A DNA stretch of 64,000 nt from Bacteroidales bacterium (GTDB taxonomy: Bacteria; Bacteroidota; Bacteroidia; Bacteroidales; GCA-2748055), in contig JAGLOO010000003.1 of NCBI GenBank assembly GCA_023138875.1, positions 1,498 through 65,497 of the forward strand, in the 5' to 3' direction. Position numbers and translations under genes: made by a program. Shown here piece by piece: positions 1 through 64,000 of this stretch. The notes below the pieces were generated by a model. That model was not told the origin of the DNA and did not search any database. It worked only from the letters and a program-made list of their open reading frames with translations. How positions within the stretch are numbered: the first letter of the stretch is position 1; each line of letters opens with the position of its first letter.

Positions 1-321
1 TTCTGAAGCTACAATGGTGACATCCACAGATGCGTCGGCTGTACCGCCTTTACCAGTTACGGTTAGCTTGGCCGTATAGGTTCCTGATTGATCATAGATG
101 TGGACCGGATTTTGTTCCGTGCTCACCGTGCCATCACCAAATTCCCACCCGTAGGTGTCGGTATTCGTAGCTGTTGCAGTAAACGCTACCTGATAGCCAT
201 CTACGCTGGAAAAGATTTGGACTGTTGGTGCGGGAACCGGATCTTCACCGCATGAGAACATGGCAAGAGCCAGTACAGCTATAGCTGTAAACCTGATCAT
301 AGATAATGTTGTTTTCTTCAT
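1..321 (-). CDS. PKD-domain lipoprotein, N-terminal part (gene continues beyond window start)
   Basis: Not in the ORF track because it runs off the edge. Reverse-strand ATG at 319-321, frame open to base 1. Translation MKKTTLSMIRFTAIAVLALAMFSCGEDP... gives a signal peptide plus lipobox Cys. It is followed by WEFGDGTVSTEQNPVHIYDQSGTYTAKLTV, a PKD-domain signature. Confidence 0.6.
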   Translation of the reverse strand, partial: MKKTTLSMIRFTAIAVLALAMFSCGEDPVPAPTVQIFSSVDGYQVAFTATATNTDTYGWEFGDGTVSTEQNPVHIYDQSGTYTAKLTVTGKGGTADASVDVTIVASE

Positions 322-464
322 AATGTATATGATTTAATGGTTAGTTGAATTGTTTTTCCATATTGCGTAACAATTTAGTACATTTTTATCTATCAGAACT
401 TCTCTTTTTTTAACTCTTTTACCTCTTATTATAACCCTTTACCTTGCGGATGGGACCACAGCAT

Positions 465-1436
465 TTAAAGATATTGCTTAAAAAAAGCATCCATATAATG
501 CTGGCAGTATTCATTGACCCTCTTAGAAACATCCATGGTGTGCGGCCATCCTTTTAGTTTATGGTATTCATTGGGAACACCTGCCTGATCCAGCCATTTG
601 TGTAACGAATCAGATTGACTGACCGGAACAGTTGAGTCTATGGTACCATGAAAAATTAGTGTAGGTGGATCGTCAGAAGATATATAAGCACCTGGTGAAG
701 CGGTCAGATACAGTCCGGGATTTTCCTGATATGATTCACCAAGGAATTCTAACACAGAGCTCTGCTCCTGGGCATATTCTGTTGATAAATCAGCGGGTCC
801 GTACAGGTTAACAACGACCTGGACTTTGCCGCCCGGACCATCAGTGCAATCTTCCCCAAACTCCTTTTCATCAGAATAGGCCAGCATCATGGCCAGATGA
901 CCTCCTGCAGATCCGCCGATTACTGCAATCTTTTCCGGATTGATCATATATTGATCCGCATGGGCCCGTATCCAGCGAACAGCACATTTTACATCCATCA
1001 CTGCTGCTGGAAATGGGGCTTCCTGCGAAAGCCTGTACGAAATAGTGGCAGTAACATATCCTTTTTTTGCATAATCGAGCAGATAGGGCAGATAGTCAGA
1101 TCTTTCCCCTTTTGCCCAGGCGCCTCCGTGAATAAAAATGAGTACCGGGGCTGCTTTATTCAGATTCTTTAGCTTATATATGTCCAGCTTGAGTGAGGCG
1201 CTGTCCACCTGTTTATAAACAATGGCTTTATCTATTTCGATATTCTCAGGAACTGCAGGTTCTGTCTCTATCAGATCAATACGGCGGATGGCATAAGCCG
1301 CTTTCAGAAAGGTCTCATTCCAATAACCACGTGGAGCTTTCAGCGATTGCTCATCATCATGCACTTCCTGTGAGTATGCCTGAAGCAGAGCAAAAAACAG
1401 AAACACAATTAAGATAAATGCTTTCTTTGTCATCAT
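465..1436 (-). CDS. alpha/beta-hydrolase esterase/lipase (carbohydrate-esterase-like), secreted
   Basis: 323-aa ORF with a signal peptide. HGGAW oxyanion-hole motif and GGSAGG nucleophile elbow. The start overlaps the upstream stop (ATGA at 1433-1436). Confidence 0.75.
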   Translation of the reverse strand: MMTKKAFILIVFLFFALLQAYSQEVHDDEQSLKAPRGYWNETFLKAAYAIRRIDLIETEPAVPENIEIDKAIVYKQVDSASLKLDIYKLKNLNKAAPVLIFIHGGAWAKGERSDYLPYLLDYAKKGYVTATISYRLSQEAPFPAAVMDVKCAVRWIRAHADQYMINPEKIAVIGGSAGGHLAMMLAYSDEKEFGEDCTDGPGGKVQVVVNLYGPADLSTEYAQEQSSVLEFLGESYQENPGLYLTASPGAYISSDDPPTLIFHGTIDSTVPVSQSDSLHKWLDQAGVPNEYHKLKGWPHTMDVSKRVNEYCQHYMDAFFKQYL

Positions 1437-2992
1437 CTCAAATTGCGATAATAGAGTTCTTTCGACTCAATGGTCATTCCCGGGTTGTGACATTGAATGG
1501 CGAAGAATCCTTTCTTATAGTCCTCATCTTCATAGGTCATGACGAGTTGATCATTGACCCATATCTGAATCAGGCTGCCCACGGCCTTTACCCGCATGGA
1601 AAACCATTCATCATCTTTGGTCAGTAATTCACTGGCTTTCCCGGTTGGTGTTCCCGGCTTCCAGAGCCAGCCCGTATGGGCATCCTGGTTGTGACAGATC
1701 TGTGCTTCATAACCGTTGGGGTATCCATCAGGGTTATCTTCCGGGGGATTGGCCCGAAAATATAGTCCGCTGTTTCTGCCGCCACCCTGATCACTCAGCC
1801 GGAACATGCCTTTAACCTCCAGGTCGGTTAGTTCAGGTGCAGCATATATATGACCTGTTCCGTCATCGGATTGCCCGGTCATTATTCCATCTTTTACACT
1901 CCAGTTTGCGTTGCCCCTGACTGTCCAGCCATCAAGGTTTTCTCCGTTGAAAAGGGAGATCCATTCAGATTTTTCGGAACAGCTCTCCTTCTGATCCGAA
2001 AATCTATTCATTATTTCAATCCAGTTTGTAAAAATAATTTCTTCCTCCTCAAAAAAGTTGATCAGATCCGGATCAGAAAACATTTTTGCCTCCCATACCC
2101 GTTGCTGCCATGAATTTGTGATGGTTTTCAATTCTTCACTCTCCACTGATGGATGAAAAATAATTTCTGTAAGTCCGGCTGGCAGTGATTTGATCAGCAT
2201 CTTAAAATTCTCAATCTTTTCCTCGTAACTCCGGCCGTTCGGTGCACTGGTAAAGTTGTCAAGTTTAGGTAACGTGTAGCGGTCTATTATTCCAATAATA
2301 TGATCGTCTATCGGATAACCTGCTTCTTTGAATTTGTTGGCAACCATTGGATCTGAGAGATCAATGGCATTGGCAGGAATACCATACTCTTCAGCCACCT
2401 TAAAGAACCTCTCCACATATGCCGGATGTCCATACAGGGTTCCCATATGCGTATCGATATGATTTGGTTTGTATCCCATGGCTATTGCCTTATCAATCTG
2501 CGCCCTGATCTCCGTTTCCACCTCATCTGCAGAAGCGTGCATGATCACATCGGGGACTTCATGCCACAGCATACCTTCAGGATCTATTAAGCCGGGGACT
2601 TCAGCCGGATCCGAAACGGGTCCCCAGCGATAAGTTTTCCATTCGCTGGTGTGTGTAAGGTGCATGCCCACATCAGCATCAGGATGATCAATGGCCCATT
2701 GGATAAATTCATCAGCATTGGGACAGGGGGCCATGATAGCGGCTGACTGTATCTGGTTATTTTCAAGATAATGAGCGGTGGCAATATTGGCCCCTTCACT
2801 CATGCCGGCATCATCGGCATGAAGTATAATGACTCTTTTTCCTGCCGGATATCCCAGTTTTTCCGCCCAGGTGATTTTCATGTCAGTTTGCTTTTTTTTC
2901 TCCTGCCCGTCAACGCTAGCAGTGAAAATCAGGCTCATCAGGAAGATTGATAATAGACTGAATACGGAGATTGTTTTTACTGATTTTTTCAT
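1433..2992 (-). CDS. fusion protein: YdjC/ChbG-type carbohydrate deacetylase + DUF1080 (3-keto-disaccharide-hydrolase-like) domain
   Basis: 519-aa ORF. The N-terminal half has the ChbG pattern (ILHADDAGMS ... VGMHLTH ... IDTHMG). The C-terminal ~190 aa has the DUF1080 pattern (WISLFNGENLDGW ... WSVKDGIMTG ... LYFR). Confidence 0.7.
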   Translation of the reverse strand: MKKSVKTISVFSLLSIFLMSLIFTASVDGQEKKKQTDMKITWAEKLGYPAGKRVIILHADDAGMSEGANIATAHYLENNQIQSAAIMAPCPNADEFIQWAIDHPDADVGMHLTHTSEWKTYRWGPVSDPAEVPGLIDPEGMLWHEVPDVIMHASADEVETEIRAQIDKAIAMGYKPNHIDTHMGTLYGHPAYVERFFKVAEEYGIPANAIDLSDPMVANKFKEAGYPIDDHIIGIIDRYTLPKLDNFTSAPNGRSYEEKIENFKMLIKSLPAGLTEIIFHPSVESEELKTITNSWQQRVWEAKMFSDPDLINFFEEEEIIFTNWIEIMNRFSDQKESCSEKSEWISLFNGENLDGWTVRGNANWSVKDGIMTGQSDDGTGHIYAAPELTDLEVKGMFRLSDQGGGRNSGLYFRANPPEDNPDGYPNGYEAQICHNQDAHTGWLWKPGTPTGKASELLTKDDEWFSMRVKAVGSLIQIWVNDQLVMTYEDEDYKKGFFAIQCHNPGMTIESKELYYRNLR

Positions 2993-2998
2993 AATGCA

Positions 2999-4780
2999 TT
3001 ATTTAATGATGGTATATTCTCCAATGGAATAATCATCGGTTTTGATAATCAATTTACTTTGTTCCACATCAAAATGATAATCCACCGAATCGGAAAACAA
3101 CTGATTGTCCAGCTGTACTTTTTGTGGATGCGATGACAAGTGCAGATGCAGGATATGTGGTTGCTTCAATCCATGAAAAACAATTTTTATGGACCCTTCG
3201 GTTTCTTCAACAGTTATTGAGGTGCTATTTCCACTGTATGGGTGGTGGATCGTGAAAGTATCGTTTCCATCCGGATATACCCGTACAGTCAGATATCCTC
3301 TGGAGTTTTCATCACCGATCCGGGTATATGGTCTTTCAATATGCATCGGTATAATCGCACCCTCTCTGATATAGACAGGATATTCTTCAAGGGGAAATTC
3401 CCTCTCGAAAGTAACAGGCCCTGCAATGATTTCTTTATCATCAAACCAGTATCTCCAATTCCCTTCAGGCAGACGAACATTGTTTTTCGCCTCGTCCATG
3501 TAAATGGGTGCAATCAACAGATTCTCTCCGAACATATAGTGATACTTTCCTTTTATGGGGCGTTGCAACACTTCACCCCCATGGTGTGCCTCTACAACAG
3601 AGCTATACATATAGGGAACCAGCTCGGTATGCAGCCAGGAGTATTCACGTATGATTTCCAGCTCCTGCTCACTTCTTTTCCACAAGGCCCGCTCTCCGTG
3701 TCCACCGTTTAAAAACAGTCCGCAGAAAGCAGAAAATTGGGTCCAGCGAATATAGAGGCGGGGTGGGATCGTACCCCCGGAAAACCCGGCAATATCAGAT
3801 CCTATTATATTGTAGCCGGTTTTTGCACTCTTTAATATACTCTCTATAGCAGATTCAAATCCCTCTACTCCTTTCAGAGCAATATCCATTTTTTGATCTT
3901 CTGTACCATCAGAATGGCTGTCCGCTTTCCAGTGGTGTTCCTGGTCTCCAACCCAGTTGACCGGAGATGCATCGACAGGTGAAAATCCCTCGGGATGAAA
4001 ATTCCGGTCCATAGAGCGGGAGAGGGTTATAAATTCAGAATTTTGTTCCTGTCCGAACAGATATTCCTGCCGGTAATACAGATCCATATAATTTCGTGTT
4101 GTTGTCAATCCGCTGAATGATCTCATATATGGAATCGGAACAGGACCTATTTTGCTGGAAAATAGCGTAGCTGAACCATCCAGCTTCCATCCGTCGATAC
4201 CATAATCGAAAACTTCCTGCTGGAGTCCGTGCCACCATTTCAGGGCTTCCGGATTGGTATAATCGATAAATCCTCCTTTACCTTTCCACCAATTTATCTG
4301 GTGACCTTTTCCAGCAAGAAAGTTATTGTCACGTGCCGTGTTGTACCACGACTCAGATTTTTTGATTTCTGTGTCCTTATTGGAGCTGTTCACCATCGGT
4401 GTCATCCAGAGTACAACACGATATCCTTTGTCCTGTAGTTTGTTGAACCAGGCTTCCGGTTCGGGATAAAGATTTTCATCCACTTTAAAATCATTATATC
4501 GCAAACTCCATGGGCTGTCTAAAAGGATGGTTCGAACGGGGATATCATGTTCGGCATACCCCTCAAGCAACTCATCAACACGTTGGGCTGTATTGACATC
4601 ATCTTCCCATAGCCAGCATTCCAATGCCCAGACAGGTGTAAGAGGTGGGTTGCCGTGACGCTGCCCGTTAAAAGGTTGTCCCCTGAAAGGAAGCGCAAAG
4701 AAAAAATAATATACCAGCAATAGGAGACTCAGCGTGATCCACACAGCCTTCCATATCTTGCGGTTTTTTGTTCTGGTCAT
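2999..4780 (-). CDS. glycoside hydrolase family 31-like (alpha-glucosidase/xylosidase type), membrane-anchored
   Basis: 593-aa ORF with an N-terminal TM helix. GH31-like motifs WLWEDD and GIDGWKLDGS (nucleophile region), with a TIM-barrel plus C-terminal beta-sandwich length. Confidence 0.65.
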   Translation of the reverse strand: MTRTKNRKIWKAVWITLSLLLLVYYFFFALPFRGQPFNGQRHGNPPLTPVWALECWLWEDDVNTAQRVDELLEGYAEHDIPVRTILLDSPWSLRYNDFKVDENLYPEPEAWFNKLQDKGYRVVLWMTPMVNSSNKDTEIKKSESWYNTARDNNFLAGKGHQINWWKGKGGFIDYTNPEALKWWHGLQQEVFDYGIDGWKLDGSATLFSSKIGPVPIPYMRSFSGLTTTRNYMDLYYRQEYLFGQEQNSEFITLSRSMDRNFHPEGFSPVDASPVNWVGDQEHHWKADSHSDGTEDQKMDIALKGVEGFESAIESILKSAKTGYNIIGSDIAGFSGGTIPPRLYIRWTQFSAFCGLFLNGGHGERALWKRSEQELEIIREYSWLHTELVPYMYSSVVEAHHGGEVLQRPIKGKYHYMFGENLLIAPIYMDEAKNNVRLPEGNWRYWFDDKEIIAGPVTFEREFPLEEYPVYIREGAIIPMHIERPYTRIGDENSRGYLTVRVYPDGNDTFTIHHPYSGNSTSITVEETEGSIKIVFHGLKQPHILHLHLSSHPQKVQLDNQLFSDSVDYHFDVEQSKLIIKTDDYSIGEYTIIK

Positions 4781-4813
4781 ACCAATAGACTATATATCCT
4801 TTGCATATTACAT

Positions 4814-5704
4814 CTATAAATGTGCATTGAACCAATGAATCCCATCCGGGTAAACTTTATCAATGGGTAAATCATGATGTTTGGATGGATACCAGATGAT
4901 CTCTTTAGGTTTATGTGCCTTTTTAAAAAGCAGCTTGCTGGTAATAGGTGGAACAACATCATCATTTTCTGCATTGATCATAAGCAGCGGTCTGGGAGCG
5001 ATCTTTGCCACATAGTTAACAGGATCTATAATGCTTAAATAATCTTTTGTGTTACCTGAAAGTGCATCTTTCCCGAACATAAGATTCAGGTTTCCCCCGG
5101 CAAGCACAATTACCGGAACTTCTATTCTCTCTTCGACACTGCAAAATATGGTACCGATGATTCCTCCAAGACTTATTCCGTAGTACCCTATTCGCTCATG
5201 ATCGAGTTCTTCACGTGTATAGATAAAATCAACTGCCCGCCTGAGATCAAAAACAGTCTGTGTGATAATGTCTCTGGTCCAATACCTGTACCCATCGGTC
5301 AGGTCAAAATCATAATCATATTTTAAACGGTCACCATGATTGCTGATATCCAGCCTTAGTACGGCATAGCCGGCTTCAAGCAGGTATTTATTGCCAACCT
5401 CAATATAGTCAACTGTTTTCCTGTCACCGAGACCGTGCATTAATATAACAGTAGGAAAAGGCGCCTTTCCATTTCCGGGGAGTGTTAATAAACCCGTTAC
5501 TTTTTTATCATGGACACTCCGGTATGTCAGGTAGAATAATCTGTAATCTGTGCTGTCTGTTACCAGACGAACAGAATCCAGAAGTGGCAGCTCCCGGTCG
5601 TATTCATAATACTTGGCCACCGGCAATTTCTTTTCACTGCCACAGGAAATTAGCATGATAAACAAGGTCGTGAAGGAGGCCAGTTTTTTAAAGAAGTTCA
5701 TCAT
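4814..5704 (-). CDS. alpha/beta hydrolase lipoprotein (dienelactone-hydrolase / acetyl-esterase-like)
   Basis: ORF 4814-5758. I prefer the internal start MMNFFKKLASFTTLFIMLISCGS (signal peptide + lipobox). Motifs HGLGDRK and the GISLGG nucleophile elbow. Confidence 0.65.
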   Translation of the reverse strand: MMNFFKKLASFTTLFIMLISCGSEKKLPVAKYYEYDRELPLLDSVRLVTDSTDYRLFYLTYRSVHDKKVTGLLTLPGNGKAPFPTVILMHGLGDRKTVDYIEVGNKYLLEAGYAVLRLDISNHGDRLKYDYDFDLTDGYRYWTRDIITQTVFDLRRAVDFIYTREELDHERIGYYGISLGGIIGTIFCSVEERIEVPVIVLAGGNLNLMFGKDALSGNTKDYLSIIDPVNYVAKIAPRPLLMINAENDDVVPPITSKLLFKKAHKPKEIIWYPSKHHDLPIDKVYPDGIHWFNAHL

Positions 5705-7049
5705 TATCGACAACAAACATTCGTGTGCTTTTGGTATATTTTCTGCCATAGAGGTCACAATATTTAAGGTCTATATAAAAAGCCCGGAAGCCTGTTTCCG
5801 GATAGTTAACCGTAGTATTGACAGTTGAATTATCCAGGGCATCAAGATCGGTTGAGCTCCACTCTTCGTCTCTGAAATCCCTGTCTTGAGAATCGGCAGA
5901 CCATAGATAGGCTGCTTTGATTGCATTTGCGGAACCCTCAACATTTAGCGTGACTCCTGTTCCGGTTTCTGAAACTTCCCAGGAACATTCAGCGTAGGGT
6001 ATGTGAGCAAAAGTATTGCTAAAGAATGCATTCAAAGCTCTTCTTGCCTGCTGTCCGCCGTTCAGGTCGTGACCTGCATTGGCCACGTAATGGATGAAAT
6101 TTTCACCCTTGAGATCGTTAAAATAATTCTTGATGGCATCTACCGGCCAATAGGGATCGTTGGTTCCTATAAATATCAGTTTTGGCATGTCAAGTTTGTC
6201 TCTATAGGAGTATGGATCTATCATTGTTGTGATTGCATCTCCCTGCTGAGAATGCACAGTCTGGGGAATGCCCAGATCAACATAATCCTCTATTTGAGTG
6301 CTGTAGTCTCCCCAAACTTCTATCTGGTAATCCAGATTTATGGGCATATTGAGTACATCTATTACCGCAGGAGCTATGGCTTTTACCCGGGAGTCGCTTG
6401 CACCGGTTAACCATGTGGTCCATCCACGCTTAGAGGCCCCGGAAACAAGGAAACCTGTAATTTCATGATCTGCTGTTTCTTTAGAGAATTCCTGAACAGC
6501 GTCCATGGCGCGTACCGCACTTTTCACCATGGGGAAAAGCAGAGGCCAGGAATAATCTCCATCTTTTATAAAATTATGTAAAGTATAGGAAATCAGAGCA
6601 TCTTCATAAAGATCATCATATAATGGCTGGTTAGGTGTTTGTTTTAAGATGGCAACTATAGCTTGGTTACTTTCAGCTGCTATTCCAAAAGTCCAGATTT
6701 CTTCATCAGTTTGGGAGGTCCAGTTTGGGAGGCCCTCTCGTAAACTGCCTCCAGTAATCCAAAGTAAGGCTCCACTATACTCGATTTTAGGAGGGATTAA
6801 TACTGTTAATTGATGTTTCCAGGTATATTCACGCCACTGCTGCGACGTAAGAAGCAGATCATAGGCTTTTACTTCAAGGATATCATATGAGTTTTGAATC
6901 TCCCAATGGTATGTGGTATCCGCATTATTTAAATAGGTGCTCAGGGCATTCTCCGGGGTGGTAATACCTGGTTCAGGATCTTCATTTGTTCTACAACTAT
7001 TAAACAGGCATCCTGCTAAGAGTACTATTATAACTCTGGTAAAAAACAT
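5688..7049 (-). CDS. PhoPQ-activated pathogenicity-related (PqaA-type) alpha/beta-hydrolase family lipoprotein
   Basis: ORF 5688-7082. The start MFFTRVIIVLLAGCLFNSC at 7049 avoids overlap with the upstream gene. The GASKRGWTTW motif and overall pattern resemble the PhoPQ_related family as I recall it. Confidence 0.5.
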   Translation of the reverse strand: MFFTRVIIVLLAGCLFNSCRTNEDPEPGITTPENALSTYLNNADTTYHWEIQNSYDILEVKAYDLLLTSQQWREYTWKHQLTVLIPPKIEYSGALLWITGGSLREGLPNWTSQTDEEIWTFGIAAESNQAIVAILKQTPNQPLYDDLYEDALISYTLHNFIKDGDYSWPLLFPMVKSAVRAMDAVQEFSKETADHEITGFLVSGASKRGWTTWLTGASDSRVKAIAPAVIDVLNMPINLDYQIEVWGDYSTQIEDYVDLGIPQTVHSQQGDAITTMIDPYSYRDKLDMPKLIFIGTNDPYWPVDAIKNYFNDLKGENFIHYVANAGHDLNGGQQARRALNAFFSNTFAHIPYAECSWEVSETGTGVTLNVEGSANAIKAAYLWSADSQDRDFRDEEWSSTDLDALDNSTVNTTVNYPETGFRAFYIDLKYCDLYGRKYTKSTRMFVVDNDELL

Positions 7050-7053
7050 ACAA

Positions 7054-8316
7054 CTAGTCTCCTGGATTTGGACTTTGATCAATTAATTTTAAAACCTCCC
7101 GGATGTAGATTTCGCCTGTCATCTCTCCGAGGCTGGTCCGGCTGATATACTCATATCGTTTGAAACTATTAAAATCTACACTGGTCATAATATAACCGAA
7201 TGCATCATTGGTAAGCCCGAAGAGAAACGGGTGGTCAGTGGGCATATGGCGCTTGAGATAGAATCCGATATTGGGCAGGGCTTCGCCGGGAATGGTTATT
7301 ACCTGTGCCGTTCCAATGTTCAGGAGGTTTATGCGGGTAGTGATCCTGTTATTCTCCGAAGTTCCTAAACCAAGAGGTGAATTGTTCAGGATATATCGCA
7401 TCATTTCAGAATCCACAGGGAGATCAATGGTTCTGGATGTACAGTAGAGTTCCGGGTTTTCCTGTACCTCCGCTTTTTCAATGATTCGAAGCGCTTCATC
7501 TGCCATCAATTCGCCTATCCTGATGCACTCTGCCCAATCATTGGCCTCCTCTCCGTGTGCACGCCGGTTGTCGGCTGTAACCATCCCCCCCTGGGCGCTA
7601 TTCATAAAAAGGGCGATTCCACCGGCTTTCTGTTCAATGCGATTGTACATGGGGCCACATAGATCTGGGCTGAGTATCCCGCGGTTTGAACCGATAATCT
7701 CCGGATGGGTGGCGTAATTTACCAGTGTAACAATGGGCTTGCCTTTATTCTGACCACTGGTGGCTATGGCCTGTATTACGCCGCAGCGTGGATCATATAG
7801 TTCAGGCGCATAATAATTATATGCGATCTTACCTCTGGCTTCACCCACAGCAGTTTTCAAGGCAGCAGGTTCCAGATCTCTTACAGCTTCATTGACCGCA
7901 TCGGCAATCTGCTTTACACACCATTCCAGGTATTCAAGATCAGCTCCTACAAGCCCGTTTTCATCCGGGAAACCGTAGGCGTCAGGAGCGCTGTGTGTAT
8001 GTGTGGCACCAATAATTATATTTTCAGGTGGGATGCCTTTTATCAATTCTCTGGATCTATCCCCCAGAACGGCCGGCCAGCCTAAATTATCGATGCTAAC
8101 GATTGCAATGCGGTCTGCTCCTTTTTCAAAAACCAGGGTGCGTACATACAGATCACCTCTTTTCTCCGTAACAGGAGTGGGTTTGCCAACTCCCCCTGAA
8201 ACCGGTAACAGAGGGTCCGGTGTAATTACCCGTACTGCAGCCCCGGCTTTAAAAGCCTGGCTGTGGGCCGGGGCCAGGGAGAGGAAGAAAGCGCATAAAA
8301 AAAGTAGGGTTCTCAT
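7054..8316 (-). CDS. neutral/alkaline ceramidase-like (N-terminal domain family) secreted protein
   Basis: 420-aa ORF with a signal peptide. FKAGAAVRVITP ... LYVRTLVFE ... IVSIDNLG ... GATHTHSAPD follows the neutral-ceramidase N-domain pattern. Paralog at 48845-50146. Confidence 0.6.
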   Translation of the reverse strand: MRTLLFLCAFFLSLAPAHSQAFKAGAAVRVITPDPLLPVSGGVGKPTPVTEKRGDLYVRTLVFEKGADRIAIVSIDNLGWPAVLGDRSRELIKGIPPENIIIGATHTHSAPDAYGFPDENGLVGADLEYLEWCVKQIADAVNEAVRDLEPAALKTAVGEARGKIAYNYYAPELYDPRCGVIQAIATSGQNKGKPIVTLVNYATHPEIIGSNRGILSPDLCGPMYNRIEQKAGGIALFMNSAQGGMVTADNRRAHGEEANDWAECIRIGELMADEALRIIEKAEVQENPELYCTSRTIDLPVDSEMMRYILNNSPLGLGTSENNRITTRINLLNIGTAQVITIPGEALPNIGFYLKRHMPTDHPFLFGLTNDAFGYIMTSVDFNSFKRYEYISRTSLGEMTGEIYIREVLKLIDQSPNPGD

Positions 8317-8539
8317 TAATGGTATTTTAACTAATTTAGATAGAATATTAACCTTTTATTGGTGAAAAACTGTCTAACCCGGCTCATTTGGTTAAAAAAC
8401 TATTCCAAAGATAGGAAATTTCCAGGATAATTTGTTACTTGCATTGACTGCCATTGCTATTATGAATAACATATCCTGCAAAACTAATTGTAACGTGCAA
8501 ACCAATTTATCCCAATGTACCAAACCTAACCTACCAATC

Positions 8540-11500
8540 ATGAGATTTAACCTTCTACTAACAAAGTTAACAAAGCGCTTGTTGGCCACTCTTGTCATTG
8601 CTATCACATTTACCCTAACTGTATTGCAAGCACAGCAACCCTTTACAATCACAGGAAAAGTTACCTCTTCCGTGGATGGACTCGGTCTTCCCGGGGTAAC
8701 CGTTCTGGTCAAGGATACTCAAATGGGCACAGTAACAGATCTCGATGGCAATTATCATATTGAAGTGCCGGGGAGTGATGTCATACTGGTATTTTCTTTT
8801 ATTGGATTTGAAACCCAGGAAGTTCCCGTTGGGAGTAAAACGATTATTCATGTGGAGCTCCTTGAGAGTGCTCTGGCACTGGAAGAGGTTGTTGTAACGG
8901 CCCTGGGCATCACCCGCGAAGAGAAATCACTTGGTTTTTCTGTGGGGAAAGTTATCGGTGAGGAGATGACCAGGGTAGCGCAGGAAAATGTTATTAATTC
9001 CCTGGCCGGTAAAATCGCCGGTGTTACAATTAATTCCACAGGGGGTACCGGGTCATCCGTAAGTATGATAATCAGGGGGGCTTCCTCATTGAGCAGTGAT
9101 AATCAACCTCTTTTTGTGATAGATGGGGTTCCGGTGATTAACACATTGAACAACATAACCCAATTCGGAAAAGATAACAGGGTGGATTATGGAAATGCTA
9201 TCTCTGATATAAACCCTGATGATATAGAAAGTGTATCTGTATTAAAAGGGCCGAGTGCCGCTGCTCTTTATGGGTCAAGAGCCGGGAATGGCGTTGTACT
9301 TATAACCACAAAGTCAGGAAAAAGATCTAAAGGTGTTACTGTAAATATCACTTCCAATACAGTTTTTGACCGGCCTTACAAATATTTTGAAACTCAAAAA
9401 CACTTTGCATCAGGCTATTTTTCATTTACACCCGAAAATTATCCCGGCTCCATAATGACAGTTGATCCGGCGCAAGGTGCAGGTGCAGGAATTGAATGTG
9501 ATAAGGGATATTTTGCTATTCAATGGCAAAGCCCGGAGGATGCCAATGGCAATAAAGTTCCAATCGAGCTGGTATCCTATCCCGATAATATGGCCAACTT
9601 TGTTCAGACAGGTATTACTACAACGAATGGGACTTCTGTTTCCAGCAATACCGAAATCATGAACTATCGTTTAGGGTTTACCAATATGAGCAGCAGGGGA
9701 ATTGTTCCTAATTCCGATCTTTTCAGGAATAGCTTGTCATTTGCCAGTTCGGTTAAAGCCCACGAAAAGCTTACCATAAGTACAAATTTTAATATTAACA
9801 GGTCATGGTCGAATAACCGGCCCTCCAGTAACAGGGGAACCAACCCCCTTGAGTGGGCATTGAAGGTACCTTTGAATATCAATATCCTGGACCTGGAAGA
9901 TTATTGGGAACCCGGACAGGAGGGAATTCAGCAAAGGACTCCTAAAAACGGGCTTTATAATAATCCATACTTCCTGGCTAATGAGGTTAATAATAGTTTT
10001 GTAAGAGACAGGGTATTTGGCAACTTGAAAGCAGAATGGCAGATCACTTCTGAGATCAGTCTGATGGGTCGCTATTCCCTTGACAGGTACAACGAAAAAC
10101 GGGAAACCAAAATGGCACCCAGTTATACAAAAGAACCAAATAACGGGGCATATGGAATCATTGATATTGCCAACTTTGAAAGTAATGCAGATTTTCTTGC
10201 CACGTACCATAAGAAGCTTGATAAATTCGACTTCTCTGTTTCTGCCGGGGGGAATTCATCCTACAGGAAAGGCTCTTCACTAAGTAGTTCCTCAAAACCA
10301 AGTACAGGCTTAATTGTTCCGGAAGTTTACTCTGTAAGTAATATCAAATCGGGCTCATTAAACTATGGAAGCAGTTGGTACCAGAGGGCGATTTACAGCC
10401 TGTATGGTATGGCCAATCTCTCGTACAACAGTATGATTTATCTTGATCTGACATACAGGAATGATTGGTCCAGCACCCTTCCACCGGAGGAATGGTCATA
10501 CGATTATCCCTCGGCTTCATTAAGTGTGCTGGTCAATGAAATGGTAGACCTGGGCTCCTGGGTAGACCTTATAAAATTGAGAGGTGGCTGGGCAGTGGTT
10601 GGTAATGATGCTCCTCCATATGCGCTTTTCCCAACCTACGGAAATGCAGGGCAGTGGGGTGATGCTACCAGGCTTAGTAAGTCAGGTACTATATTAACAC
10701 CCAACCTGAAGCCCGAAGAGGCCGCTTCCCTTGAATTTGGTGCTGATATCCGGATACTGAATGACAGGCTGCGCATTGATGGAACTTATTATAAGGTGAA
10801 CAACCACAACCAGATCATCCCAAATATTCCCATCGCAAGCTCTTCCGGGTACAACAGTGTTACTATCAACGCTGGTTTGGTTGAGAGCCAAGGATGGGAA
10901 TTCCTGGTCATGGGGACTCCAATCAGAACCAACAATCTATTATGGGATATCGGGGTAAATGTTTCCCGAAACCGGACCACCCTGACTGAGATTGCGGATG
11001 ATATTGAATTTATAACATTCTGGAGGGATGTCAAGGGAGGAGCCAAGACCTATCTAGGAGATGAAATTGGTGATATTTACGATGCTACTCTTTTGGTTGT
11101 TGAAGATAAAGACTCTCCCTATTACGGTTATCCGATCGTTGGTGGAGAAAATTTAAGGTGGCAGGATAAGCCAAGCGAAGCCTTTATGACGAAAATTGGG
11201 AACTATAATCCTGATTTTTTGCTTGGCCTGCAGTCAACACTTTCCTATAAGGGGTTTAGTCTGAACATGACCTTTGACTGGAGAAATGGAGGCCAATTCG
11301 TTTCTCAAACCCACAGGTATATGTCAGAGGATAAGATGGGTGGGCATTGGCTGGATCAAATGATCCACCCCGGAGGCAGGACAGGAAAAGAACTTCGTGA
11401 CTGGCTGGTGGAGAATGAAGATAAGTATATATTAAATGGTTTTCATGTAATAGGCGGTCCAACCGTTGAATATGGAGGATTCCCGGAAAGTTATAGTGGT

Positions 11501-11902
11501 GTGGAGGTTAATGACGGGACATTTATCCCGGGTGTGATCCAGAATCCTGACGGAACTTATACTGAGAATCTTGGTGAAGAGGGCACTATGTTTGTTCCTT
11601 ATATTATTATGTACCCCTGGTCATTTACCAAATCTTCAACCTTTGATGCAGATTTCATAAAGTTGAGAGAAATATCGCTGAGTTACCAGATTCCACGGTC
11701 AATTACCAGTAAATTGGGAATTCAGGACATATTGGTATCAATTTACAGCCGTAATATTATTTTATGGACCAAAGCAAAAATCGGAGTTGACCCGGAAAGA
11801 GCATTTCAGGCTGAATCCGGGGGATTCAAACAGGGAATTGAAAGGTATAATGTGGAACCCTGGGTAATACCTATTGGCTTTAAGTTGAATTTTACTTTTT
11901 AA
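8540..11902 (+). CDS. SusC/RagA-family TonB-dependent outer-membrane transporter
   Basis: ORF 8432-11902. The ATG at 8540 gives MRFNLLLTKLTKRLLATLVIAITFTLTVLQAQ (signal peptide). It is followed by a carboxypeptidase-regulatory-like domain (ITGKVTSSVDGLGLPGVTVLVKDT), a plug and a barrel, with a C-terminal aromatic residue. Confidence 0.9.
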   Translation: MRFNLLLTKLTKRLLATLVIAITFTLTVLQAQQPFTITGKVTSSVDGLGLPGVTVLVKDTQMGTVTDLDGNYHIEVPGSDVILVFSFIGFETQEVPVGSKTIIHVELLESALALEEVVVTALGITREEKSLGFSVGKVIGEEMTRVAQENVINSLAGKIAGVTINSTGGTGSSVSMIIRGASSLSSDNQPLFVIDGVPVINTLNNITQFGKDNRVDYGNAISDINPDDIESVSVLKGPSAAALYGSRAGNGVVLITTKSGKRSKGVTVNITSNTVFDRPYKYFETQKHFASGYFSFTPENYPGSIMTVDPAQGAGAGIECDKGYFAIQWQSPEDANGNKVPIELVSYPDNMANFVQTGITTTNGTSVSSNTEIMNYRLGFTNMSSRGIVPNSDLFRNSLSFASSVKAHEKLTISTNFNINRSWSNNRPSSNRGTNPLEWALKVPLNINILDLEDYWEPGQEGIQQRTPKNGLYNNPYFLANEVNNSFVRDRVFGNLKAEWQITSEISLMGRYSLDRYNEKRETKMAPSYTKEPNNGAYGIIDIANFESNADFLATYHKKLDKFDFSVSAGGNSSYRKGSSLSSSSKPSTGLIVPEVYSVSNIKSGSLNYGSSWYQRAIYSLYGMANLSYNSMIYLDLTYRNDWSSTLPPEEWSYDYPSASLSVLVNEMVDLGSWVDLIKLRGGWAVVGNDAPPYALFPTYGNAGQWGDATRLSKSGTILTPNLKPEEAASLEFGADIRILNDRLRIDGTYYKVNNHNQIIPNIPIASSSGYNSVTINAGLVESQGWEFLVMGTPIRTNNLLWDIGVNVSRNRTTLTEIADDIEFITFWRDVKGGAKTYLGDEIGDIYDATLLVVEDKDSPYYGYPIVGGENLRWQDKPSEAFMTKIGNYNPDFLLGLQSTLSYKGFSLNMTFDWRNGGQFVSQTHRYMSEDKMGGHWLDQMIHPGGRTGKELRDWLVENEDKYILNGFHVIGGPTVEYGGFPESYSGVEVNDGTFIPGVIQNPDGTYTENLGEEGTMFVPYIIMYPWSFTKSSTFDADFIKLREISLSYQIPRSITSKLGIQDILVSIYSRNIILWTKAKIGVDPERAFQAESGGFKQGIERYNVEPWVIPIGFKLNFTF

Positions 11903-11923
11903 TAAATATTAAAATTATATATC

Positions 11924-13591
11924 ATGTACACAAAAAGTAAAAGATTGATATTCTTATTGATGTTGCTTACGATTTTTATTTTCTCCTGCCGTGATCTGGA
12001 AGAAATGAACATCAACCCGAACGGGGTGGACCCTGCTATTGCACATCCCAACCTATTGTTAAGCACTTTAGTTACATCAACCGGACAAGCCGTGGTTAGC
12101 CTGGGATACGGGAATATAGCGGGCGTTATGCAGCATACACAGAAAGATGGCTGGAGCGGTGGTCATAACGGTTATGACTGGACAACAAGCCAGGATTGGG
12201 GAGGGTATTATAGCATCCTGAGGAATGTTGATGAAATGTATAATAAGGCCGTGGATATGGAACTTGAATTTCATCAGGGAGTGGCCCTGGTGATCAAGTC
12301 ATATATATTCGGACTGATCACAGATCTCTGGGGCGATGCACCATACTCACAGGCGCTAAAAGGAGATCTGGGGGAAGAAAAAATCATTCAACCGGTCTTT
12401 GACAGCCAGGAAGATATTTATGCCGGTATTCTTGCAGACCTTGAAACTGCAAATACATTGCTTTCAGGGAATCAAAGTGATTATGATGGAATATCGCCTG
12501 TACAGGATATACTTCTTGAGGGTGATGTTGAAAGGTGGAGGAAATTTGCAAACTCACTTGCCTTAAGATATTACATGCGGCTGTCTGAGAAGGATCCCTC
12601 CAATGCCCAGGCAGGAATTGAAAATATTGTTGGTGATCCGGAGGGATATCCGATAATCCTGGATGCCAGTGATGATGTTAATATGGATTATCCAGGTGCC
12701 AGTACAGCGGATTCCTGGCCTACAAATACAGTCTTCGGACAATTGGAACAGGGTTCTTTCAGACGGCTTAAAATGTGTGCCACCCTTGTAGATACCATGC
12801 AGAATTTGAACGATCCGAGACTGGAATTGTGGGCACAAAAGGTTGATATACCACTGGTTGTTGTTGCCTCACCGGCTGACAGGGATGAGATAGTTAATGG
12901 TATACGTTATGTCGGACCGGATGCTGTCAATGAGTACTTTGTTTTATATGGACTTGCTCCTGACGAAGATCCTGAGTATGTTGGACTTCCCCCATCCTGG
13001 GGGCAAGTACCACAGGCATACAATATGAATCCGGACAATAACTGGGGACAGGCCCCTCGAAATCCTCACGCTTCTCATCTTAATGATAGGTATAAAAATG
13101 CTTCAGGACCACTGTTAAAATCGCGCGTGCTTACTGCCGCCGAAGTACATTTTATAATTGCTGAAGCTGCCTTGAATGGGTGGACCACAGAAAACCCTCT
13201 GACGCACTATGAGGCAGGAGTGCAAGCCTCGTTAAAAGCCTGGGGAATTAGTAGCAAATATGATGACTATATGCTCAATGCAGGTGTAGCATATGAGGGG
13301 ACCCTGGAGCAGATCATGGAGCAAAAATGGATTGCAAGCTGGACTGCTGCAGCAGAGGCCTGGTTTGACTACAGGAGAACCGGATTACCTGCCTTGCAGC
13401 CCGGGACTGTTGTCAAAAGAGATGCTTTACCTCTAAGATTCTACTACTCCGTAGATGAGATGAATTACAACCCTGAGAATTCTCAGGTAGCGATTGATAT
13501 ACTTGAAGAAACAGCATTTTCGGCTGAGGATGGTAAAAACAGCGCCTGGTCAAAGATGTGGGTGCTTCAGGGTACAGGTAAACCGTGGTAA
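11924..13591 (+). CDS. SusD/RagB-family nutrient-binding outer-membrane lipoprotein
   Basis: 555-aa ORF 21 nt after SusC. Lipoprotein signal (FIFSCRD). SusD-like C-terminal motifs (WTAAAEAWFDYRRTGLP). Confidence 0.85.
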   Translation: MYTKSKRLIFLLMLLTIFIFSCRDLEEMNINPNGVDPAIAHPNLLLSTLVTSTGQAVVSLGYGNIAGVMQHTQKDGWSGGHNGYDWTTSQDWGGYYSILRNVDEMYNKAVDMELEFHQGVALVIKSYIFGLITDLWGDAPYSQALKGDLGEEKIIQPVFDSQEDIYAGILADLETANTLLSGNQSDYDGISPVQDILLEGDVERWRKFANSLALRYYMRLSEKDPSNAQAGIENIVGDPEGYPIILDASDDVNMDYPGASTADSWPTNTVFGQLEQGSFRRLKMCATLVDTMQNLNDPRLELWAQKVDIPLVVVASPADRDEIVNGIRYVGPDAVNEYFVLYGLAPDEDPEYVGLPPSWGQVPQAYNMNPDNNWGQAPRNPHASHLNDRYKNASGPLLKSRVLTAAEVHFIIAEAALNGWTTENPLTHYEAGVQASLKAWGISSKYDDYMLNAGVAYEGTLEQIMEQKWIASWTAAAEAWFDYRRTGLPALQPGTVVKRDALPLRFYYSVDEMNYNPENSQVAIDILEETAFSAEDGKNSAWSKMWVLQGTGKPW

Positions 13592-13607
13592 TTATTCTTA
13601 AAAAATA

Positions 13608-15521
13608 ATGAATAAACTTATTTTCATTGTTTCGCTTCTACTGGCGGGATGTAATCTATTTGCTCAAAACCGGGAGCTTTTTAAGTCAGAAATTGAAACT
13701 GATAAAAAGCCCTGGACCCATCTTAATTTTTATAACGATCCTGATAATTTTCAGTTTGCGATCGTGACTGACCGTAACGGGGGCAATCGCCCGGGTATTT
13801 TTGAGGATGCGGTTAGTAAGATCAATATACTGTATCCGGAATTTGTGTTAAGTGTAGGCGACCTGATCAATGGCTATACCAAGGATACAGCCCGGATAAG
13901 ATATGAATGGAATGAAGTGAACCAGGTCATTGATGAATTAAAAATGCCTTTTTTCTACCTCCCGGGTAATCACGATATTACCAACCAGGTTATGGCTAAG
14001 GAGTGGGAAAAGCGTTATGGAAAGAGGTATTATGATTTCATTTATAAAAACACTCTGTTTATCATACTCGACAGCAATGATGATGATGATTATAATCTGA
14101 CCAGGGAACAAACAGATTTTGCACTTGAAACGATCAGTCGGCATCCGGATGTCCGGTGGACATTTTTATTAATGCATCATCCTATCTGGACCTATAATAC
14201 CAATGGAAGATTTGAAGAGCTGGAAACTGCCCTGTCAGACCGCAAGTATACGGTATTGGCAGGCCATACCCATCATTATACTCATGAACACAGGAAGGAT
14301 CAGAACTATTATGTCCTTGCAACCACAGGTGGAGGAAGCAGTTTAAGAGGCAATTATTTTGGAGAATTTGATCACATCACATGGGTAACTATGACAGATG
14401 CCGGACCTTCTCTTGCAAATCTGCGCCTCGATGGTATTTTACCGCATGATATTGCCAACAAAGAGACACAACTCTTAGCCGGTGCATTGGCCAACAATGC
14501 CACCTTTGAACATGTTCTATTATGTAACCAGGGAGATAAATTCACTGATGGAACCCTCTATTTGTATTTTGAGAACCCAGGAGAGAAGCCTATGACCATT
14601 CATCTTCAGTTTTACCATCAGCACCAGTTGATCATTCCGGAACCTATAACGAAAGTCACATTGAATCCGAAGGGGAAGCGGGTTGTTGAAATTCCATTCA
14701 GTTCACCTGCACCTATTGCATATCATGAAGCGGAGGTCATTCAAATTGACTGGCAAATGAAGTATGAACTACCTGAATATCCAAATTTCCAATTTTCCGG
14801 CAGAACCAATTTTGAAGTTACGCCGACAAAAACCTCATTTCTTACACCACAAATACCAAAGTTTTTAAATATACTGACTGTCAGCGCAGTACATCCATAT
14901 GATAATCTTAAAACAGTTTTTAAAAACAGTCATAGCAAAGCTCCTGACACTGATGTTATCGGAGAGATAAAAATCGAAGAAAGTGGTGATGTGGGCATAC
15001 AACTAATGAATGATAAGGGACAGAGTACTTCTTTAGAATCCAGAACCTTTGAGAAGATCAACAAGCTTCACAAAGCAGTTAAAGTAAGTGATCCGGAGGA
15101 GGGCCTGAAATACAGTTATTATGAAGGAAGCTGGGATAAATTGCCCGAATTCGATCAATTGAAAGCAATATCAAATGGTGTTACCCAGGATTTCTGGGTC
15201 TCTGATTATGCGCTTCGTGAAGATCATTTTGGAATGGTATTTACCGGAACTATACTGGTGCAGGAGGATGGATTGTATATTTTCAGATCAAGATCTGATG
15301 ATGCATGCAAACTGTATATACATAATGAGCTGGTGGTCAATCAGGATAAAGTCAAAGAAGATTTTAAGGATGTCGGAGCCATTGCCCTGAAAAAGGGATT
15401 CCATCCTGTCACCATTCATTTTATGGAAGTAATTGGTCGTGAGAGATTGCGACTTTATTTCAAGAAAACTTATGATAATCAATGGGAAGAGCTGGAGGTT
15501 CAAGGGAGGTTTTATCATTGA
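13608..15521 (+). CDS. calcineurin-like metallophosphoesterase with C-terminal PA14 domain
   Basis: Metallophosphoesterase motifs GDLINGY, GNHD, MHHP and GHTHHY. The C-terminal ~140 aa (15093-15521; GLKYSYYEGSWDKLPEF...) is PA14-like and homologous to the C-terminus of the GH78 protein. Confidence 0.75.
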   Translation: MNKLIFIVSLLLAGCNLFAQNRELFKSEIETDKKPWTHLNFYNDPDNFQFAIVTDRNGGNRPGIFEDAVSKINILYPEFVLSVGDLINGYTKDTARIRYEWNEVNQVIDELKMPFFYLPGNHDITNQVMAKEWEKRYGKRYYDFIYKNTLFIILDSNDDDDYNLTREQTDFALETISRHPDVRWTFLLMHHPIWTYNTNGRFEELETALSDRKYTVLAGHTHHYTHEHRKDQNYYVLATTGGGSSLRGNYFGEFDHITWVTMTDAGPSLANLRLDGILPHDIANKETQLLAGALANNATFEHVLLCNQGDKFTDGTLYLYFENPGEKPMTIHLQFYHQHQLIIPEPITKVTLNPKGKRVVEIPFSSPAPIAYHEAEVIQIDWQMKYELPEYPNFQFSGRTNFEVTPTKTSFLTPQIPKFLNILTVSAVHPYDNLKTVFKNSHSKAPDTDVIGEIKIEESGDVGIQLMNDKGQSTSLESRTFEKINKLHKAVKVSDPEEGLKYSYYEGSWDKLPEFDQLKAISNGVTQDFWVSDYALREDHFGMVFTGTILVQEDGLYIFRSRSDDACKLYIHNELVVNQDKVKEDFKDVGAIALKKGFHPVTIHFMEVIGRERLRLYFKKTYDNQWEELEVQGRFYH

Positions 15522-15615
15522 GTAGAAACAGAGTTTAATCAGAACACTTTTTATCTAAAATCGGCTATCCGGCAAATTTTATTTCTCTACTTTTACTCAT
15601 GTAGTAATTATATTT

Positions 15616-16359
15616 ATGAATAAGGTTGTAATAGTAGCTTGGGTCACTTGTTTGTTTATAACACAACAGACAAAGGGAGAACAGACCGATACCATACCTT
15701 ACAGAAATGTTATAAAGTATAACATTTCTGCTCCTTTACTTTGGGGGAGTAAAAATTTTATATTTGAATACGAACGTACTATTTCACCTTCAATGTCTGC
15801 CAACTTAGGGCTGGGATACCGGACTTTTCCGAAATTTATTGGAATCGGAAAATCCGACAGTGCACTTATCGTCAGAGATCATAAAAATAAAGGAAGTTTC
15901 ACCGGATCACTGGATTTCCGATTCTACATGAAAAAAGAAAATAAATATCCGGCACCCCGAGGCATTTATTTAGGGCCCTTTGTAAATTATTTCTCGATCA
16001 ATATTGAAAATACATTTTCTACATTTTATAATGATATAGGTTCATTTACAGCAACAACCAGCATGAAGGTCTTGAGTGGCGGTTTTCAATTAGGTTATCA
16101 GTTTGTTTTCTTTGAAAGGCTCTCGCTTGATATTTGCTTTATAGGCCCATCAATTTCGTGGTATAATTTTTCAATGCAAACTGATGGATTCCTTAACTTG
16201 AAGGATAGTGATTTTTATGATCAGGTTGCAGATATTATTACTGAAAATTACCCGGTTGCAAATATTCTTTTAAAAGATTTCTCTATTAATGACAGGGGAA
16301 GAACCTCAAAATTATTCTTTGGTTACAAGTATTATTTTACAATCGGATTTTTATTCTAA
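15616..16359 (+). CDS. hypothetical outer-membrane beta-barrel-like protein
   Basis: 247-aa ORF with a signal peptide, alternating beta-strand-like segments and a C-terminal ...IGFLF. No family recognised. Confidence 0.4.
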   Translation: MNKVVIVAWVTCLFITQQTKGEQTDTIPYRNVIKYNISAPLLWGSKNFIFEYERTISPSMSANLGLGYRTFPKFIGIGKSDSALIVRDHKNKGSFTGSLDFRFYMKKENKYPAPRGIYLGPFVNYFSINIENTFSTFYNDIGSFTATTSMKVLSGGFQLGYQFVFFERLSLDICFIGPSISWYNFSMQTDGFLNLKDSDFYDQVADIITENYPVANILLKDFSINDRGRTSKLFFGYKYYFTIGFLF

Positions 16360-18285
16360 ATCACTAATTTCCAGCCATAATCTTGATCTCGGAGGTATTT
16401 CCATGTTTATCTGACCTTCAAGTATATGAACTTGCTTCCCTGAAAACTTATCCTCAATTCTTCCGTTTTCTAATCCCTCTGTGCTGAGATCGATATGAAC
16501 GGTTTCCTGGTTATAATTTTGGATCACCCATCCGGAATCGCCGTATGGTTGAAAAGTAACGCGTGTCGGGGCATTAAAATCAAAGCCCAATGGTGTTAAA
16601 AATTGATCCCGGAGGGTATTTGCCCAGGTTTGTGGTATCTCCAGCAAACCCATAGGTCGCGGGCATAGCAGAACCTCTCCGACTTTATCAAAATCAGCCT
16701 GAGAGAATGTGTGAGTGTTCAAGGTAAAAATATGCTCTCTTACAACCAAAAAAGCGATTTCGTCAGAGTTATGCCGGACTACCAGTTTTGCATACCCTTC
16801 TGTCAGTTGAATATCTGATTCGAGGTTGAGGCCGTACTTTATGGTTTCAGCTTTTCCTTCCACAATGATTTGATCTGCCACAAATGGGGATGAATCCAAC
16901 GGCCAACTTATACCAGCTATTTCAGCCAACCTTTTTCCATCTTTAGCATGTGCCAGAAATCCTGTTGTAAAAATCAAAGTTGCATGATTGGAGATTGAAG
17001 TTTCTATTTTAGTCAGGATCTCAGTATCTGCAGCTGCCTGGGTAGGTAAAAAAATCACCTTGGCATTTTCAGGGTATTGTGATACGGGTATCAAAGGAAC
17101 TCCTAACATTCCAATAAAATCCATGATATAAAGATCCCCATATGCATTACTATTTGCTGGCTTATAGGCCATCACACCTTTGACAGGTTCTGTTGCCACC
17201 TTCCTGGCAAGATCTGCCAGTTGTGTAAATTGTCTCCGCATTAAATGATGTCCTTTGTGACCATTTACAAAATCAAAATAGTTGAAAACAGATAGCTCCT
17301 GAGCACCGGCAAGCACGCTCTGCCATGCCTGATCGATGAAATCATTTTCATCACAATCACCATGGTCAAACCATGCACCACCCATCTTCTTCCCGGCCAG
17401 ACTTTCCATCCATTTATAGCTTACAAAGCTTTCATAGGGTTGGACAAAACCATACCTCTGTGTATATTGTCCGCGTGATTCCGTACCTACCCATACCTTA
17501 TCATAGAGAGCTGTTTTGTTTTCCACGTCATATCCAAAGAGATGAAAGCGGTCATACCACTGGGGATATTTAATGATCAATTTGATATCCGGGTTGATAC
17601 TTTTAGCAGGGCCAATAAATACACTTTCGGATAATTCAGTTAGCAAGTCCCTTCGGTATTGTGACCAGGAGCGGTCTCCTTTAGCAGCTTTTGATTCCAT
17701 ACTGGTATCGGCCGTGCACAGAAAATCATCGATAATGAACTCGTCAAAAACATCTGCAGACATCATCATAACCTCTTTTAAATCAGCCTGAGTTTTAGGA
17801 TTCTGCCAGTTGAACCAACCTAACTGAGCTTCTTGCCGGACACCAAAATTATCACCCGGAACTGTGGCTATTCCTCCAACCACCTCAATCTGGTTTTTTT
17901 CAAATAGATCCCGGACATCCTCTAATAAATTCTTTTCAATAACCAGGCCTCCACGATAAACTTCAATATATGCTTTTGTGATGCCATTGCAGCGGAAAAT
18001 GGAAATAGCTTCACGTCTTCCTGCTTCATCAGACAACAGGTTTTTTACAGCATGGGCTGTAATATAAATGCTTAGCTGAAGATCATCTTTCCGCTCCTGT
18101 GCATAAGAAAATTGGTCATTCACCGGTTCCGCTGGTTGTATACAGGATACCATAAATGCCGGTAACAGGAGGATCCAGATATAAGCAGAAGTGAACAGGT
18201 GGTATTTCAAAATGTTTTTCAATAATTTTGAAATGAGCTTCTCAGTCATATTCATACTTGGTTTTTTATTTATTTTTATCTTCAT
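16351..18285 (-). CDS. hypothetical lipoprotein, possibly glycoside-hydrolase-like
   Basis: 644-aa ORF with lipobox FMVSC. The start may be an internal Met at 18255 or 18249, which removes the overlap with the upstream gene. No confident family assignment. Confidence 0.5.
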   Translation of the reverse strand: MKIKINKKPSMNMTEKLISKLLKNILKYHLFTSAYIWILLLPAFMVSCIQPAEPVNDQFSYAQERKDDLQLSIYITAHAVKNLLSDEAGRREAISIFRCNGITKAYIEVYRGGLVIEKNLLEDVRDLFEKNQIEVVGGIATVPGDNFGVRQEAQLGWFNWQNPKTQADLKEVMMMSADVFDEFIIDDFLCTADTSMESKAAKGDRSWSQYRRDLLTELSESVFIGPAKSINPDIKLIIKYPQWYDRFHLFGYDVENKTALYDKVWVGTESRGQYTQRYGFVQPYESFVSYKWMESLAGKKMGGAWFDHGDCDENDFIDQAWQSVLAGAQELSVFNYFDFVNGHKGHHLMRRQFTQLADLARKVATEPVKGVMAYKPANSNAYGDLYIMDFIGMLGVPLIPVSQYPENAKVIFLPTQAAADTEILTKIETSISNHATLIFTTGFLAHAKDGKRLAEIAGISWPLDSSPFVADQIIVEGKAETIKYGLNLESDIQLTEGYAKLVVRHNSDEIAFLVVREHIFTLNTHTFSQADFDKVGEVLLCPRPMGLLEIPQTWANTLRDQFLTPLGFDFNAPTRVTFQPYGDSGWVIQNYNQETVHIDLSTEGLENGRIEDKFSGKQVHILEGQINMEIPPRSRLWLEISDLE

Positions 18286-19873
18286 GTTGCCAGACTAAAA
18301 CCTGTCCATCTTTTTCAAGCTGTGCGCGCAAACGCCCGTAACTGATTCGCTGAATATCTTCCTGTTCATTTATAGCCTGGGCAGCGGCTGTTGCTGCAAC
18401 CTGACCGAGCAGCATAAAAACAGGCTCCATACGAATCGAGCCGAAAGCAATATGTGATGCCGAAAGACAGACAGGCACAAGCAGGTTGGTACACTCTTCA
18501 CTCCTGGGGATAATAGAGCGAAATGATATAGGATAGGGCGGGAAGTTCCCAACTTGTACGTCACCTTCATTCCGTACATGACCTGTTTCATCCACGTAAC
18601 GCTGAACATGATGCGAATCCATGGTATAGGCCGCCAAACCTACAACATCTTCCACAAATTTCCGTCCTTCACAATCATGCTGAGTCATCATATAATCCGA
18701 GATCATCCGCCGTGCCTCACGTATATAAAGCTGATGAGGCCAGTGTCCATTATCAATAAATTCATCTTCAGGCAATCCCCAGCGATTTATTTCTTCACGA
18801 ACATATTCCGGCACCCGCTGATCATTCGCCAAAAACCACATCATGCCTTTCTGATAGTTTTCATGTTCGCTGATACTGCGGGCGCGTGTCTCATAGTCAC
18901 CATCCGGGTAGTCGTAGTTCATGCCGATATTATCCGAAGCAAAAGCTCCCTTGTTATTGGTGTCTGTTTTACCATTGGGTATCGGAGTGCTGAGATTCAG
19001 AACATCGAAGACGCCTGTTTTAATATAGCGCAGTAAAATTTCGTAGCGCAATGGATCGTAACTCTCCGGTTTGGGAAAAGGAATGCGGTTACCAGGAACG
19101 TTCGTTAAACACATCCGAAAGCAGTAGGCCTGAATACGATGGTCACCACTCCCTTCTTTCCCCGGTCCGCCATCATCCTGGATACCCGGAAGCAGACCGC
19201 TCTTCGGTTCGCCCGTAAGCCTGTAAGGGTCTACCGGATTCTTAAACTGATGATATTTGGCCTGAGCGGTCTGAACTCCGTTGAGCGATTCTCCATAGAT
19301 TTTAACAGACTCCCGGCCTACCGTGTAGGAAACGTCTGCTTTTGCCATCAGGTCACCTTCATAAGTCGCGTCAATAAACATTTTCGCTGAAAAGGTCAGC
19401 CCGGATTCCATCCGGATTTTCCTGATCCTGTTTCCGGATTTTTTAACACCGTTTATTAAATCTAACCGTTCTTCAAGATGGACGTGTATTTTTTCTTCAT
19501 CAACCATATCATTGAATATTTTTTCTGCGACATGCGGCTCAAAAGTCCACATCGTTCCGGTTGAGTCTGAAGCGGGATTGTAATGCTGAAAAACCCGTTC
19601 ATAATATTCTCTGGCCATACCTCCGACAGCCGCTTTATTACCGATATCGGTTGCTCCCAGTCCACCGGAACTTAAGCCACCCAGGTGTTTTCCCGGTTCA
19701 ATCAAAACTACAGACTTGCCCATCCTTGCCGTCTTAACCGCTGCAACCACTCCTGCAGACGTTCCGCCATAAACAACGACGTCATAATTGTTTTCATGGA
19801 CTGTTTGCGCCGAAATATTCGGAATTAATGACCGGAAAAAGATTATTGGTATGGTGAGATAATAGAGCTTCAT
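18266..19873 (-). CDS. FAD-dependent oxidoreductase (FAD_oxidored type common in polysaccharide loci)
   Basis: 535-aa ORF with a signal peptide followed by the dinucleotide-binding motif DVVVYGGTSAGVVAAV. Confidence 0.75.
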   Translation of the reverse strand: MKLYYLTIPIIFFRSLIPNISAQTVHENNYDVVVYGGTSAGVVAAVKTARMGKSVVLIEPGKHLGGLSSGGLGATDIGNKAAVGGMAREYYERVFQHYNPASDSTGTMWTFEPHVAEKIFNDMVDEEKIHVHLEERLDLINGVKKSGNRIRKIRMESGLTFSAKMFIDATYEGDLMAKADVSYTVGRESVKIYGESLNGVQTAQAKYHQFKNPVDPYRLTGEPKSGLLPGIQDDGGPGKEGSGDHRIQAYCFRMCLTNVPGNRIPFPKPESYDPLRYEILLRYIKTGVFDVLNLSTPIPNGKTDTNNKGAFASDNIGMNYDYPDGDYETRARSISEHENYQKGMMWFLANDQRVPEYVREEINRWGLPEDEFIDNGHWPHQLYIREARRMISDYMMTQHDCEGRKFVEDVVGLAAYTMDSHHVQRYVDETGHVRNEGDVQVGNFPPYPISFRSIIPRSEECTNLLVPVCLSASHIAFGSIRMEPVFMLLGQVAATAAAQAINEQEDIQRISYGRLRAQLEKDGQVLVWQHEDKNK

Positions 19874-19889
19874 ATTATTACCTGTTATT

Positions 19890-20354
19890 TTAACTTTTCA
19901 CGTTTTCCAATTCATTAACAAGACGGGAAACTGTTTCAGGTTCCACATTCACACCCGTGAAAAGTGGAATATTGTATAACATGATATCAATGCTTACACT
20001 TTTTGCAACGGTTTTGAAAAATTTATAGATGCCTTCCTGGATGGGTCTGCAGTAAAAGGGTGCAACGATCATTACCGCTTCCTTTACGGAAGCAGCTCCG
20101 ACTCCTGCGACAAGCGGCACTCTGCCGGCTGCCGTTTCCTTCACCACTTTGAACATATCAATTCGTTCTCCTACAGTCATGGTAATAAATTCACCGGTTG
20201 TTCCGGTTACAGCAATCGAATCACAATGTTCTTTCTCTATAATATAGTCGGCGAGATTTTCCGCTGTTTTGTAATTTACCGTATCGGAATCCTTGTCAAA
20301 AGGTGTAACAAGCGGTATTATGATACGTCCAAGTTTTTCTTCTAATGTTTTCAT
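19890..20354 (-). CDS. DHDPS/N-acetylneuraminate-lyase family fragment (probably non-functional remnant)
   Basis: Only 154 aa against ~300 for the family. It keeps IIPLVTPF, GTTGEF and YNIP. It lacks ~15 aa before the PFY segment and everything from the Schiff-base Lys region onward. Compare the full-length paralog at 55953-56858. Confidence 0.6.
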   Translation of the reverse strand: MKTLEEKLGRIIIPLVTPFDKDSDTVNYKTAENLADYIIEKEHCDSIAVTGTTGEFITMTVGERIDMFKVVKETAAGRVPLVAGVGAASVKEAVMIVAPFYCRPIQEGIYKFFKTVAKSVSIDIMLYNIPLFTGVNVEPETVSRLVNELENVKS

Positions 20355-20367
20355 ATGTACAAGCCCC

Positions 20368-23316
20368 TTATTTTTTGACTTTTATTTCCCAGTCCTCAAA
20401 TTCAACCCAGTACTGCTTTTTGTCAGGAGAGCCGGCGGCCAGGCCTAGGTCAATTGCTTCAGCCAGGCCCGGAATGTTGTTTGATCTTTTCTCATTGATC
20501 CAGGTATTACCATCCAGACTGATGGTTCCGGTAAAACAATTGCCATGCCGGACCAGTTTCAACCATATTGGGAATTTGGTGTCTTCCGGAAGGTTCTGAC
20601 TGTTGGCTTTATGCATACAGCCATTTCCAAATTCATCGTATTCGATTCCGGCACGGCCGGGCGTGCCAAACAGGAGCATGGATCCTTTGCTCCCCGGTTG
20701 GGTATCGAAACTTTTGGTCATATCGTTGCGAACGAACAAGCCGGCACGGAACCATTCGTGTGTACGATCTCCGAATTGGTTTATTTTCACAGTGGCCACA
20801 AAATCACCTTTGATCTGCTTCATAAACAGTGTAGCATATGAATCCTCAGCGTGGAAGAAGTCTGAACCACCAGCTGTTATTTTGTAGGTATTGTTTCCCG
20901 GATCGGATTCGATATTAAAAGGTTTGGCCTTTACCGAACAATATGTAAATAATCTATCACTGTCCGGCTCAACCTTAACCCAGTCAGAGACTGTTAAATT
21001 CATCTCATTGCTATTTACTATTCGAACATCGTATTTACCTGGCCCGGGACTTATTTCAAAACTAACCTCTTTGGATTCATTCCCATCCAGACTAACAGAG
21101 TGAGAACTGAATTCTTTATTATTCAGGAACAGTTGTACCTTTTCAGCCCGGGAGTAGGGTAGCAGGTTTTTTGCAAGGGCTTTTATTTTAGTGGATTCCC
21201 CTGAAAGAATGGATGTATCAGAAAGCTGCATGTCTTCAAAAACCACAGCAGGCTTTTCTCCTTCAATAATAATATCTTTGTATGCTGTATTTCCAATGGC
21301 AATTGTATGGGACCCTGCATCATAAATACGTACCTCAAAAAATATTCTGCTGGAGTTATTACGAATAACCGGGAAGGATTTTTTTTCTACTATTCTCCCG
21401 TCAATATATAACTCAACCGGGTGGATCCCGGTCGATCCGGTATTAAATACTCTGGTGTTTGCAGTAATGATGCTGCCAGCGGTAGCGACTTTGGGATCTG
21501 TTTCTCCTAAGGCAGATATTCTCAAATCACTGTATTGAAAAACAGGATCTCCAATGATGATCTGTTCGGGTGCATTTTCCGGGGCTTCAATTACATAGTT
21601 GTTCCTGTAAATGTTGTCAACCAGATTTGCCGCGCAGAGCTTCATTTCACCCTGCTCCAGGTTATAAAAAATATTATCTTCCGTGAGCCAGTTAAGGGAC
21701 ATATTATCGAACCAGAAACCCACGTTATCATTGAAATATCCCGCCCTGACATCATGTACCAGGTTCTTTCTGACTATCGAATGAAATGTCATGCCAGCAG
21801 TTTTTATTGCGCCGGAATCATCGGCATCTTTCTGTACATCATCCAGATGATTGTATTCCACCAGGTAGCCTCCGTCAATGGCTTCCTCCAGGTTACTCCA
21901 CCCGCCTACTGAGATGGCATACCGCCCCCGGGTTTTTGTTATATAGTTATGTGAAATTGTGGTGAACAGGGAATAAGAGGCATCAATATTATTTCCTCCG
22001 CAGTCAACAAACCTGTTATGTGAAACGGTTGTTTCACGAAGGATGTCTTTCCCGTCAGCGGGTCCCTCGGGGCCATGAATGCTTATTACTATGTTGTCTA
22101 TGGTCCGGAAAGTATTATCCAGAATACGGGTTTGGTAACATCCTTTTCTTACCGAAATTCCTGTTCCCCCGCATGATCTTAGCGTCGAACCGACCAGCTC
22201 GCATCCATGTGCATATTCATAAGCCATTGCATTGCTTCCCGGTAATACAGCTTCAAAGGTGAGGCCGTAAATGCGAAGATTCCGGACCGGTTTGCCGGAT
22301 TCGCCCCTCACCACCAGTAATTCATTGATCTGAGGTGCCGATGCCATGGTCATATTCAGATCTTCCTGGCCGGACTCCGGGATGTAACTTAATTCCTTTC
22401 GTTTTTGATCGTAGAACCATTCTCCGGGGGCATCCATCAGCGTTTTAACATTCTCGATATAATAGCGGGGTGGTACGATCACCACACCTTCTTCCGGTTC
22501 GTTCAACCAGGCTGTACCGGTTCTTTCATCCACCCTGGAAATGGAATTTTCTCCATGATGCCAGCGCAGTAACATAAACACACGATTACCATCCATCTCT
22601 TTCCATTGCCTGATTTCACCTTTATTGAAGTAAAGCCTGTCAGGTGCTTCTGAAAGTACCGGCGGTATAAAATAACCGGAATCAGGTGTCCTGGCCAACG
22701 TTTGTTTTCTGCCATTTACCACAAGCATCTCTACACTGGCATCCAGATTTCTGATCTTCCAGGCATTCCTCTGTTTTTCCCATGCATGCAATGGAATGCC
22801 TCCTGATATCACCGGTTTTTCCCCGGGATATGCAGCGTAGGTGACGTAATGATCTTTCAGTTTATGATATTCAAAAGCACCGGAAGGAAGGTTTGTCTCA
22901 ATCCGTTCTCCCCCGTCCTCCGGGTTGAAGACAAGCGGTTCTTCAAGGGAATAATAACCTTCACGAATATAAACCAGGATATCTTTTCCTTTACCGGAAG
23001 GGTGAGGTGAACCGATCCATCTGGCTTCAACGGGATCACTTTTTGGAGAGTATACCATTGTTTTAAGTGATCTTACCGCAAGCTGGGCTCTTTTGATGCT
23101 TGCAAACGGTCCGTCCGTATTGGCTGCATTGGCCTCTGCCATGGTGCCTGACCAGTTGTCGTTGCCACCGGGTGCAACATAAAAATCAGCAGTTTTACCC
23201 GTATCTGAAAATTTTTCCCATTTTTCACCACGCAATAATTTTCCCTGACCAGCAGCCTGATAGCTACATAATATCAGTACAATCAGAAGCGATTTAAATC
23301 TGTTTTTTGTTGACAT
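20368..23316 (-). CDS. right-handed parallel beta-helix repeat protein with CARDB-like repeats and a C-terminal lectin/LamG-like domain
   Basis: The track start at 23334 is TTG. The ATG at 23316 gives MSTKNRFKSLLIVLILCSYQAAGQ (signal peptide). N-terminal DFYVAPGGNDNWSG is typical of beta-helix CAZyme-like proteins. Confidence 0.65.
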   Translation of the reverse strand: MSTKNRFKSLLIVLILCSYQAAGQGKLLRGEKWEKFSDTGKTADFYVAPGGNDNWSGTMAEANAANTDGPFASIKRAQLAVRSLKTMVYSPKSDPVEARWIGSPHPSGKGKDILVYIREGYYSLEEPLVFNPEDGGERIETNLPSGAFEYHKLKDHYVTYAAYPGEKPVISGGIPLHAWEKQRNAWKIRNLDASVEMLVVNGRKQTLARTPDSGYFIPPVLSEAPDRLYFNKGEIRQWKEMDGNRVFMLLRWHHGENSISRVDERTGTAWLNEPEEGVVIVPPRYYIENVKTLMDAPGEWFYDQKRKELSYIPESGQEDLNMTMASAPQINELLVVRGESGKPVRNLRIYGLTFEAVLPGSNAMAYEYAHGCELVGSTLRSCGGTGISVRKGCYQTRILDNTFRTIDNIVISIHGPEGPADGKDILRETTVSHNRFVDCGGNNIDASYSLFTTISHNYITKTRGRYAISVGGWSNLEEAIDGGYLVEYNHLDDVQKDADDSGAIKTAGMTFHSIVRKNLVHDVRAGYFNDNVGFWFDNMSLNWLTEDNIFYNLEQGEMKLCAANLVDNIYRNNYVIEAPENAPEQIIIGDPVFQYSDLRISALGETDPKVATAGSIITANTRVFNTGSTGIHPVELYIDGRIVEKKSFPVIRNNSSRIFFEVRIYDAGSHTIAIGNTAYKDIIIEGEKPAVVFEDMQLSDTSILSGESTKIKALAKNLLPYSRAEKVQLFLNNKEFSSHSVSLDGNESKEVSFEISPGPGKYDVRIVNSNEMNLTVSDWVKVEPDSDRLFTYCSVKAKPFNIESDPGNNTYKITAGGSDFFHAEDSYATLFMKQIKGDFVATVKINQFGDRTHEWFRAGLFVRNDMTKSFDTQPGSKGSMLLFGTPGRAGIEYDEFGNGCMHKANSQNLPEDTKFPIWLKLVRHGNCFTGTISLDGNTWINEKRSNNIPGLAEAIDLGLAAGSPDKKQYWVEFEDWEIKVKK

Positions 23317-23334
23317 TTTGATGATTTTTAGCAA

Positions 23335-26300
23335 TCATTTTATTGGTTTAAACAACATGGAAGACGGAATATTAATCCTCTCGAGGTCCGGACTGGAAAT
23401 AAAAGCTTTGAGGTGAAATCCACCTCCTGCCTGAAAGTAACTGATCCGCAAAGTGTGCTTTCCTTCAGAGAGAATGATCTGTCCCTGTTTTTCAAGGGCA
23501 CCGTGTAAACCGTCGTTTGTTATGACAAGCTTCCCGTCGATATATAAATTACTTCCATCATTTGAATTCAGGTAAAAGGTGTACAGTGCTGTTGCCGGAA
23601 TTTCAATCGTCCCTTTGAGGATTAGTCCGAACTTATCCTGCTTAAAAGGAATCTGATCCAGTCCTATCTCATATATTGTACCAGTGCGCACGGGTTCGAG
23701 AGAAGTGAAATCCGGAATTCTTTCCCAATTGCCTTCATAATACTGATACCTCAGTCCATTTTTCTCCGGATTAACAAAAGTTAAGGAACTTGTTTTATAT
23801 GAACTGGGTTTGTAGCCGGTTCTGTAAACTTTCGCTTTAATGATTGTATTGCTGTTGATTTTAATTGGTTCTGAATAGACCGGGGAGTGTTCATCCGGTT
23901 CTTTCCCGTTAAGGGTGTATCTGATTATTGCATTTTCTTCTCCGCTGAGGATTTGTACAGTTGCTGTATCCGGTAGGAATAAAAGAGAATCTGCAGGTAT
24001 GATTTTTGGCACCGAAAGTCTGGATACCTGTATTAGATTTCTGACATTTTTTAAGACAAATTCATAATGCCCCGATTCCACCTGGTATTGTACCAAGGAA
24101 TCTTTGAATTTAATGAAAGAAGCATCTTTGCAATTTTCTGCTGTCCCATTATTGATGGTTACATCATCCGGATCTGTCGCAGGAAGCATTATGGTGGCTG
24201 TACTGTTAGCAGGAATATCAAGTTTTAAAATGAGATTGTTCCCATCCCATTCCCATCCCGATTCAATGTTACCGTAAACCGATTTATATGTGGCCCTGAC
24301 ATGGTTCAGGTTCCCGACAGGCCGGGGTTTAATAATGATGTTCCTGAAACCGGGATGTTCCGGATCGGGATTGATACCTGCAAGGGCCTGATAGAACCAC
24401 TGACATACACTGCCAAACATGGGGTGACTGTGAGAGGCATCTCCCCGCCATGTTTCCCAGATGGTGGTTGCCCCCTGGTCAATTGCATAGCCAAAGCTTG
24501 GGTAATCATGCTGGTTCATCATCGAGTATGCCAGGTCTACACGGCCATATCGGGTCAGAACGTCGAGTACAAGTGGTGTTCCCATCATTCCGGTATCAAA
24601 GTGCTCACCGGTATTGGATTCTATGTTGCATACGAGGGATTTAAATACTTCCCTGATCCTGTTTTCAGGAACCAGTCCAAATCCCAGGGCAAATACATTG
24701 GCGCCCTGACGTCCGATGGAGTAGGATTTGATGCTTTCCCGGTAATATTCCCTGTTAAAAGCTTCTTTCGTCTGAACAGCAAGATCTTTGAAATAACCGG
24801 AATCTTCAGGTATATTTAAAACAGATGCGATGTCAGACATTAGCTTCAAATCGTAATAGTAATACGCCGTACTGACCAGGGAAGGTGGTATTTCTGTTAC
24901 ATCAGGCGGCACCCATTCTCCCAGTTTCTCTTCATTGATGATCCCTGATCCGCCAGTAAGATGTGTCAGGTATTCAATCCATTTCTTCATTCCGGAATAG
25001 TGCTGCTTCAGAATGTCTTCATCGCCATAATAGAGGTACATGTACCAGGGAATGATGATATAAGCTGAACCCCATGCAGTCCCGCCACCCCCACTCTGGA
25101 AAGGCACAGTATTGGGAACATAACCGGTTGTGGTATTCTGGGCATCCTTCAGGTCGTTCATCCATTTTGTATAAAAGGAAGCCATATCAAAACTGAAGAT
25201 GGCGGCCTGTGCTGCAATCTGGCCATCTCCTGTATAACCCCTGCGCTCCCTGTGCGGACAATCGCTGGGAATGCCGCCATGCATATTCCCCAGCTGGGTC
25301 CTCTGAAAGTTGTCCAGTATTGTATTGAAAAGTTCATTTGAACTATGAAAAGTACCTGCCGGTTGCACATCGGTATTCACTACCACTCCTGTAATGTTAT
25401 CCAGGGAAAGGGGTACAGGAGACGATACATCAACGCAGCGGAATGCATGCCACGTAAACCGGGGCTCCCATACTTCAGATCCCAGCCCTTTCAGAATATA
25501 ACTGTCTGTTTGCCCATATCCGGAGCCTGCCTCTTCAGTAAAATTCATGGTAATGACCGTACCCCGGGGACCGTTCACATTAAGTTTTACCCATCCTGAG
25601 ATCATTTCACCAAGGTCATAGCGGTATATACCTTCCGCAGGTATGGTCATGCGAACCGGTTTGATAGTCCTGGTTATCCGGTCGGGCGGGGACATCTGTG
25701 CTCTTAATTTACCTGTTGGCGGACGCACTGCTTCTGACATTACCCGGTTATCTTTTGTAAAACCGGTGTTGTTCCACATCCCTTCCTCAAGGCGGGCATC
25801 ATAAATTTCACCACTGTATACTCCATTATGTAAAGCCGGACCAAAGGAGGCTTCCCAGGAACCATTGCTTAAGATATTTTCCCGGGTTCCATCTGAAAAT
25901 TCAATCTCAAATTGTGCAATAAACCGGGGAGAGTCGTAGGAATAGGGCAGATCCTCTTTTCTCTCATTTTGAAAATACCATCCATTGCCCAGGCATACTT
26001 CAAAGCTGTTTTCTCCCTGCCGGATAAAAGAGGTGATATCCCAGGTCTCATATAAGACCCGGGTGGACATGTTTCTGACCCCCTGTTCGTCAAAATCTGC
26101 CGGAGATTGCCGGCGATCGTAATTGGTGTGATTGGGTGATAATACGTGATCCCCCACTTTTACCCCATTGATATACAATTCATAATATCCGAGTCCGCTG
26201 ATATAGACACGGGCTTTGCTAATCCGGTGTGGAAATTCAGCGCTTTTACGGAAATGAATTGCAGGATCCATTCCTTCGGGTTTGACCTTTTGATATTGGT

Positions 26301-26736
26301 CCAAACCTATCCATTCTGCATGCCAGTCACCGGGATCAAGTCCCATCTCCCAGGTGGCGGTTTTGCTCCAGGCTGAAGGATTTCCATTGCGGTCCCATAT
26401 GCGAACTTTCCAGAAAACCTTCTCCCTGGGTTCCAGTTCCTCTCCCTGGTAAACAATATGCACCGACTGTCCTGACTCAATTTTCCCGGTATTCCAGAGA
26501 TCCCCTTTGTTTTCCGTAAGCAATTTTTCACTGCTTGCCACCAGAATGTGATAGGCAGTTTGTTTCTGCCCATTATGTTTCGCAAAAATTTTCCAATCCA
26601 AACGCGGATTTTGAATGTCAATCCCACACGGATCCTCCAGGTATTCACATTTCAGATCACTGACATTTGGCTGATCTGTCGTGCAACTGCTGGTGAACCA
26701 GACAAGGAATATTAAAATGATCGCTGGAACTTTCAT
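23335..26736 (-). CDS. GH78 alpha-L-rhamnosidase with C-terminal chitobiase-type and PA14 modules
   Basis: 1133-aa ORF. The N-terminus LKCEYLEDPCGIDIQNPRLDWK is typical of bacterial rhamnosidase N-domains, followed by an (alpha/alpha)6 core. IRYTLNGKEPDEHSPVYSEPI is a CHB_HEX_C-like module. The PA14-like tail spans 23338-23772. Confidence 0.85.
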   Translation of the reverse strand: MKVPAIILIFLVWFTSSCTTDQPNVSDLKCEYLEDPCGIDIQNPRLDWKIFAKHNGQKQTAYHILVASSEKLLTENKGDLWNTGKIESGQSVHIVYQGEELEPREKVFWKVRIWDRNGNPSAWSKTATWEMGLDPGDWHAEWIGLDQYQKVKPEGMDPAIHFRKSAEFPHRISKARVYISGLGYYELYINGVKVGDHVLSPNHTNYDRRQSPADFDEQGVRNMSTRVLYETWDITSFIRQGENSFEVCLGNGWYFQNERKEDLPYSYDSPRFIAQFEIEFSDGTRENILSNGSWEASFGPALHNGVYSGEIYDARLEEGMWNNTGFTKDNRVMSEAVRPPTGKLRAQMSPPDRITRTIKPVRMTIPAEGIYRYDLGEMISGWVKLNVNGPRGTVITMNFTEEAGSGYGQTDSYILKGLGSEVWEPRFTWHAFRCVDVSSPVPLSLDNITGVVVNTDVQPAGTFHSSNELFNTILDNFQRTQLGNMHGGIPSDCPHRERRGYTGDGQIAAQAAIFSFDMASFYTKWMNDLKDAQNTTTGYVPNTVPFQSGGGGTAWGSAYIIIPWYMYLYYGDEDILKQHYSGMKKWIEYLTHLTGGSGIINEEKLGEWVPPDVTEIPPSLVSTAYYYYDLKLMSDIASVLNIPEDSGYFKDLAVQTKEAFNREYYRESIKSYSIGRQGANVFALGFGLVPENRIREVFKSLVCNIESNTGEHFDTGMMGTPLVLDVLTRYGRVDLAYSMMNQHDYPSFGYAIDQGATTIWETWRGDASHSHPMFGSVCQWFYQALAGINPDPEHPGFRNIIIKPRPVGNLNHVRATYKSVYGNIESGWEWDGNNLILKLDIPANSTATIMLPATDPDDVTINNGTAENCKDASFIKFKDSLVQYQVESGHYEFVLKNVRNLIQVSRLSVPKIIPADSLLFLPDTATVQILSGEENAIIRYTLNGKEPDEHSPVYSEPIKINSNTIIKAKVYRTGYKPSSYKTSSLTFVNPEKNGLRYQYYEGNWERIPDFTSLEPVRTGTIYEIGLDQIPFKQDKFGLILKGTIEIPATALYTFYLNSNDGSNLYIDGKLVITNDGLHGALEKQGQIILSEGKHTLRISYFQAGGGFHLKAFISSPDLERINIPSSMLFKPIK

Positions 26737-26757
26737 ATGTCAAGTGGGCTTCGCATA

Positions 26758-27148
26758 TCATAGCCATGCTTTTTCTATTTGTCTTCTTAATTGTGGTATT
26801 AGCAGGTCTGGAAGTATCGTTCTCCGATCATTATCTCCTTTGCCGGAACGAACAACAATCTCATTGAGGTCGAAGTCAAAATCTTCCAGTGGTTTTTTCA
26901 TCTTTATTGTGTAAAAAACAAGCGCATTTAATGCCTGGTTTTGAGTGGATGCGGAAACCTTTCTTTCAACTGCAAGGGAAGTGAGGAATTCTCCAATCTC
27001 CTTCCCCCCACATCTCTTCAGGATATCTTTTATTATGGAAAATAATAAACCGGTATATCCATCCTATATAAGTCTTTTCTGTGCTATAGCTGAAATGATT
27101 TGTGCGAATTACTTCCCTGACATGGTCTAAAAACTTCGATCCTTTCAT
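26758..27148 (-). pseudogene. intI: integron-integrase (IntI-type tyrosine recombinase) pseudogene
   Basis: ORF 26966-27148 reads MKGSKFLDHVREVIRTNHFSYSTEKTYIGWIYRFIIFHNKRYPEEM (IntI N-terminal SAM-like domain). After the C-run at 27004-27009 the sense continues in another frame: EIGEFLTSLAVERKVSASTQNQALNALVF. It then jumps to DFDFDLNEIVVRSGKGDNDRRTILP...QIEKAWL-stop. The catalytic regions are missing. Confidence 0.75.
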
Positions 27149-27149
27149 C

Positions 27150-27323
27150 TGCCGATAAGTATTGATGTATATTCATGAAATATAATATATTATACTGCAT
27201 TTTGCTACAATATGGCTATGATATTCCATATTATACCGCAAACTTGATTTCTATTGAGTATCGGTATAATATGCTTATATTTATTGTATTGCCGCTATTG
27301 GCAGTAGAATATAATGTTCCATG
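27150..27323 (+). other. candidate attI region and attI/cassette-1 junction (G|TT at 27316|27317)
   Basis: AT-rich stretch directly upstream of the intI start. GTTCCATG at 27316-27323 is the exact reverse complement of CATGGAAC (28964-28971), the 5' box of the first attC-like site. Confidence 0.35.
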
Positions 27324-27678
27324 TCTTCAGATTCATAATCCTCTTTGTGGAGCAGATCCTTCAGATTCAGGAGATCGGTGAGCGGACTGTAGGTTACTCC
27401 GAATGGATTCTTCGTAACCATGAAGAGGCATTTCAAGTAAGGCTACAATTGGACCAGAAGTATTCGAATTTGATGACCGATTGAGTTATATCAACCGATA
27501 ATTATAAACAATGGAGCCAGTCTCATTTATCACCACGAACCCGGTATACAGATTGCTAAAGAAACATTTATGAAGATAAAATCACGATATCTGGGTGTTC
27601 TGGCAGCTGGATTTACAATGAGCAATATCCATGGTTCATGAAAGATTACTTTTAATACATAAAACGGAGGATTGAGGT

Positions 27679-28740
27679 ATGAAAAAGATCATCATTGGAA
27701 TAGCAGGGATTCTGGTAATTCTTATCATCATTTTTGTTCTAAAGCCAGCCCCCATTGACCCAGCGGCCTATATTCCTCCTGATGCTCAGGAGTTAACAGG
27801 AGTCTTGACACCAAACAACCTTTTGCAGGAGGCCGAGCTATTGGCTTTGGGAAAGATAAATGGTCCGGAAGAGGTTGCAGTGGACAGTCAGGGTCGTGTA
27901 TTTGGGGGAACACAGGATGGAAAAATAATTCGTCTTTTGCCAGATGGCAGGTTGGAGACATTTGCTGCAACTGGCGGTCGACCTCTGGGAATGAAATTTG
28001 ATGAGAATGAAAACCTGATTGTTTGCGATTCTTATAAAGGCCTGCTCTCTATCAATCCCCAGGGGGAGATCAAGATTCTGGCCACCTCAGCAGATGGAGT
28101 TCCATTTAAATTCACCGATGCCCTAGATATTTCCAGTGACGGGACAATCTACTTTACGGATGCAAGCTCCAAATATGACCAAAGCGAATATCTATATGAC
28201 CTGTTGGAATCAAAACCGCACGGTAGATTTCTGAGCTATAATCCAGCCACCGGTCAGGTAAAAGTCTTATTAAAGAATCTTTATTTTGCCAACGGGGTTG
28301 CCTTATCGCATGACGAAGACTTCGTATTAATTAACGAAACCTACCGTTACAGGATCACCAGGTATTGGTTGAGAGGCCCCAAAATGGGGACACACGAAAT
28401 CTTCATTGATAATCTACCCGGGTTTCCTGATAACATATCAAACAACCAGAAGGGCACATTCTGGCTGGCTCTTTTCACAATTCGAAACGAATCAGCAGAC
28501 AAACTCCACCCCTTTCCCTTTCGAAAAACCCTACTTTCTAAACTGCCCAAAGCTTTATGGCCGAAACCACATCCCTATGGCCTAGTCCTGGAACTGGACG
28601 CACATGGGAATATCATCCAAAGCTTACATGATCCCACAGGAAAAAACCTTAAAGAGATCACCTCCGCTCAAGAATATGGGGGTTATCTTTATCTGGGTGG
28701 TTTACACAACGATCGGATTGGAAAATATAAATTGCCATAA
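27679..28740 (+). CDS. strictosidine-synthase-like (SSL / SMP-30-type six-bladed propeller) protein with N-terminal TM anchor; cassette 1
   Basis: 353-aa ORF with GGAGG 8 nt upstream of the ATG. The pattern GPEEVAVDSQG ... LIVCDSYKGLL ... FTDALDISSDGTIYFTDAS ... FANGVALS ... GFPDNI is typical of bacterial SSL proteins. Confidence 0.75.
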   Translation: MKKIIIGIAGILVILIIIFVLKPAPIDPAAYIPPDAQELTGVLTPNNLLQEAELLALGKINGPEEVAVDSQGRVFGGTQDGKIIRLLPDGRLETFAATGGRPLGMKFDENENLIVCDSYKGLLSINPQGEIKILATSADGVPFKFTDALDISSDGTIYFTDASSKYDQSEYLYDLLESKPHGRFLSYNPATGQVKVLLKNLYFANGVALSHDEDFVLINETYRYRITRYWLRGPKMGTHEIFIDNLPGFPDNISNNQKGTFWLALFTIRNESADKLHPFPFRKTLLSKLPKALWPKPHPYGLVLELDAHGNIIQSLHDPTGKNLKEITSAQEYGGYLYLGGLHNDRIGKYKLP

Positions 28741-28963
28741 CGAAGGAATGGATCAGACTGCTAATCCAGATAATAAAAATGCGGGCAATTCTTCGTACGT
28801 ATCTTTTCCACTCCCACAAGCAATGAGGATTCTGTTGAGGAGTGAAATAACGAAGCCGAGGAAAATCAATAGCTATCAATCTGCTTTAATTTATCTGAAC
28901 GTCCATCTGGATTTTCCTAGACAAGAATTTTTCTCAAACAGTTAGTGAAGAATAATTGATTGA

Positions 28964-29063
28964 CATGGAACAAATCACTAAAGCCGACCGTGACGAGTGT
29001 CACGCACTTTGCAGAAAGGCAAAGTCCGCGCCAAGCTACGGCGGCTTAGTTCCACCGTTATAT
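28964..29063 (+). other. attC-like recombination site 1
   Basis: 5' box CATGGAAC and 3' box GTTATAT. The arms AACAAATCACTAAAGCCGACCG (28969-28990) and CGGCGGCTTAGTTCCACCGTT (29039-29059) form an imperfect inverted repeat with bulges. The central 48 nt holds two small hairpins. Confidence 0.6.
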
Positions 29064-29170
29064 GCTTTGGTTAAAATTATTGTTTTTAGGATAATAGAAA
29101 AATTTAGACAAATATGCTTAAACATGGGAAATTGTCATTTCGAAAAAATAACTAAGAAAGGAGTAATAAA

Positions 29171-31129
29171 ATGTATACCAAAAATTTAAATATCATTTTT
29201 ACAACTATCGTAGCAGTGTTTGTTTGCATGTTTATTTCCAAAGTAGCAGCCTCAGATTTATTATCTCAAGAGCAACCCGCTTTTTCATCGTCTGATGAGC
29301 TAGAATCACTAACTGTAGATAAAGCGGTTGATGGTAATATTTCAACACGCTGGGCTTCTGCTGAAGGTTCTGACCCAGAATGGATCTATGTTGATCTCGG
29401 CGTTGAGGCTTCGATTGATAGTGTTGTTTTGAACTGGGAGGTTGCATACGGCAAGGATTATGAAATCCAGGTTTCAAGCGATTCAAGCTCTTGGGAAACA
29501 GTTTATTCCATAACGGGCGGCGATGGCGGCATGGATGAACTCTCTGTTTCAGGGACTGGACGTTATGTGCGAATGTATGGCACTGCACGCGGTACGGTGT
29601 ATGGTTATTCATTATGGGAGTTTAAGATTTACGGGGCAATTGATGGAACAACAATGTATGATCTAAAGACTCAAGCGATTGGTTCCGGCTACGTCCATCC
29701 TTCAAGCGGCACTTATAGTGAAAACGTATGGGCTGAAATAGAAGCAATCCCCGATTCAGGGTGGCGGTTTGACCGCTGGGAAGGAGACTTGTCAGGAAAT
29801 ATGAATCCCACGGCCATTAAAATGGATTCCACCAAAAATGTGACTGCAGTTTTTGAACAAAAAATTATACCCACACAATCACCCGTAGGCATAAATGGAC
29901 AATTAAGTGTTGACGGCCTTAAGCTGGTTAACCAATATGGTAATCCAATTCAATTGAGAGGCATGAGCACCCACGGTCTTCAATGGTTTTGGAATAATTA
30001 TACAGATGAATCGCTGGATGTCCTTGCTTATGAGTGGGGCGCCGATATATTACGTATTTCAATGTATGTACAAGAAGGCGGTTGGGAAACAAACCCAGAT
30101 GGATTTACTGCTAAGGTCAGTACCTTAATAAATAAAGCAACAGACCGCGGAATGTATGCTTTGGTGGATTGGCACCAGCTGGAACCTCCCGATCCTAATT
30201 ATAATTTAACTAATGCAATTACCTTTTTTACGGATATCGCAACAGCACACCACGCCCAAAACAATATTATCTACGATATTTGTAATGAACCCAGTGATGT
30301 TTCCTGGACACAAATCAAGACTTATGCTGACACTTTAATCCCGATAATTCGTGCCATAGACCCAGATGCTGTGATTTCGATGGGTACTCATGGATGGTCT
30401 ACTTTAGGTGTTGCTGATGGAAAGTCACATCAGGATATTCTCGATAATCCGGTGAATTTCCCAAATATTATGTACGGTTTCCATTTCTATGCGGGTGGCC
30501 ACAAAAAACCCTATCTTGATGAACTTGATAAGGCATCAGATGTGCTACCTATATTTGTGACCGAGTGGGGAACACAATGGTATGATGGAGATCAGGAAAA
30601 TGACTTTGAAAATTCCCAAAAGTATATCAACTTGATGGCCGAGAAAAAGATTAGCTGGACAAATTGGAATTATTCTGATGACTTTCGTTCAGGAGCCGTT
30701 TGGAAAGATCCGCAGACAGGTGCTAATAATGGCCCCTGGACAGATGCTAATTTAAAGCCATCTGGTGTATGGGTTAAAGATAAAATTATGAATCCCCCTG
30801 ACGATTTTCCAACTGATGTCACATCGATTAGTGCAGATCCAACTGAATCGACAACGGCAGTTCCCGATAAATTTGAATTGCAACAGAACTATCCGAATCC
30901 ATTTAATCCAGAGACAAAAATAGATTTTAATGTAAAAGAACAATCACATGTTGAGTTAAGTATTTATGACATAAATGGGCGGTTAATCAAAAATCTTATT
31001 AATAGAAAGTATCCAGCTGGTTCATATGAAATTAAATTTAATGCAAAAAATTTATCATCAGGGATTTACTTTTATTCAATTAAAATGGGTGAATATCACT
31101 CAGTAAAGAAAATGATTTTAGTGCAATAA
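29171..31129 (+). CDS. GH5 endoglucanase (cellulase) with N-terminal F5/8 type C (CBM32-like) domain, bacterial repeat domain and T9SS C-terminal sorting domain; cassette 2
   Basis: AGGAG 7 nt upstream of the ATG. Discoidin-like AVDGNISTRWAS...WEFKIYG. GH5 motifs RGMSTHGLQWF, ICNEPS (acid/base) and VTEWGT (nucleophile). Tail LQQNYPNPFNPETKIDF...GIYFYSIKMG...KKMILVQ. Confidence 0.85.
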   Translation: MYTKNLNIIFTTIVAVFVCMFISKVAASDLLSQEQPAFSSSDELESLTVDKAVDGNISTRWASAEGSDPEWIYVDLGVEASIDSVVLNWEVAYGKDYEIQVSSDSSSWETVYSITGGDGGMDELSVSGTGRYVRMYGTARGTVYGYSLWEFKIYGAIDGTTMYDLKTQAIGSGYVHPSSGTYSENVWAEIEAIPDSGWRFDRWEGDLSGNMNPTAIKMDSTKNVTAVFEQKIIPTQSPVGINGQLSVDGLKLVNQYGNPIQLRGMSTHGLQWFWNNYTDESLDVLAYEWGADILRISMYVQEGGWETNPDGFTAKVSTLINKATDRGMYALVDWHQLEPPDPNYNLTNAITFFTDIATAHHAQNNIIYDICNEPSDVSWTQIKTYADTLIPIIRAIDPDAVISMGTHGWSTLGVADGKSHQDILDNPVNFPNIMYGFHFYAGGHKKPYLDELDKASDVLPIFVTEWGTQWYDGDQENDFENSQKYINLMAEKKISWTNWNYSDDFRSGAVWKDPQTGANNGPWTDANLKPSGVWVKDKIMNPPDDFPTDVTSISADPTESTTAVPDKFELQQNYPNPFNPETKIDFNVKEQSHVELSIYDINGRLIKNLINRKYPAGSYEIKFNAKNLSSGIYFYSIKMGEYHSVKKMILVQ

Positions 31130-31132
31130 AGC

Positions 31133-31262
31133 CATATAACAATGGTATGCACCAGAAAACAAACGCGTGCGGTTTCTTTGTAGGTTATCGTTCCGAGTAA
31201 GTGTGTGGCATTTTATCCATATTAGCCGCTGTGTTTGTTTCTGGTGATACCCCCCGTTATGC
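31133..31262 (+). other. attC-like recombination site 2
   Basis: Starts 4 nt after the GH5 stop. 5' box CATATAAC and 3' box GTTATGC. The arm GGTATGCACCAGAAAACAAAC (31144-31164) pairs with GTTTGTTTCTGGTGATACC (31233-31251) over 19 bp, with two single-base bulges. Confidence 0.65.
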
Positions 31263-31412
31263 AAAGGAGACGAAAATGAACCCCAGACAAAAGAAAGCTC
31301 TATCTATCGGATATAGCAGTTATCATTCTAATGGGCCTTTTGGCGCCATGGCAAGAAATTCAAGCAATAAGAAATTGGGACGCATCCCATTTTTGAAAAA
31401 GAGGGTCGGAAT

Positions 31413-32474
31413 ATGAAAAAAAATAATTCTCGGGATAGTTGGGATTCTGGCAATTCTAATAATAATCTTTCTTCTCCGATCGGCCTCCATTGCCCCAGCG
31501 GCTTATACCCCTCCTAAATCGCAAGAGTTAGCGGGTGTGCTGGCACCAAACAACCTTTTGCAGAAGGCCGAGCTTTTGGCCTTGGGGAAGATTAATGGTC
31601 CGGAAGAGGTGGCAGTGGACAGTCAGGGCCACGTCTATGGAGGAACGCAGGATGGAAAAATTATGTGTCTTCTGCCGGATGGCAAGCTGGAGACTTTTGC
31701 CGAAACCAAAGGTCGCCCCTTAGGCATCCAATTTGATAAGAATGAAAACCTAATTGTCTGCGATGCCTATAAGGGTTTACTCTCCATTAATCGCCAAGGG
31801 AAAATCAAAGTTCTGGCCACCTCAGCGGATGGAGTTCCCTTCAAGTTCACCGATGCCTTGGATATTTCCAGCGATGGGATTATCTATTTTACGGATGCAA
31901 GCTCCAAGTATGTGCAAAATGAGTACCTCTATGACCTTTTAGAATCAAAACCGCATGGCAGATTCCTGAGCTACGATCCAGCCACCGGCCAGATTAAGAT
32001 TCTATTGAAGAACCTTTATTTTGCCAACGGCGTGGCCTTATCTCAGCAGGAGGACTTCGTTTTGATTAATGAGACTACCGTTACAGGATCGTCCGGTACT
32101 GGTTGAAGGGCCCCAAGGCGGGAACACACGAGATCTTTATTGATAATCTGCCAGGATTTCCTGATAACATTTCAAGCAACCATAAGGGAACATTTTGGCT
32201 GGCTCTTTTTACGGTTCGGAATGAAGCCGTGGACAAACTCCATCCCTCTCCCTTTCTAAAAGCTCAAATGTCAAAACTGCCCAAAGCCTTATGGCCTAAG
32301 CCAAAGCCTTATGGCCTGGTCTTGGCTTTGGATGAACAAGGGAAAATCATCCAAAGCTTACATGAACCCACAGGAAAACACCTTAAGGAGATCACTTCCG
32401 CTCGGGAATATGGCGGTTATCTCTATCTGGGCAGTATACATAACGATCGGATCGGAAAATATAGATTACCTTAA
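31413..32474 (+). pseudogene. second strictosidine-synthase-like gene, frameshifted; cassette 3
   Basis: Paralog of 27679-28740. The ATG at 31413 is followed by an A8 run (31416-31423); with A7 it reads MKKIILGIVGILAILIIIFLL..., matching copy 1. A second -1 shift near 32075 (GAGAC-TACCG vs GAAACCTACCG in copy 1) splits ORFs 31537-32106 and 32103-32474. Confidence 0.75.
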
Positions 32475-32654
32475 TGCTTTATTAATATACGAACACAGAG
32501 GCCGCCCCAAAATAATGACATAAAGTTTGCTTCCTATTTCATTTAGATCCCTGAAAGGAGGCGAGACTGTGTCATTCAAAGAATAAGTAAAAAGGGGGCA
32601 GATTTATTTACTGAGAAGTAAGAGTATCACCTATTTTATGAAAAATAAATTGCC

Positions 32655-32730
32655 TGACAACCGCAATATCACGGACTGGCAATTCCGCTGCGCTCCATCG
32701 CCAGCCGGTTATGCGGAGCGTTCTGCGATC
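32655..32730 (+). other. attC-like recombination site 3 (less canonical)
   Basis: 5' TGACAAC and 3' GTTCTGCGATC. The arm CCGCAATATCACGGACTGGC pairs with GCCAGCCGGTTATGCGG, with three bulges and one mismatch. The 5' box does not complement the cassette-3 start. Confidence 0.45.
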
Positions 32731-32820
32731 AAAAATAAGTAATGGAAATAGTTGGGAGGTACGTTTATTTATAAGTTACCCAACATAATAAAAATGAGCA
32801 ATGATTAATAAAATACGATT

Positions 32821-33861
32821 ATGATTTCACCATTATTTAGCCATCTTTTAATACCCTATATTATTGCTATGTTTTTGGCAATAACAATGGGCGGTAGCGG
32901 AACTGCACCTGCATTCTCAGCGGCTTATGGAGCTAATGTCATAAAGAAAAGTTTGATTCCCGGTTTATTTGGAATTATGGTTTTCCTTGGTGCAATTATA
33001 GCGGGGAAAGGTACCGCAACTACAGTAGGGAAAGATTTATTAGCACCTGAAATGATGTCATTTACGGTGGTATCAATTATTCTTTTTTCAGTAACTATTG
33101 CTCTGTTGATTGCTAATTTGTTTGGAATTCCACAATCTACTAGTCAAGCAACGGTTCTATCAGTTACTGCCGTTGCATTATATTTCAATGACCTGAATAC
33201 TGACAAATTATTTATGGAAATCCTGCCAACTTGGTTTATTTTACCGATAGGTTCATTTTTCATCAGCTTATTTATTGGTAAATATATTTATCGTCCAATG
33301 AGAAAAAGGGGATATACTCTGCCTAGAGCTCAAAATGAGAATCTTAAACCCGTTTGGAATGGATTATTGGTATTAATGTCATTATACGTTGCTTTTACCA
33401 TTGGAGCGAACAATGTAGCCAATGCTGCTGGACCAATTGCATCAATGACTGCAAATGAACTTAACATATCCATAGATGAAAATTTTATAATAATAATGAT
33501 ATTGTCAACCCTGATTGTTGCACCTAGTTTTGGAATAGGAAGTTCAATTTTTGGACATAAAATTGTAAAGAATACAGGAAAAGAAATTGTATTATTTGGG
33601 AAATTCGAAGCCGTTATAATTGCTTTTGTGTCCGCCAGCTTATTGCTATTAGCCTCTATAACAAAGGGAATCCCTTCTTCATTAGTCCAATTGAATGTCG
33701 CAGCAATTTTAGGAATCGGGGTTGCAAAATTAGGAGCTAAGAACATCTTTAAAAAAACAGCAGTCAAAAAATTCTTTTTAATGTGGGTAATAGCACCAAT
33801 TATTGCATTTTCATTATCATTATTCCTAACATATTTGGCTGACCAATATGGATACTTATAA
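32821..33861 (+). CDS. PiT-family inorganic phosphate transporter; cassette 4
   Basis: 346-aa polytopic membrane ORF. The duplicated PiT signatures are GGSGTAPAFSAAYGAN and IGANNVANAAGP. Confidence 0.8.
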   Translation: MISPLFSHLLIPYIIAMFLAITMGGSGTAPAFSAAYGANVIKKSLIPGLFGIMVFLGAIIAGKGTATTVGKDLLAPEMMSFTVVSIILFSVTIALLIANLFGIPQSTSQATVLSVTAVALYFNDLNTDKLFMEILPTWFILPIGSFFISLFIGKYIYRPMRKRGYTLPRAQNENLKPVWNGLLVLMSLYVAFTIGANNVANAAGPIASMTANELNISIDENFIIIMILSTLIVAPSFGIGSSIFGHKIVKNTGKEIVLFGKFEAVIIAFVSASLLLLASITKGIPSSLVQLNVAAILGIGVAKLGAKNIFKKTAVKKFFLMWVIAPIIAFSLSLFLTYLADQYGYL

Positions 33862-34183
33862 AATTTTCGTTGGGTAATAACAATGTATATAAAAAACAGG
33901 CGGGATAGCAGTAAAATGAAGAGTTGTAGCCCGCTTTAACTATTGTGTAACTTGATAGTGTTGAAGCCCGCAAGCGCCTACTTTTCATACACTTAACGTT
34001 GAGCAAGGAAGTAGGCCGCCCGATCAAGGAAAAGATCTCAGTAAAGAAATACAGGATTGTGTCAAACAGTAGCCTCCCAGAAGCTGAACTTTGCTCATTT
34101 GAAGCTGGTGGCGTTGTCCAAAGTAAATGGAAGACTGAACCAGATGCACAAGCTTAGTTGAAGTGGGCAGAACAAAAAAATTA

Positions 34184-34248
34184 GATCGCAGAACAAATCA
34201 CTAAAGCCGACCGCTTGCAGCGCCGCTTAGTTCCACCGTTCTGCGATC
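34184..34248 (+). other. attC-like recombination site 4 (compact, ~60 bp)
   Basis: GATCGCAGAAC (34184-34194) is a perfect 11-bp inverted repeat of GTTCTGCGATC (34238-34248). The inner arms are identical or near-identical to site 1, with a 7-nt centre and unpaired spacers AAAT / TCCACC. Confidence 0.7.
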
Positions 34249-34472
34249 AAAACATAGAGATGGGCGTAGGTAAGAGGTTCGTTTATTTTGAAGTTGTATG
34301 CCGTCCGGAAAGCCCTTCCCGCATTTGGCACATTTGCAAAGCCTCACAAGCCAACCTGCAACCTAAGCTTTGCAAAAGAGCCAAATTTTCCCAGTCGCCA
34401 GAAACTACAAATAATTACCAGTATTTTGATTTACTGGCGTTTTTTAGATTTCCAAAATATGCCATATTTTCT

Positions 34473-34480
34473 TATCTTTG
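34473..34480 (+). promoter_or_regulatory. candidate Bacteroidota -7 promoter element (TAnnTTTG) for abiEi/abiEii
   Basis: TATCTTTG lies 19 nt upstream of the ATG at 34499. Motif match only. Confidence 0.25.
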
Positions 34481-34498
34481 GCAAAAATTGGGTTTAGA

Positions 34499-35266
34499 AT
34501 GCCAAAGGTTATAGAAAATAGACTGATCGAAGAATTTAAGGACAGGGAGTACTTCACGAGAGAAGAGCTCTTTGACTTCTACCGCTACTTCGAACCAGAA
34601 TTGAAAGAAGGAACTTTCGGATGGAGAATCTATGATCTGAAAAAGAGGAACATCATCAAGCCTATAAAAAGAGGGCTTTATGTAATTACTTACAAACTCA
34701 GATATAAACCGGATATCTCACCAAGTCTACTAAAAATCGCCAAGCAATTAACAGAACGATTCGGTGAGATAAAACACTGTATTTGGGAAACGGTGTGGCT
34801 GAATGAATTTACCCAACACCAAACAAGCAGATCCACCCTATTCATCGAAATAGAAAAAGGCTTTGAGGAGTCATTATTTTACGAGTTGAAGGATACGGTA
34901 CGAAGAGAAGTATTTCTAAATCCGGATGAAAAAGCCATCGATTTCTACATTGCAGAAAGCAATCAGCCGATTATCATAAAGAAGCTGCTCACAAGAGCAC
35001 CGCTTTCAAAAAGAATGGAGAAGAGGATCAAGTTCTACACACCCACACTTGAAAAAATCCTGGTGGATTTGTTCGCAGAAGAGAAGCTATTCTATTTTGT
35101 GAAAGGTTCTGAATTGATGCACATATACGAAAATGCTATCAACAGCTACACTATCAATTTCACCAAGCTTTTCAGCTATGCCAAACGTAGAGAACGGGAA
35201 CAGGATATCAAGCAGTTCATGACCAATCATATGTTTCACCTTGTAAAAGACATTATCGATAATTAA
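34499..35266 (+). CDS. AbiEi-type antitoxin-like protein (type IV TA, wHTH N-terminus)
   Basis: The track ORF starts at TTG 34478; the ATG at 34499 gives MPKVIENRL.... The N-terminus FTREELFDFY...WRIYDLKKRNIIKPIKRGLY fits the AbiEi N-domain pattern. It sits directly upstream of an AbiEii-like gene. Confidence 0.6.
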   Translation: MPKVIENRLIEEFKDREYFTREELFDFYRYFEPELKEGTFGWRIYDLKKRNIIKPIKRGLYVITYKLRYKPDISPSLLKIAKQLTERFGEIKHCIWETVWLNEFTQHQTSRSTLFIEIEKGFEESLFYELKDTVRREVFLNPDEKAIDFYIAESNQPIIIKKLLTRAPLSKRMEKRIKFYTPTLEKILVDLFAEEKLFYFVKGSELMHIYENAINSYTINFTKLFSYAKRREREQDIKQFMTNHMFHLVKDIIDN

Positions 35267-35291
35267 AGACAAATGCTTTACAGAAGAGTGG

Positions 35292-36089
35292 TTGGATCAA
35301 TTCAAAAAGCAAAAAGACCACAAGCGAGTCGACAAGATCATTCTTGAAAAAATGATTTATGCGCTGCATTTATTAGAGCGACTCAAATCAAATGGGCATG
35401 ACTTTGTATTTAAGGGTGGCACAAGTCTGGTCTTGCTGCTGGACGAAGGCAACCGATTCTCCATTGATATCGACATAATCAGCAAGACCAGTCAGGAAGA
35501 CTTGGAAGGTATTCTCGACAAGATCATTGATTCATCACATTTTTCCGAATGGAAGCTGGATGAACATCGCAGTTATCAACCAGGAGTGCTGAAAGCGCAC
35601 TATAAGTTTCCCTTTGATACCATCATTCAGGGTTCTGGAACTATTCTTCTGGATGTACTAATTGAAGATTCCATTTACCCGGAACTAATCGAAAGACCTA
35701 TAGCAACAAAATGGATTGAAACAGATAAAGAGACCATGGTCACAGTACCTTCCATAGATTCAATCACGGGAGATAAACTGACTGCTTTTGCTCCCAATAC
35801 TATTGGGATTCCTTATTTCAAAGGAAAAGACCAACAGCCGTTCTCCATGGAGATTTGCAAGCAGCTATTCGATCTGAGTAAGTTGTTCGAGAAGATTGAA
35901 AACATGGAAATCGTAGCAGCAAGTTTTAAAGCTTTTGCTGAACAGGAAATTGAATATCGGAAAAATGGAAATCCGGCATTAGCACTAACTCTTGACAAAG
36001 TGTTAAAAGACATGATAGATACGTGCGCCATACTGGTAAAAAGAGAGCGTGGGACCAATGAGGAGAAGGCCAAGACATTAAGGAATTGA
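35292..36089 (+). CDS. AbiEii/AbiGii-family nucleotidyltransferase toxin-like protein, reading frame apparently disrupted near both ends
   Basis: FVFKGGTSLVLLL...RFSIDIDI is the family core. The track start is TTG. A well-placed ATG at 35273 is in another frame. After the stop at 36087-36089 a different frame continues as ...IKELTIEHLDWNFLNRLKRQPDKSGFYYWYKTVELVSNTQ-stop (36198). Confidence 0.6.
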   Translation: MDQFKKQKDHKRVDKIILEKMIYALHLLERLKSNGHDFVFKGGTSLVLLLDEGNRFSIDIDIISKTSQEDLEGILDKIIDSSHFSEWKLDEHRSYQPGVLKAHYKFPFDTIIQGSGTILLDVLIEDSIYPELIERPIATKWIETDKETMVTVPSIDSITGDKLTAFAPNTIGIPYFKGKDQQPFSMEICKQLFDLSKLFEKIENMEIVAASFKAFAEQEIEYRKNGNPALALTLDKVLKDMIDTCAILVKRERGTNEEKAKTLRN

Positions 36090-36207
36090 CTATTGAACAT
36101 CTGGACTGGAATTTCTTGAACCGTTTGAAGCGACAGCCAGATAAATCAGGCTTCTATTATTGGTACAAGACCGTTGAATTGGTCAGTAATACACAATAAA
36201 CAGAAAA

Positions 36208-37488
36208 ATGATCACACAAGATAATTTCAAGGAACTTCTATTGAAACTTGGCTTCTCCGAGAAGGGAGATATTTTCACCAAAAAGTTCAAAGAAGTAGAT
36301 GCCTACCTTAAGGTTGACTACAAGGCTGAAAAACTTATCTATCCTGAAGACAAGGGATTGACTATAAACGAAAGGCAAACCTGTAACTTCTCTCAAAAGG
36401 AAAACTTTGTTGTTTTTGAATGTGTTCATAGACTTTTTGAGAAGGGCTATAATCCACTACACATTGAACTTGAACCTAAATGGAAAGTTGGACATGGTGC
36501 CAGTGGTGGTCGCGCGGATATTATGGTGAAAGACAATTCAGGGAAGTCTTGACTCATAATTGAATGCAAGACAGAAGGAAAGGAATTTGAAGATGCCTGG
36601 AAAAAGACGTTAATAAATGGAGGTCAATTACTTTCCTATGTAAAACAAGCGGGAAGCACGCAATTTGTTTGTTTATACGCTTCTGACTATTTGGATAACA
36701 AAGTAGTGCCAAACTATTACTTAATCACATTAAAGGACAACAAAAGACTACTGGACGAACTTGCTGAAAAAACACCACTATCATATAAAAAAGCAAAAGG
36801 ATTAGACGTTGAAGATATTTTTAAAGCCTGGAAAGAAACCTATGCTCAGGACTACGCAACCAAAGGAATATTTGAAGATGATATTCCTGCTTATGAAATA
36901 GGAAAAACTAAGTACTCTCTTAAGGACTTGAGCACCATTAGCAGCAATGATATTCAAGGGAAGTATCACAAATTTGCTACCATATTGAGACAGCACAATG
37001 TGTCCGGTCGTGAAAATGCCTTTGACAAGCTGGTTAATTTGTTTCTGTGTAAAATAGTTGATGAAACCAACAACCCAAATGAACTCAAATTCTATTGGAA
37101 AGGAATCGCTTATGATGATCAATTTAGCTTAATCGACAGATTACAAAAGCTTTATCAGGACGGAATGCAACGATTTCTGGGAGAAGATGTGGCCTATATC
37201 AGTGCAGAACAGATCGATAAAGCCTTTGATTTTTTTAAAAACGATCCGGATGCAACCAAAGATACGATCAAGAAATATTTCAAAGAGCTCAAGTTCTTTA
37301 ATAACAACGACTTCGGGTTTATTGACGTCCATAATGAAAAGTTGTTTTATCAAAACACTGCCATTCTGCTGAAGATCGTCCAAATGTTACAGGATATAAG
37401 ATTGAAAACTGAAGACGTTTCCTTCGTCTTGCGGGAACCAATATTTACTATGTCATGTTTCTCAGAATTTGTGATGCCAACTGGTTGA
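36208..37488 (+). pseudogene. restriction-modification N6-adenine DNA methyltransferase (type I/IIG-like) N-terminal portion, with in-frame stop and 3' truncation
   Basis: ORFs 36208-36552 and 36691-37488 share one frame, separated by TGA at 36550-36552 (..KDNSGKS*LIIECKTEGKEF..). The family-like sequence runs to ..LLKIVQMLQDIRLKTED and then degenerates. No SAM-binding or NPPY/F region is present. Confidence 0.6.
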
Positions 37489-38648
37489 CTAAAAAGGGGG
37501 AGGGGTGAAAAATCCGCTTCCTTTAGCCGCCAGTGGGTACTCATAAGGCTGGTTTTTTCGCCTTCTTTGTCAACCTGGTAATAGACAGTCAGGATTGAAC
37601 CATCCTCAAGCTGGACAGATGCGGGATAGCCCAGATCAGAGTTTATAGCCGGGTTTATCATTATTTCTTTGCCTGTTTCCCATGTTTTACCACCATCCCT
37701 GCTAATGCAGGCCTTTTCTCCAAAAGGTTCCCGCCGAACGCCATAAGAGACCAAAAGCAAACCATTTTGTAATTGCATAAGATGGGGTGGGTAACCCCAT
37801 ATTCCAGTTTTATGGCTGGTGGTCCAGCTTTTACCCCCATCGTAGCTTTCCGACTGCCTCAGGTGTGACTGATTGTGGTCTGCTGGATTGTATCGAAACA
37901 TAGCCACAAGTTTGCCATCTGAGAGTTCAACCACATGGGGCTCATGGGCAAAAGTTACCTGGTCCTCACTGTCTAATGGAATGGTGGAAATGAGCTGCCA
38001 CGATTGTCCGTCATCGGTAGACTGCTCTACCCCGATTATTTTCTTATCATTCACATAGCCAGTGCCCACATAGAGCAATCTGCCATCGGATAGTTCTATT
38101 GGCTCATGAGGGGCAGAAACAACCTGTTTTACGGGTTCTTCCCAGGATTTACCACCATCCAGGGACCTCCTGGTCCAGTTACCTATCCAGTATTTTTTGG
38201 TTTCATCTCCCAGTTTATCTGCATGACGTTTCCAGGATGGATTCCTGTCATAAAACTTTTTTGTATCAAAAGCCAAAGAGGTAAACCAGTTTACCAGCAG
38301 GGTTCCCTTTGTTGTCTCAAGGATTCCTGCATCTCGGTCATCGAGCGGCGTATTGTTTATTGTCTCGGGATCGGTCCAGGTTTCGCCATGATCGGTACTG
38401 CGAATCATCTGGGTAATTCCAAACGGGCATACATGGGCATCGCGGTTACCGGAAAAGACCACCAGCAGTTCGCCCGACCTGGTTTTGGTAATACTTGGCC
38501 AGCCAATGTATTTGCCAGGCTGCTTGCAAATGACCCTGGTGCTAATTATATCTGCATAAAGGCCAGGTTTTTCAACACTGAGAACAGGTATCGAGGTGAA
38601 AAATAAAATGGTGAAAACAATCTTCAAGCATTTGTTAATCAGTAACAT
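37350..38648 (-). CDS. BNR/Asp-box sialidase-superfamily beta-propeller protein
   Basis: Five Asp-boxes: STDHGETW, SLDGGKSW, STDDGQSW, SYDGGKSW, SRDGGKTW. The start MLLINKCLKIVFTILFF at 38648 avoids overlap with the upstream gene. The last ~45 codons overlap the methylase fragment and look like read-through (see findings). Confidence 0.75.
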   Translation of the reverse strand: MLLINKCLKIVFTILFFTSIPVLSVEKPGLYADIISTRVICKQPGKYIGWPSITKTRSGELLVVFSGNRDAHVCPFGITQMIRSTDHGETWTDPETINNTPLDDRDAGILETTKGTLLVNWFTSLAFDTKKFYDRNPSWKRHADKLGDETKKYWIGNWTRRSLDGGKSWEEPVKQVVSAPHEPIELSDGRLLYVGTGYVNDKKIIGVEQSTDDGQSWQLISTIPLDSEDQVTFAHEPHVVELSDGKLVAMFRYNPADHNQSHLRQSESYDGGKSWTTSHKTGIWGYPPHLMQLQNGLLLVSYGVRREPFGEKACISRDGGKTWETGKEIMINPAINSDLGYPASVQLEDGSILTVYYQVDKEGEKTSLMSTHWRLKEADFSPLPLFSQPVGITNSEKHDIVNIGSRKTKETSSVFNLISCNIWTIFSRMAVF

Positions 38649-38680
38649 ATCGATATTAATTACAAATAAACGAATCCTGA

Positions 38681-39865
38681 CTATAGATGAAGCTTTTCTT
38701 TTTTGACCGGAAGTATATTCCGCACGATCCATTTCCTCATTTCCTGACCCTCCGGGCTTTGCTGCGGATAAGAGATAAAATCAAGTTTTATCCCCAGTTT
38801 TTGTTCGATTAAATGTGCTATTATTGGCCAGATAATTCCAATGTCACCAACTATTGGAATACTATTTTCCAGCCGGGCGAAACCAGACATTTCCATTCGA
38901 AATGGGATACTCATTAATTTTGTCTTTGGCATCCCTTTATCAATGGCCTGCTGTACAGTGCCGGATTCTTTTTCGAAATCACAGGCTTTTTTCAAATTCG
39001 GATCGAAATCAATGCGTATCAACGTCTTCCCTTTCAGACTGTACGTTGGATATCCTTCCCAATTTGACCAGATTCCATGACCGGTGTATGTTTCAAACGG
39101 TCCGTCATGGATTTCCTGGGTTAAGGCAACTGCAGACTCAATAATCACATCAGCGCTGCTCATCATTTCAGCAATTCTCGCTGTTCGTTCCATTATTGAA
39201 ATCGAATCTGCCAGAGCTGTACCAACCATTCCACCACCGATCAGTTGTGGAACTGTAACCAGACACGGAACGTCTTTCTTTACGGCAGCACCTAACATTG
39301 TGCGCTCATCTGCTCCTGCTCCGGCGATAACCTCAAAAGGGAGCCCTTTTGATTTTGCAATAAACAGAATCTCTTTTGCCAGATTCTCAGTTCGCAAACC
39401 CATCGGGTATGCCATATTTCCAGCCGCTTTGATGATCACATCACCTTCAAGTGACAGGGCTTTATCAATTATGCCGGTGTCGATGATCATCTCTTTTTTT
39501 AGCTGATCAAGCAATTCCGGAGACATTTTAGTGATTTCGAAAATCTCGCCACGTGGCAGTATGTTTCCAGGGAATCCCAATTTCTTACCATCAACTCTTT
39601 TAACTTCATCCAAAACACCTGCCATTTCATGCGCCACAACCGCCGAACTTGTTGTTACGCCATCAACGACTCCTTTATTAATAAGTTCAGCAATAAGCGT
39701 TGTAACGCCTTCATGAAGGTTGGGTCCGCTGCCTGTGACGACAACTACTTTACCCTGTTTTTTTTTAGCTTCGACAATACGATCTACAGCTCTGTCAACC
39801 ATTTCCCTGCCTGATGGCTGTAAATCATTATATAACTGTTTTATAAGCTCCCTGTTTGAATTCAT
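38681..39865 (-). CDS. conserved hypothetical protein, possibly deoxyhypusine-synthase-like Rossmann fold
   Basis: 394-aa ORF 11 nt downstream of kdsB. VVVVTGSGPNLHEGVTTLIAELINKGVVDGVTTSSAVVAHE loosely recalls the DHS-family pattern. The assignment is weak. Confidence 0.45.
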   Translation of the reverse strand: MNSNRELIKQLYNDLQPSGREMVDRAVDRIVEAKKKQGKVVVVTGSGPNLHEGVTTLIAELINKGVVDGVTTSSAVVAHEMAGVLDEVKRVDGKKLGFPGNILPRGEIFEITKMSPELLDQLKKEMIIDTGIIDKALSLEGDVIIKAAGNMAYPMGLRTENLAKEILFIAKSKGLPFEVIAGAGADERTMLGAAVKKDVPCLVTVPQLIGGGMVGTALADSISIMERTARIAEMMSSADVIIESAVALTQEIHDGPFETYTGHGIWSNWEGYPTYSLKGKTLIRIDFDPNLKKACDFEKESGTVQQAIDKGMPKTKLMSIPFRMEMSGFARLENSIPIVGDIGIIWPIIAHLIEQKLGIKLDFISYPQQSPEGQEMRKWIVRNILPVKKEKLHL

Positions 39866-39876
39866 TAAGATATCCC

Positions 39877-40629
39877 TTAAGATAAATTCATTTCTCTGAT
39901 TATTTTCTCAACCCTGGCATGGTCAGCCGGTGTATCCACACTGACTCCTGCCGCATGTTTGCTTTTTGTTTCAATAACCTTAATCTTATAGCCATTCTCC
40001 AATACGCGTAGCTGCTCCAGCATTTCAATCTTTTCCAGATAGCTTTGCGGCATCTTCGATATTTTTAACAAAAAATCCTTGCGATAACCATATAATCCAA
40101 CATGTTCATAAACGTTCACAGCCACTTTATCCCGGGAATAAGGAATAAGCGATCTGGAAAAATAGAGTGCAAAATCATTTTCGTCAGCAACTACTTTAAC
40201 AACTGACGGATCTGAATAATCTTCTTCCCTGATTTTTATTTTGAGGGTTGACATCTGAACAGTTGTATCTTCCAGCATGGGTTGCACTGCTTCGTCAATC
40301 ATTTTAGGATCGAGAAGGGGTTGATCTCCCTGGATATTTACTACAATGTCAGTTTGAATTTTTTCCACTGCTTCGGCAATTCTATCTGTGCCGGATTGAT
40401 GGTCTGTGTTTGTCATAACCGCCTTCCCCCCAAATCCCTCTACACATTTCAAGACACGCGGGTCATCCACTGCTACAAAAAGCTGATCCAGCATCCGCGA
40501 TTGGCTAGCCCGTTCATACACCCACTGAATCATTGGCTTGCCCGCGATTTCTGCTATCACTTTCCCACGGAACCTCGACGAGCCATAACGGGCAGGGATT
40601 ACTCCGATAACATTTTGTTTTTTCAACAT
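39877..40629 (-). CDS. kdsB: 3-deoxy-manno-octulosonate cytidylyltransferase (CMP-Kdo synthetase)
   Basis: 250-aa ORF. VIGVIPARYGSSRFRGKVIAEIAGKPMIQWVYERA and the NIQGDQPLLDP motif are typical of KdsB. Confidence 0.85.
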   Translation of the reverse strand: MLKKQNVIGVIPARYGSSRFRGKVIAEIAGKPMIQWVYERASQSRMLDQLFVAVDDPRVLKCVEGFGGKAVMTNTDHQSGTDRIAEAVEKIQTDIVVNIQGDQPLLDPKMIDEAVQPMLEDTTVQMSTLKIKIREEDYSDPSVVKVVADENDFALYFSRSLIPYSRDKVAVNVYEHVGLYGYRKDFLLKISKMPQSYLEKIEMLEQLRVLENGYKIKVIETKSKHAAGVSVDTPADHARVEKIIREMNLS

Positions 40630-40639
40630 AGTTTTTACT

Positions 40640-42895
40640 TTATTTAATAAATCCGTGATACCGCCCCATCCAGTATGCCAGCAGCCAGTAAACCCCGTCG
40701 CTTTCGGTATATCCCCCGTCTCCCTGAACAGCCTGCCAGGGATTATTATCCCAGCGCATTATTCCCCGTTCAGATGGGGGAACAAGACGGCTGGTTTGAA
40801 TATCTTCCAATATCGGGGAGCGTGTCAGGTCCAGATCTTCCCGCTGGCTGTTATCTATTCGCCAACGGATCAGGTCGAGCGGATTATCCTGCAATAGTCG
40901 TATGGACTTCTCCAGATTCAATTTGTTAGCAGCTAGTGCATTGTAGATAAAATAGAAATAAGGATTATCATCATTTTTAAGTGCATCATACCAGTTATCG
41001 AGGCTTCTGCAATACAGAGCCTGCAGGTCAGGGTCCTCTTCATATAGAATCAGGGCCGGATACGCAAGTGCAAGAAGTTCATCATCAATATATGTCCGCC
41101 AGGAGGGTAATGTGGTTTTCGCATTGACAATGTTGTTCCTATAATTGCTTTCATGGACCAATTTGTGATATTCTTCCTGGTAATATTCATTTCCACTAAC
41201 ATGGTAGGCCAGTTTAAGGTATGATAAAATCTCAACGGAGTTAATTCCCCTTTCACTGGCCCAATCAGGATCATCATTTAGAAATTCAGGTGCCCAGACT
41301 CCCCACTCAGTGTGGGTGCCGTCAATATCCATCAATACATAACCGTTATCAATAATATAGTCAACGATCCGCAGAACGTGTCCTTTTACATCTTCCTGCT
41401 CGCCGGGATCTGCAACAAGATCATAGTAAAAAAGATAACCATACATATGACCGGTAATCTCATCACTGCTTGTTCCTCTTTTCCAGAGCCATTTCCCATC
41501 GTCTGACAGAAGCCAGTGGTCCTCAACTTTTTTCTCCCGTGGTTCCCTGACAATCATATCTGCCCACTTACGGTCGGTAATGACCTCATTCGGATCTGCC
41601 ATCCTGGTCCATGTTGCAGGTATTACTGTTCTGGCAACAAACCCCTCTGTTTCGGTTACAGTCTGTAAAAATTTAAGTGCGTTAAAGGCTTTTGCTGCAT
41701 TCTCTTTAGCTTCCGGATCCTTTGTTACTGCATAGCGATATGATTCCATTGCGAGATACATACTTGTATACTGCCCGTCATTATCATCATCATTTGGTTC
41801 CCAGGTTGTCGTATCACCAGGTGTGCTGAATCTGCATTTCTCAACCAGAAAGGGCGCTCGAATATGTCTTCGGGCCATTACATCATAGTAATAATCTGCT
41901 TTTTGGGCAAGTGTCATCTGCTTCCTCTTTATCGCACTAACACCATTGGAAGTGGCAATCCAGGCAGTACCGTTTCCGTCAAATGCAATATCCCGGACTT
42001 TATCGCTTAATAACCAGCGCCGGCTGTGTCTTAATGACCAGCTACTACCGTTATACCTTGTAACTCCCAGATCTGTTCCGACCCACATTGAACCATCGGG
42101 CGCTTTTTGAACACACCGTACCCAGACATTTGGCAGGCCCTCTTTCGGGGTAAAACTCTTTATCCTTTTGTCATCTTTATATACCGTTACCCCGCCAAGT
42201 CCCCCAATCCAGAGCTCCCCTTCTTCCGCCCATGCCAGGCCGAAAATATTATCACTTAAGAGCTCTTCTTCATTCTGGAAGAGTACAGTTTTATGTACTG
42301 TTTGATGGTACAATCCTTTTCCGGTACCAAGATAATAGCCGCCACTTTGATCAGACAATAATTCCCGGATTGCCCGGGAATAGGGTATGTCTTCTTTAAT
42401 CCATGTTTTACCCTGTGATTTCCAGATACCCTCCGGACCGAGTGCGAGTATATTGCCGTCGATTTCGTTCACTACACCGATGGGGTTATCCGTAATTTCA
42501 ATTTTCTCTGTCTTATTATTGTCTGTTCTGTACAGACCATTCCAGGCAGCGATCCAAACGCTCCCTTTTGAATCAACAAACAGATCATTTATTGGCCCTT
42601 GATTGGTCGATTCAATCATCCCTTTCCATTCTTCTTTATCCTGATCTAAAACAAATAAACCAGCTTTAGTGCCTGCCCAGACCTGTCCGGAATGATCAAC
42701 AACGATGGTACGTATATCATTTCTTTCAGCCATAGAACCCAGCTCATACGCTTGATGAACCTCCTGGATAAAGGGCTTGTCTTCTATCCCCTGATTATCA
42801 TTCAGACCGGTATCATTTGCAGAAGTGTTTTGATCAGAACAGGATATCCCGGCCAGGAAAAATAGTATGATTAAATACCCGATATTTTTTTTCAT
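40640..42895 (-). CDS. lipoprotein with N-terminal two-component-regulator-type beta-propeller repeats and C-terminal uncharacterised (possibly alpha/alpha-toroid) domain
   Basis: 751-aa ORF with lipobox AGISC. Repeated ..G.VW.GT..GL.. propeller motifs. The C-terminal domain is shared with 44295-46484 (RHIR..F, DNDGQYTSMYLA, WLWKRGTSSDEITGH). Confidence 0.6.
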   Translation of the reverse strand: MKKNIGYLIILFFLAGISCSDQNTSANDTGLNDNQGIEDKPFIQEVHQAYELGSMAERNDIRTIVVDHSGQVWAGTKAGLFVLDQDKEEWKGMIESTNQGPINDLFVDSKGSVWIAAWNGLYRTDNNKTEKIEITDNPIGVVNEIDGNILALGPEGIWKSQGKTWIKEDIPYSRAIRELLSDQSGGYYLGTGKGLYHQTVHKTVLFQNEEELLSDNIFGLAWAEEGELWIGGLGGVTVYKDDKRIKSFTPKEGLPNVWVRCVQKAPDGSMWVGTDLGVTRYNGSSWSLRHSRRWLLSDKVRDIAFDGNGTAWIATSNGVSAIKRKQMTLAQKADYYYDVMARRHIRAPFLVEKCRFSTPGDTTTWEPNDDDNDGQYTSMYLAMESYRYAVTKDPEAKENAAKAFNALKFLQTVTETEGFVARTVIPATWTRMADPNEVITDRKWADMIVREPREKKVEDHWLLSDDGKWLWKRGTSSDEITGHMYGYLFYYDLVADPGEQEDVKGHVLRIVDYIIDNGYVLMDIDGTHTEWGVWAPEFLNDDPDWASERGINSVEILSYLKLAYHVSGNEYYQEEYHKLVHESNYRNNIVNAKTTLPSWRTYIDDELLALAYPALILYEEDPDLQALYCRSLDNWYDALKNDDNPYFYFIYNALAANKLNLEKSIRLLQDNPLDLIRWRIDNSQREDLDLTRSPILEDIQTSRLVPPSERGIMRWDNNPWQAVQGDGGYTESDGVYWLLAYWMGRYHGFIK

Positions 42896-42930
42896 AAAAT
42901 TCGATGTTGGATTTAGTATTTGCCCGGAAT

Positions 42931-44298
42931 TTACATACCTCTATCTATTTTTTCCCAATCCAGTTCCATAATAAAAATCTGCCTGAAATCATTTCCGTTA
43001 GCATCTTTAACTATAGTTCCCGATGTATCCTGTGTCGGAACAGGAATAATATATGCAAGCAGGTTTCCGTCCGGTGATACAACCAGTTGGTCTCTTACCA
43101 GCAGGTCATCACTTAATCTGATGGTTTTACCGAATCGGTACCTTGTTCCAAGGTAAGTTACAAATACATTTCCATCGCTGATACAAAACACCCAGTTACC
43201 TGACGGATGCCAGCGAATCGAGGAAACCGGTGAGTTAAGGCTGGTAACCCGGGCAGGTTGTTCATCCGATCCATCCGCTTTTGTGATAAACACGTGGCCA
43301 ATTCCATCTTCATCCCTGGCGGCAAAGGCAATTTTACTTCCATTGGGAGAGCCACGCACAATCCCGGTAACATTCATGCCATATGTGAGCCTGCGCACGA
43401 CAATACCTTCAGGCGGTTCGGGGTATTGATCCCGTGTGCCTGAGCGTGATGTGGCAATATCTATATCAGCCGGAATATCAGCCACAAACAGATCATTTTC
43501 ATAATCTATGCCATTTTGTGCCCTTACTGTCCCAATGAATGCACGCATAGTTCCTGCACTGTCTACCCATGAATCCCCATACGCTTTTTCAATCTCCCCG
43601 ACTTTTGATTGCCTCTTTTTAGCCGGCTTAAGGATCACCGAAAAATAGTGGGAGTATCCCTCAGGTGCATTTTCGTGAGGCTGCATAAATCCAATGGTCC
43701 GGTCGTAATCCCGGACAAGAAAATCATCATACGTAAAACCAATGCGCTTCCCGTTCCCGGAATACTCATGCCGGTGCGTACCACCACGATGTGTCCCCGG
43801 TGTTGTTTCTTCATCGGAGATATTACGCATATCCACTTTAACGGAGGTTTTTCTTCCTTCTCCATCTACTTCAATGGCAGTACGGTTACGAATGCTGTAG
43901 GTTCCACGGTCCTTCACTTCATCAAGAAAAGGTCCGTGAATGAATATCACTTTATTTTCGAACGGGTGAAAAGAGACGGCAGCAACTCCCGGAGCAGCCT
44001 CCTCTCCTGTAATAGATGGGGGATCCCATAGAACAGTTTCTACTCCTGTTGATATTTCTACCTTCTCAATGGATTTTGAATTTGCCAGGTTCTCATTATA
44101 AATTGTTCCCCGCGTATCATAGCAAAGGAACCATCCATCCGCAGAGAAGTTGTCATTGTTGTCCAGCGCATGGGTTTTTGATGAAAATGTTATCTGCTTT
44201 TCTTCCATTGGAATAGATCCATTTCTATTTTGATCACATGATTGTATAAACCCTGCAAACACTGAAATACTGATAGGTATTATTATCAGTATTTTCAT
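42931..44298 (-). CDS. YidR-like DUF3748 / TolB-type beta-propeller protein
   Basis: 455-aa ORF. KQITF, FIHGP, RGGTHRHEY, FTYDD, AYGDSWV, RRLTY and WHPSGNW match my recollection of E. coli YidR/DUF3748. Confidence 0.6.
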   Translation of the reverse strand: MKILIIIPISISVFAGFIQSCDQNRNGSIPMEEKQITFSSKTHALDNNDNFSADGWFLCYDTRGTIYNENLANSKSIEKVEISTGVETVLWDPPSITGEEAAPGVAAVSFHPFENKVIFIHGPFLDEVKDRGTYSIRNRTAIEVDGEGRKTSVKVDMRNISDEETTPGTHRGGTHRHEYSGNGKRIGFTYDDFLVRDYDRTIGFMQPHENAPEGYSHYFSVILKPAKKRQSKVGEIEKAYGDSWVDSAGTMRAFIGTVRAQNGIDYENDLFVADIPADIDIATSRSGTRDQYPEPPEGIVVRRLTYGMNVTGIVRGSPNGSKIAFAARDEDGIGHVFITKADGSDEQPARVTSLNSPVSSIRWHPSGNWVFCISDGNVFVTYLGTRYRFGKTIRLSDDLLVRDQLVVSPDGNLLAYIIPVPTQDTSGTIVKDANGNDFRQIFIMELDWEKIDRGM

Positions 44299-46484
44299 TG
44301 GTTGGGAGGAGCAATGGCTCCGACATATCTTCCTGCCCAGTAAGGCAACAGGTATATGTAAGGAGGATATTCTCTGCTGCCGTTGCTTCCTCCATTGTTT
44401 CTGTATGCATTGTTATGTAAATGCACCGGCCGTTCATCTCTTGGCAGCACTTCGGTGTATTCCTGGCTTCTGAAATTTGGTTCAACCCTTGTTAAATCCT
44501 GCCTGTGACTATTGTCAACATTCCATGAAATGAGATCCATAGGGAATTCCCTGAGCCACCAGGCGGATTCCTCAAGATCATAATCTGACCCACCAATAAG
44601 TGCATACAGATAATTCCAGAGAGGATTCTTTTCCGAGCGTTCAATTTCCCAATGGCTTTGCGCTGTTTTAAAATATTCCTTTTTCAATTCCTCGGTAAAT
44701 GCATATTTCACCAAAGCCGGAACGGTTAAGAAATACATTTCATCATCGGAGTGGTTCCACGAGTCACTCAGGATTTGTCCCTCGACATGACCAATGATTG
44801 TAGCCGGACGTGTAACATTCTCCCCATATCCGTATTCATCCATGAGTTCATATGCTTTCTCTTTGTAAATCCCATCGCCGGTAAAATGATAGGCTGTCTG
44901 AAGGAATGCCAGGATAAGGGTTGAATTGAGGCGGCGGTCGCCTACATTTACCGGAAAGCTGTTTACATAGTCAGGATTCCATCTTCCCCACTGAGTTATC
45001 TCTCCGTTCCATGTAACCAGGTACCAGTCGTTCTCTATAATATGGTCCATCTCAATTTTTATCTGATGAATGGCGCGGTCTTGCCACTCCCTGTCTGGCA
45101 CTATTTCTGCAAACAGTGCATAAACAAAAAAGTGCCCGCATGATTCATCACTGCTTGTAGTGGATTTCCACCTCCAGCGTCCATCATCGGTTAAGCGCCA
45201 GATCTTCTGATCTTCCGGCATATCCGGATCATTATCACTTGACTGATAGCTGTCAATCTCATACGTTCGTGCCGGAAAACCCTTGATCCCACTAATTTCT
45301 GTGAGTCGTTCCATGGCTTCAAAAGCTTCATAAGCATTTTGGAGTGCATCTTCAGATTTTGTGGCAGCATATCGAAACAATTCACCTGCTAAATACATTG
45401 ATGTCCATAATCCGTCGTTATCAGTATCTCTGAGAACAATGGATGAAGGATCACCAGGACTTGATAAATACCCTTCAGAGCTAAAACCATGTCGAATATG
45501 CCGCAGTCTTTGCACTGTTTGGAAATACTCGGCTTTCTCAGCCAGCGTCATTTCAACAAAATTTATTTTGCTTAAGCCTTTTTCAGTGAGGATCAGTACA
45601 CTGTTATCCGGTCCTGAGAAAATATCAGTAACCTTATCGTCCACTAGCCAGCGCTTCGATGCATAATAATCGTATTTCCCATTCTGCCGCAGCGCAAAGG
45701 CTCCTTTCGATGATCCAAACCAGAGTTTTCCATTAATCTCCGCAATACAGGAAATATTAGTGTCAGGAAGCTTTCTATTGATTGGAGATGTTTCTTCAAA
45801 TGATTCTGAATCCAGGGAAAGAATCCCATCTTCTGTGCCAACCACTATTTGGTTTTTATCACCTACCAGTGAGATGGCAGTCAAATTGTTGCCATCGTAT
45901 CTTTTAACCAATTCCTGGTCAGAACCATTAAATGTGTAAATGGTATTTTTTGAAAGAACTAAAAAGGCTTGTTTGCCTGCATCAAACAGAAGCTCAACAG
46001 GCTCAAAATCTTTCACCGGTTTTTCCCAAACGATTTTATTGTTTTTGAAGAATACCAACCTCTCCTTAGCTGCTATCAGAAAGGAGAAATCATCACCCAT
46101 AACAAAATGAGTTGGTTTGACTGTATGATGCTCAACATAGAATTTCCCGGCCCATGCATTGCTGAGGAGTGCCTTATTGGTTAAATAGACAAACTGATCC
46201 TTATAAGTATCGAAAGCAATGATATGCTGGTCTGAAATGGGACGGTAACGTTGATCCTTGACCAGTCTTTTTTCCCAGGGTTGTAATAACCCCTCTGTTG
46301 AGAGAATATTGATGATGTTATTCCTGTCACTTTTGACCTGAATAAGGTCCTGCTCATTCTCATCAGTGCAGAGTTCAAATTTATCTGCATAATCCTGCAG
46401 ATAGGGTGTGTCTTTATATTGCTGTGAGAAAGCCGTAACAGAAATAAAAAGTCCAATAAGAAAGAATTTAAAGTTGATTTCCAT
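44295..46484 (-). CDS. paralog of 40640-42895 (propeller + uncharacterised C-terminal domain)
   Basis: 729-aa ORF with a signal peptide. Shared motifs RHIRHGF, DNDGLWTSMYLAGELFRYAATK and WRWKSTTSSDESCGH. Confidence 0.6.
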   Translation of the reverse strand: MEINFKFFLIGLFISVTAFSQQYKDTPYLQDYADKFELCTDENEQDLIQVKSDRNNIINILSTEGLLQPWEKRLVKDQRYRPISDQHIIAFDTYKDQFVYLTNKALLSNAWAGKFYVEHHTVKPTHFVMGDDFSFLIAAKERLVFFKNNKIVWEKPVKDFEPVELLFDAGKQAFLVLSKNTIYTFNGSDQELVKRYDGNNLTAISLVGDKNQIVVGTEDGILSLDSESFEETSPINRKLPDTNISCIAEINGKLWFGSSKGAFALRQNGKYDYYASKRWLVDDKVTDIFSGPDNSVLILTEKGLSKINFVEMTLAEKAEYFQTVQRLRHIRHGFSSEGYLSSPGDPSSIVLRDTDNDGLWTSMYLAGELFRYAATKSEDALQNAYEAFEAMERLTEISGIKGFPARTYEIDSYQSSDNDPDMPEDQKIWRLTDDGRWRWKSTTSSDESCGHFFVYALFAEIVPDREWQDRAIHQIKIEMDHIIENDWYLVTWNGEITQWGRWNPDYVNSFPVNVGDRRLNSTLILAFLQTAYHFTGDGIYKEKAYELMDEYGYGENVTRPATIIGHVEGQILSDSWNHSDDEMYFLTVPALVKYAFTEELKKEYFKTAQSHWEIERSEKNPLWNYLYALIGGSDYDLEESAWWLREFPMDLISWNVDNSHRQDLTRVEPNFRSQEYTEVLPRDERPVHLHNNAYRNNGGSNGSREYPPYIYLLPYWAGRYVGAIAPPNQ

Positions 46485-46498
46485 CTGTTTATATTTTT

Positions 46499-48838
46499 TT
46501 ATCTGTGTTTTAGTTCGAATGAATCAAAAATGCCACCATAACTTCCGTCACCATTCATTTTTACAGCTTTGTATTTAAGTTCGGTTCCATCAATCTCAAT
46601 AACAACATAGTGATACAGATAATACTCACCCTCATCCGTATCATCATTATCGGTAGTTGCCGGGTGATCAGGAAGGTCGATTTGTTCCCACTCCTTATAT
46701 TTGTGATTATCCAGGTTTGATCCCCCACCGCCGGTAATCACATAAACAGCATTGTTCCCACTTCCGGTTTCCGGATCGTATGGCGGATGGGGTAGTCCCC
46801 GTTCGTAATCATGTGTATGTCCGGCAAATACGATATCCACATTGTTGGCTTCAATAATGGGTACTATCTCTTTGCGCAGCACAGGTTCCCCATCGTAATA
46901 TCCACCCGACCAGCATTCAGAGTAAGGGGGTTGGTGCAGGAAAACAAAAATCCATTCGCTATTTTCTTTGGCTTTCCTAACATCATTTAAAAACCAGTTG
47001 TACTGCTGGCTCCCCGGAGATATACGCTCGCCATACGGGGAATCAGCCTTATTGGGATCAAGGAAAATAAAATGCGAATTACCATAGTCAAAAGAGAAAA
47101 AGTATTCGTTGCTTCCGGTTGAGTTTACCGGGTTATGGACCCTCTCTTCAAACGGTGGTACAACCTTGGTTTCATGATAACCACCATATTCATGATTTCC
47201 AATTGAAATATAGGTGGGCACATTGCCACTAATATGACGTATTGGATAGAAATGCTCATCAATCCACTCATTGAGACGTGCCCCTGTTGTTACCACATCG
47301 CCCACGTTTACTATGAAATCCGGTTTTTCCTCAACCATCAATTTCACAAGATTTTCATGCACCTTCGGATAACTCCGGCTATCCCCATAAATAATAAATT
47401 TAATGGGCGCTTCAACGGGTTTTTTCGTATGAAATGAATAGACCTGACTGGATAAGTTTTCCACCACAACCTTGTAATAATAGTTCTGATCTTTGTCCAA
47501 ACCGGAAAGTGTAATCTCATGCATCACCGAGGGGATAGATTCTTCAATGATGGTTTGATCCAGCTGGTTGTCCGTCCCATACAGGATTTTGCCGTATGAT
47601 GGATAAACTGTTTCCCACATGATGGTTATTCCATCATCCTCTACTGCCTGCAGATAGGGAGGAACCATAAATGCCGGGGACTTACTCAACTGGGTTTCAA
47701 TGACATTTAATTGATTGGAAATATTCCTGAGTTTAATCCCCATATCATGATTGCTGTCCAGCTCCTGTTGAAAGGAACCAGCTATCCGGCTTAACAGGGT
47801 TGGATCTGGTGAGGGGTGTCTTTGAAAAAAGCGATCCATGCGATCTACTCGCATCATTAACAGTTCGAAGTTGTCTTTTACCTGATACGCTTCATCGGTT
47901 ATCAGCGTGACTCCGCGCAGAGATCCGCTGCCCCAGATATTTTTAACTTTTATAGCCAGTTGTTCAGGTTCAGAGATATTCGCAGCACCTGTCAGAATTA
48001 CATTGCCCTGGTCTTCCTGAAATTCCTGAAGCAACTGGCCCTTATACCAAATTTCTCCACGATCATTTGCATTTATCAACAGGCGTAAACTTCTTCCTTC
48101 CACATGGAAACCATCAATTTCATGCGGGAGTTCCAGCATAAGCCTGTACCAGGCATGTTGCCGTTCACCGCTCCAGCTATCACGGGTTTTTACTGATTCC
48201 CAGTCATCGTCGTTAAATGATGGCTGTGCGGCTTTATCATCAGCAAGCAATTTTCGTTTCCAGGTGTCAAGTTTGATCCCGGCCGGTGGGTTTAATTTCT
48301 TAAACTCTGCGATTGCTTCTGCCAGGTTGCCATAACCTGCAGACATTCCAGCCAGATCCGCCATATAAAACCGGCAATTATACCCATTCTGCTGCGCCTT
48401 TACTGCAACAACAAATTTCCGGTGGGCCTTGGCTGATTTCATCAAAATACCGTGTCCGCTTTTTTGACGGGCAGTAAACATTTTTTTACCATCCACATAA
48501 ACTTCACCTGATGGCTCCACATTGATGTGTAGTATTACATCCAGTCCTTCAAGCTCTTCAGGAATGATTACTTCCTTTTTAAACCATTTGATTGACCCTT
48601 TTTCCCACCATTCATGATTTAGAGTTTCCTTTTCCCAAATGGATGGACTGTCAGCAAACACTTTGTCGATAGTCAGGTCACCTGAATGAACCAACCACTC
48701 TTTAAGTTCCACAACAGGGTGGGGGTAGGCCGTTTGAATGACAGGATCTGATTGTGCCTCAAGCTGGTCATTTGAAATGAAAAGTATCATTAGAACAGCT
48801 AACAACTTTGAGATTTGCAATGTATTTTTCTTGTCCAT
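46499..48838 (-). CDS. purple-acid-phosphatase-like metallophosphoesterase with N-terminal sugar-binding-like domains
   Basis: 779-aa ORF. PAP N-domain [18 protein letters not shown]. Metallophosphoesterase motifs YGDSR, VGDVV, GNHEY, LHQP and GHTHDYER. Confidence 0.75.
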
Positions 48839-48844
48839 GATTGA

Positions 48845-50146
48845 TTATTTTGTTAAGGGGATTGCCGTATCCATCATACCCCTGACTATCACTTCTCCTA
48901 AATCTTTACCGTAAAAACTGACGCTTGCTTCATATCCGCTCTTGTGGTACTCATTTTCACTCAAGATATAACTTATCCATTGATTGGCCAGTCCCCCGAT
49001 GGCCGGATATTTAACACCCCTGGTTTTGAGTTTTTCTTTAACATTCAAACCCAATTCAGCACTCAATTCACCCGGTGCTCCAACGATCAGCAGGTTGCCC
49101 AGTCTAAACGCCCCAATGGAGGTTTGTACTGGAAAAACCTGATCCAGGAGTATTTTTATTTTCTCTTCATCCAATCCATATTCTTTACCACCGGTTTCCA
49201 TGAAGTCGGGATGAGCTTCTCTATCAGGCAATGGAATGATCTTATAATTGTAACTAAACTGGATATTCTCTACAGGGTTGATATTGTTATAAATATTCAA
49301 AACATTGATGGCCATGGTCCGGCCATATCTTTCTGCTTTTTCAAAGTGACTTCCTGCTCCTTCAGCAATCACGGATTGGTCTCCCTGAGGCCCATTGTAA
49401 AACATGGCTACCACCCCCTGACCTATCCAACCTTCCAACTCACGCTGCAGATACCCGGGCCACCCGCCCGATACCAACATGTCATTTTCATCCATAATAG
49501 TTGGATGTCCTGTCCAGTTAACCAGTACCGTCATTGGTTTTCCGTTGAGATAATCAATTCGTGTCACCGTTAAGGAATTATCGATAAAGGGCTCTCCTCT
49601 CCGGTTACGATTCAATCCATCAATCTGTTTGCTGTGGCTTCCAATCTTTACAGGCTTTAAATCCTGATCTGCCGATTTAATCAAATCAGCCAGAGATTGT
49701 ACCACAAAGTCCAGTAATTGCGGTTGAAATATCCCAATGGGTGCCAGCCCGAAAATATTCTTGTCATTCAGGGCAAACATCTCCAGAGAGGAATGAGAAT
49801 GACTGGGAAGGAGCATGATGTTCTCTTCAGTCCATCCCTCCTGATTGAGTTTTTCAATTACCTGGGGCTTGACATTCGGTGGTAATCCCAGGATATCCAA
49901 TGTAACGATTGCGAACTTTTTACCACCATCATTCAGAACCAGAGCCTTTGCCCAGATATCATCATGTATTCCTTCAGCTGGCTTGCTCATGCGTGCACCA
50001 TACCCCCCCAGTGTATAGCCCATCTCCAGTGGTGGGGTAAGCTTTATCACAGCAACATTGGCTTCTATGGCGGAAGCGTGCAGTGCAAACAGGAAAACAA
50101 AATTTGCAGTAAATACCAGGATGAATTTTCGCAGATGGTTCATCAT
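48845..50146 (-). CDS. neutral ceramidase-like (N-domain family) secreted protein, paralog of 7054-8316
   Basis: 433-aa ORF. VAVIKLTPP ... IWAKALVLNDGGKKFAIVTLDILG ... LLPSHSHSS follows the same pattern. Confidence 0.6.
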   Translation of the reverse strand: MMNHLRKFILVFTANFVFLFALHASAIEANVAVIKLTPPLEMGYTLGGYGARMSKPAEGIHDDIWAKALVLNDGGKKFAIVTLDILGLPPNVKPQVIEKLNQEGWTEENIMLLPSHSHSSLEMFALNDKNIFGLAPIGIFQPQLLDFVVQSLADLIKSADQDLKPVKIGSHSKQIDGLNRNRRGEPFIDNSLTVTRIDYLNGKPMTVLVNWTGHPTIMDENDMLVSGGWPGYLQRELEGWIGQGVVAMFYNGPQGDQSVIAEGAGSHFEKAERYGRTMAINVLNIYNNINPVENIQFSYNYKIIPLPDREAHPDFMETGGKEYGLDEEKIKILLDQVFPVQTSIGAFRLGNLLIVGAPGELSAELGLNVKEKLKTRGVKYPAIGGLANQWISYILSENEYHKSGYEASVSFYGKDLGEVIVRGMMDTAIPLTK

Positions 50147-50158
50147 TAAATCAATTAC

Positions 50159-50776
50159 TTAGTTCATAAATATGAACCTCGAATGGTTCACTACTTTTTT
50201 CATTTTATCAGCATATTCACCTACCTGACAAATATAGGGATTCAGCAAGTCACCCTGTAAACCATCCGGGTATAAAGCATAAGTGGGTCTTATACCATGC
50301 GGGATGACAGGATAGACATCACAAGCTACAATATCTGTGGACCGGTTGTATCTGGCGAGTGTTGAGATAAGGTTTACTGGGTCATGGTTTGTGATGACCA
50401 GATGATCCGGATCTTCCTGCTTTATGAGCTGGTAAGTCTCAAACAATGGCTCCGGTTTAATACGTAATTCAACACTTTGTCCAACATAGGGTTTCACTCC
50501 ATTCTCCCCCCCGGCTGATTTCAGATAATCTGTTGCAAATCCTATACACTCTTCATCGGTGTGAAAATACTCGGTGAATCCTTCAGGTAGTGGATTTGGG
50601 AATGGCCCAAGCAGCATAAAATCGTGTAAAAACGCTCCATCAATTAACTCCTCAGCATTATATACAGCGAAATTTTCCCGGAACTGCTTTGTACCAGTTT
50701 CTGCTTTGATGATTCCCGGATTATTGATAAACAGTAAGGAGAAACCAAAACCTATAAGTAACGTTTTAAACTTCAT
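50159..50776 (-). CDS. hypothetical secreted protein, short, possibly a truncated or deleted remnant
   Basis: 205-aa ORF with a signal peptide. No family recognised. Confidence 0.35.
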   Translation of the reverse strand: MKFKTLLIGFGFSLLFINNPGIIKAETGTKQFRENFAVYNAEELIDGAFLHDFMLLGPFPNPLPEGFTEYFHTDEECIGFATDYLKSAGGENGVKPYVGQSVELRIKPEPLFETYQLIKQEDPDHLVITNHDPVNLISTLARYNRSTDIVACDVYPVIPHGIRPTYALYPDGLQGDLLNPYICQVGEYADKMKKVVNHSRFIFMN

Positions 50777-51998
50777 CGTTGTTTTCTTTTACCCACTCAG
50801 CTGAAAAGGCAACGTGCTTGATTGTTTTATTCTCAGTTAAATGAAAGGAGTAGGTGACGTGAATTATTCCGTCTTTAGCTTGAATAACAGAAGGGTAGGA
50901 GAAAGAACCTTCTCCCGGGCCTCTTTTTTCCAAATGGCGTGTCCATCTCCATGTTTCTCCTTCATCATCTGAAAGACTGACTGCTAAGCTGTGCCTTCCA
51001 TTTTCAACATCATTGTATACCATTATCCAATCACCATTTACCAGCGAAATAGCTTCGACACTGGTACCCGGATTAGGGATGTGTGTATCTTCGGTAATAC
51101 TCCACTCAAATCCATTGTCTTTCGAGATGCTCTTTATCACCCTGCCCGGTTTGTCACCATTATCGCGCATATAGGCAACCAGATCTCCATTCTTTTTCAG
51201 AACCAGACTGGGCTGTACATTTCCACGCCCTACTATTGGTAAACCGGGTTGCCAGGATTTGCCACTATCATCTGATATAGCTATGAGTGAAAGGTTGTAT
51301 CCATCGGAATATAGTGGCAGGAGAATTCTTCCATCAGGGAGCTGGAGGGGGTGGGTTCTGGTCATCCATCCGGTTTCTCTCTTTTTCGGATCCCTGGCAG
51401 CATCATATATCATTCTTTCATAGAGTGGGGCGTACTCGGCCCAGGCAAGTTCCGGAGTGTTTGACTCAAGGAACCTGTTTTTGATTGTCTCAGCAAACTC
51501 TTCACCCGGTTTCAACAAAATTATATCCTGCCATTCCCAATCCGGGGCTCCGCTTTTTTCATAGTTGGAAGAAATTCTTGATTTCAGGATAGAGGTCTCC
51601 CATCGATTGGCCTGTACAACAATCCAGAAAAGATGCAGTCGATTTTCCTTATCAATAAACAGTATTGGATTGCAATCGGGATATCCCGGTGTATCGGCGA
51701 GTATAAATGTTCTACTCCACCCGGATGCTCCTTTTTTTAATCGGGACCCTTTAACCACAACATCGTTGGCTGTACGCTCACCTGATCCTTCGAACCAGCA
51801 AGCAAGTAGATCACCGCCAGGTAATTCAACAATGGAGCTGCTGTGTACATGCAGATCCTGGGATGGAAAAATGTATTCAGATTTAAATTGGAGCCTGCTG
51901 GAATTGGATGCAGCTGTTTGCGCTACAACTGTGATGCAGCTAACATAGAAAACAAAGGGAATAAATATAGTTGAGATTGATCTCTTAAAACCTGTCAT
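50766..51998 (-). CDS. BNR_2-type sialidase-like beta-propeller protein
   Basis: SEYIFPSQDLHVHSSSIVELPGGDLLACWFEGSGE plus Asp-boxes SDDSGKSW, SKDNGFEW and SDDEGETW. I saw no FRIP motif. Confidence 0.7.
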   Translation of the reverse strand: MTGFKRSISTIFIPFVFYVSCITVVAQTAASNSSRLQFKSEYIFPSQDLHVHSSSIVELPGGDLLACWFEGSGERTANDVVVKGSRLKKGASGWSRTFILADTPGYPDCNPILFIDKENRLHLFWIVVQANRWETSILKSRISSNYEKSGAPDWEWQDIILLKPGEEFAETIKNRFLESNTPELAWAEYAPLYERMIYDAARDPKKRETGWMTRTHPLQLPDGRILLPLYSDGYNLSLIAISDDSGKSWQPGLPIVGRGNVQPSLVLKKNGDLVAYMRDNGDKPGRVIKSISKDNGFEWSITEDTHIPNPGTSVEAISLVNGDWIMVYNDVENGRHSLAVSLSDDEGETWRWTRHLEKRGPGEGSFSYPSVIQAKDGIIHVTYSFHLTENKTIKHVAFSAEWVKENNDEV

Positions 51999-53277
51999 GA
52001 GCTCCTGGCATTTCAGAATGAATGTTAATTGAAACCGTAGTGATGATCACAAAAGTGATCAGAAGAGTTATTATTATTATCCCCCAGCGCTTCCATGTTT
52101 CATCGCTGGTATTTCTCCCCGGAAAATCAGTTGTCTTTCGCAGTCCGACATACCAGATGGTAAAAATGAATGCCACTATAAACAGATAGAGTGATTCTGA
52201 ATACTTGAAACTGAATGGCTTGTAGAAAGTGCCCAACCTGATGTAAGCAAAAAAGTTATAATGAATGGTTGTAATAAAAAGCATCACAGGAAGGCCAAAC
52301 TTCACCAATTTGTCATCTTGGGAAGAATAATGGTTCCAGATCATAATAGCCAGGATGGCAAAGACGGGTATCGAAATCCCGGCAACCAGGAGTTGTCTGG
52401 AAGCATATTGTACAGGATTTGCAATATTCAGTTTCTCTGCAAAATTAATTAGACTTTCCGTGGAAAAGCCATTGAAATAATTGGTTGCAGGGATGAATGC
52501 AAACAGGAATATGATAGCAATCCAATTGGCCGTTCCGGATGGCTTCACAGACTTCGGCCATTCGCGTGTAAGTACAGCATAGATCATGCCCAATCCTCCA
52601 AAAAACCCAAGTGTAAATTCCATGACATTCCACCAGTTGTATTGGATTTCTGCGGAACTCCCAACTGTTTGTATGAAATTACCAAATGCAAAACCAAAGC
52701 CTGCTCCCAATGCAGCATAGGATGCAACCCTTACTGCCCTTTTGAAATTGTTTCGATATAAATACCAGCCCAGCGCAAGGGCTGCACCCAGGCATCCGGC
52801 CCACAGCTCAGAGCGCGGTGGGGTCATAAACCACTCCATCTGGTAGATGAGAAGCCCCCATACCAGGAACCCTCCCACAAACATCTCTATGATGAGGCCT
52901 GACCATTTCGGTTTATTCTCTTCACTTGATTCAAGGCCAAGTCCAAATAAGCCACCGCCGATAAAACCATAGAGGCCACCTATGACAGCGAGCATGACAT
53001 AACCGTAAAGGGAATTTACAAAGGATATCGACTGGCAATATCCGATCACAATCCCGTAGCTCATCATGCCTCCGGCTCCCCAGCCAATTGCCCCCAGTGC
53101 TGCTAATGCAGGCGCCCTTAGTGCCCAATCTTTTCTTTTTGATACGACCAATACCGCTAATGCACCCATGGCTCCAGCCCAGGAAGCACCCCATTCATGG
53201 CCAAAATGGCCGCGCATTGCCCAGCCGAGGCCTAAAACTATTGCTGCGAAAAAGAGATTGGTTTTTTTTGTCATCAA
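51985..53277 (-). CDS. polytopic integral membrane protein of unknown family
   Basis: 430-aa ORF with about 10 or more Gly/aromatic-rich hydrophobic segments. It overlaps the next BNR gene by 14 nt. Confidence 0.6.
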   Translation of the reverse strand: MMTKKTNLFFAAIVLGLGWAMRGHFGHEWGASWAGAMGALAVLVVSKRKDWALRAPALAALGAIGWGAGGMMSYGIVIGYCQSISFVNSLYGYVMLAVIGGLYGFIGGGLFGLGLESSEENKPKWSGLIIEMFVGGFLVWGLLIYQMEWFMTPPRSELWAGCLGAALALGWYLYRNNFKRAVRVASYAALGAGFGFAFGNFIQTVGSSAEIQYNWWNVMEFTLGFFGGLGMIYAVLTREWPKSVKPSGTANWIAIIFLFAFIPATNYFNGFSTESLINFAEKLNIANPVQYASRQLLVAGISIPVFAILAIMIWNHYSSQDDKLVKFGLPVMLFITTIHYNFFAYIRLGTFYKPFSFKYSESLYLFIVAFIFTIWYVGLRKTTDFPGRNTSDETWKRWGIIIITLLITFVIITTVSINIHSEMPGAHDRF

Positions 53278-53285
53278 TAAAATCT

Positions 53286-54392
53286 TTATTCATCAGGCCA
53301 GGCACCATTTAAAATGGCTTTGGCTTCAATCCTGGATGGATCAACCACAACATATTTAATCACTTTTCTGTTCCAGGTATAAGTGATATGAATTTTACCA
53401 TCTTTGGTTTGGATTACTGCAGGATAGGAGTATTCAGCATCCTGGTCCGGATCGTTCTCCACCAAAGCTGCTGCACTCCATTTGATCCCGTCCTCAGAAA
53501 TGGCCATATTCAGTTTATTTCTTGAACCCCAGGTTTCAGAAGGGATGATGTGATTATAAACCAGGATATGCCTGCCATCTTTCAGGGTAACTGCATCGGT
53601 ACCCGAATTGGGATTCGGCAACACTGTAGCTTCCATGAGGCTCCAGGTTTTTCCGCCATCTTCCGACCAGCTTTGAGAAATTACCCCCTGTTTTGTCCTG
53701 CACAACACCTGCATCTCTCCGCCTGGATGTAAAAGCACACTTGGCTGAATGGCATCAAACTCAATTCCATCATTAATCGGGCCAACAACGTCCCACGTTT
53801 GACCCATATCTTTTGATAATTCAAAGTGAACCCTCCATTTATCTTTAGACTCACTGCTTGAAGGGCATAAAATCGTTCCGTCTTCCAATTGAACCGGTTT
53901 ATTCTTAATAGGCCCCAGCAGATGATCAAAAGGTCCCTTTCCCATTTTAGTCGGTTTTGACCAGGTCAATCCTTCGTCATCGGAGGTGATGATCATGCCC
54001 CACCATTGCCTCGGGTCGGGACCCACTTTGTAGAATAACATTAACGGCCCCTCTCTGGGTTGGAAAAGTACCGGATTCCAGGTTGGATAGCGCTTTCTGC
54101 TATTCTGTACACCATTTGCTACTTCCTGAGGACTCGTCCATTTTCCATCTATCAAACGGCTAACCCAGATACCGACATCGGGATTTTTTTCACTGGTTCC
54201 GGCAAACCATGCTGCAACTAACCCATGCTCAGTCTCTGCTATGGTAGATGCATGGCAACTGGGAAACGTAACATCCTCTGTCTGAAAGATAAATTCAGAC
54301 TTAATAATAGGATTTGCATCTCCTGAAGGTCCTTTCACGAAAGTGCAGTTTGAAAGTAGCATCATTGTTAATAGATTAAATAGAAGTTTCAT
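53286..54392 (-). CDS. BNR_2-type sialidase-like beta-propeller protein
   Basis: SEFIFQTEDVTFPSCHASTIAETEHGLVAAWFAGTSE plus Asp-boxes SDDEGLTW, SKDMGQTW and SEDGGKTW. Confidence 0.7.
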   Translation of the reverse strand: MKLLFNLLTMMLLSNCTFVKGPSGDANPIIKSEFIFQTEDVTFPSCHASTIAETEHGLVAAWFAGTSEKNPDVGIWVSRLIDGKWTSPQEVANGVQNSRKRYPTWNPVLFQPREGPLMLFYKVGPDPRQWWGMIITSDDEGLTWSKPTKMGKGPFDHLLGPIKNKPVQLEDGTILCPSSSESKDKWRVHFELSKDMGQTWDVVGPINDGIEFDAIQPSVLLHPGGEMQVLCRTKQGVISQSWSEDGGKTWSLMEATVLPNPNSGTDAVTLKDGRHILVYNHIIPSETWGSRNKLNMAISEDGIKWSAAALVENDPDQDAEYSYPAVIQTKDGKIHITYTWNRKVIKYVVVDPSRIEAKAILNGAWPDE

Positions 54393-54454
54393 GACTCAGC
54401 AATTAAGGTTTATAAACTAAAAAGCAGATCTGGATCAGTTTATAAATATGAATG

Positions 54455-55951
54455 TCAGTGGTTTGAACGTTTCGTCTCTACAATTTTGTTAGTAATTACA
54501 AAGAAAAGCGCAAGAAGCACCAATCCCAGTGTACTCATAGCACCAATGATGATGGGGTCTATTTTGCTCTCCATCCAGGCAAATTTATCAGGCAAATCCC
54601 GCAGGAATGATCCCCAGATGATAATTAGAATGCTGAAAATAACCGAAATGATTCCTTGTTTCTGTGTGATTTTAATGTTGAAAATCCCAAGCAGGAATAG
54701 TCCCAGTATTCCTCCACCAAAAATTCCGGCAATGATCCACCATATATCGAGTGCACTCTTCGCATTTATCAGCAAGAGTGCAACAGCAATTCCGGCAATC
54801 CCCCAGATCACTGTCGTAATACGCAAGAAGATAACGCTGTTGCTTTCGGAAGCGGAAGGTTTTAAATATTTCTTGTAATAGTCGACAAAAAGCACGGTCG
54901 CCGAACAGTTCAGGGCAGAATCAATGGTACTCATTGAAGCCGCAAGTATGGCTGCAATAATGAGTCCTTTTACACCAACCGGCAACTGTGTGGCAATAAA
55001 ATGCGGGAAAACCTGGTCTCCCTTGGTAATGGCTTCTCCAAGCATATGATCCGGTCCTGAATAGAAGGCAAACAGAGTGGTTCCGATGTATAAAAAGAGG
55101 GCTGTTAGTGGTAAATAAATTAGCATGGCAATCCATACGGACTTTTTCGCTTTTTTCTCATCCGGTACAGAACAATATTTTTGGGTGTAGTTCTGATCTG
55201 CAACCAGGTTCCTGATATTCTCTGAAACACCATATATAATCATAACCCATATCGTACGGCTACTCAGTGATAAGGTCGTTTCCCCGAGGCTGAACTTCTT
55301 AGCATCAAAAGCATTTTGAATAAGATAATCAGGACGGGCAAAAACATCTTTTGTCAGCAGATACCCAATGAATATGATCCCTCCTATCATGATTACTGAC
55401 TGCATGACATCAGTCCAGATGACTGCCTCCATTCCTCCCATCAGGGTGTAAACAATGGTTACAATACCAATCACAATGATGAGCATGCGGATATCCACTG
55501 CGATAAATGAACTTAACAGGAGTGATGAAAGATAAAGGATTACGGCCGTACGGCCTATCATAAACAGCACAAATGACAGGGAGGCATAAATACTTGCCCA
55601 GGCACCAATTTTCTCTTCAAGGTATCCGTAGACCGAGATAATATTTTTTTTCCGATAGTATGGGACTACATATTTTGTCACAAACCACACAACCGGAATG
55701 GCTGAAAGTGCAAATATCAGTGGATGCCAGTTGGAATCAAATGCTTTTCCCGGGACAGCAATGTAGGAAATACTACTTGTATATGCACTCATCACAGCCA
55801 ATCCCGCAGCCCAGGCAGGAATGCCCCGGCCGGCAACCATAAACTGTTCTGAGGTTTTGGTTTTTCTAAAAAAATAGACACCCATCCCCACAAGGATAAG
55901 TCCGTATACGATCAGGATTGATGTGTCAATGGCACCAAGCTGAAAACCCAT
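54455..55951 (-). CDS. sodium:solute symporter (SSF) family transporter
   Basis: 498-aa ORF with ~13 TM segments and an SSF-like organisation. It starts 1 nt after the upstream lyase gene ends. Confidence 0.85.
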   Translation of the reverse strand: MGFQLGAIDTSILIVYGLILVGMGVYFFRKTKTSEQFMVAGRGIPAWAAGLAVMSAYTSSISYIAVPGKAFDSNWHPLIFALSAIPVVWFVTKYVVPYYRKKNIISVYGYLEEKIGAWASIYASLSFVLFMIGRTAVILYLSSLLLSSFIAVDIRMLIIVIGIVTIVYTLMGGMEAVIWTDVMQSVIMIGGIIFIGYLLTKDVFARPDYLIQNAFDAKKFSLGETTLSLSSRTIWVMIIYGVSENIRNLVADQNYTQKYCSVPDEKKAKKSVWIAMLIYLPLTALFLYIGTTLFAFYSGPDHMLGEAITKGDQVFPHFIATQLPVGVKGLIIAAILAASMSTIDSALNCSATVLFVDYYKKYLKPSASESNSVIFLRITTVIWGIAGIAVALLLINAKSALDIWWIIAGIFGGGILGLFLLGIFNIKITQKQGIISVIFSILIIIWGSFLRDLPDKFAWMESKIDPIIIGAMSTLGLVLLALFFVITNKIVETKRSNH

Positions 55952-55952
55952 A

Positions 55953-56858
55953 TTAAGGCATTATAGTGATTTTTTCAATATATTTTTCAATCTGTTTCCG
56001 CTCTGCAGGTTTGAACCTGTGAAGCGGAGGGGCCATATAGTCATTACAAATGCCCATTACAGATAATCCACATTTTGTTCCCTTTAAAAATCTGGATGTA
56101 TGTTTACCGACCTGATAGATCGTATGATATAGCATCAATACTTTTTTGCGGAGTTTTGAAATTGTTTCAAGATCATTTGCTACCGACGCATTATACAGGT
56201 CTACAAACATTCTCGGGAACATGTTCGCTCCTCCTGCGACTGCTCCATGCCCGCCATACATGATTGTTTCAGGTAAGAACAGCTCCGTTCCGGTAATGAT
56301 TGAGAAATCCGGAGAATCTTTGAATTCTTCGATAAGAGAATATAGATATAACATATCTCCCGAACTGTCTTTGATACCCACGGCACCCAGTTCTTTTGCT
56401 CTTTTAACTATCTCCACAGTCAGGTGTATTTTGGTATGACTTGGCATGTTATATATCAAAAAGGGCAGTGGTAATCTGGGAGCCAATGTCTCAAAATACT
56501 CAATCATCTCTTCATGTGCAACTGGGAAATAGTAAGGAGGAGCGACAACTACGGCATCTGCACTAACACGTTGAGCATATTCAGAAATTTCCAGTGATCC
56601 TGCGAAAGAAGTATCTGTTATGCCTACCAGTACAGGAATTCTTTTATTTACCAGTTCGCATGTTTTTTTAATAAATTCTTTCTGAAGTTGGTGGCTGAGA
56701 GAAGGAGCCTCCCCATTTGTGCCTAAAATAAACAGAGCATGTACACCTCCTGACACCTGATGCTCAATTATTCTTTGTAATCCGGGAATGTCAAGCTCAT
56801 TATAATTATTCAGGGGAGTAACTAAAGGAGGAATAATTCCTTTTAGTGGTAGGTTCAT
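55953..56858 (-). CDS. DHDPS/N-acetylneuraminate-lyase family class I aldolase
   Basis: 301-aa ORF. IIPPLVTPL, GTNGEAPSLS, YNMP and GIKDSSGD (Schiff-base Lys region). Confidence 0.8.
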   Translation of the reverse strand: MNLPLKGIIPPLVTPLNNYNELDIPGLQRIIEHQVSGGVHALFILGTNGEAPSLSHQLQKEFIKKTCELVNKRIPVLVGITDTSFAGSLEISEYAQRVSADAVVVAPPYYFPVAHEEMIEYFETLAPRLPLPFLIYNMPSHTKIHLTVEIVKRAKELGAVGIKDSSGDMLYLYSLIEEFKDSPDFSIITGTELFLPETIMYGGHGAVAGGANMFPRMFVDLYNASVANDLETISKLRKKVLMLYHTIYQVGKHTSRFLKGTKCGLSVMGICNDYMAPPLHRFKPAERKQIEKYIEKITIMP

Positions 56859-57021
56859 GTGGCTGCTGTTTTAGTTTTTCAAGAAACCTGATGTGAATGT
56901 GTAACAAAGGAATATATATTGAATGCATAATACTTCTGCTTTTTTAGTAAATTAACATTATATTTTAACCAATACTAGGTTATATATTTATTTTCTTGTA
57001 ACTTGGGTTAAGATTCTTAGT

Positions 57022-57873
57022 ATGGAGTATGTTTTTGAAAAGATTCAAGTACCCAATAAGCATTCGTTCATATCACGAGAAATTCAACTTGCAGAACGAT
57101 TGCCTAAAATTCATTCGCACAAAAATTTTGAGCTAAACTATATTGTTTCCGGATCTGGCAGAAGAATTGTGGGTGACAATATATCCAGCTTTGAAAGAGG
57201 TGACCTGGTTCTACTGGGTCCGGAAGTGCCTCATTCCTGGGAAATTCTTGAATGCCAGAAAAACACGCTTCCCTCTTGTATTACAACACACTTTTATGAA
57301 AATATTATCAGTTCCGATTTTTTTAATATACCTGAACTTGAAGATGTAGAGAATTTGTTGAAACGGGCAAATAGAGGGATCTCGTTTAAAGGAAGCAAGA
57401 TTAAGAGAATCAGGGCCAAACTGGAACGATTGGCGAAGCTGGAAGGGCTGGAAAGTTACATTGAACTATTAAATGTTTTCAATGACTTGCTTCAGGTAGA
57501 AACGTTTGAATATCTGGCAAGCGCTATTGATCTGCCTGAAAAGTTTACAAAAGATCTGGACCGGATCAATAACGTATACGAATATGTGTTCCTGAACATT
57601 GAAGAGGGCGTAAAACTTGAGGATGTAGCAGACCTTCTGCATATGGCACCCGGTTCATTTTGCAGGTATTTTAAGAAAAAAACCAACCGCACTTTTACAC
57701 AGTATGTGAAAGGTGTTCGAATTGGTATTGCAGCAAAGATGCTTATCGAAACCGAAAAATCCATTACTCAGATTTGTTATGACAGTGGATACAACAACCT
57801 TGCAAATTTTAACCACTATTTCAAAAGTCTAATGAATAAAACACCGTCTGAATACAGAAAGAATTTCAGATGA
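57022..57873 (+). CDS. AraC-family transcriptional regulator (cupin sensor + HTH)
   Basis: 283-aa ORF divergent from the lyase operon. The C-terminus FCRYFKKKTNRTFTQYV...ICYDSGYNNLANFNHYFK is the AraC HTH pair. Confidence 0.85.
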   Translation: MEYVFEKIQVPNKHSFISREIQLAERLPKIHSHKNFELNYIVSGSGRRIVGDNISSFERGDLVLLGPEVPHSWEILECQKNTLPSCITTHFYENIISSDFFNIPELEDVENLLKRANRGISFKGSKIKRIRAKLERLAKLEGLESYIELLNVFNDLLQVETFEYLASAIDLPEKFTKDLDRINNVYEYVFLNIEEGVKLEDVADLLHMAPGSFCRYFKKKTNRTFTQYVKGVRIGIAAKMLIETEKSITQICYDSGYNNLANFNHYFKSLMNKTPSEYRKNFR

Positions 57874-58019
57874 TATCAATTATAATTCATGGATCAATGT
57901 CGTTTAGTTAATATAGCTGATCTCATCGGGATTCAGTTTTGCAACATCCATTGTTGTTTCATTGCACACAAAGGGCAAGAGACAAATGAAGATCTTGAAC
58001 AACTTCGCTTAAAAAAGGT

Positions 58020-58235
58020 GTGTTTTTTACCCCGATAAAAATACAACTAACTAAGTTGAAGTATGATGTAATGGATGAAATATTTACCTCCTGCATCACC
58101 AAAGATATCACTTACCTTTTAGGTGTCAGATCACCTGGGAAATATGTCAGGCTTATTCAGCTATTGGCTGCTCAATGTGGTGGAATACTTAACCATGCAC
58201 AATTGGCATCTGATGTTGAGCTAATGAGACAATAA
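58020..58235 (+). pseudogene. fragment of an AAA+ ATPase gene with DUF4143 domain
   Basis: Only ~50 aa (..ITKDITYLLGVRSPGKYVRLIQLLAAQCGGILNHAQLASDVEL..) resemble the DUF4143 region of ~400-aa ATPases. No N-terminal ATPase part is present. Confidence 0.4.
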
Positions 58236-58262
58236 TTTTTTCCCATACAAATGCGAAGGCTT

Positions 58263-59669
58263 TTACTCTTTCATGTATGTTCTTCTTACCAGTACTGAAA
58301 CAACTGACATGGTCAGTAAAATTATATAGAGACCAAGGTCAACGCGCATGTTGTAGAGTACCGACGGTATGATATCGAATAGTGTAAGAAGAAATACGAG
58401 GAGCGACATTGCCGAGAAAATGATGATCTCTTTTCCGGGCTTCCTTTTTGAGATCACACCGATTAAAACGATTGGAACGATCATTGAAGTACCTGCAAAA
58501 CTCATTCTTGCCAGCAGTACCAGCTCATCACCAATTAAGACTGAAGTGAGAAGTACAATCATTGCAAATAGAAAAAGCGCTACTTTTGTAAGCTTAAAGT
58601 CTGCCTTTTCATCTTCTCCTCTCAGCAGTGACCTGAATTCAGAACCGAGTGCAAATATTTGTGCATTTGATGTTGACAGAACTGCAGCAAACAAACCTAC
58701 TATGGCCAGGGCAGCTATCATATCAGGTTGATCAAAAAGGAGCGCATTCTGAACAAACTCCTGGGTAGAAACATTGCTGTATCTGGCGGCACCATACATC
58801 CCGATAAATGCAGTTGCAATAAATACAATGACAGCTACAACCCCCACTCCGGCAGCCATCTTGTAAGTCTCTTTCATGCTCTTCATGATGACAATGCGGG
58901 AAGAAAACTGGGGTTGTGAAAGCGGTAAAAAAATGATTGCAATAAAAGATGCAATCAAAAATTGTGTGGTAAACAGCCCTTTTGGACCGGGAGTTGACAG
59001 AAGAGACGGATCGACCTCCTTAACCTGATCAAAGAGTGCTTCAACATTTCCAAAATATTTAACCGAATTGTATCCGATAATAGAGAGCACAACCAGCAGC
59101 AGAACACCCTGGATCGCATCACTGAATACAATGGCTTTCAGCCCTCCAATCTCACTATAGATCAGCATGACAGAGATGATCAATATGGCCCATCCATAGT
59201 GCGGTAAAGCATTTGGAAAAATTGCTGTAAAGAACATTGAAATACCGCGAATCTGTATGGCTACATAAGGGATTAAAAAAATGAAGGCGGCAATAAAAAC
59301 AACATAACCGGCCCATTTGGTTTTGAATATGGTCGACATCATCCCGGCAACACCTTTATAACCTATCTCACGTGCTTTTTTCCGGAGGTGATACCCAAAC
59401 CAGAAAATAATAAAGAACATAACACCATCAGCAACGGCCAGAAATATCCAGGCACCAACTCCATGTACCCTGAAAAAGTCAGGAATACCAATAAATATAA
59501 ATGCACTGAACAACGCAGCAGCGTAAGTTAAGATACCAAGCAGTGCACCGACACTCGAGCCGGCCAGCATAAAGTCGTTTATGCTCTTATTCTTCTTTAT
59601 TGCTTTTGTTGAAACTACAACAAGAAGCATGATAAATATGCCGGCAAAAATCCAGAACCACTTAATCAT
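58263..59669 (-). CDS. sodium:solute symporter family transporter
   Basis: ORF 58263-59708. The start MIKWFWIFAGIF at 59669 overlaps the stop of the small upstream ORF (ATGATTAA). Confidence 0.8.
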   Translation of the reverse strand: MIKWFWIFAGIFIMLLVVVSTKAIKKNKSINDFMLAGSSVGALLGILTYAAALFSAFIFIGIPDFFRVHGVGAWIFLAVADGVMFFIIFWFGYHLRKKAREIGYKGVAGMMSTIFKTKWAGYVVFIAAFIFLIPYVAIQIRGISMFFTAIFPNALPHYGWAILIISVMLIYSEIGGLKAIVFSDAIQGVLLLVVLSIIGYNSVKYFGNVEALFDQVKEVDPSLLSTPGPKGLFTTQFLIASFIAIIFLPLSQPQFSSRIVIMKSMKETYKMAAGVGVVAVIVFIATAFIGMYGAARYSNVSTQEFVQNALLFDQPDMIAALAIVGLFAAVLSTSNAQIFALGSEFRSLLRGEDEKADFKLTKVALFLFAMIVLLTSVLIGDELVLLARMSFAGTSMIVPIVLIGVISKRKPGKEIIIFSAMSLLVFLLTLFDIIPSVLYNMRVDLGLYIILLTMSVVSVLVRRTYMKE

Positions 59670-59889
59670 CTTCTTCCTCCTTAAATATTTTAGAATGAAC
59701 AGATACACCGATGAGAATCAAGATGAGAAAAGAAAAATATACCACCATGCCGACCCATAGTGTATAGGGCATTCCAAATAATTCCGGGGTATACACTCCT
59801 TTTGGGATTACAAGTGGTGTAAATACCAGAATTGAAATAATAAAGACCGCAATAATTGTTATTTTCCAGATTCGTTTTATGTTCTTCAT
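59662..59889 (-). CDS. small two-TM membrane protein accompanying the SSS transporter (DUF3311-like)
   Basis: 75-aa ORF with two hydrophobic helices and an acidic tail. It is translationally coupled to the transporter. Confidence 0.5.
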   Translation of the reverse strand: MKNIKRIWKITIIAVFIISILVFTPLVIPKGVYTPELFGMPYTLWVGMVVYFSFLILILIGVSVHSKIFKEEEDD

Positions 59890-60094
59890 CTGCTTCTGTT
59901 TAATCAGGTTCTTATTGTGCTGAAACCCATTCGATCAATCTTAATAACCACAAAAAAAATTTACCGAAGATAAAAAGAAATAATAACTTTTATCAGTTTA
60001 TAATTATCTTTAGTGGGCGAAAATTTTAGCCGGAACATCAGAAGATATTTTGCATGCAAGTGTGAATTTGTTATACTAAAAAGAGATAAAAAAA

Positions 60095-60874
60095 ATGAGT
60101 TATTTAGATGAACTTTACTCGCTTGATCGCAAAACAGCGGTCGTTATTGGTGGCGGTGGTGTGTTGGCAGGTATCATGGCGGAAGGTCTGGCAAAAGCAG
60201 GTGCCAATGTCGTCATTCTCGATTTAAATTTAGAGAATGCAAGGAAAAAGGCAGATGAATTGACAAAATACAACGTTAAAACATCTGCAATTAAGGTGGA
60301 TGCTTCCAGTAAAACCGATTTGGAAAATGCAGCGGAAGAGATCATAAAAGAGTACGGTGCGGTAAATATTATCATCAATGCACCCGGGATTAATTCCGCC
60401 ACACCTTTTTTAGAGATTTCTGAAGAAGAGTATGAAAAGATTATGAATGTCAATTTAAAAAGCATCTATCTATCATGCCAGATATTCGGCAAACAGATGA
60501 TTGAGCAGGGCAGCGGCGGGAGCATTATAAATATTTCATCCGTCTCCTCGGGGCCGCCATTATCAAGAGTTTTTACTTACAGCCTCTCAAAGGCCGGAGT
60601 GAATAATATGACCCAATATTTATCCAAAGAGTGGGCCATGCATAAAATCAGGGTGAACGCCATTGCACCCGGGTTTTTCCCTGCGGAGCAGAATCGAAAG
60701 ATATTAACGAAAGAGCGTATAGATTCCATCTTTAATCATACACCAATGAATCGGTTTGGGGATCCAAATGAATTGATCGGTGCCACCATCTGGCTTGCAT
60801 CGGAGAAGGCCTCTTCTTTTGTTACCGGTGCTGTTATTCGTGTGGATGGTGGTTATACTGCCATGACTATTTAA
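60095..60874 (+). CDS. SDR-family oxidoreductase (sugar-acid dehydrogenase/reductase type)
   Basis: 259-aa ORF. Glycine-rich VIGGGGVLAG, catalytic YSLSKAG (YxxxK) and NAPG. Confidence 0.85.
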   Translation: MSYLDELYSLDRKTAVVIGGGGVLAGIMAEGLAKAGANVVILDLNLENARKKADELTKYNVKTSAIKVDASSKTDLENAAEEIIKEYGAVNIIINAPGINSATPFLEISEEEYEKIMNVNLKSIYLSCQIFGKQMIEQGSGGSIINISSVSSGPPLSRVFTYSLSKAGVNNMTQYLSKEWAMHKIRVNAIAPGFFPAEQNRKILTKERIDSIFNHTPMNRFGDPNELIGATIWLASEKASSFVTGAVIRVDGGYTAMTI

Positions 60875-60937
60875 TCTGTTATTCATACTTATCGCGGAAA
60901 ATACAATTAAACGTACATTAATAAATTTAAACTGGTG

Positions 60938-61942
60938 ATGAAAAAGATACTGGTGCTGGCAACAAGTTTTTTAGATGAAATGATTACTCATCCGAAAGAG
61001 GAAGGCAAAGCGAAACAAATGCTGGATGAATTAGCAGGTAATTCCAATAATCAAATCGAAATCTTATATCGCTGCGACCGGAATCCTGAGGATCCTCTTC
61101 AGGTCGAAGAATTTGAAGATGTCACAGCTGTGATTGCAGATCTGGAAAAATATGACCGGAAATTTTTATCTGAAGTCAATAAATCTGCTGGTGGGTCATT
61201 GGGGCTTATTTCCCGTTACGGCATTGGAATTAATTCTGTGGATATTGATGCTGCAACCGAATTTGGAGTTATCGTTGCCAATGCACCCGGTTGCAATGCC
61301 CTGCCAACGGCAGAATGGACACAGTCGACAATTATGGATGTTGCAGGCAGGAGGGTATTGCACTACAATACGGCCAGTACCGGTAAGAGTAAAGAAGGTC
61401 CATCCCGATTGGATATTACCGGGAAAACGCTGGGCATTATCGGAACAGGAACCATTGGGAAAAATGTGGTAAAATTAATGAAGGGTTATGATGTAAACGT
61501 TTTAGCTTATGATATTTATCCTGATCATCAATGGGCGAACGAAAATAACGCACAATATTCCAGTTTGAAGGATATTTGCAGCAATGCGGATATCATTACC
61601 CTTCATGCGTCCAGCAGTGAGATGATTATTGGTCAGGAAGAAATTGATTTGATGAAACCAACAACCGTCCTTGTAAATTGCGCCCGGGGTATTCTGGTTG
61701 ATAACCGTGCGGTGTATGAAGCTGTTAAAAAAGAAAAAATATGGGGATACGGATTGGATGAAATATGGACAGAAAAAGATCTGCCGCTGGATGGCTTGAA
61801 TGTCATTGTGAGTTCTCATGTTGGATCAGATTCCGATATGGGAAAGATCGGCATGCAGTTGATGTCTGCTGAAGCTGTGGTAGATTATATAAGTGGAGAA
61901 ACACCTAAACATGTAGTTAATCAGGAAGTTCTAAATAATTAA
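60938..61942 (+). CDS. D-isomer-specific 2-hydroxyacid dehydrogenase family protein
   Basis: ATG at 60938 (the track starts at GTG 60935). NAD motif GIIGTGTIGKNV, plus ..NCARG.. and ..HVGS... Confidence 0.8.
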   Translation: MKKILVLATSFLDEMITHPKEEGKAKQMLDELAGNSNNQIEILYRCDRNPEDPLQVEEFEDVTAVIADLEKYDRKFLSEVNKSAGGSLGLISRYGIGINSVDIDAATEFGVIVANAPGCNALPTAEWTQSTIMDVAGRRVLHYNTASTGKSKEGPSRLDITGKTLGIIGTGTIGKNVVKLMKGYDVNVLAYDIYPDHQWANENNAQYSSLKDICSNADIITLHASSSEMIIGQEEIDLMKPTTVLVNCARGILVDNRAVYEAVKKEKIWGYGLDEIWTEKDLPLDGLNVIVSSHVGSDSDMGKIGMQLMSAEAVVDYISGETPKHVVNQEVLNN

Positions 61943-61960
61943 ATAACAAACGGAAAAAAA

Positions 61961-63109
61961 ATGTCTCAGAAAGTAATAACCTATCCGGAAATAAAGCCTG
62001 CTGAAAGCTGTAAGTATGATGGCGTTTCGTTGGGTGAAGTAATGCTTCGTCTAGATCCTTATGATGTACCCACTGCCCGTGCCCGGCTTTTCAGGGTATC
62101 GCAGGGTGGCGGAGAGACCAATGTTGCCTGCGGTATGGCCTATACATTTGGCTTGAGAAGCGCGGTACTGACAGCACTGGTTGATGATAATATCGGTCTG
62201 AATATTCGCAATCAGATGCGGGAAGCAGGCGTTGACACAAGCAATATATGCTGGTTCAATACCGATAATGATGGTTCGGCTCATTCTACCGATCAAAAAG
62301 GAACATTGATGAACGGAATGAACTTTACCTATAACGGCAAAGGGATTATTCCTTCCGATACAGCATATTACCGCGCTCATTCCGCTGTGCGACAATTGAA
62401 ATCAGGTGATTTTAACTGGGATAAAATCTTCGGAGAAGAGGGTGTCAGGGTTTTTAACACCGGTGGTATTTTAACTTTAATCTCGCCGACCTCGTCGGAA
62501 GTTGCTATTGAAGCAATCCAAAAAGCAAATGAAAATGGCGTTTTCGTTGCTGCCGATCTTAACTACCGGGGGAAAGTTCAGCCCGACAAATCCATTGCCC
62601 GGTCCATTAATCAGAAAATGGCACCCTATTTGGGTTTCCTGGTCGGCAATGACTCTGATTTAGCCGATGCTCTGGGATATGAGACGAAAGTCGCAAAAAA
62701 TGCTTCCTTTGAAGAATGGGTAAAAGCTTATAAGGAAACCGTAAAGCAGGTGGCCCGGGATTTTCCAAATTTGAGCTTGATTGGTACCCAATGGCGTGGA
62801 GCTGTCAATGCCGATATGATTCATTGGGGCGCTGTTTTGTATGATGTTTTGAACAAAGAGCTTTATGTTGCCGCACTTCGTGAAAACGTGCCGATTCAGG
62901 ACCGCACGGGCGGTGGCGATTCATTTGCATCAGGCGTATTATCGGCTTTGATGCTTGGCAAAGATTTACAGACGGCAGTTGAGTGGGGTGCAGCTCATGG
63001 TATTTTAGTTCAGGAAACACCGGGTGATTTTACCATGGTCACCCTAAAAGAGGTTGAGCGGGAAGTGAAACGCGCGCAGGCTGGCGGCAGCGTTAAAGCG
63101 TTGAGATAA
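61961..63109 (+). CDS. PfkB-family sugar kinase (2-dehydro-3-deoxygluconokinase-like)
   Basis: 382-aa ORF. C-terminal PfkB signature DRTGGGDSFASG. Confidence 0.8.
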   Translation: MSQKVITYPEIKPAESCKYDGVSLGEVMLRLDPYDVPTARARLFRVSQGGGETNVACGMAYTFGLRSAVLTALVDDNIGLNIRNQMREAGVDTSNICWFNTDNDGSAHSTDQKGTLMNGMNFTYNGKGIIPSDTAYYRAHSAVRQLKSGDFNWDKIFGEEGVRVFNTGGILTLISPTSSEVAIEAIQKANENGVFVAADLNYRGKVQPDKSIARSINQKMAPYLGFLVGNDSDLADALGYETKVAKNASFEEWVKAYKETVKQVARDFPNLSLIGTQWRGAVNADMIHWGAVLYDVLNKELYVAALRENVPIQDRTGGGDSFASGVLSALMLGKDLQTAVEWGAAHGILVQETPGDFTMVTLKEVEREVKRAQAGGSVKALR

Positions 63110-63160
63110 TAGGTCTAAAAATCAAATAAACGAAATTTAAATTTAATCTGGAGTATACAA

Positions 63161-63895
63161 ATGGCATATCAAAAAGACAGAAATCGCGTAAGAGAGGTTT
63201 TGCTGAACAGCGGCATTGTCGTGGTGATGAATAAAAAGCACGTTAAGAAACCCGAGGATCTGGTAAAAACAATGTGGGAAGTGTATCAGGCCGGTTACGT
63301 GGCTGAAGCAACATTTCGCATAGATGCCGGGATCCTGAAAGAGGCCATGAAGGAACTGGTCAGGATGCAGGAAGAGGTTCCCGATGATAAACCTTTTGTA
63401 TTAGGCTGTGGAAGTATTATAAATCCGGGCGAGTTGGACCAGGCCATTGAAATGGGATTTGATATGATCGTTGCCCCCGGCAATGTGATGGGAGGATATG
63501 GCGATGGCATGGAATTTATTAAAATAGCGCAGGATGAAAATATTTTTACTGCACCGGCCATTCTAACACCCAATGAACTTCAATATTTTATTGAGCGTCC
63601 GGATGGTCTGGAACCTGATGCGATCAAAGTTTTCCCGGCAGGGGTTCACGGACCTTCCGGTATAAAAACTTTATTAGCTCCTTTTGTACGTGAACGTCAT
63701 GAAGGCAGAATTATCATGCCAACAGGCGGAGTAAATATTGAAACCGGCCCAAAATTCCAGGAAGCTATTCAATCAGCAGGTTATTTACCTGTACTGGGAA
63801 TGTCGGCTCCGTTAAAATATGTGGAAGACAGGAGTATGCCGGGTGATGTGGATATTATTAAGAAATCACTGGAGCTTTTTAAAGAGAAATTTTAA
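63161..63895 (+). CDS. KDPG/KHG aldolase (Eda)-like protein
   Basis: 244-aa ORF. EATFR, LGCGSI, VAPG, TPNE, IKVFPAG and MPTGGVN follow the order of Eda-family motifs. Confidence 0.7.
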   Translation: MAYQKDRNRVREVLLNSGIVVVMNKKHVKKPEDLVKTMWEVYQAGYVAEATFRIDAGILKEAMKELVRMQEEVPDDKPFVLGCGSIINPGELDQAIEMGFDMIVAPGNVMGGYGDGMEFIKIAQDENIFTAPAILTPNELQYFIERPDGLEPDAIKVFPAGVHGPSGIKTLLAPFVRERHEGRIIMPTGGVNIETGPKFQEAIQSAGYLPVLGMSAPLKYVEDRSMPGDVDIIKKSLELFKEKF

Positions 63896-64000
63896 TGAGT
63901 AGCAAGAAAAATTTTGATTTTCAACCTGTTGAAATTCAAAACATAACGTTCCGGAATCCGTTTTATGTATCTTCCGGACCCACCACCAGTACTATTAAAC
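63895..64000 (+). CDS. dihydroorotate/dihydropyrimidine-dehydrogenase-family protein, N-terminal part (continues beyond window)
   Basis: ATG at 63895 overlaps the previous stop (TAATG). MSSKKNFDFQPVEIQNITFRNPFYVSSGPTTST fits the NPF..ASGP start of that family. Confidence 0.45.
   Translation, partial: MSSKKNFDFQPVEIQNITFRNPFYVSSGPTTSTIK

Follow-up and report, generated by a model that had tools for sequence, protein, structure and literature searches.

A decayed integron with a broken integrase gene and a truncated cassette array beside a GH78 rhamnosidase gene in an uncultured Bacteroidales bacterium

The window (the whole 64-kb stretch of DNA that was analysed) is a metagenome scaffold. Between 26.7 and 37.5 kb it holds a broken integron integrase gene (intI) on the minus strand and, divergent from it, an attI region followed by an array in which every cassette ORF and all four attC matches lie on the plus strand. 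The array comprises five units, three of which hold intact genes, and sugar-degrading genes adjoin the integron. The features are:

26758–27148, minus strand: intI pseudogene, recognized by TIGR02249, Pfam Phage_int_SAM_4 and alignment to relatives
27149–27318, plus strand: attI region, common to four lineages, with the crossover G|TT at 27316–27318
27276–27283, plus strand: candidate Bacteroidota-type −7 box TATATTTA (pattern TAnnTTT[GA]), in the most conserved part of attI
27317–29057, plus strand: cassette 1, intact ORF 27679–28740, strictosidine-synthase-like / SMP-30 lactonase-like
28965–29063, plus strand: attC 1, Bacteroidota family
29058–31256, plus strand: cassette 2, intact ORF 29171–31129, GH5 cellulase
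31134–31262, plus strand: attC 2, long and divergent
31257–32720, plus strand: cassette 3, frameshifted pseudogene ~31414–32474, paralogue of the cassette 1 gene
32652–32726, plus strand: attC 3, decayed
32721–34238, plus strand: cassette 4, intact ORF 32821–33861, PHO4-family (phosphate/sulfate permease-like) transporter
34188–34244, plus strand: attC 4, Bacteroidota family, short; palindrome spanning 34184–34248
34239–37420, plus strand: cassette 5, or the fused remains of several; AbiEi, AbiEii and a type IIG fragment, without an attC of its own
37417–37500, no strand assigned: distal break, where the array adjoins the 3′ end of a BNR/sialidase-like gene

The integrase remnant reads, in order, MKGSKFLDHVREVIRTNHFSYSTEKTYIGWIYRFIIFHNKRYPEEM, a +1 frameshift near 27005, GGKEIGEFLTSLAVERKVSASTQNQALNALVF... 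and a stop at 26758, and preserves the N-terminal SAM-like domain together with part of the region around box I. Profile searches gave 114.5 bits (E 6e-33) on NCBIfam TIGR02249 versus 26.9 bits on XerA, and 88 bits on Pfam Phage_int_SAM_4. The remnant stays under the TIGR02249 cut-off of 265 because only ~130 codons are left; its closest full-length relatives reach 383 and 412 bits over the whole model, and relatives 63–88% identical to it in Bacteroidota MAGs are full-length IntI proteins that pass TIGR02249. The IntI of one relative, L009, aligns end to end with the VchIntIA structure 2A3V (301 bits), gap-free through the IntI-specific region. These comparisons identify the fragment as the remnant of an integron integrase, as the original prediction had proposed. 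The accompanying claim that the integrase is dead was borne out as well: besides the frameshift, alignment with relatives revealed an internal deletion of ~57 codons, and the remnant breaks off short of the catalytic domain, at a point 21 nt away from the start codon of the GH78 gene. The stretch deleted from the window gene carries the IntI-specific additional domain and the catalytic residues R-H-R-Y. Nowhere else in the 64-kb window is an intI gene apparent.

Next to this remnant, the conserved left arm of attI ends ...GCCGCTATTGGCAGTAGAATATAATG. The region is 79–87% identical among the window and three related loci (L083, L106 and L016), and its final ~70 nt are nearly identical in L083. 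All four lineages are alike up to ...ATG and split exactly after G(|TT), and the first cassette is different in each. This four-lineage divergence point and the 10-nt footprint of the first cassette (see below) mark an attI, situated beside intI and receiving insertions at G|TT. The −7 box TATATTTA faces the cassettes and could possibly belong to the cassette promoter Pc.

In related genomes, either other cassettes follow the same attI junction (L083, L106 and L016) or the element is missing (L085, L087, L088, L089, L090 and L098). Relatives that are 75–83% identical at the nucleotide level in the GH78 gene carry an FG-GAP gene instead, with neither intI nor attC, and thus display the empty state. 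The closest relative of the window is L083, and that of L083 is the window (87% nucleotide identity in the GH78 gene). Adjacency of attI and the GH78 rhamnosidase gene is common to the window, L083 and L106, which is the fixed location of a sedentary integron, and intI forms a decay series across these three loci: the window has lost part of the gene, L083 most of it and L106 all of it. A RhuM cassette found in L083 is present again in the integron of L017, with homology that stops at R′, and this one cassette has evidently moved between two integrons of the clade. Together with the different first cassettes at one attI, it is indirect evidence that IntI of this clade excises and inserts cassettes. 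A genome scan revealed that Bacteroidota MAGs contain an entire clade of intact IntI genes accompanied by the same attC family, including a relative (L011) with at least 10 attC sites in 9 kb. The statement that integrons are rarely described in this phylum holds for complete Bacteroidetes genomes, among which a 2022 survey found one complete integron only, in Salinibacter ruber M1 (PMC9024848), but it needs qualification in view of this clade and of reviews that already include Bacteroidota among integron-bearing phyla (PMC8618304, PMC9668308). The locus is a known type of element in a phylum with few described.

The attC sites were assessed with a covariance model (R2) built from 93 sites beside intI genes in 82 genomes and run without filters on both strands of the whole 64-kb window. 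The four top window matches of model R2, all on the plus strand, are the four palindromes that had been noted as boundaries of the plus-strand ORFs, three of them clear and site 3 weak. Sites 1 to 4 score 68.3, 32.3, 13.7 and 54.3 bits, with E values, taken from a shortened calibration, of 4e-17, 1e-6, 0.35 and 5e-13; sites 1 and 4 were in the models' training set and are near-identical to family members elsewhere. No further attC better than E=7 was found on either strand of the window, and 391 kb of control loci gave a single R2 match, in the sister locus L083. Another attC model, R1, detected 91 sites beyond the window, spread over 81 loci; the strand on which 85 of them lie is the one divergent from intI. 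The structure is backed by covariation among 15 sites, with 90% of cells paired, nine pairs showing compensatory changes and 0/500 shuffles reaching the observed value.

Sites 1, 2 and 4 have the boxes, spacers and extrahelical bases of an attC, with modelled pairs that are standard or nearly so. In attC 1, R″ ATGGAAC, a 5-nt spacer AAATC and L″ ACTAAAGCCGACC are matched by L′ GGCGGCTTAGT, a 6-nt spacer TCCACC and R′ GTTATAT; its motifs recur in arrays beside intI in L002, L005, L006, L009, L011, L012 and L017. AttC 2 consists of R″ ATATAAC, spacer AATGG, L″ TATGCACCAG..., L′ ...CTGGTGATA, spacer CCCCCC and R′ GTTATGC, and all its modelled pairs are standard; it is absent from model training. 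The expectation that the proposed sites would fold was confirmed for site 1 (z = −3.4), site 2 (z = −2.2 and −3.2) and site 4 (z = −5.2; R stem, unpaired 5/6-nt spacer and L stem with bulged bases), but not for site 3, where z is near 0. Sites 1 and 4 share a local family of ~100 nt with a conserved internal hairpin (GTGTCACGC..CTTTGCAGAAAGGCAAAG..), whose members are arrayed next to intact IntI genes in other Bacteroidota MAGs; neither site 2 nor site 3 is related to this family.

Site 3 resembles an attC only weakly. Its match, the fourth-best in the window, is not significant alone (E 0.35), and its R″ box GCCTGAC, with AAC mutated to GAC, is better placed at 32652–32658 than at the ..AAC of 32655–32661 chosen originally; R′ is GTTCTGC. 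The site aligns to a Halomonas-type site (L078) with a score of 64 versus 9 ± 4 in shuffles, and the Halomonas sites akin to it are attC-model matches themselves. Judged by these alignments, attC 3 is related to the attCs of Halomonas integrons and has been mutated.

The cassette boundaries carry a footprint of insertion. The original prediction had reported that, in three units, the 5′ boundary is complementary to the AAC box of the unit's own downstream site, and all of the strings were found in place. In cassette 1, GTTCCATG (27316–27323) pairs with CATGGAAC (28964–28971), and the complementarity runs further than proposed, to 10 nt (GTTCCATGTC / GACATGGAAC). In cassette 2, GTTATATG (29057–29064) is complementary to CATATAAC (31133–31140) over 8 nt, and in cassette 4, GTTCTGCGATC (32720–32730) to GATCGCAGAAC (34184–34194) over 11 nt, all without a mismatch. 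Beyond the fixed GTT/AAC, 7, 5 and 8 further bases match at predetermined positions, for which the chance is ~4^-20. In the decayed cassette 3 only 5/7 positions match.

Four units consist of an ORF followed by an attC, in the co-oriented and mostly single-gene arrangement of cassettes. The proposed minimum of four attC-bounded cassettes was recovered, together with a fifth, open-ended one from 34239 to ~37420. The model found no attC downstream in this unit, and because it has none, its cassette status rests only on the 5′ junction. The cargo comprises a strictosidine-synthase-like gene (domains Str_synth, SSL_N and SGL), a GH5 cellulase (Cellulase, 168 bits) that also has an F5/8 type C domain and, at its C-terminus, a T9SS sorting domain (Por_Secre_tail, 51 bits), a PHO4-type transporter (PHO4, 148 bits; CysP-like sulfate permease, 200 bits), an AbiE pair and a truncated type IIG gene. 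The AbiE pair corresponds to the anticipated toxin–antitoxin cassette and includes AbiEi (34478–35266, 297 bits); the toxin gene AbiEii (35292–36089) is C-terminally truncated, covering profile positions 16–259/344. The type IIG restriction-modification gene (36208 to ~37417; REase_MTase_IIG, 646 bits, profile positions 1–397/1271) retains its N-terminal third only and has an in-frame TGA at 36550–36552.

The cassette 3 gene is 81% identical at the nucleotide level to 27678–28740, with two gaps, and this identity is restricted to the ORF. It is nearer to a non-cassette gene in L128 (86.8%), and the cassette 1 gene is 92.7% identical to an ordinary non-cassette gene; in both cases homology to the non-cassette homologues ends 10–40 nt outside the ORF. 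These two paralogues carry unrelated attCs, one of gammaproteobacterial type.

At its distal end the array breaks off near 37420–37500. The minus-strand BNR/sialidase-like gene (37350–38732) continues in frame into the antisense of the restriction-modification fragment; homology to type IIG enzymes stops around residue 403, and the BNR_2 domain extends to residue 380/460. The locus had been placed within a glycan-utilisation locus, which is accurate for the left flank; the right flank is not clearly such a locus.

The locus is a genuine but decayed integron. The original prediction had named in advance observations that would speak against a fossil integron; each was examined and none went against it. 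The best explanation, to which we assign a probability of about 0.9, is a sedentary chromosomal integron whose integrase has been lost. We propose that an ancestor of this Bacteroidales lineage had a complete platform immediately upstream of the GH78 rhamnosidase gene, consisting of intI, a divergent attI and probably a promoter within attI. A working integrase would have inserted circular promoterless cassettes at attI by recombining its G|TT with the G|TT of each cassette's attC, folded as the bottom strand; insertion at this point means that each cassette starts with TT plus bases complementary to its own attC R″. The inserted genes may have been expressed from the attI promoter. Later, intI would have suffered a frameshift, a deletion between short direct repeats and the removal of its catalytic half. 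A deletion would have taken the far end of the array, and one cassette gene, the AbiEii toxin gene and the type IIG gene would have become pseudogenes while one attC lost its AAC core. These decay events are listed in a presumed order, and the array is presumably inactive today.

An alternative is that the array is not frozen, but is an attC cluster without its own integrase that is shuffled in trans by an intact integrase elsewhere in the genome. We regard this as unlikely, although several observations are in keeping with it: attC 1, 2 and 4 are well formed, the attI arms of the window and L083 are nearly identical over ~70 nt compared with 87% in the GH78 gene, one MAG of the clade has two intI contigs (L006 and L007), and first cassettes differ among three sister lineages in which intI decayed independently. 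However, the intI lesions are unshared among the lineages, and the cassette differences may therefore equally predate each loss. Moreover, the 64-kb window offers no second intI, and attC 3, AbiEii, the restriction-modification gene and the cassette 3 gene are decaying, which is what an array that no longer turns over would be expected to show.

It is highly improbable that metagenomic mis-assembly fused the integron of one organism to the polysaccharide-utilisation locus (PUL) of another. The window is a metagenome scaffold and repeated attCs do confuse assemblers (PMC9024848), but the same proteins occur on a 41-kb contig and on one of 76.8 kb that belongs to an NCBI Bacteroidales MAG, the independent contigs L083 and L106 from another study show the same attI–GH78 adjacency, and GC content is continuous (0.34–0.45). 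Least credible of all is a coincidental layout of ordinary repeats or terminators (REP- or MITE-like) beside an unrelated Xer or phage remnant, which, although intergenic palindromes are common and site 3 folds no better than shuffles, is refuted by the IntI score (114 versus 27 bits on XerA), a repeat family found elsewhere only in arrays divergent from intI, 5/6-nt spacing with bulged bases at canonical positions, covarying pairs, the junction footprints (chance ~4^-20) and the absence of any other Rfam family at the window's palindromes.

Integrons are known above all from Proteobacteria, where they assemble antibiotic-resistance genes. The decayed integron described here leaves the integron concept itself unchanged; together with its relatives, it shows that marine or sediment Bacteroidales and Marinilabiliales have their own IntI clade and attC family, and that an integron anchored by a glycan-degradation gene exchanged cassettes there, its cargo including a phylum-specific secreted cellulase. 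The window, L083 and L106 provide a clear natural series of integron decay, and the locus is material for the study of cassette origin. A more speculative reading, which we consider improbable, is that a Bacteroidota-specific lineage, defined by the ~100-nt attC family, serves as a platform placing secreted glycan-degrading enzymes (the T9SS-tailed GH5) by polysaccharide-utilisation genes, and that two cassettes are also recent de novo products. If true, each of the two cassette genes and its non-cassette homologue would form a before-and-after pair with which to approach the unsolved problem of attC acquisition by an ORF.

The canonical attC of mobile integrons, such as that of aadA7, consists of R″ ..AAC, a 5-nt spacer, L″, a variable loop, L′, a 6-nt spacer and R′ GTT.., with an extra L″ base after the third position and another after GCCG. 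This layout is common to the Bacteroidota family, in which the top strand carries A, not the C of the aadA7 site, as its first bulged base, and is also that of a gammaproteobacterial attC (L027). Among sedentary integrons, those at the ilvD locus of Xanthomonas have inactivated intI genes and lineage-specific arrays that were then frozen (PMC8618304). The present locus is similar in its fixed chromosomal site by a housekeeping or metabolic gene (here GH78, in the window, L083 and L106), independent intI decay and lineage-specific arrays, but belongs to Bacteroidota, with another attC family and anchor gene, a much shorter array, larger cassettes (1.5–2.2 kb) and a truncated far end. The Vibrio cholerae superintegron likewise includes toxin–antitoxin cassettes and defence genes in its cargo (bioRxiv 10.1101/2024.07.02.601686), and its integrase (VchIntIA / IntI4) and repeats (VCR) parallel the same integrase family and a clade-specific conserved attC family here. 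In contrast to that system, the locus integrase is dead, the truncated array has five units only instead of the tens of cassettes with highly similar attCs typical of sedentary integrons, and 2/4 attCs are heterologous to the local family, one being Halomonas-like. Finally, a CALIN is defined for IntegronFinder as a cluster of attC sites lacking an integron integrase (PMC9024848). With four attC matches within 5.3 kb (a CALIN has at least two close sites) and no integrase gene passing the IntI threshold, the locus would probably be called a CALIN by IntegronFinder; its intI pseudogene and attI are still attached, however, which makes it a degraded complete integron and not an orphan cluster.

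Three-frame translation of 26737–27148 (minus strand) revealed an integron-integrase-type N-terminus; the frame then shifts by one base near 27005, and more conserved sequence leads to a stop at 26758, 21 nt from the start codon of a GH78 α-L-rhamnosidase gene (23335–26736). The repaired 129-residue remnant scored 114.5 bits (E 6e-33) against TIGR02249 ("integron integrase", NCBIfam) and 26.9 bits against XerA, a far better fit to IntI than to Xer, as the original prediction of a minus-strand integron integrase had supposed; Phage_int_SAM_4 was the sole Pfam domain matched. Alignment to database relatives indicated that about 57 residues are deleted inside this intI and that everything beyond the box I region is gone, so that neither the IntI-specific domain nor the catalytic residues can be examined in the window. 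The window integrase is clearly non-functional.

A genome scan using intI fragments returned 590 relatives, the best fifteen of which are all in Bacteroidota MAGs (63–88% identity). These fifteen include full-length genes in L010, a 5.2-Mb Saccharicrinis contig, and in L009 (319 and 327 aa), whose products cover the entire TIGR02249 model with 383 and 412 bits (cut-off 265). L009 IntI also aligns almost without gaps to the solved Vibrio cholerae integron integrase 2A3V (301 bits), and intI is likewise intact in loci L003–L006, where the catalytic HxxR...Y region is present. At least three remnants, on different contigs and in different contexts, have the same ~57-codon deletion (window 26830–26930; L002 2470–3051; protein P0003). 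The lost sequence lies between ...PLDxFDF and DLNEI..., and in intact intI genes the short direct repeat TTGACTT stands on either side of this segment, pointing to recurrent deletion mediated by the repeat and not to common ancestry of the deletion.

According to the standard integron model, IntI acts on attC as a folded bottom strand and recombines it with attI at G|TT, which leaves each resident cassette with TT at its start, followed by the complement of its own R'' box. The region 26500–37700 was read and its ORFs listed, and a script confirmed that the 5' boundary of three units is perfectly complementary to the R'' box of the unit's own downstream palindrome, each quoted boundary string being found where the original prediction had placed it:

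Cassette 1 pair, 10 nt: GTTCCATGTC (27316–27325) and GACATGGAAC (28962–28971)
Second pair, 8 nt: GTTATATG and CATATAAC
Third pair, 11 nt: GTTCTGCGATC and GATCGCAGAAC

Besides the fixed GTT/AAC, 7, 5 and 8 extra bases match at predetermined positions, for which the chance expectation is roughly 4^-20.

Two of the palindromes, sites 1 and 4, have exact blocks of 22 nt and 16/17 nt in common, beyond chance expectation within the window. The blocks AAC-N5-ACTAAAGC and GCTTAGT-N6-GTT are repeated in L002, L005, L006, L009, L011 and L012, every time on the strand divergent from intI. When the canonical attC structure (R stem, 5-nt spacer, L stem with two single-base bulges, loop, 6-nt spacer) was imposed on 15 aligned sites, 90% of cells paired, with compensatory changes in nine pairs, and none of the shuffled and slid controls approached this pairing. 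A model built on the alignment (R1) found 93 sites in 82 sources; 91 of these are outside the window, and 85 of the 91, from many phyla, lie on the strand divergent from intI. The model was rebuilt from the 93 sites (R2) and run unfiltered on both strands of the whole window, where its four best matches are exactly the four predicted sites (E-values derive from a shortened calibration, and sites 1 and 4 were included in the training sets):

28965–29063, plus strand: attC site 1, 68.3 bits, E 4e-17
31134–31262, plus strand: attC site 2, 32.3 bits, E 1e-6
32652–32726, plus strand: attC site 3, 13.7 bits, E 0.35
34188–34244, plus strand: attC site 4, 54.3 bits, E 5e-13

The fifth-ranked window match has E=7, and in 391 kb of GH78-related loci R2 gives a single match, in the sister locus L083. 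Rfam and tRNA scans of the whole window gave no match. DNA folding backs sites 1, 2 and 4 (z from -2.2 to -5.2); the z-score test lent site 3 no support. Even so, site 3 shows clear homology to attCs of Halomonas integron arrays (alignment score 64 versus 9 ± 4 for shuffles), which are attC-model matches themselves. This alignment places its R'' at GCCTGAC, with the AAC core mutated to GAC, in agreement at 5/7 positions with GCATAAC, the expected complement of the cassette 3 start TTATGC; a boundary pair missed by the original prediction therefore exists in decayed form.

Several Bacteroidota-family attCs contain a recurring 40–75-nt loop insert (…AACCGAGCGAAGCGAGCTCATGAGTCACCGCAGGTGACGAATAACGG…) that lengthens them to 141–175 nt (L011 5483–5623, 6165–6339, 7019–7159 and 8654–8828; L012 751–892; L009 1677–1817). 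In MAGs of Acidiferrales (L035), Binatia (L066) and Bacteroidetes (L031), attC matches lie downstream of intI on the same strand, an "inverted" integron arrangement that is not divergent.

A metagenome scan with the rhamnosidase as query gave 40 loci. The closest relative of the window, L083 (87% nucleotide identity), has the same attI region adjoining the same GH78 gene, and its intI remnant is deleted more heavily, the two having no lesions in common. Homology ends at 27317, the proposed crossover, beyond which L083 carries other cassettes and a strong attC (48.5 bits, E 1e-10). On the short contig L106 the same attI is joined straight to the rhamnosidase start, intI being wholly absent, and L016 has a homologous attI at another genomic locus. 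Alignment of the intI-proximal regions of 11 loci for a clade-wide attI had found only the window and L083 clearly alike; BLAST later extended the attI relatives to L016 and L106. Compared side by side, all four carry ...GCCGCTATTGGCAGTAGAATATAATG and part directly after G|TT, with a different first cassette in each. A candidate Bacteroidota -7 box, near consensus, is located at 27276, and cassettes may be expressed from a promoter in attI.

In six remoter relatives (75–83% nucleotide identity) the gene immediately upstream of the rhamnosidase is of the FG-GAP-repeat type, and no intI or attC was found there; this arrangement is the empty state. In the comparison that the original prediction had proposed, related genomes carry other cassettes at the same attI or neither intI nor attC. 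The FG-GAP/VCBS-like gene (517–637 aa) lies ~10–50 nt upstream of the rhamnosidase in L085, L087, L088, L089, L090 and L098, and in L090 it is preceded by a homologue of the window gene at 38681–39865. No trace of the FG-GAP gene is found in the window, where a BNR gene is present instead, so integron gain or later truncation was accompanied by gene replacement.

The locus anatomy fits the standard integron model in its boundary footprint, its conserved attI arm with variable partners and its divergent intI, and the predicted integrase-dead integron with an attI junction and attC cassettes is borne out on these grounds. We consider the locus a frozen, partly eroded integron array, with a probability of about 0.9. 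With attI strongly conserved and three attCs in good condition, the array might still be shuffled by another integrase encoded in the same genome, which we regard as unlikely.

The frozen array comprises four closed cassettes and an open-ended unit:

Cassette 1: intact strictosidine-synthase-like (SSL) gene, 27679–28740
Cassette 2: intact GH5 cellulase with discoidin domain and type IX secretion sorting tail
Cassette 3: second copy of the SSL gene, paralogous to that of cassette 1 and frameshifted, 31414–32474
Cassette 4: intact PHO4-family transporter
Fifth unit, beginning at R' of site 4: AbiEi, AbiEii and a type IIG restriction-modification fragment

On its left, the element is flanked by a glycan-utilisation cluster that includes SusD-like genes. 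The cassette 1 leader is unusually long (360 nt), and 27453–27591 is 78% identical to 7193–7332 of L006, a Bacteroidota MAG contig, where the segment lies downstream of an attC match (7790–7846) beyond that contig's intI. This part of the leader may be what is left of an earlier cassette that became fused into cassette 1. Cassettes 4 and 5 are alike over the first ~55 nt past the crossover (72% across 74 nt, attC end included; 32704–32777 and 34222–34295), and both therefore begin TTCTGCGATCAAAA..., which points to a conserved segment next to attCs of this type in the donor pool.

AbiEii of the fifth unit covers only profile positions 16–259 of 344, and the restriction-modification fragment, with an in-frame TGA, the first 397 of 1271; a PDB sequence search with this fragment gave no match. 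Past the AbiEii stop codon another frame (36090–36207) reads IEHLDWNFLNRLKRQPDKSGFYYWYKTVELVSNTQ, possibly the C-terminus of the toxin in a displaced position; in that case AbiEii was inactivated through an internal deletion or frameshift and not by simple truncation. R2, run on the whole window, found no attC downstream of the unit. The motif GCAGAACAGATCGATAAAGCC (37204–37224) agrees with the R''-spacer-L'' half of attC 4 at 18/21 positions; it was rejected as the missing site, being inside the restriction-gene frame without a 3' half or model match, and may be chance or a relic. A weak model match at 37329–37369 (E 9) was also dismissed. The array breaks between about 37417 and 37500, where a BNR/sialidase-like gene adjoins whose frame now extends into antisense restriction-gene sequence. 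Within 37350–37500 this minus-strand ORF passes its conserved domain and crosses the break, and its last 25–50 residues are probably a chimeric tail made by the deletion.

Arrays of the relatives have one ORF per attC interval and mixed cargo (FGE-sulfatase, FAD oxidoreductase, amidohydrolase, esterases and toxin–antitoxin modules), and the window content is therefore typical of the clade. A RhuM-family cassette of L083 was found again in the integron of L017, another MAG, at 88% nucleotide identity; the homology spans the attC and stops at R', so cassettes of this pool have moved between integrons. Among 81 intI loci none has a window cassette, the T9SS tail domain alone being matched. The GH5 cassette was not found in other integrons, and its homologues (P0122–P0124; 69–73% identity) are in ordinary chromosomal clusters without attC. 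The SSL gene occurs in four other contexts (L127–L130) with no attC or visible palindromes, and nucleotide homology to the window ends 10–40 nt outside the ORF. The paralogous genes of cassettes 1 and 3 are closer to such copies (92.7% nucleotide identity to L127 and 86.8% to L128, respectively), and the two cassettes have unrelated attCs. Relatives of the protein at 74–92% amino-acid identity occur in very different phyla (Thermodesulfobacteriota, Syntrophaceae, Maribacter), mostly on short contigs, and the gene seems to be a single-gene unit of high mobility. The non-cassette relatives and unrelated attCs could bear on how cassettes form, a reading that we rate as improbable.

The predicted rarity of integrons in this phylum holds for complete Bacteroidetes genomes, where the Salinibacter ruber M1 integron alone was found (PMC9024848), but reviews already count Bacteroidota among integron-bearing phyla (PMC8618304, PMC9668308). 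Toxin–antitoxin and restriction cassettes are known in sedentary integrons (bioRxiv 10.1101/2024.07.02.601686); a full-text literature search found no paper linking integron cassettes to polysaccharide-utilisation loci. The locus belongs to an under-described phylum, its attC family is specific to the clade and its secreted-CAZyme cassette is unusual, but conceptually it is ordinary. Its software class is probably CALIN (PMC9024848), and its closest analogue is the Xanthomonas chromosomal integron, in which the locus is fixed, the integrase has been inactivated and the arrays are lineage-specific and frozen (PMC8618304).

Follow-up and report, generated by a model that had tools for sequence, protein, structure and literature searches.

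This locus raises the question of what became of an integron integrase gene (intI) that lies against the start codon of an α-L-rhamnosidase gene, and of what now precedes that enzyme gene. The DNA analysed, called the window below (64,000 nucleotides of a Bacteroidales bacterium), comes from a cold-seep metagenome. The initial annotation had described an intI gene with three lesions, cut off at its 3' end and separated from the rhamnosidase gene by 21 nucleotides (nt). We compared the region with related loci (L numbers) and related proteins (P numbers). The feature is very probably a pseudogene of intI from a sedentary chromosomal integron of an uncultured cold-seep Bacteroidales bacterium, eroded at the site where relatives carry an FG-GAP gene.

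On the minus strand, from 27148 to 26733, three reading frames jointly spell an integron integrase. Frame A is MKGSKFLDHVREVIRTNHFSYSTEKTYIGWIYRFIIFHNKRYPEEM (27148-27011), which begins with MKGSKFLD and ends with RYPEEM. Frame B ends in KEIGEFLTSLAVERKVSASTQNQALNALVFYTIKMKKPLEDFDFDLNEIVVRSGKGDNDRRTILPDLLIPQLRRQIEKAWL and a stop at 26760-26758. Frame C reads GYDMRSPLDI-stop, and its TGA (26735-26733) overlaps the rhamnosidase (GH78) ATG at 26736-26734. The pieces retained are as follows.

26733-27148, minus strand: intI remnant, whole; 416 nt left of the 960-nt gene, own start and own stop both kept
27011-27148, minus strand: piece A, intI codons 1-46, frame A; 95% nucleotide identity to intact L036 and 98% to L039
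26919-27009, minus strand: piece B1, intI codons 47-77, frame B, from the alignment to L036
26768-26870, minus strand: piece B2, intI codons 150-184 (FDLNEIVVRSGKGDNDRR..QIEKA), with the catalytic-Lys hairpin region retained
26756-26767, minus strand: piece C1, intI codons 280-284 (GYDI region), 12 nt, colinear and in the same frame as C2
26733-26755, minus strand: piece C2, intI codons 313-319 (RSPLDI) and the native TGA at 26735-26733; E 1.5e-5 alone, in a tiny search space

The remnant was colinear with intact 319-aa IntI sequences of the same clade, protein and nucleotide alignments giving an identical order of pieces. The initial annotation had proposed an alignment to the IntI profile TIGR02249, and this agreed: the read-through of the pieces scored 115 bits (E=3.6e-33), with query residues 6-79 mapping to profile positions 1-74 and residues 87-127 to positions 140-180. 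The same read-through matched PF13495 with E=6.6e-25. Intact clade members of 319 aa, such as P0128 and P0121, reached 415-422 bits against TIGR02249, and the remnant falls below the 265-bit cutoff of that profile solely because 57% of the gene is missing. The 92-aa open reading frame (ORF) of the window itself had no entry in the contig index. Decay of the whole IntI clade, suggested by the top 120 matches to the 139-aa read-through (all of 243 aa or less), was rejected: a 319-aa composite query gave thousands of full-length proteins, and the apparent clade-wide decay arose because the short query biased the top matches.

To map the lesions, we used the intact 960-nt intI gene of L036 as the reference in a global alignment, in which the retained blocks were 83-95% identical. 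Seven indels separate the two genes (+1, -1, -1, -1, -168, -287 and -87; net -544 nt, from 960 to 416), so the three lesions first reported were an undercount.

27004-27010, minus strand: +1 nt lesion, ATG-T-GGGGGG here against ATG-GGTGGG in intact genes; frame A to frame B
26893-26918, minus strand: three 1-nt losses, T7 to T6 (26918-26913) and two more within 27 nt; net -3
26866-26886, minus strand: junction of a 168-nt in-frame deletion; reference nt 279-448, aa 93-149, Arg-I R135 removed
26766-26768, minus strand: junction of a 287-nt deletion, between GCA and TGG at 26767/26766; reference nt 552-838, frame B to frame C
26754-26756, minus strand: junction of an 87-nt deletion, near 26755; reference nt 851-937, His-II H293 and catalytic Tyr Y302 removed

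The frameshift placed by the initial annotation at the C-run 27004-27009, after ..RYPEEM, was borne out: the extra base sits at 27010, and frame A then switches at the run into ..KEIGEFLTSLAVERKVSASTQNQALNALVF. After the losses around the T-run, five codons read YTIKM where intact genes have LHKKVL. The internal deletion between ..KKPLE and DFDFDLNEIVVRSGKGDNDRRTILP, said to remove the first catalytic Arg, was likewise recovered; aa 93-149 with R135 are absent, and profile positions 75-139 of TIGR02249 are skipped. In the intact gene this 168-nt segment is flanked by the 10-nt direct repeats GACTTTAAAC, and the 287-nt and 87-nt junctions show shorter or approximate microhomology only. Taken together, the microhomologies at the junctions suggest replication slippage or microhomology-mediated deletion as the mechanism of erosion. 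The 287-nt deletion takes out the IntI-specific insertion and HxxR (H267/R270), and the frame-B stop at 26760-26758 is its by-product.

Two of these lesions have counterparts elsewhere. The T6 state is also found in L039, where it may be inherited or recurrent; T7 to T6 recurs in many unrelated relatives. At least eight otherwise unrelated clade members are ORFs of exactly 83 aa ending in NALVF(C/Y)(T/I)K(K/R)(Y/S) and a stop (listed with window positions 26913-26918 are the relatives P0030, P0044, P0048, P0052, P0063, P0068 and P0107), all accounted for by T7 to T6 in GTT TTT TTA; in intact genes GUU UUU UUA forms an in-frame U UUU UUA heptamer. The T-run therefore looks like a mutational hot spot in this IntI clade, and possibly something more. 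An almost identical in-frame loss of the Arg-I segment was found in three sequences with 73-77% identity (168 nt in the window at 26866-26886, 174 nt in L001 at 2730/2731, protein P0014, and 56 aa in P0003). It falls between GACTTTAAAC-type direct repeats, and the three deletions appear to be independent events.

Catalytic residues R135, H267, R270, H293 and Y302 (P0128 numbering) all lie in deleted segments, and the K160 region alone remains of the set R-K-H-R-H/W-Y. The IntI-specific additional domain (the ALERKYPNA..W.Y.FP region, within reference nt 552-838) is present in P0121-P0128 and deleted here. Alignment to intact relatives thus upheld the claim that the IntI-specific insertion, HxxR and the catalytic Tyr had been lost, and the second His is gone as well. 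Without Arg-I, HxxR, His-II, the catalytic Tyr and the IntI-specific domain, the remnant cannot recombine DNA. By these alignments it is a member of the IntI family by descent and not by function.

The 3' end of the gene was reported as truncated, with everything after ..RRQIEKAWL lost, and this proved wrong. GYDMRSPLDI-stop consists of codons 280-284 and 313-319 with the native stop, so that the final 35 nt of intI survive in a third frame (GYD joined to MRSPLDI-stop); the native 3' end is kept, and the catalytic half was lost in the internal 287-nt and 87-nt deletions. This ending matches the C-terminal region of P0034 and of P0121-P0128, and RSPLDI-stop was found in all of P0121-P0128. Frame C is read as the native IntI C-terminus with a hole in it because intact P0128 and P0121 share its ending. 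Piece C1 is weak by itself (E 0.33), and the chance origin of RSPLDI-stop at that site was estimated at about 4e-8. A frame-B stop does stand at 26760-26758, 21 nt from the GH78 ATG, as first reported; the true intI stop is the TGA that overlaps this ATG, and the 21 nt taken for a spacer are intI codons. We therefore consider the region best annotated as one intI pseudogene (26733-27148), not as two small ORFs and a spacer.

Two other explanations concern the lesions themselves. A reading with a frameshift, a single internal deletion and a truncated 3' end, in which GH78-side DNA begins after ..EKAWL with a 21-nt spacer foreign to intI, accounts for the frame-B stop and for the absent catalytic half, but the 35 nt that lead up to the GH78 ATG and run across it are codons 280-284 and 313-319 with the native stop, ordered and in one frame, and the C-terminal block alone gives E=1.5e-5 in a tiny search space; we judge this reading very unlikely. 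The lesions might instead be artefacts of assembly or sequencing, that is, homopolymer frameshifts together with deletions that are chimeric joins of several community intI copies. Numerous related intI copies do occur in the same samples, depth rises to 235-354x over the conserved intI parts against a baseline of about 50x, and lesions are located in G- and T-runs. Against this, contigs built by a separate assembler (Logan) from run X1 at about 48-54x span 26500-27116 and 27119-27500 with 0 differences at every junction, and contigs of the same allele from a second cold-seep sample, X2, span 26722-26948 and 26920-27113, again with 0 differences; four loci of other studies also pair attI with GH78 and carry different remnants. 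The initial annotation had set an intact frame on resequencing against its own reading, and these contigs instead reproduce the lesions. The related community copies map to the conserved parts only and have one base fewer at 27010, which marks the +1 as a feature of this allele. As the X1 and X2 contigs are identical over the junctions, assembly error does not account for the lesions, and an artefact seems extremely improbable.

The remaining alternatives grant the lesions and give the remnant a use. A small protein of some use might still be made from it, such as an N-terminal DNA-binding fragment of the SAM-like type, which would compete with an IntI acting in trans or regulate attI; the 5' part is unusually conserved, many relatives encode 83-aa ORFs with the N-domain only, and the corresponding ORF is open in L039. 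The window ORF, however, is broken at codon 46 by the +1 and gives 60 aa, 14 of them out of frame; all three differences from L039 in codons 1-46 are nonsynonymous, and L064 and L003b are without any coding part, which leaves such a protein a most doubtful idea. Phase variation or programmed frameshifting, with slippage at the G6 and T6 runs as an on/off switch, draws on the in-frame U UUU UUA heptamer (GUU UUU UUA) of intact genes and on the recurrence of T7 to T6 in at least eight relatives. A programmed frameshift requires intact coding sequence on either side of the slippery run, but here 542 nt of catalytic sequence are deleted downstream, which no restoration of frame can return, and the downstream parts of L039 and L040 are deleted or fragmented too. 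A switch of this kind is barely credible. We thus retain the reading of the feature as an intI pseudogene.

The pseudogene stands at the head of an integron whose other parts are still in place.

27149-27318, minus strand: conserved intI-upstream block (attI and presumed Pint/Pc region), from homology to other integrons
27316-27322, plus strand: attI crossover between G and TTCCAT (27316/7), where homology to other integrons ends
27317-34244, plus strand: four attC-bounded cassettes, with attC at 28965-29063, 31134-31262, 32655-32726 and 34188-34244
34245-37509, plus strand: distal inserted block without a clear attC (two unknown ORFs and a DUF6577-AbiEii pair), ending where homology to the BNR gene resumes

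Homology to integrons of the clade (L036, L002, L039 and L003a) runs from the intI start through the block of about 170 nt and ends at 27318. On the plus strand the crossover context is AATATAATG followed directly by TTCCAT, a sequence complementary to ATGGAAC, the R'' box in the first attC (28965). The later cassettes also start with sequence matching their own attC R'' boxes, TTATAT with ATATAAC (31134) and TTCTGC with GCAGAAC (34188). The attC sites were called by hand, and their bottom-strand hairpins had z-scores of -3.7, -2.0, not significant and -5.6. GTTATAT at 27485 was tried as the attI crossover and rejected, because homology to L036, L039 and L003a ends at the G/TTCCAT boundary at 27316, complementing the R'' box of the first attC. 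A fifth attC at 37204-37300 (GCAGAAC seed) was also rejected, as it forms no hairpin (z +0.5) and lies inside an ORF. A generic AAC..GTT hairpin scan proved too noisy to identify attC sites alone. An Rfam scan of 26000-29500 gave no match. The locus thus has attI beside intI and divergent cassettes with attC hairpins and R''/R' boxes, as an integron does; the functional self-encoded integrase of a complete integron is lacking here, intI being a pseudogene, and we found no second intI in the 64-kb window. The intact relative L035 has the same layout with cassettes of the toxin-antitoxin (TA) type (ParDE/AbiEii-type).

The first cassette carries a strictosidine-synthase-like gene, and the second encodes a GH5 enzyme with a T9SS tail; a further, frameshifted strictosidine-synthase-like copy and a PHO4 transporter gene follow. 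The GH5 cassette (29058-31256) is unusually large and enzyme-like, with 2.2 kb for a 652-aa GH5/F5-F8/T9SS-tail protein. The two strictosidine-synthase-like copies (27679-28740 and 31413-32474, repeats D1/D2) lie in separate cassettes at 79-82% nucleotide identity, and a frameshift divides the second copy between ORFs 31537-32106 and 32103-32474. The first ~55 nt past the R' box are homologous (72%) in two successive cassettes (32720-32777 and 34238-34295, GTTCTGCGATCAAAA..GTTTATTT..AAGTT), and these similar starts may represent a shared cassette leader. In the distal array (34478-36089), a DUF6577 gene is followed by an AbiEii-type nucleotidyltransferase toxin gene, a TA-like pair; pairs of this sort stabilise chromosomal integrons.

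On the other side of the remnant lies the gene whose upstream region the integron has taken over.

23335-26736, minus strand: GH78 α-L-rhamnosidase, 1133 aa, lipoprotein-type signal peptide, from Pfam domains

Its Pfam set was above gathering thresholds (Bac_rhamnosid6H with E=4e-93, the N, concanavalin-like and C domains, and Ig_Rha78A_N), and its dN/dS of about 0.16 between the window and L039 indicates a gene under purifying selection. Further down, a DHDPS-family ORF of 154 aa (19890-20354) matches Pfam positions 2-157 of 289 only and may represent a gene of this operon that has been cut short.

The initial annotation had proposed that integron DNA replaced the native upstream region of GH78, and the relatives supported it. 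The orthologues in L004, L006 and L013 (74-80% aa identity) have the order BNR, FG-GAP/VCBS, GH78, and the same order is found in the metagenomic loci L043-L046, L050 and L052; in these nine relatives the FG-GAP/VCBS gene lies directly before GH78 and ends 0-3 nt ahead of its ATG. In the window, homology to the GH78 orthologues starts at 26739 and BNR homology stops near 37509, so that about 10.8 kb of intI remnant, attI, cassettes and distal block separate the two genes; the window holds no FG-GAP remnant. As GH78 is an internal operon gene in the relatives, what was lost is a gene and not a promoter region. The BNR/sialidase-like gene shows homology to relatives only to residue 391 of 413; its last ~53 codons (37350-37509) come from inserted DNA and overlap the plus-strand ORF 36691-37488.

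The overlap of stop and start points to how the junction may have formed. Intact intI genes end in GAT(A/G)TATGA, GH78 of L013 starts in the native context TAGCATATGAAAG, and the window reads ..GACATATGAAAG. A deletion between two ATATGA motifs, one at the intI end and one in the GH78 start context, would have removed the FG-GAP gene and formed the stop/start overlap, and such a deletion would yield the exact overlap with both codons spared. The possibility that intI-derived DNA extends into GH78 was also considered, as TTCCA past the intI stop resembles the flanks in L035 and L036; we judged the likeness coincidental, because L013 shows that MK and the signal peptide are native to GH78.

The conserved upstream block precedes GH78 in four other loci (L039, L041, L064 and L003b), where the orthologous gene follows intI remnants that differ or are absent, and it precedes an intact intI in L036. 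The attI block is conserved in eight sequences, and roughly 100-170 nt of it are kept in the GH78 loci. L039 is 92% identical over window positions 27319-26878 and has T6 in common with the window, together with a different 93-nt deletion; its intI reading goes from ..DFDL straight to the GH78 ATG, and its junctions carry CA(C)TGG and CTTGAT microhomology. In L041 the intI start is lost, and codons ~30-49 and ~229-254 are kept and fused into the GH78 signal peptide. In L064 and L003b the upstream block abuts the GH78 ATG directly (GCGGTATAATATG joined to AAAATTCC, with ATATG at the junction), and the coding part of intI is wholly gone. The first cassettes differ as well, with the strictosidine-synthase-like gene in the window, a 511-aa GH140-like gene with its own attC in L039 and an AraC gene in L003b.

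Since the same attI block stands before GH78 in four other loci with differing or absent remnants, the junction is old and erosion is ongoing. The GH78 dS of about 0.5-0.6, the differing remnants and the differing first cassettes agree with this, and they further indicate that erosion was lineage-specific and that cassettes have turned over at attI. The attI-GH78 junction would then predate the split of at least five lineages (the window, L039, L041, L064 and L003), each of which would have eroded intI in its own way, down to nothing in L064 and L003b, with the attI block kept by all.

Several features of these loci were noted in addition. The GH78 ORF of L041 (3305-3560) is fused in frame to intI codons, its original ATG deleted; a replacement start and signal peptide could be provided there by the GTG of codon V250 in intI and the TNAFILILLVWFTSSC that comes after it. 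L003 has two copies of the attI block (1872-2016 and 3284-3377), one with the first seven intI codons only, abutting a sulfatase gene, and the other abutting GH78 with a divergent AraC gene alongside. In L039, the GH140-like gene (DUF5060/apiosidase-like, at about 440-2188) lies between the attI crossover and attC.

The 5' part of the dead gene is better conserved than its functional neighbour. Between the window and L039, codons 1-46 of the remnant differ at 3 of 138 nt, all nonsynonymous, and window positions 27149-27318 and 27011-27148 are 92-98% identical to L039 2189-2632 (92% over 445 nt). The adjacent GH78 genes show 84% nucleotide identity (pS 0.40), and given this overall divergence the binomial probability of the 5' conservation is 2e-7. 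Simple neutral decay since a shared junction would not predict this difference. Possible explanations are constraint on attI/promoter DNA, a more recent exchange of the platform, or gene conversion by other intI copies, of which the community has many (235-354x over these parts, the baseline being about 50x).

Because there is no intergenic space and GH78 is an internal operon gene in the relatives, its promoter is to be sought within the remnant or beyond. From such a site, inside the remnant or upstream, GH78 and its downstream genes would now be transcribed, the likeliest source being read-through from Pint in the conserved block. We favour this block because there is no terminator-like site between it and GH78 (none was found in 26600-27750). 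It is kept in all five loci and holds the best sigma-70-like match, TAGCCA-18-TATAAT (27218 to 27189), in a scan that found 9 such sites against 4.7±2.1 in shuffled sequences, which is no enrichment; Bacteroidota promoters differ from the sigma-70 type, and by eye no good Bacteroidetes-type TAnnTTTG box was found. A promoter created at a deletion junction, AAGACA-17-TATGAT (26785 to 26757), is retained as a candidate only, since it matches at 9 of 12 positions in AT-rich DNA, does not exceed shuffles and has no counterpart in the sister loci.

In clinical class 1 integrons, a 3'-truncated ΔintI1 keeps Pc and attI1, and the truncation is usually caused by IS elements. The remnant resembles ΔintI1 in that the 5' intI end and the attI/promoter region were preferentially kept, and differs in its internal short-repeat deletions and surviving native 3' end. 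About one third of the intI genes in genomes are pseudogenes, and orthologous loci often carry independent lesions (PMC2426708). The present remnant resembles the 'pseudo-integrons' described there (Nemergut et al. 2008, PMC2426708; Xanthomonas integrons among them), chromosomal integrons in which frameshifts, stops or deletions inactivated the integrase while attI and cassettes remain, the chromosomal position is fixed and related strains carry different lesions at orthologous loci. Unlike them, the present case comes from an uncultured cold-seep Bacteroidales host, has lost 57% of the gene with both ends kept, and interrupts a glycoside-hydrolase operon with the stop overlapping the next start. 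Active intI1 is costly; in the laboratory, early frameshifts abolish it in a matter of weeks (Starikova et al. 2012, PMC3510236). Those knock-outs share with this locus the rationale of a costly integrase and frameshifts that fall early, within the gene's first quarter and at short nucleotide runs; they are single fresh mutations in a class 1 integron, whereas here there is a long natural series with large deletions.

The locus is one more intI pseudogene, a product of ordinary gene decay with an unusually complete comparative record, and it lies beside a CAZyme operon, an uncommon neighbour. Its value lies in that record, in which five related loci show successive states of one gene being erased by short-repeat deletions that in every case spare the attI block and the start codon of the neighbouring gene. 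The locus is also a record of a chromosomal integron with enzyme-sized cassettes inside a Bacteroidales glycoside-hydrolase cluster, a host group and a cassette content that have been little studied. A further reading, which we regard as possible though rather unlikely, is that, in a single sediment Bacteroidales lineage, the dead attI/Pint block has been co-opted as the 5' control of the GH78 operon. In that case selection on this function, or on the use of attI by an integrase acting in trans, would hold the block and the ~140 nt at the 5' end of intI nearly constant across five or more lineages while short-repeat deletions strip away the remainder of the gene, and the same integron would trade unusually large CAZyme-type cassettes within a carbohydrate-degradation cluster. 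If this were true, integrons would be linked to the evolution of polysaccharide utilisation in Bacteroidota.

Follow-up and report, generated by a model that had tools for sequence, protein, structure and literature searches.

The Vibrio cholerae superintegron with its VCR repeats is a sedentary chromosomal integron with a species-wide attC family, and PDB entry 2A3V is the structure of an IntI (VchIntIA). Chromosomal integrons with inactivated integrases have been described in Xanthomonas pathovars, and the CALIN class of IntegronFinder comprises attC clusters without a nearby functional integrase. The canonical attC of mobile integrons is represented by attC-aadA7, to which the R''-L''-L'-R' model with extrahelical bases applies.

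The window analysed here is a stretch of 64,000 nucleotides (64 kb) from a Bacteroidales bacterium. Its part at 26.76-37.5 kb is very probably a fossil sedentary chromosomal integron of a Bacteroidota genome, consisting of an inactivated minus-strand intI, an attI junction, six co-oriented plus-strand cassettes and five attC sites. Judged from sequence, the repeats are attC-type recombination sites bounding gene cassettes beside a broken integrase gene. The integron is an element of a known kind from a poorly charted branch. Our analysis directly observed its anatomy, the membership of its sites in the family, the limits of its cassettes, the strand bias and the decay of the integrase. The features are as follows.

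26761-27148, minus strand: intI pseudogene, frameshifted, internally deleted and C-terminally truncated (six-frame translation, TIGR02249/PF13495, tblastn)
27264-27318, plus strand: attI-like region up to and including the crossover triplet GTT (27316-27318), 90% identical to L026 6324-6384
27317-29057, plus strand: cassette 1, strictosidine-synthase-like/SMP-30 family gene (27679-28740, Pfam) with attC site 1
28965-29063, plus strand: attC site 1 (AAC 28969 to GTT 29059, 91 nt), ~92-nt class of the conserved family
29058-31256, plus strand: cassette 2, GH5 cellulase (29171-31129, Pfam) carrying an F5/8-type-C domain and a C-terminal tail for type IX secretion, with attC site 2
31134-31262, plus strand: attC site 2 (AAC 31138 to GTT 31258, 121 nt), outside the conserved family, geometry score 16.0, the best in the window
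31257-32720, plus strand: cassette 3, whose gene (31413-32474) is a paralogue of that in cassette 1 (81% nucleotide identity, repeats D1 and D2)
32655-32726, plus strand: probable attC site 3 (AAC 32659 to GTT 32722, 64 nt), geometry score 10.8, top ~0.4% of 3594 candidates
32721-33998, plus strand: cassette 4, PHO4/PiT-family phosphate transporter (32821-33861, Pfam) with attC site 3b
33875-34004, plus strand: attC site 3b (AAC 33879 to GTT 34000, 122 nt), geometry score 14.2, second in the window, absent from the original prediction
33999-34238, plus strand: cassette 5, 240-nt unit ending in attC site 4, kept in two other arrays
34188-34244, plus strand: attC site 4 (AAC 34192 to GTT 34240, 49 nt), short class of the family of site 1
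34239-36089 (end undefined), plus strand: cassette 6, DUF6577 (AbiEi-like, 34478-35266) and AbiEii nucleotidyltransferase toxin (35292-36089, Pfam)
36208-37488, plus strand: broken gene at the distal edge of the island, with an in-frame stop at ~36550 (translation, Pfam, geometry scan)

The integrase remnant, overlooked in the original prediction together with the fifth site (33879-34000), corresponded to amino acids 1-98 of an IntI of 327 aa, interrupted by a frameshift near residue 48, followed by amino acids 144-186; the internal ~45 amino acids and everything beyond residue 186, including the catalytic half, were missing. The remnant matched TIGR02249, the integron integrase family (E=4e-32), as well as PF13495 (E=5e-24), was 76% identical to the IntI of relative L019, and was hit in three pieces when the intact IntI of relative L002 was used as the tblastn query. 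The L002 protein scored 412 bits against a cutoff of 265 and aligned end to end with VchIntIA, PDB 2A3V (E=1e-88). IntI genes adjoined family arrays in L002, L019, L033, L047 and L057, with transcription directed away from the cassettes, and independent decay was observed among the relatives too: L019 has a deletion, L057 a frameshift and L026 an attI without intI. In the attI-like region, which contained a small inverted repeat TGCCGCTATTGGCA at 27290-27303, the alignment with L033 and L026 lost similarity at or after the GTT, and the CCATGTC that follows this GTT paired 7/7 with the R'' flank of site 1. Because the adjacent integrase gene is wrecked, the array is read as a fossil and not a working integron; without the catalytic half of its integrase, it can no longer rearrange on its own.

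The 22-nt arm AACAAATCACTAAAGCCGACCG predicted to be common to sites 1 and 4 was exact at 28969-28990 and 34192-34213, with no further match in the 64 kb even at up to three mismatches (0 expected by chance), and the 16-nt arm GCTTAGTTCCACCGTT was exact at 29044-29059 and 34225-34240. The 3' box and next cassette start reported for sites 3 and 4, GTTCTGCGATCAAAA, was also identical at 32720-32734 and 34238-34252, and its similarity ran on for 74 nt at 72% (repeat D3). The centres of the two sites had to be corrected, as with these arms they measure 53 nt instead of 48 nt in site 1 and 11 nt (CTTGCAGCGCC) instead of 7 nt in site 4. The two hairpins assigned to site 1 were found at their positions (GTGAC/GTCAC, 28990-29003; CTTTGC/GCAAAG, 29007-29024), but they lie side by side and are not nested. 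The view of site 4 as a minimal site 1 was borne out, since the family has modular sizes and the ~49-nt form is a recurrent natural class elsewhere, with 19/168 copies including site 4. Site 1 folded well on the bottom strand (z = -3.6), and its identity to copies from Bacteroidales MAGs reached 95%. Site 4 had an R''/R' stem of 11 bp and an upper stem altered in its 3' half, unlike short-class copies such as those in L048 and L005, so that pairing is weakened; its score was only 8.3 (top ~3.5% of candidates) on the attC-geometry measure, an ad hoc score applied to 3594 candidates in a scan of the window.

The longer stem proposed for site 2 was recovered as 5+6+8 = 19 bp with two single-base bulges, both on the top-strand 5' arm, and no relative of this site was present among the fetched loci. 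Site 3 is probably an attC, but an atypical or degenerate one: its fold was no better than that of shuffled sequence (z = -0.57) and its R'' was unpaired with the start of its own cassette 3, while its R' GTTCTGCGATC is a real cassette start. Site 3b had a homologue in L053 whose arms differ yet stay mutually complementary (alignment inspected by eye), and the homology with L042 starts at the GTTGAGC of site 3b. The claim of a homogeneous family is therefore overstated and does not hold within the window, as only 2/5 sites are members and sites 2, 3 and 3b are of other sequence types.

The cassette 3 gene was frameshifted by a 1-nt deletion at 32075/6, which is lacking in the near-identical contig L058. 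A leader of ~58 nt was common to the starts of cassettes 6 and 4 (repeat D3) and was also found in L019. Cassette 5 had no convincing ORF and no RNA-fold signal; its nucleotide identity was 84% to L042 and 72% to L053, but its 52-aa ORF showed only 56% and 41% amino acid identity. The R'' of site 4 paired 7/7 with TTCTGCGATC, the start that follows sites 3 and 4, i.e. with the starts of cassettes 4 and 6, and not with the start of the proposed mini-cassette 5, so that either site 3b was unused as a junction or cassettes 4 and 5 moved as one unit. The broken gene at the distal edge, which runs at its 3' end into the convergent minus-strand BNR gene (37350-38732), matched no Pfam family at E<0.01 and was followed by no attC in the geometry scan; it looks like a putative N-terminal part of a restriction-modification enzyme.

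Scanning one genome per species with a 20-mer of the 5' arm identified 166 further family copies at 57 loci in 37 species-level MAGs, 25 of which were Bacteroidota, giving 168 unique both-arm elements with the two of the window included. The shared arm led in these MAGs to further co-oriented arrays, some of them beside canonical IntI. Element sizes clustered at ~49, ~92, ~122 and ~133 nt, and the R' consensus GTTCTAC departs from the textbook GTTRRRY. Across the arrays, 92/94 cassette ORFs were co-oriented with the sites, and the median cassette was 955 bp. On average, 5.03 of the 7 nt located 5' of R'' paired with the beginning of the same cassette (n=110); the physically adjacent R' gave 3.13/7 and random pairing 2.84/7. 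In the window, cassette 1 followed this rule at 7/7 and cassette 2 at 5/7, with its start TTATATG pairing with the R'' flank CATATAAC. These observations bear on whether the shared arms are a generic REP/MITE repeat dispersed over the genome with no link to gene mobility, the refutation named in the original prediction. Although this short palindrome is highly conserved and present in many copies, as such a repeat would be, this explanation is extremely improbable: the copies lie on one strand within each of 56 loci, the intervening ORFs share their orientation, the R'' flank matches its own cassette start and not the physical neighbour, which is unexpected of a MITE or REP, the arrays abut integron integrase genes, and the other 53 kb of the window contained no copies at up to three mismatches.

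Aligned as a single long imperfect hairpin, the family had 90.5% of cells paired versus 28-41% in slid controls, although the second position of the GTGAC/GTCAC hairpin formed a Watson-Crick pair in only 22% of copies. The two bulged bases shared the 5' arm of the top strand, the arrangement of canonical attC, and mismatches that are G.T on the bottom strand outnumbered those on the top strand 151:49 (p=3e-13; 21/29 pairs). Covariation was weak because the sequence is almost invariant; RNAalifold gave no consensus structure for the family, and no Rfam match was found. The hairpins are GC-rich and sit a median of ~60 nt past stop codons, as would suit intrinsic transcription terminators or attenuators 3' of each gene, but it is scarcely credible that this is what they are, since the stems lack a following T-run, the internal bubble and bulged bases are conserved, selection acts on the non-transcribed (bottom) strand, the flanks follow cassette logic and Rfam has no such element. 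A secondary terminator effect may nevertheless exist. Together with the integrase remnant and the cassette logic, the strand bias identifies the sites as attC-type integron sites, as originally proposed.

The family also bears on whether the integron is mobile, residing on a transposon, plasmid or conjugative element. Near-identical attC sites occurred in MAGs assigned to at least 8 phyla, and a single low-GC family cassette lay within 65% GC Halothiobacillus DNA; therefore family cassettes do travel. However, cassettes can move without the platform moving, and a mobile platform is very unlikely here. The genes scanned around the array included no transposase, relaxase, conjugation or other mobility genes, and its flanks are ordinary glycan-utilisation (PUL-type) genes (rhamnosidase, SusD-like, BNR). 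No copy of the family site was present in 72,556 plasmids, family arrays lay on contigs of 0.1-1.9 Mb, and the same 196-aa gene neighboured intI in two different species (L002 and L057). With 5-9 near-identical copies per 8 kb in relatives, the homogeneity of the family is supported as the kind expected of sedentary chromosomal integrons, in line with the hallmark invoked originally.

An intact IntI elsewhere in the genome could still shuffle these cassettes in trans, which would make the local remnant irrelevant and the array a working one. The MAG MFD03804.bin.1.21 had family arrays of either orientation on one contig of 1.95 Mb and a further array on a second contig, so one genome can hold several; moreover, site 1 is up to 95% identical to the copies of other arrays, and the long stem of site 2 is intact. 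This possibility is nonetheless unlikely, although it deserves more weight than the others, since two independent assemblies of the locus were 99.96% identical with the same cassette order, no second intI was found within the 64 kb, and the array showed signs of decay in the altered stem of site 4, the atypical site 3 and the absence of a terminal attC. The reading of the array as a fossil is preferred.

Established integron biology suggests that the array was once active and how its recombination chemistry would have proceeded. In a working integron, the attC bottom strand would fold into a hairpin in which R'' pairs with R' (AAC/GTT) and L'' with L', the latter stem carrying two extrahelical bases; the central spacer would stay unpaired, and the terminal structure varies. 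IntI would then join this hairpin to attI or another attC at G|TT, by which cassettes would be excised as circles and re-inserted. The conserved attC family marks the cassette pool of a Bacteroidales/Bacteroidota chromosomal-integron clade.

Compared with attC-aadA7, the family shares the AAC/GTT R boxes and a central spacer with 5/6 unpaired nucleotides. As in canonical sites, the R''/L'' arm of the L stem carries two single extrahelical bases 6-7 nt apart, the terminal structure varies and accounts for the differences in length, and folding is biased to the bottom strand. The family differs in having T at both extrahelical positions of the bottom strand, where canonical sites have G and T, and in that the R'' flank often pairs with its own cassette start over 7-11 nt, longer than the 7-bp box. 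Like the V. cholerae superintegron, the arrays are chromosomal, with co-oriented, mostly single-ORF cassettes between near-identical attC sites, relatives encode an IntI that can be aligned with VchIntIA over its whole length, and the window array carries a toxin-antitoxin cassette (AbiEi/AbiEii). The differences are a Bacteroidota host and an attC sequence without relation to VCR; in addition, the family has four modular lengths (~49, 92, 122 and 133 nt) and not one, its commonest R' is GTTCTAC and not GTTRRRY, and the window array is short (6 cassettes) with mixed attC types and a dead integrase. In this last respect, it resembles the inactivated Xanthomonas integrons and CALIN, with at least two attC sites without a functional intI and a recognisable intI pseudogene at the array head, and its cassettes appear frozen and beginning to decay. 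It differs from these in that several relatives (L019, L057 and L026) show independent intI decay, and in that it keeps a recognisable attI junction together with the N-terminal third of intI; it is therefore a degraded complete integron and not an orphan cluster.

At 26.8-37.5 kb the window carries a cassette island that was assembled horizontally and is now frozen; the locus is a degraded sedentary chromosomal integron with an intI pseudogene, an attI, six cassettes and five attC sites. All substantial ORFs at 27.6-37.5 kb lie on the plus strand.

Genes and attI of the cassette island (window positions; gene names from Pfam where marked)
26761-27148, minus strand: intI remnant, N-terminal part of an integron integrase (TIGR02249, E=4e-32; PF13495, E=5e-24)
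27316-27318: candidate attI junction, GTT; the 55 nt before it share 90% identity with locus L026 and are conserved in locus L033 too
27679-28740, plus strand: strictosidine-synthase-like gene (Pfam)
29171-31129, plus strand: GH5 cellulase with a type IX secretion tail (Pfam)
31413-32474, plus strand: paralogue of the strictosidine-synthase-like gene, in cassette 3 (Pfam)
32821-33861, plus strand: PiT phosphate transporter (Pfam)
34478-36089, plus strand: DUF6577/AbiEii toxin-antitoxin pair (Pfam)
36208-37488: broken distal gene with an in-frame stop near 36550; no Pfam family

The intI remnant occupied the classical place of the gene, just upstream of attI and in divergent orientation to the cassettes. 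Aligned with an intact relative of 327 aa, it retained aa 1-48, a frameshift, aa 47-98 and then aa 144-186, the catalytic C-terminal half being gone, and a rhamnosidase gene began 25 nt beyond it. No intI other than this pseudogene was found within the 64 kb, and no functional integron-type tyrosine recombinase lay beside the array. Among the other loci compared (L001-L058, mostly MAG loci fetched with a 20-mer of the attC arm), IntI genes adjoined arrays of the same attC family, in the same divergent layout, in L002, L019, L033, L047 and L057. The IntI of L002 (327 aa) scored 412 bits with TIGR02249, against a cutoff of 265, and its residues 4-319 aligned with VchIntIA (PDB 2A3V) at E=1e-88, uninterrupted across residues 190-240, which we take to be the integron-specific segment; that of L033 gave a full-length tblastn alignment of 318 aa. 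The gene was intact in L002 and L033 and was inactivated in various ways elsewhere, by an internal deletion in L019 (4415-5263), a frameshift in L057 (5316-6204) and truncation in the window (26761-27148), while L026 kept an attI-like sequence (6324-6384) and had lost intI wholly. The varied lesions in L019, L057 and L026 implied that integrase decay is common in this lineage. The same 196-aa gene stood beside intI in two Bacteroidota species (L002, 7172-7762; L057, 4638-5228), with the IntI proteins 72% identical, which suggests that the integron platform was inherited at a fixed chromosomal position.

The junction region at 27316 is predicted to be the attI, as the similarity to L026 and L033 stopped at or after this GTT and the following bases paired with the R'' box of cassette 1. 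GTTATAT at 27485 was also considered as the junction and was rejected, because GTT 27316 fitted both the homology break and the pairing with cassette 1 R''. An ATG at 27314-27316 overlapped the crossover triplet (aatATGTTcc) and opened a 56-aa ORF that extends into cassette 1; this ATG could be fortuitous or could be a translation start embedded in attI.

Sequence search confirmed the copies and coordinates of the arms, the repeated cassette start and the site 2 stem of the original prediction. The 22-nt arm AACAAATCACTAAAGCCGACCG occurred exactly twice in the window, at 28969-28990 (site 1) and 34192-34213 (site 4), and a third copy was absent from the window with up to three mismatches allowed, the chance expectation being none. 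The 16-nt arm GCTTAGTTCCACCGTT was located at 29044-29059 and 34225-34240. Directly after site 3 (at 32720) and site 4 (at 34238) stood GTTCTGCGATCAAAA, with a similarity that extended over 74 nt (repeat D3). With the arms as originally delimited, the centres measured 53 nt in site 1 and 11 nt in site 4 (CTTGCAGCGCC), not the smaller sizes first put forward; the two small hairpins described in site 1 exist, and they are adjacent rather than nested.

All five window sites, including site 3b (33879-34000), which was added here, started with AAC and ended with GTT. In sites 1 and 4 the R box was followed by the bubble AAATC/TCCACC and then by ACT[A]AAGCCG[A]CCG paired with CGG CGGCTT AGT. The stem of site 2 was 19 bp long, and two single-base bulges interrupted its R''/L'' arm, the arm that is bulged in sites 1 and 4 too. 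Site 3 was atypical: it showed the spacer, L stem and extrahelical bases only loosely, its fold z-score was -0.57, and its R'' mismatched the beginning of cassette 3. Scanning for AAC...GTT hairpins by constrained MFE proved unspecific, the ranking being led by long branched folds, so an ad hoc score of attC geometry was used instead on 3594 AAC...GTT candidates from the two strands of the entire window. Site 2 came first (16.0) and site 3b next (14.2), with site 1 at 11.0, site 3 at 10.8 and site 4 at 8.3, on a score that carries a false-positive background, for example at 49776-49851 and 15773-15898. The L053 homologue of site 3b had arms that, by inspection, had diverged yet remained mutually complementary, and the homology to L042 started exactly at the GTTGAGC of site 3b. 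Apart from this L053 homologue, no close relatives of sites 2, 3 and 3b were found in the fetched loci, and Rfam gave no match across window positions 26000-38000 at E<=1. The claim that the sites form one homogeneous family was not supported for the window: only sites 1 and 4 are alike and belong to the family, and the other three are of different types, whereas relatives' arrays do show attC similarity within the array.

Crossover at G|TT would make what follows a GTT part of the next cassette, whose far-end R'' these bases should then match. Across 110 consecutive pairs (110 cassettes), the heptamer 5' of R'' paired with its own cassette start at 5.03 of 7 positions on average, compared with 3.13 for the physically adjacent R' and 2.84 at random. 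In the window, GTTCCATGTC at 27316 matched GACATGGAAC of site 1 for cassette 1 (7/7), and GTTATATG at 29057 matched CATATAAC of site 2 for cassette 2 (5/7). The start of cassette 4, GTTCTGCGATC at 32720, matched GATCGCAGAAC of site 4 (7/7), and the rule failed for cassette 3 and for cassette 5 read alone. Cassette ORFs were co-oriented with the sites in 92 of 94 cases; the median cassette measured 955 bp, and about 60 nt separated the stop codon from R''.

The family structure, hand-drawn and evaluated by pair counts, was a single long hairpin of R box, 5/6-nt bubble, L stem and extended stem, in which 90.5% of the cells were paired, compared with 28-41% in slid controls. The L stem carried two bulged A's, both on the top-strand 5' arm, and the AAC/GTT ends were 93-95% conserved and paired in the family alignment. 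At paired columns, the mismatches that read as G.T on the bottom strand numbered 151 and those that read as G.T on the top numbered 49 (p=3e-13; 21 of 29 pairs), and 93.8% of the cells paired on the bottom strand versus 90.5% on the top. This excess marks the bottom strand as the one kept foldable, as for attC. RNAalifold returned no structure on the 109-sequence family alignment, and mutual information revealed hardly any covariation, given the near-invariance of the family; the structural argument thus relies on the paired fraction against slid controls and on the strand asymmetry.

The R boxes, the spacer and L stem, the bottom-strand bias and the own-start pairing together bear out the original reading of these elements as attC sites. 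The shared arms could instead have belonged to a REP/MITE repeat, the alternative raised in the original prediction. This alternative is refuted by the cassette logic, gene content, hairpin structure, strand bias and setting taken together; the window held no further copies, and copies elsewhere were co-oriented in arrays. From established integron biology and these signatures, we infer that the bottom strand of attC would fold and that IntI would recombine the folded site at G|TT.

The five attC-type sites at 28969-34240, scored by the ad hoc geometry, have no functional integrase nearby, as in a CALIN (at least two attC sites and no functional integrase nearby). The sedentary nature proposed originally agreed with the flanking genes, which are of the glycan-utilisation (PUL) type and point to a chromosomal setting, with the relatives' contigs of up to 1.95 Mb, and with the lack of any family copy among 72,556 plasmids. 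The local integrase being dead, only another IntI supplied in trans could keep the array from being frozen, and continued mobilisation by such an enzyme seems unlikely. A second assembly of the locus, the ENA metagenome contig L058, was 99.96% identical, with the cassette order unchanged. All nine differences between the two fell inside cassette 3 (31880-32076), and one of them was a 1-nt deletion that frameshifted the cassette 3 gene in the window only. Strain mixing, an artefact of the assembly or gene conversion involving the two paralogues could account for these differences.

With site 3b as a boundary, the PiT region falls into two units: cassette 4 (32721-33998) and cassette 5 (33999-34238), which is 240 nt long and lacks a convincing ORF. 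Since the cassette start matched by the R'' of site 4 is that of cassette 4 and not of cassette 5, the two may have travelled together as a single unit. The ~190 nt directly before site 4 (33999-34191) were conserved in L042 (3811-4004, 84% nucleotide identity) and L053 (about 950-1145, about 72%). The sole ORF of cassette 5 (52 aa, TTG start) showed 56% and 41% amino acid identity to L042 and L053 and was less conserved than its DNA, so that cassette 5 is probably non-coding; it appears to be a conserved non-coding cassette. A structured RNA was also considered for it, and both strands folded no better than shuffles (z-scores +0.78 and +0.11). A leader of about 58 nt, TTCTGCGATCAAAA...GGTACGTTTATTTATAAGTT, opened different cassettes (PiT, AbiE and others) at 32721-32777, at 34239-34295 and in L019 at 7686-7743, and shorter pieces of it occurred in L024, L042 and L055. 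The shared leader might act as a promoter or translation signal carried by the cassettes, or might reflect common ancestry. No attC was found after cassette 6. The distal gene at 36208-37488 lacked its C-terminal part, its last ~140 nt overlapping a convergent BNR-repeat gene (37350-38732), and we read it, tentatively, as the N-terminal portion of a restriction-modification enzyme.

A search of one genome per species with the initial 20 nt of the arm retrieved 57 loci from 37 MAG assemblies. Twenty-five assemblies were labelled Bacteroidota, many of them Bacteroidales, and several contigs were 0.1-1.9 Mb long; 11 carried labels of other phyla (SAR324, Acidobacteriota, Spirochaetota, Thermodesulfobacteriota, Calditrichia, Peregrinibacteria, Aminicenantes and Halothiobacillus), and one was unclassified. 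When both arms were required, with at most three mismatches each, 168 unique elements were obtained, the two of the window included. Copies kept a single-strand orientation in every locus at a spacing of 0.4-3.4 kb, and relatives' arrays held up to nine family copies per 8-kb tile, about 80-95% identical to site 1. Overlaps between tiles of one contig were sought as proof of array continuity and there were none, the tiles being consecutive blocks (8000 + 2811 = 10811, L019 plus L053).

Family members fell into lengths of ~49 nt (19 copies), ~92 nt (113), ~108-125 nt (23) and 133-134 nt (11). Site 1 was an ordinary ~92-nt member, as much as 95% identical to copies in Bacteroidales MAGs. The short class combined the same arms with a tetraloop-sized centre, e.g. 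AACAAATCACTAAAGCCGACCGCTTGCGCGGCGGCTTAGTTCCACCGTT in L048, and the longer classes placed their inserts in the terminal loop. The description of site 4 as a minimal version of site 1 was thus upheld, its ~49-nt form being a recurrent natural class rather than the product of a local deletion; relative to L048, site 4 carries changes in the 3' half of the upper stem, and these weaken the pairing. The commonest family R' was GTTCTAC (alignment A1, columns 113-116), followed by GTTATAT, GTTAGGC and GTTCCAC. The arm sequences had no matches as strings in open-access literature.

We regard it as a real possibility, short of probable, that AACAAATCACTAAAGCCGACCG...GCTTAGTTCCACCGTT is the signature of one very large, shared cassette pool, in which a single IntI clade keeps the site near-invariant across at least 25 Bacteroidota species, with a modular 49-nt core, terminal-loop inserts (92, 122 and 133 nt) and leakage to unrelated phyla. 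If so, conserved ORF-less units such as cassette 5 would be the pool's non-coding cargo. The clearest case of apparent leakage, supporting the cross-phylum part of the pool reading, is L031, on the Halothiobacillus MAG contig JAGXIF010000041.1. There a lone cassette of ~47% GC (6537-7095) lay inside DNA of ~65% GC; it comprised a 149-aa CMP/dCMP-deaminase-like ORF and a family attC of 92 nt, and its ends, GTTATGTG and CACATAAC, matched perfectly. Either the cassette was transferred across phyla or the contig is chimeric, and mis-binning or chimeric assembly may possibly explain the other cross-phylum matches.

For the window, the practical message is to annotate 26.8-37.5 kb as a cassette island. 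Its cargo is of ecological interest, namely the GH5 cellulase with its type IX secretion tail, the PiT transporter and the AbiE toxin-antitoxin pair. More widely, the attC family is defined well enough for a 20-mer to retrieve arrays across dozens of uncultured Bacteroidota, the intact matching integrases of L002 and L033 are open to experiment, and the integrase decay seen independently in several loci is informative about the way sedentary integrons die out.

Integrons are known chiefly for gathering antibiotic-resistance genes in Proteobacteria, and the chromosomal integrons of other phyla have been catalogued and barely described. Known kinds include integrase-less attC clusters (the IntegronFinder classes) and the decayed chromosomal integrons of Xanthomonas. 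Bacteroidota integrons are already on record, the phylum being merely listed as a host (PMC8618304, PMC9668308). What is mildly new here is a family with near-invariant arms in at least 25 Bacteroidota species, four modular lengths, a GTTCTAC R' and apparent leakage. In kind, the window locus shares the decayed state of the Xanthomonas integrons and the integrase-less IntegronFinder classes. Its family consensus GTTCTAC differs from the textbook attC R' GTTRRRY at positions 4-5, position 4 being C in about 60% of the copies, and on the pool reading the family would be the Bacteroidota counterpart of the Vibrio VCR.

Follow-up and report, generated by a model that had tools for sequence, protein, structure and literature searches.

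A Bacteroidales gene array joining sialidase-fold proteins, a SiaT-like symporter and a pyruvate aldolase: a candidate system for Kdo release, uptake and cleavage

Kdo, a sugar acid with eight carbons, occurs in bacterial LPS and in some plant and algal walls. A Kdo aldolase (EC 4.1.2.23) was reportedly described by Ghalambor and Heath in 1966. This activity is listed as an orphan, with no gene on record (PMC1940265), and papers from 2023-2025 still cite it only via the 1966 work (PMC10619137, PMC12199768). In E. coli, free Kdo is salvaged via the sialic-acid carrier and CMP-Kdo synthase (PMC10619137). The C-terminus of B. thetaiotaomicron BT1013 is reported to be an experimentally validated Kdo hydrolase that frees the sugar from chain C of RG-II (PMC13501991). 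In Francisella, Helicobacter and Legionella, the overlapping genes of KdhAB (KdoH1-KdoH2) encode a sialidase-like protein and an integral membrane protein (PMC3573668, PMC4402001). Finally, the nan/sia clusters combine a GH33 sialidase, a SiaT or NanT carrier and the aldolase NanA. Here, we compare these systems with a gene array of a Bacteroidales bacterium.

The array lies in a window of 64,000 nucleotides, the whole stretch of DNA that was analysed, from a 99.6%-complete MAG of cold-seep sediment. It runs from 56858 to 37350 on the minus strand and consists of 14 tightly packed, co-directional genes, with gaps of -14 to +62 nt, facing a divergent plus-strand regulator of the AraC family (57022-57873). 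This regulator combines a cupin sensor with an HTH_18 domain (Pfam HTH_18 79 bits, AraC_binding and Cupin_2 also matched); in 11 of 80 related loci, an orthologue likewise diverges from the aldolase, with a median identity of 61%. A preliminary description had recognised sialidase-superfamily propellers, a DHDPS/NAL-family aldolase, an SSS transporter and the divergent regulator. All the open reading frames it named are in place, and their coordinates and Pfam scores confirm these assignments, but the array is larger than it described, with 14 genes that include the only kdsB of the genome. A GH78 gene mentioned as lying upstream is indeed present (23335-26736, Pfam match), yet about 10 kb separate it from the array. 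The hint of RG-II taken from this gene found no support, as the genome has neither RG-II signature enzymes nor an RG-II locus and the MAG is of cold-seep origin. The substrate is therefore more likely to be bacterial or algal than plant pectin. On the other side, a cluster with a KDG kinase and Eda adjoins the array (60095-63895). Judging from sequence, there is a slightly better than even chance that the array serves Kdo release, uptake and cleavage, and possibly salvage.

A link to Kdo comes from BNR368 (53286-54392, minus strand), an exported lipoprotein with a six-bladed sialidase fold (Pfam BNR_2 317.4 bits, lipobox LLSNC). Across the whole domain, it shares 41% identity (E 1e-82) with the C-terminal BNR_2 domain of a protein of 1300 aa in which GH78 and BNR_2 are fused. 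This fusion is not BT1013 itself, and its likeness to BT1013 is one of architecture and synteny only. It sits in an RG-II PUL, with a GH140 apiosidase on one side and a BT_1020-like gene on the other. The two proteins have in common a set of motifs unlike those of canonical sialidases: CH[AG][ST], E[KR]NPD, WNPVLF, GPIKNKP, IQPS and LCRT. BNR368 is thus a stand-alone homologue of the BT1013-type domain, but it is a lipoprotein without the GH78 fusion, it comes from a genome without an RG-II PUL, and its gene is coupled to those of a transporter and an aldolase, partners with which the RG-II PUL has not been described. In its active site, His47 replaces the FRIP arginine and Gln216 the catalytic glutamate, whereas Arg232 and Tyr323 are retained. 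The AF2 model (pLDDT 85) matches bacterial sialidases in Foldseek with a TM of 0.73. Hence, the best of the propellers has a sialidase fold, and its active-site layout is modified but recognisable.

Two further sialidase-fold proteins are encoded in the array. BNR410 (50766-51998, minus strand; BNR_2 173.3 bits) is exported and also has a histidine at the FRIP position; it shares 28% identity with BNR368 and, over its full length, 25% with the BT1013-type domain. In Draconibacterium (L020) its homologue is fused to a YdjC deacetylase domain. BNR460 (37350-38648, minus strand; BNR_2 81.8 bits when scored over 37350-38732) is more divergent, with 26% identity to BNR368 across 233 residues, and its 3' end extends into island DNA. 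Its orthologues follow Prop729 in locus L005 and the DS-like gene in L095. Two of the propellers had been assigned to the BNR_2 type, but all three exceed the BNR_2 cut-off. The failure to see a canonical FRIP motif in them was well founded: the FRIP arginine is missing from all three, the site reading PSCHASTI in BNR368, LHVHSSSIVEL in BNR410 and IGWPSITK in BNR460, where GWPS stands at the position of the sialidase RIPS. BNR410 overlaps by 14 nt the gene of Memb430 (51985-53277, minus strand), a polytopic membrane protein without Pfam or NCBIfam match; the two are translationally coupled and the pair is kept in L005 and L094. By its gene layout, this conserved pair can be likened to KdhAB. 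Yet the two genes come in the opposite order, Memb430, with 430 aa and many helices, is larger, and KdhAB remodels the LPS of the cell itself and is unlinked to a transporter or an aldolase.

The candidate Kdo importer, SSS498 (54455-55951, minus strand; Pfam SSF 156.6 bits), is a SiaT-like Na+/solute symporter. Its best PDB match is the SiaT of P. mirabilis (5NV9, 240 bits, against 121 for the next). Using the residue roles established for SiaT (PMC5931594), we found that the carboxylate-binding residues Ser60, Thr63 and Arg135 are conserved as S, S and R, whereas F78, G81 and F243 of the N-acetyl pocket have become P, F and G.

The candidate Kdo aldolase, ALD301 (55953-56858, minus strand; Pfam DHDPS 182.9 bits), is a cytoplasmic class I pyruvate aldolase with the motif YNMPSHTK and the Schiff-base lysine in GIKDSS. 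It scores below every NCBIfam cut-off, with about 168-169 bits for dapA (cut-off 206), 107 for NAL (281) and 93 for nanA (382). Among PDB entries it matches 4XKY best (339 bits) and YagE next (139 bits). In a tree, its clade, which includes 4XKY, is separate from DapA, NanA and YagE. The clade shows the motif YN[MIFA]PxxTK (YNMPTHTK in 4XKY) and lacks the DapA arginine, and ALD301 has a histidine at the position of DapA Arg138. A true dapA is encoded elsewhere in the genome (324 bits, cut-off 206). The dapA score of ALD301, the separate bona fide dapA, the histidine at Arg138 and the tree rule out that it is DapA; clustering with bona fide DapA, which would have spoken against the preliminary description, was thus not observed. 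Similarly, 4XKY was deposited as a B. thetaiotaomicron 'dihydrodipicolinate synthase', a name that implies lysine biosynthesis, but its clade lacks the arginine that binds aspartate semialdehyde and the genomes carry a separate true dapA. In gut Bacteroides, the 4XKY orthologue heads a LacI-aldolase-SSS-DUF386-FucI operon, in which DUF386 is NanQ-like.

We then asked how these genes associate in other genomes. The BNR368 type and an SSS transporter occur together in 38 of the 80 loci, from at least six phyla, and both are joined by the aldolase in 19; the remaining 61 BNR368-type loci have no aldolase within 10 kb. In 121 genomes of the order, the aldolase is carried by six, five of which also encode a protein of the BNR368 type (Fisher p = 7e-6). 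Aldolase and symporter recur across phyla, often with the BNR368 type, and in each of the eight aldolase contexts that we examined beyond the 80 loci, the aldolase is followed by a SiaT-like SSS. Some related loci contain sulfatases, as algal glycan loci do, and BNR368-type genes are found in PULs with SusC/D, GH78 and sulfatases. FucI, which is also a D-arabinose isomerase, is a recurrent companion. In one genome (G006), aldolase and symporter are accompanied by FucI and an FGGY kinase. Chitinophagales, Flavobacteriaceae and an unclassified Bacteroidota MAG combine FucI and the kinase with the BNR368 type and the symporter, with no aldolase in the 10-kb flanks, and in Cyclobacteriaceae a protein weakly similar to the C-terminal domain of FucI (26 bits, below the Pfam cut-off) lies between two BNR genes and the aldolase. 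The set of isomerase, FGGY kinase and NanQ-like partners fits the cleavage of Kdo to pyruvate and D-arabinose. In our genome, FucI is located in a fucose-type operon, and we found no isomerase or kinase linked to the array within the window.

The other genes of the array are likewise all on the minus strand. Next to BNR410, unk205 (50159-50776) encodes an exported 205-aa protein without Pfam or NCBIfam match, which we did not find in the related arrays examined. CerLike433 (48845-50146) is exported and resembles the N-terminal domain of neutral ceramidases (Pfam Ceramidase_alk 102 bits; PDB 2ZWS, E 5e-13, and 4WGK, E 1e-11), possibly acting as an amidase; its homologue adjoins the aldolase in a sister species (G131, locus L091). 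Metallophos779 (46499-48838) is an exported calcineurin-like/purple-acid-type phosphoesterase (Pfam Metallophos, Pur_ac_phosph_N). Prop729 (44295-46484), also exported, pairs an N-terminal beta-propeller with a helical domain at the C-terminus (AF2 model pLDDT 77). In this model the propeller is similar to the domains with which Bacteroides hybrid two-component systems sense glycans; the helical domain gave no match with the AF2 model and the protein no PDB sequence match. Prop729 lies beside the module in six of the 80 loci, and also in sister genomes. Its lipoprotein paralogue Prop751 (40640-42895; Reg_prop repeats) is 28% identical to it. Between the two lies a DUF3748 (YidR-like) beta-propeller lipoprotein (42931-44298; Pfam DUF3748 63 bits, lipobox IQSC), whose gene adjoins kdsB or the DS-like gene in L094 and L095. 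The CMP-Kdo synthetase gene kdsB (39877-40629; NCBIfam TIGR00466 224.6 bits, cut-off 155) is a single match in the genome, and in two sister species (G131 and G132) it is surrounded by the same accessory gene set. Its position in the array could be due to chance inheritance within one genus. DSlike394 (38681-39865) is a cytoplasmic Rossmann-type protein with weak deoxyhypusine-synthase-like matches and no PDB match, present in four of 19 genomes of the genus. Three of its five copies directly follow kdsB (this genome, L091 and L095); the one in L094 follows DUF3748, without kdsB, and the one in L093 is at a contig end, its neighbour unseen.

The homologies, the residue patterns, the order of the genes and their co-occurrence are observed directly. 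They can be assembled into a scheme, in which we infer all the enzymatic activities and the identity of the sugar. The periplasm-facing BNR368 would free terminal Kdo from a glycoconjugate, while BNR410, with the coupled Memb430, and BNR460 would probably release it from other linkages. The ceramidase-like protein, the metallophosphoesterase, the two propeller-plus-helical proteins and the DUF3748 protein would probably strip the Kdo-bearing substrate. Free Kdo would enter through SSS498, and ALD301 would cleave it by Schiff-base chemistry to pyruvate and D-arabinose, the latter passing on through the FucI and FGGY kinase encoded elsewhere in the genome. Alternatively, the co-located KdsB might turn imported Kdo into CMP-Kdo, to be reused in LPS. 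Sensing probably falls to the divergent AraC protein. The preliminary description had proposed an ulosonic acid other than Neu5Ac; the BT1013-type homology, the lost N-acetyl pocket and the D-arabinose-type isomerase and kinase partners support this idea and narrow it to Kdo. Against Kdo catabolism, B. thetaiotaomicron, which carries the 4XKY aldolase, is reported to secrete Kdo on RG-II (bioRxiv 10.64898/2026.03.13.711244).

Might the same genes serve another sugar? Ordinary Neu5Ac utilisation is suggested by the likeness to nan/sia clusters, with the classical trio of an exported sialidase-fold exo-hydrolase, a SiaT-like SSS with its carboxylate clamp and a cytoplasmic class I pyruvate aldolase of the DHDPS/NAL superfamily, plus a local regulator. 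Yet we regard it as very improbable: the FRIP arginine and catalytic glutamate are replaced by His and Gln, the aldolase belongs to a separate clade and scores far below the NAL and nanA cut-offs, the carrier has lost the N-acetyl pocket, and nanE, nanK, an epimerase and nagA/B were not found in the array, the partners elsewhere being FucI and an FGGY kinase. That the mechanism is the same but the sugar another ulosonic acid (Dha, Kdn, 5-O-methyl-Kdo or a nonulosonic acid of bacteria, of pseudaminic or legionaminic type) is a less remote prospect, though still an unlikely one. Dha, Kdn and modified Kdo are compatible with the sequences. The three core proteins are related to sialic-acid enzymes at the family level only, the three differing propellers suggest several linkages or sugars, and the sulfatases of some related loci recall algal glycans. 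But the closest relative of BNR368 with experimental backing is a Kdo hydrolase, the known Dha hydrolase belongs to a different family absent from the genome (GH143, the N-terminal propeller of BT_1020), and neither Kdn, which would yield mannose, nor Dha, which would yield a C4 uronate, explains the recurrent FucI and FGGY partners.

It is also unlikely, to about the same degree, that the substrate is not ulosonic, the BNR proteins being other glycosidases, lyases or binding proteins while aldolase and symporter work independently on a KDG/KDX/KDF-type acid or in a fucose-like route. Sialidase folds are also found in GH93 arabinanases and GH145 rhamnosidases, two canonical catalytic residues are replaced, and FucI serves mainly in fucose metabolism. 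YagE, the nearest characterised aldolase beyond the clade, acts on KDG/KDX, and the KDG-kinase and Eda cluster is next door. This reading is at odds with a transporter that is specifically SiaT-like (at most 121 bits for other SSS structures), with the co-localisation of hydrolase, transporter and aldolase across phyla and the co-occurrence of hydrolase and aldolase, and with the NanQ-type anomerase homologue of the Bacteroides operon; nor is any dehydrogenase, lactonase or dehydratase yielding a KDG-type acid conserved with the triad. Alternatively, membrane-associated Kdo hydrolases might remove the outer Kdo from newly made LPS, which is the role of KdhAB in Francisella and Helicobacter, and the freed sugar would be taken back up and recycled via KdsB. 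The sole kdsB inside the array and the KdhAB-like overlap of Memb430 and BNR410 (PMC3573668, PMC4402001) are in line with this, as is a Bacteroidota relative with a single-Kdo core and no known hydrolase gene (PMC3342949). We find such a role in the cell's own envelope improbable, since the accessory genes are patchy in the genus, as the DS-like gene illustrates, BNR368-type genes occur in PULs, and the aldolase and AraC sensor suggest inducible catabolism.

Hence, if Kdo is the substrate, this array would supply candidate genes for Kdo uptake and for Kdo aldolase, an activity that we found assigned to no gene.

We lean towards reading the array at 56858 to 37350, on protein similarities, as a predicted Kdo-directed module for release, uptake and cleavage. 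This narrows the proposal of the preliminary description, a catabolic locus for an ulosonic acid other than Neu5Ac, which is supported and sharpened to Kdo by homology to a protein of the type of BT1013 (the GH78-BNR_2 fusion of the Bacteroides thetaiotaomicron RG-II PUL), by a SiaT-like carrier and by FucI and FGGY partners. The module is a variant of the known nan-type module and not a new kind of system. The array has 14 genes, all on the minus strand with gaps of -14 to +62 nt, and an AraC regulator (57022-57873) faces it. In order, the genes encode a DHDPS-family aldolase (ALD301), an SSS transporter (SSS498), a BNR_2 lipoprotein (BNR368), a polytopic membrane protein (Memb430), a second BNR_2 protein (BNR410), an orphan of 205 aa, a neutral-ceramidase-like protein (CerLike433), a metallophosphoesterase (Metallophos779), a propeller-plus-helical protein (Prop729), a DUF3748 lipoprotein, a paralogue of Prop729 (Prop751), KdsB, a cytoplasmic protein of 394 aa with only weak deoxyhypusine-synthase/Rossmann similarity (DSlike394, 38681-39865) and a third BNR_2 protein (BNR460). 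The source genome is a Bacteroidota MAG from a cold-seep metagenome, 99.6% complete in 87 contigs, with T9SS sorting domains and SusC/D genes. The coordinates first assigned to this region were all correct. Three propellers are indeed present, but the restriction of the BNR_2 type to two of them falls, since all three pass the BNR_2 threshold; the upstream GH78 is real (23335-26736), at about 10 kb from the array. Scans for sigma-70 promoters and terminators are uninformative for Bacteroidota: the hits were about as numerous as in shuffled sequence, and no terminator fell between genes.

The aldolase is not a dihydrodipicolinate synthase. ALD301 scores 168.8 bits against the DapA model TIGR00674, under the cut-off of 206.15, and reads YNMPSHTK where DapA carries its Arg138 motif (YNxPxRT). 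The genome also has a separate true dapA (contig C42, 324 bits, YNVPGRT). Scores, missing arginine, separate dapA and tree position together rule out DapA. In a maximum-likelihood tree, the clade of ALD301 stands apart from E. coli YagE, E. coli NanA, which lies on a distant branch, and two DapAs that pair with support of 99/96. Clustering of the lyase with DapA, named beforehand as a result that would count against the proposal, was thus seen neither in scores nor in motif or tree. Sialic acid lyase models also score low (107 bits for NCBIfam NAL, cut-off 281; 93 bits for nanA, cut-off 382). The nearest solved structure is 4XKY of B. thetaiotaomicron, at 339 bits, followed by YagE at 139 bits. 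We compared ALD301, its homologues from 19 related loci, one gut Bacteroides orthologue and 4XKY: all 22 keep the Schiff-base lysine and the motif YN[MIFA]PxxTK, and at the position of the arginine with which DapA binds aspartate semialdehyde they carry H, C, L, M or Y. The name under which 4XKY was deposited, dihydrodipicolinate synthase, is probably wrong. A protein 99% identical to 4XKY sits on a contig of only 4 kb, and the genome of one comparison locus (L010) matches 4XKY at DapA level only (28% identity). ALD301 is a candidate Kdo aldolase, which would cleave Kdo to pyruvate and D-arabinose.

The best structural match of the transporter SSS498 is the Proteus mirabilis sialic acid transporter SiaT (5NV9; 240 bits over residues 5-472), and other SSS structures score at most 121 bits. 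In SiaT the carboxylate is held by Ser60, Thr63 and Arg135, the glycerol tail by Gln82 and Thr58, and the N-acetyl pocket is formed by Phe78, Gly81 and Phe243 (PMC5931594). SSS498 keeps the carboxylate clamp (S, S and R), but lacks the contacts of SiaT to the N-acetyl group (P, F and G) and to the glycerol tail (A and Y). This is the residue pattern expected for a carrier of an acidic keto-sugar other than Neu5Ac.

The propellers depart from sialidases at particular active-site positions. BNR368 (BNR_2, 317 bits) has the six-bladed sialidase fold in its AlphaFold model (pLDDT 85), with Foldseek TM scores of 0.70-0.74 to bacterial and human sialidases (8GN6, 1EUR, 7LBU) at about 18% identity. 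It thus shares the Asp-box propeller of canonical GH33 exo-sialidases. Yet, where these have the FRIP arginine and a catalytic glutamate partnering the nucleophilic tyrosine, the BNR368 family has an invariant His47 (in CHAST) and, in a profile alignment to the anhydrosialidase 4X47, an invariant Gln216. The second arginine of the triad (Arg232), Asp72 and Tyr323 are retained. The family holds 55-60% identity across Bacteroidota, Planctomycetota, Verrucomicrobiota, Acidobacteriota and Gemmatimonadota. BNR410 is a paralogue of BNR368 (28% identity) that also has histidine at the FRIP position, and the more remote BNR460 has tryptophan there, so that the canonical FRIP arginine, which the preliminary description had failed to see, is absent from all three. 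The genes of Memb430 and BNR410 overlap by 14 nt and the pair is conserved. [quoted passage not shown] In a Draconibacterium MAG (L020:15574-17718) a BNR410-type propeller is fused to a YdjC-like carbohydrate deacetylase domain, and in related Prolixibacteraceae loci the module is followed by a stand-alone YdjC and a glycerophosphodiester phosphodiesterase. The model of Prop729 has a propeller resembling the glycan-sensing domains of Bacteroides hybrid two-component systems; Foldseek matched the model by this propeller alone and found nothing for its helical domain, and PDB sequence searches with Prop729 and with DSlike394 gave nothing usable.

One pointer to Kdo is a fusion protein. In a PF13088 screen of 121 genomes of the order, BNR368-type domains score at least 270 bits and every other BNR_2 protein at most 165. 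One BNR368-type domain lies in a 1300-aa frame, behind a GH78 domain, and this fusion (L089) is flanked by a GH140 apiosidase and by a gene resembling BT_1020 (GH143/GH142), so the region is an RG-II PUL arranged like BT1012-BT1013. BNR368 and the fusion share 41% identity (E 1e-82) between residues 29-351 of the former and 936-1299 of the latter, which covers the domain end to end, and the two have a common motif set. The other propellers are less close to this domain (25% identity for BNR410; 25% over part of the length for BNR460). The C-terminus of BT1013 is listed as an experimentally validated Kdo hydrolase acting on chain C of RG-II, as yet without a CAZy family (2026 review, PMC13501991). 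The predicted link between BNR368 and BT1013 rests on the compared fusion, which is BT1013-like by architecture and synteny. The same RG-II PUL (of G020) encodes a 446-aa protein without a Pfam family (L089:12656-13996), a 49%-identical homologue of which adjoins the BNR368-type gene of G078 (L099, C10); it is a possible further partner of Kdo-type hydrolases. RG-II itself is an unlikely substrate in the source organism, which comes from a cold seep and lacks the RG-II signature enzymes: its genome has no BT_1020-like gene and no GH78-BNR fusion, and the only apiosidase-like match is 23% identical. This absence and the deep-sediment habitat make a bacterial or algal source of Kdo likelier than pectin.

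Gene neighbourhoods suggest the fate of the cleaved sugar. Of 80 loci anchored on BNR368 homologues, 38 have a SiaT-like SSS transporter within 10 kb, 19 the aldolase and 11 the AraC regulator. The triad is seen in Prolixibacteraceae, Cyclobacteriaceae, Flavobacteriaceae, Saprospiraceae, Verrucomicrobiota, Pirellulaceae and Gemmatimonadaceae. Six of the 121 sampled genomes have a member of the aldolase clade, ten have the BNR368 type and five have both (Fisher p = 7e-6). In the one aldolase carrier without the BNR368 type (G006), the aldolase operon includes other BNR_2 genes. In each of the eight aldolase contexts examined outside the 80 loci, the symporter comes after the aldolase. In gut Bacteroides of the ovatus group (L085-L087) an orthologue of 4XKY heads a LacI-aldolase-SSS-DUF386-FucI operon, behind which lie either SusC/D or sulfatases and a BNR-like gene; its DUF386 protein shares 30% identity with the Neu5Ac anomerase NanQ of E. 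coli. In G006 (L098, C17:12001-32000) an FGGY kinase is divergent from LacI-aldolase-SSS-FucI-BNR_2 (BT_1020-like)-SusC-SusD. This is a compact PUL in a 2.2-Mb Bacteroidales genome, with a fusion of FGE-sulfatase and BNR_2 domains further along. A Chitinophagales MAG, Arenibacter (Flavobacteriaceae) and an unclassified Bacteroidota MAG combine the BNR368 type and SSS with FucI and an FGGY kinase, two of the three also with AraC; no aldolase was found within their 10-kb flanks. In Cyclobacteriaceae the order is BNR, FG-GAP, a protein like the FucI C-terminal domain (weakly so, at 26 bits, below the Pfam cut-off), BNR, aldolase, SSS. L-fucose isomerase doubles as D-arabinose isomerase in the D-arabinose route of E. 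coli, and Kdo is the common ulosonic acid that gives D-arabinose on aldol cleavage; Kdn would give mannose, Neu5Ac ManNAc and Dha a C4 uronate. The downstream enzymes that recur with the aldolase-symporter pair would thus fit D-arabinose.

The array also includes kdsB, the single copy of the genome (224.6 bits against TIGR00466, cut-off 155.2). The DSlike394 gene that follows is accessory, with five copies in 4 of the 19 genomes of the genus. Three of the five directly follow kdsB (source genome, G131 and G132); of the two copies in G121, one follows DUF3748 without kdsB and the other lies at a contig end, with its neighbour out of view. All four copies with visible neighbours sit amid the aldolase, ceramidase-like, Prop729, DUF3748, Memb430-BNR410 and BNR460 genes in shuffled order, and such constant membership despite shuffling argues for functional linkage. 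The protein may be Kdo-related. E. coli takes up free Kdo through NanT and activates it with CMP-Kdo synthase (PMC10619137), a precedent that makes a Kdo salvage branch plausible here.

The rest of the window offers further context. A second PUL (465-16359) has SusC/SusD (8432-13591), a BD-FAE esterase, a fusion of YdjC and 3-keto-disaccharide hydrolase, GH31, an AXE1-like esterase, a PhoPQ-related hydrolase, a second ceramidase-like gene (7054-8316) and a Metallophos-PA14 protein (13608-15521). Ceramidase-like and phosphoesterase genes are therefore paired twice in the window, in the array and in this PUL, which suggests an acylated, phosphorylated glycoconjugate as substrate; one might speculate that the exported proteins of both types would suit such a molecule. 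A truncated DHDPS-family ORF at 19890-20354 (154 aa), which covers only profile positions 2-157 of 289, probably represents a gene remnant. Placed between a GH141-like protein that has a DUF1349 tail and a 644-aa protein, it is immediately upstream of an FAD_oxidored gene (18266-19873). Beside the AraC gene, at 58263-63895, are a second SSS transporter, PanF-like and on the minus strand, and a plus-strand cluster of an SDR (mannonate/KduD-like), a 2-hydroxyacid dehydrogenase, a KDG-type kinase and an Eda-like aldolase. This plus-strand cluster is a classical 2-keto-3-deoxy-gluconate route adjoining the candidate Kdo module. The genome has one intact FucI, in an operon with LacI and a FucP-like MFS carrier, and a second copy, recovered by blast as three pieces only, in different frames, and apparently a pseudogene (the two copies are at C55:6298-8085 and C5:70781-71801).

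Several observations are at odds with a role in Kdo use. The aldolase is not nearby in 61 of the 80 BNR368 loci, the FucI of the source genome sits in a fucose-type operon with its FucP-like carrier, and the linkage of kdsB to the array is confined to one genus. B. thetaiotaomicron, despite its 4XKY gene, is reported to secrete Kdo on RG-II, and Kdo pathways in gut microbes have been called unconfirmed (bioRxiv 10.64898/2026.03.13.711244). The substrate might not be an ulosonic acid, which we consider unlikely. That the same module serves another ulosonic acid is similarly doubtful: the FucI and FGGY partners fit D-arabinose. A role in envelope remodelling and recycling seems improbable. Neu5Ac utilisation shares with the array the SiaT-like carrier and the propeller fold and is the least credible of all; a canonical cluster is rejected on the sub-cut-off scores for NAL and nanA, the replacement of the FRIP arginine and glutamate and the loss of the SiaT N-acetyl pocket.

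The Kdo reading can be extended, at a low probability, to the habitat: the array and the PUL at 465-16359 might dismantle Kdo-bearing lipid glycoconjugates of dead cold-seep bacteria. The substrate would be the LPS inner core with lipid A, or capsules with a Kdo linker. An amidase-like enzyme, a phosphoesterase and three enzymes of Kdo-hydrolase type would strip the molecule, one hydrolase working with a membrane partner in the manner of KdhAB. The freed Kdo would then be shared between the Kdo aldolase and direct CMP-Kdo salvage via the genome's sole kdsB, which would be co-transcribed with the array.

Kdo is a constituent of almost every Gram-negative LPS, of many capsules, of pectic RG-II and of the scales of green algae. 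A 2007 listing of orphan activities includes Kdo aldolase (EC 4.1.2.23; PMC1940265), and papers of 2023 and 2025 cite it through 1966 enzymology only, with none annotated (PMC10619137, PMC12199768). We found no gene on record for a route of Kdo uptake and cleavage. A widespread hydrolase-symporter-aldolase module, such as this one spanning Bacteroidota, Planctomycetota, Verrucomicrobiota, Acidobacteriota and Gemmatimonadota, would fill this gap, and ALD301 would, if the reading is true, be the first gene assigned to the orphan activity. The proteins are small and soluble, or readily complemented, which opens the hypothesis to direct testing. Of interest are the candidate genes that it offers for an orphan enzyme and the widespread set of mis-annotated families. 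The name "dihydrodipicolinate synthase" would be corrected for 4XKY and for thousands of annotations, as would "sialidase/neuraminidase" for the His-type BNR_2 family. The module would further be relevant to gut cross-feeding with RG-II-derived Kdo and to the recycling of bacterial necromass in sediments.
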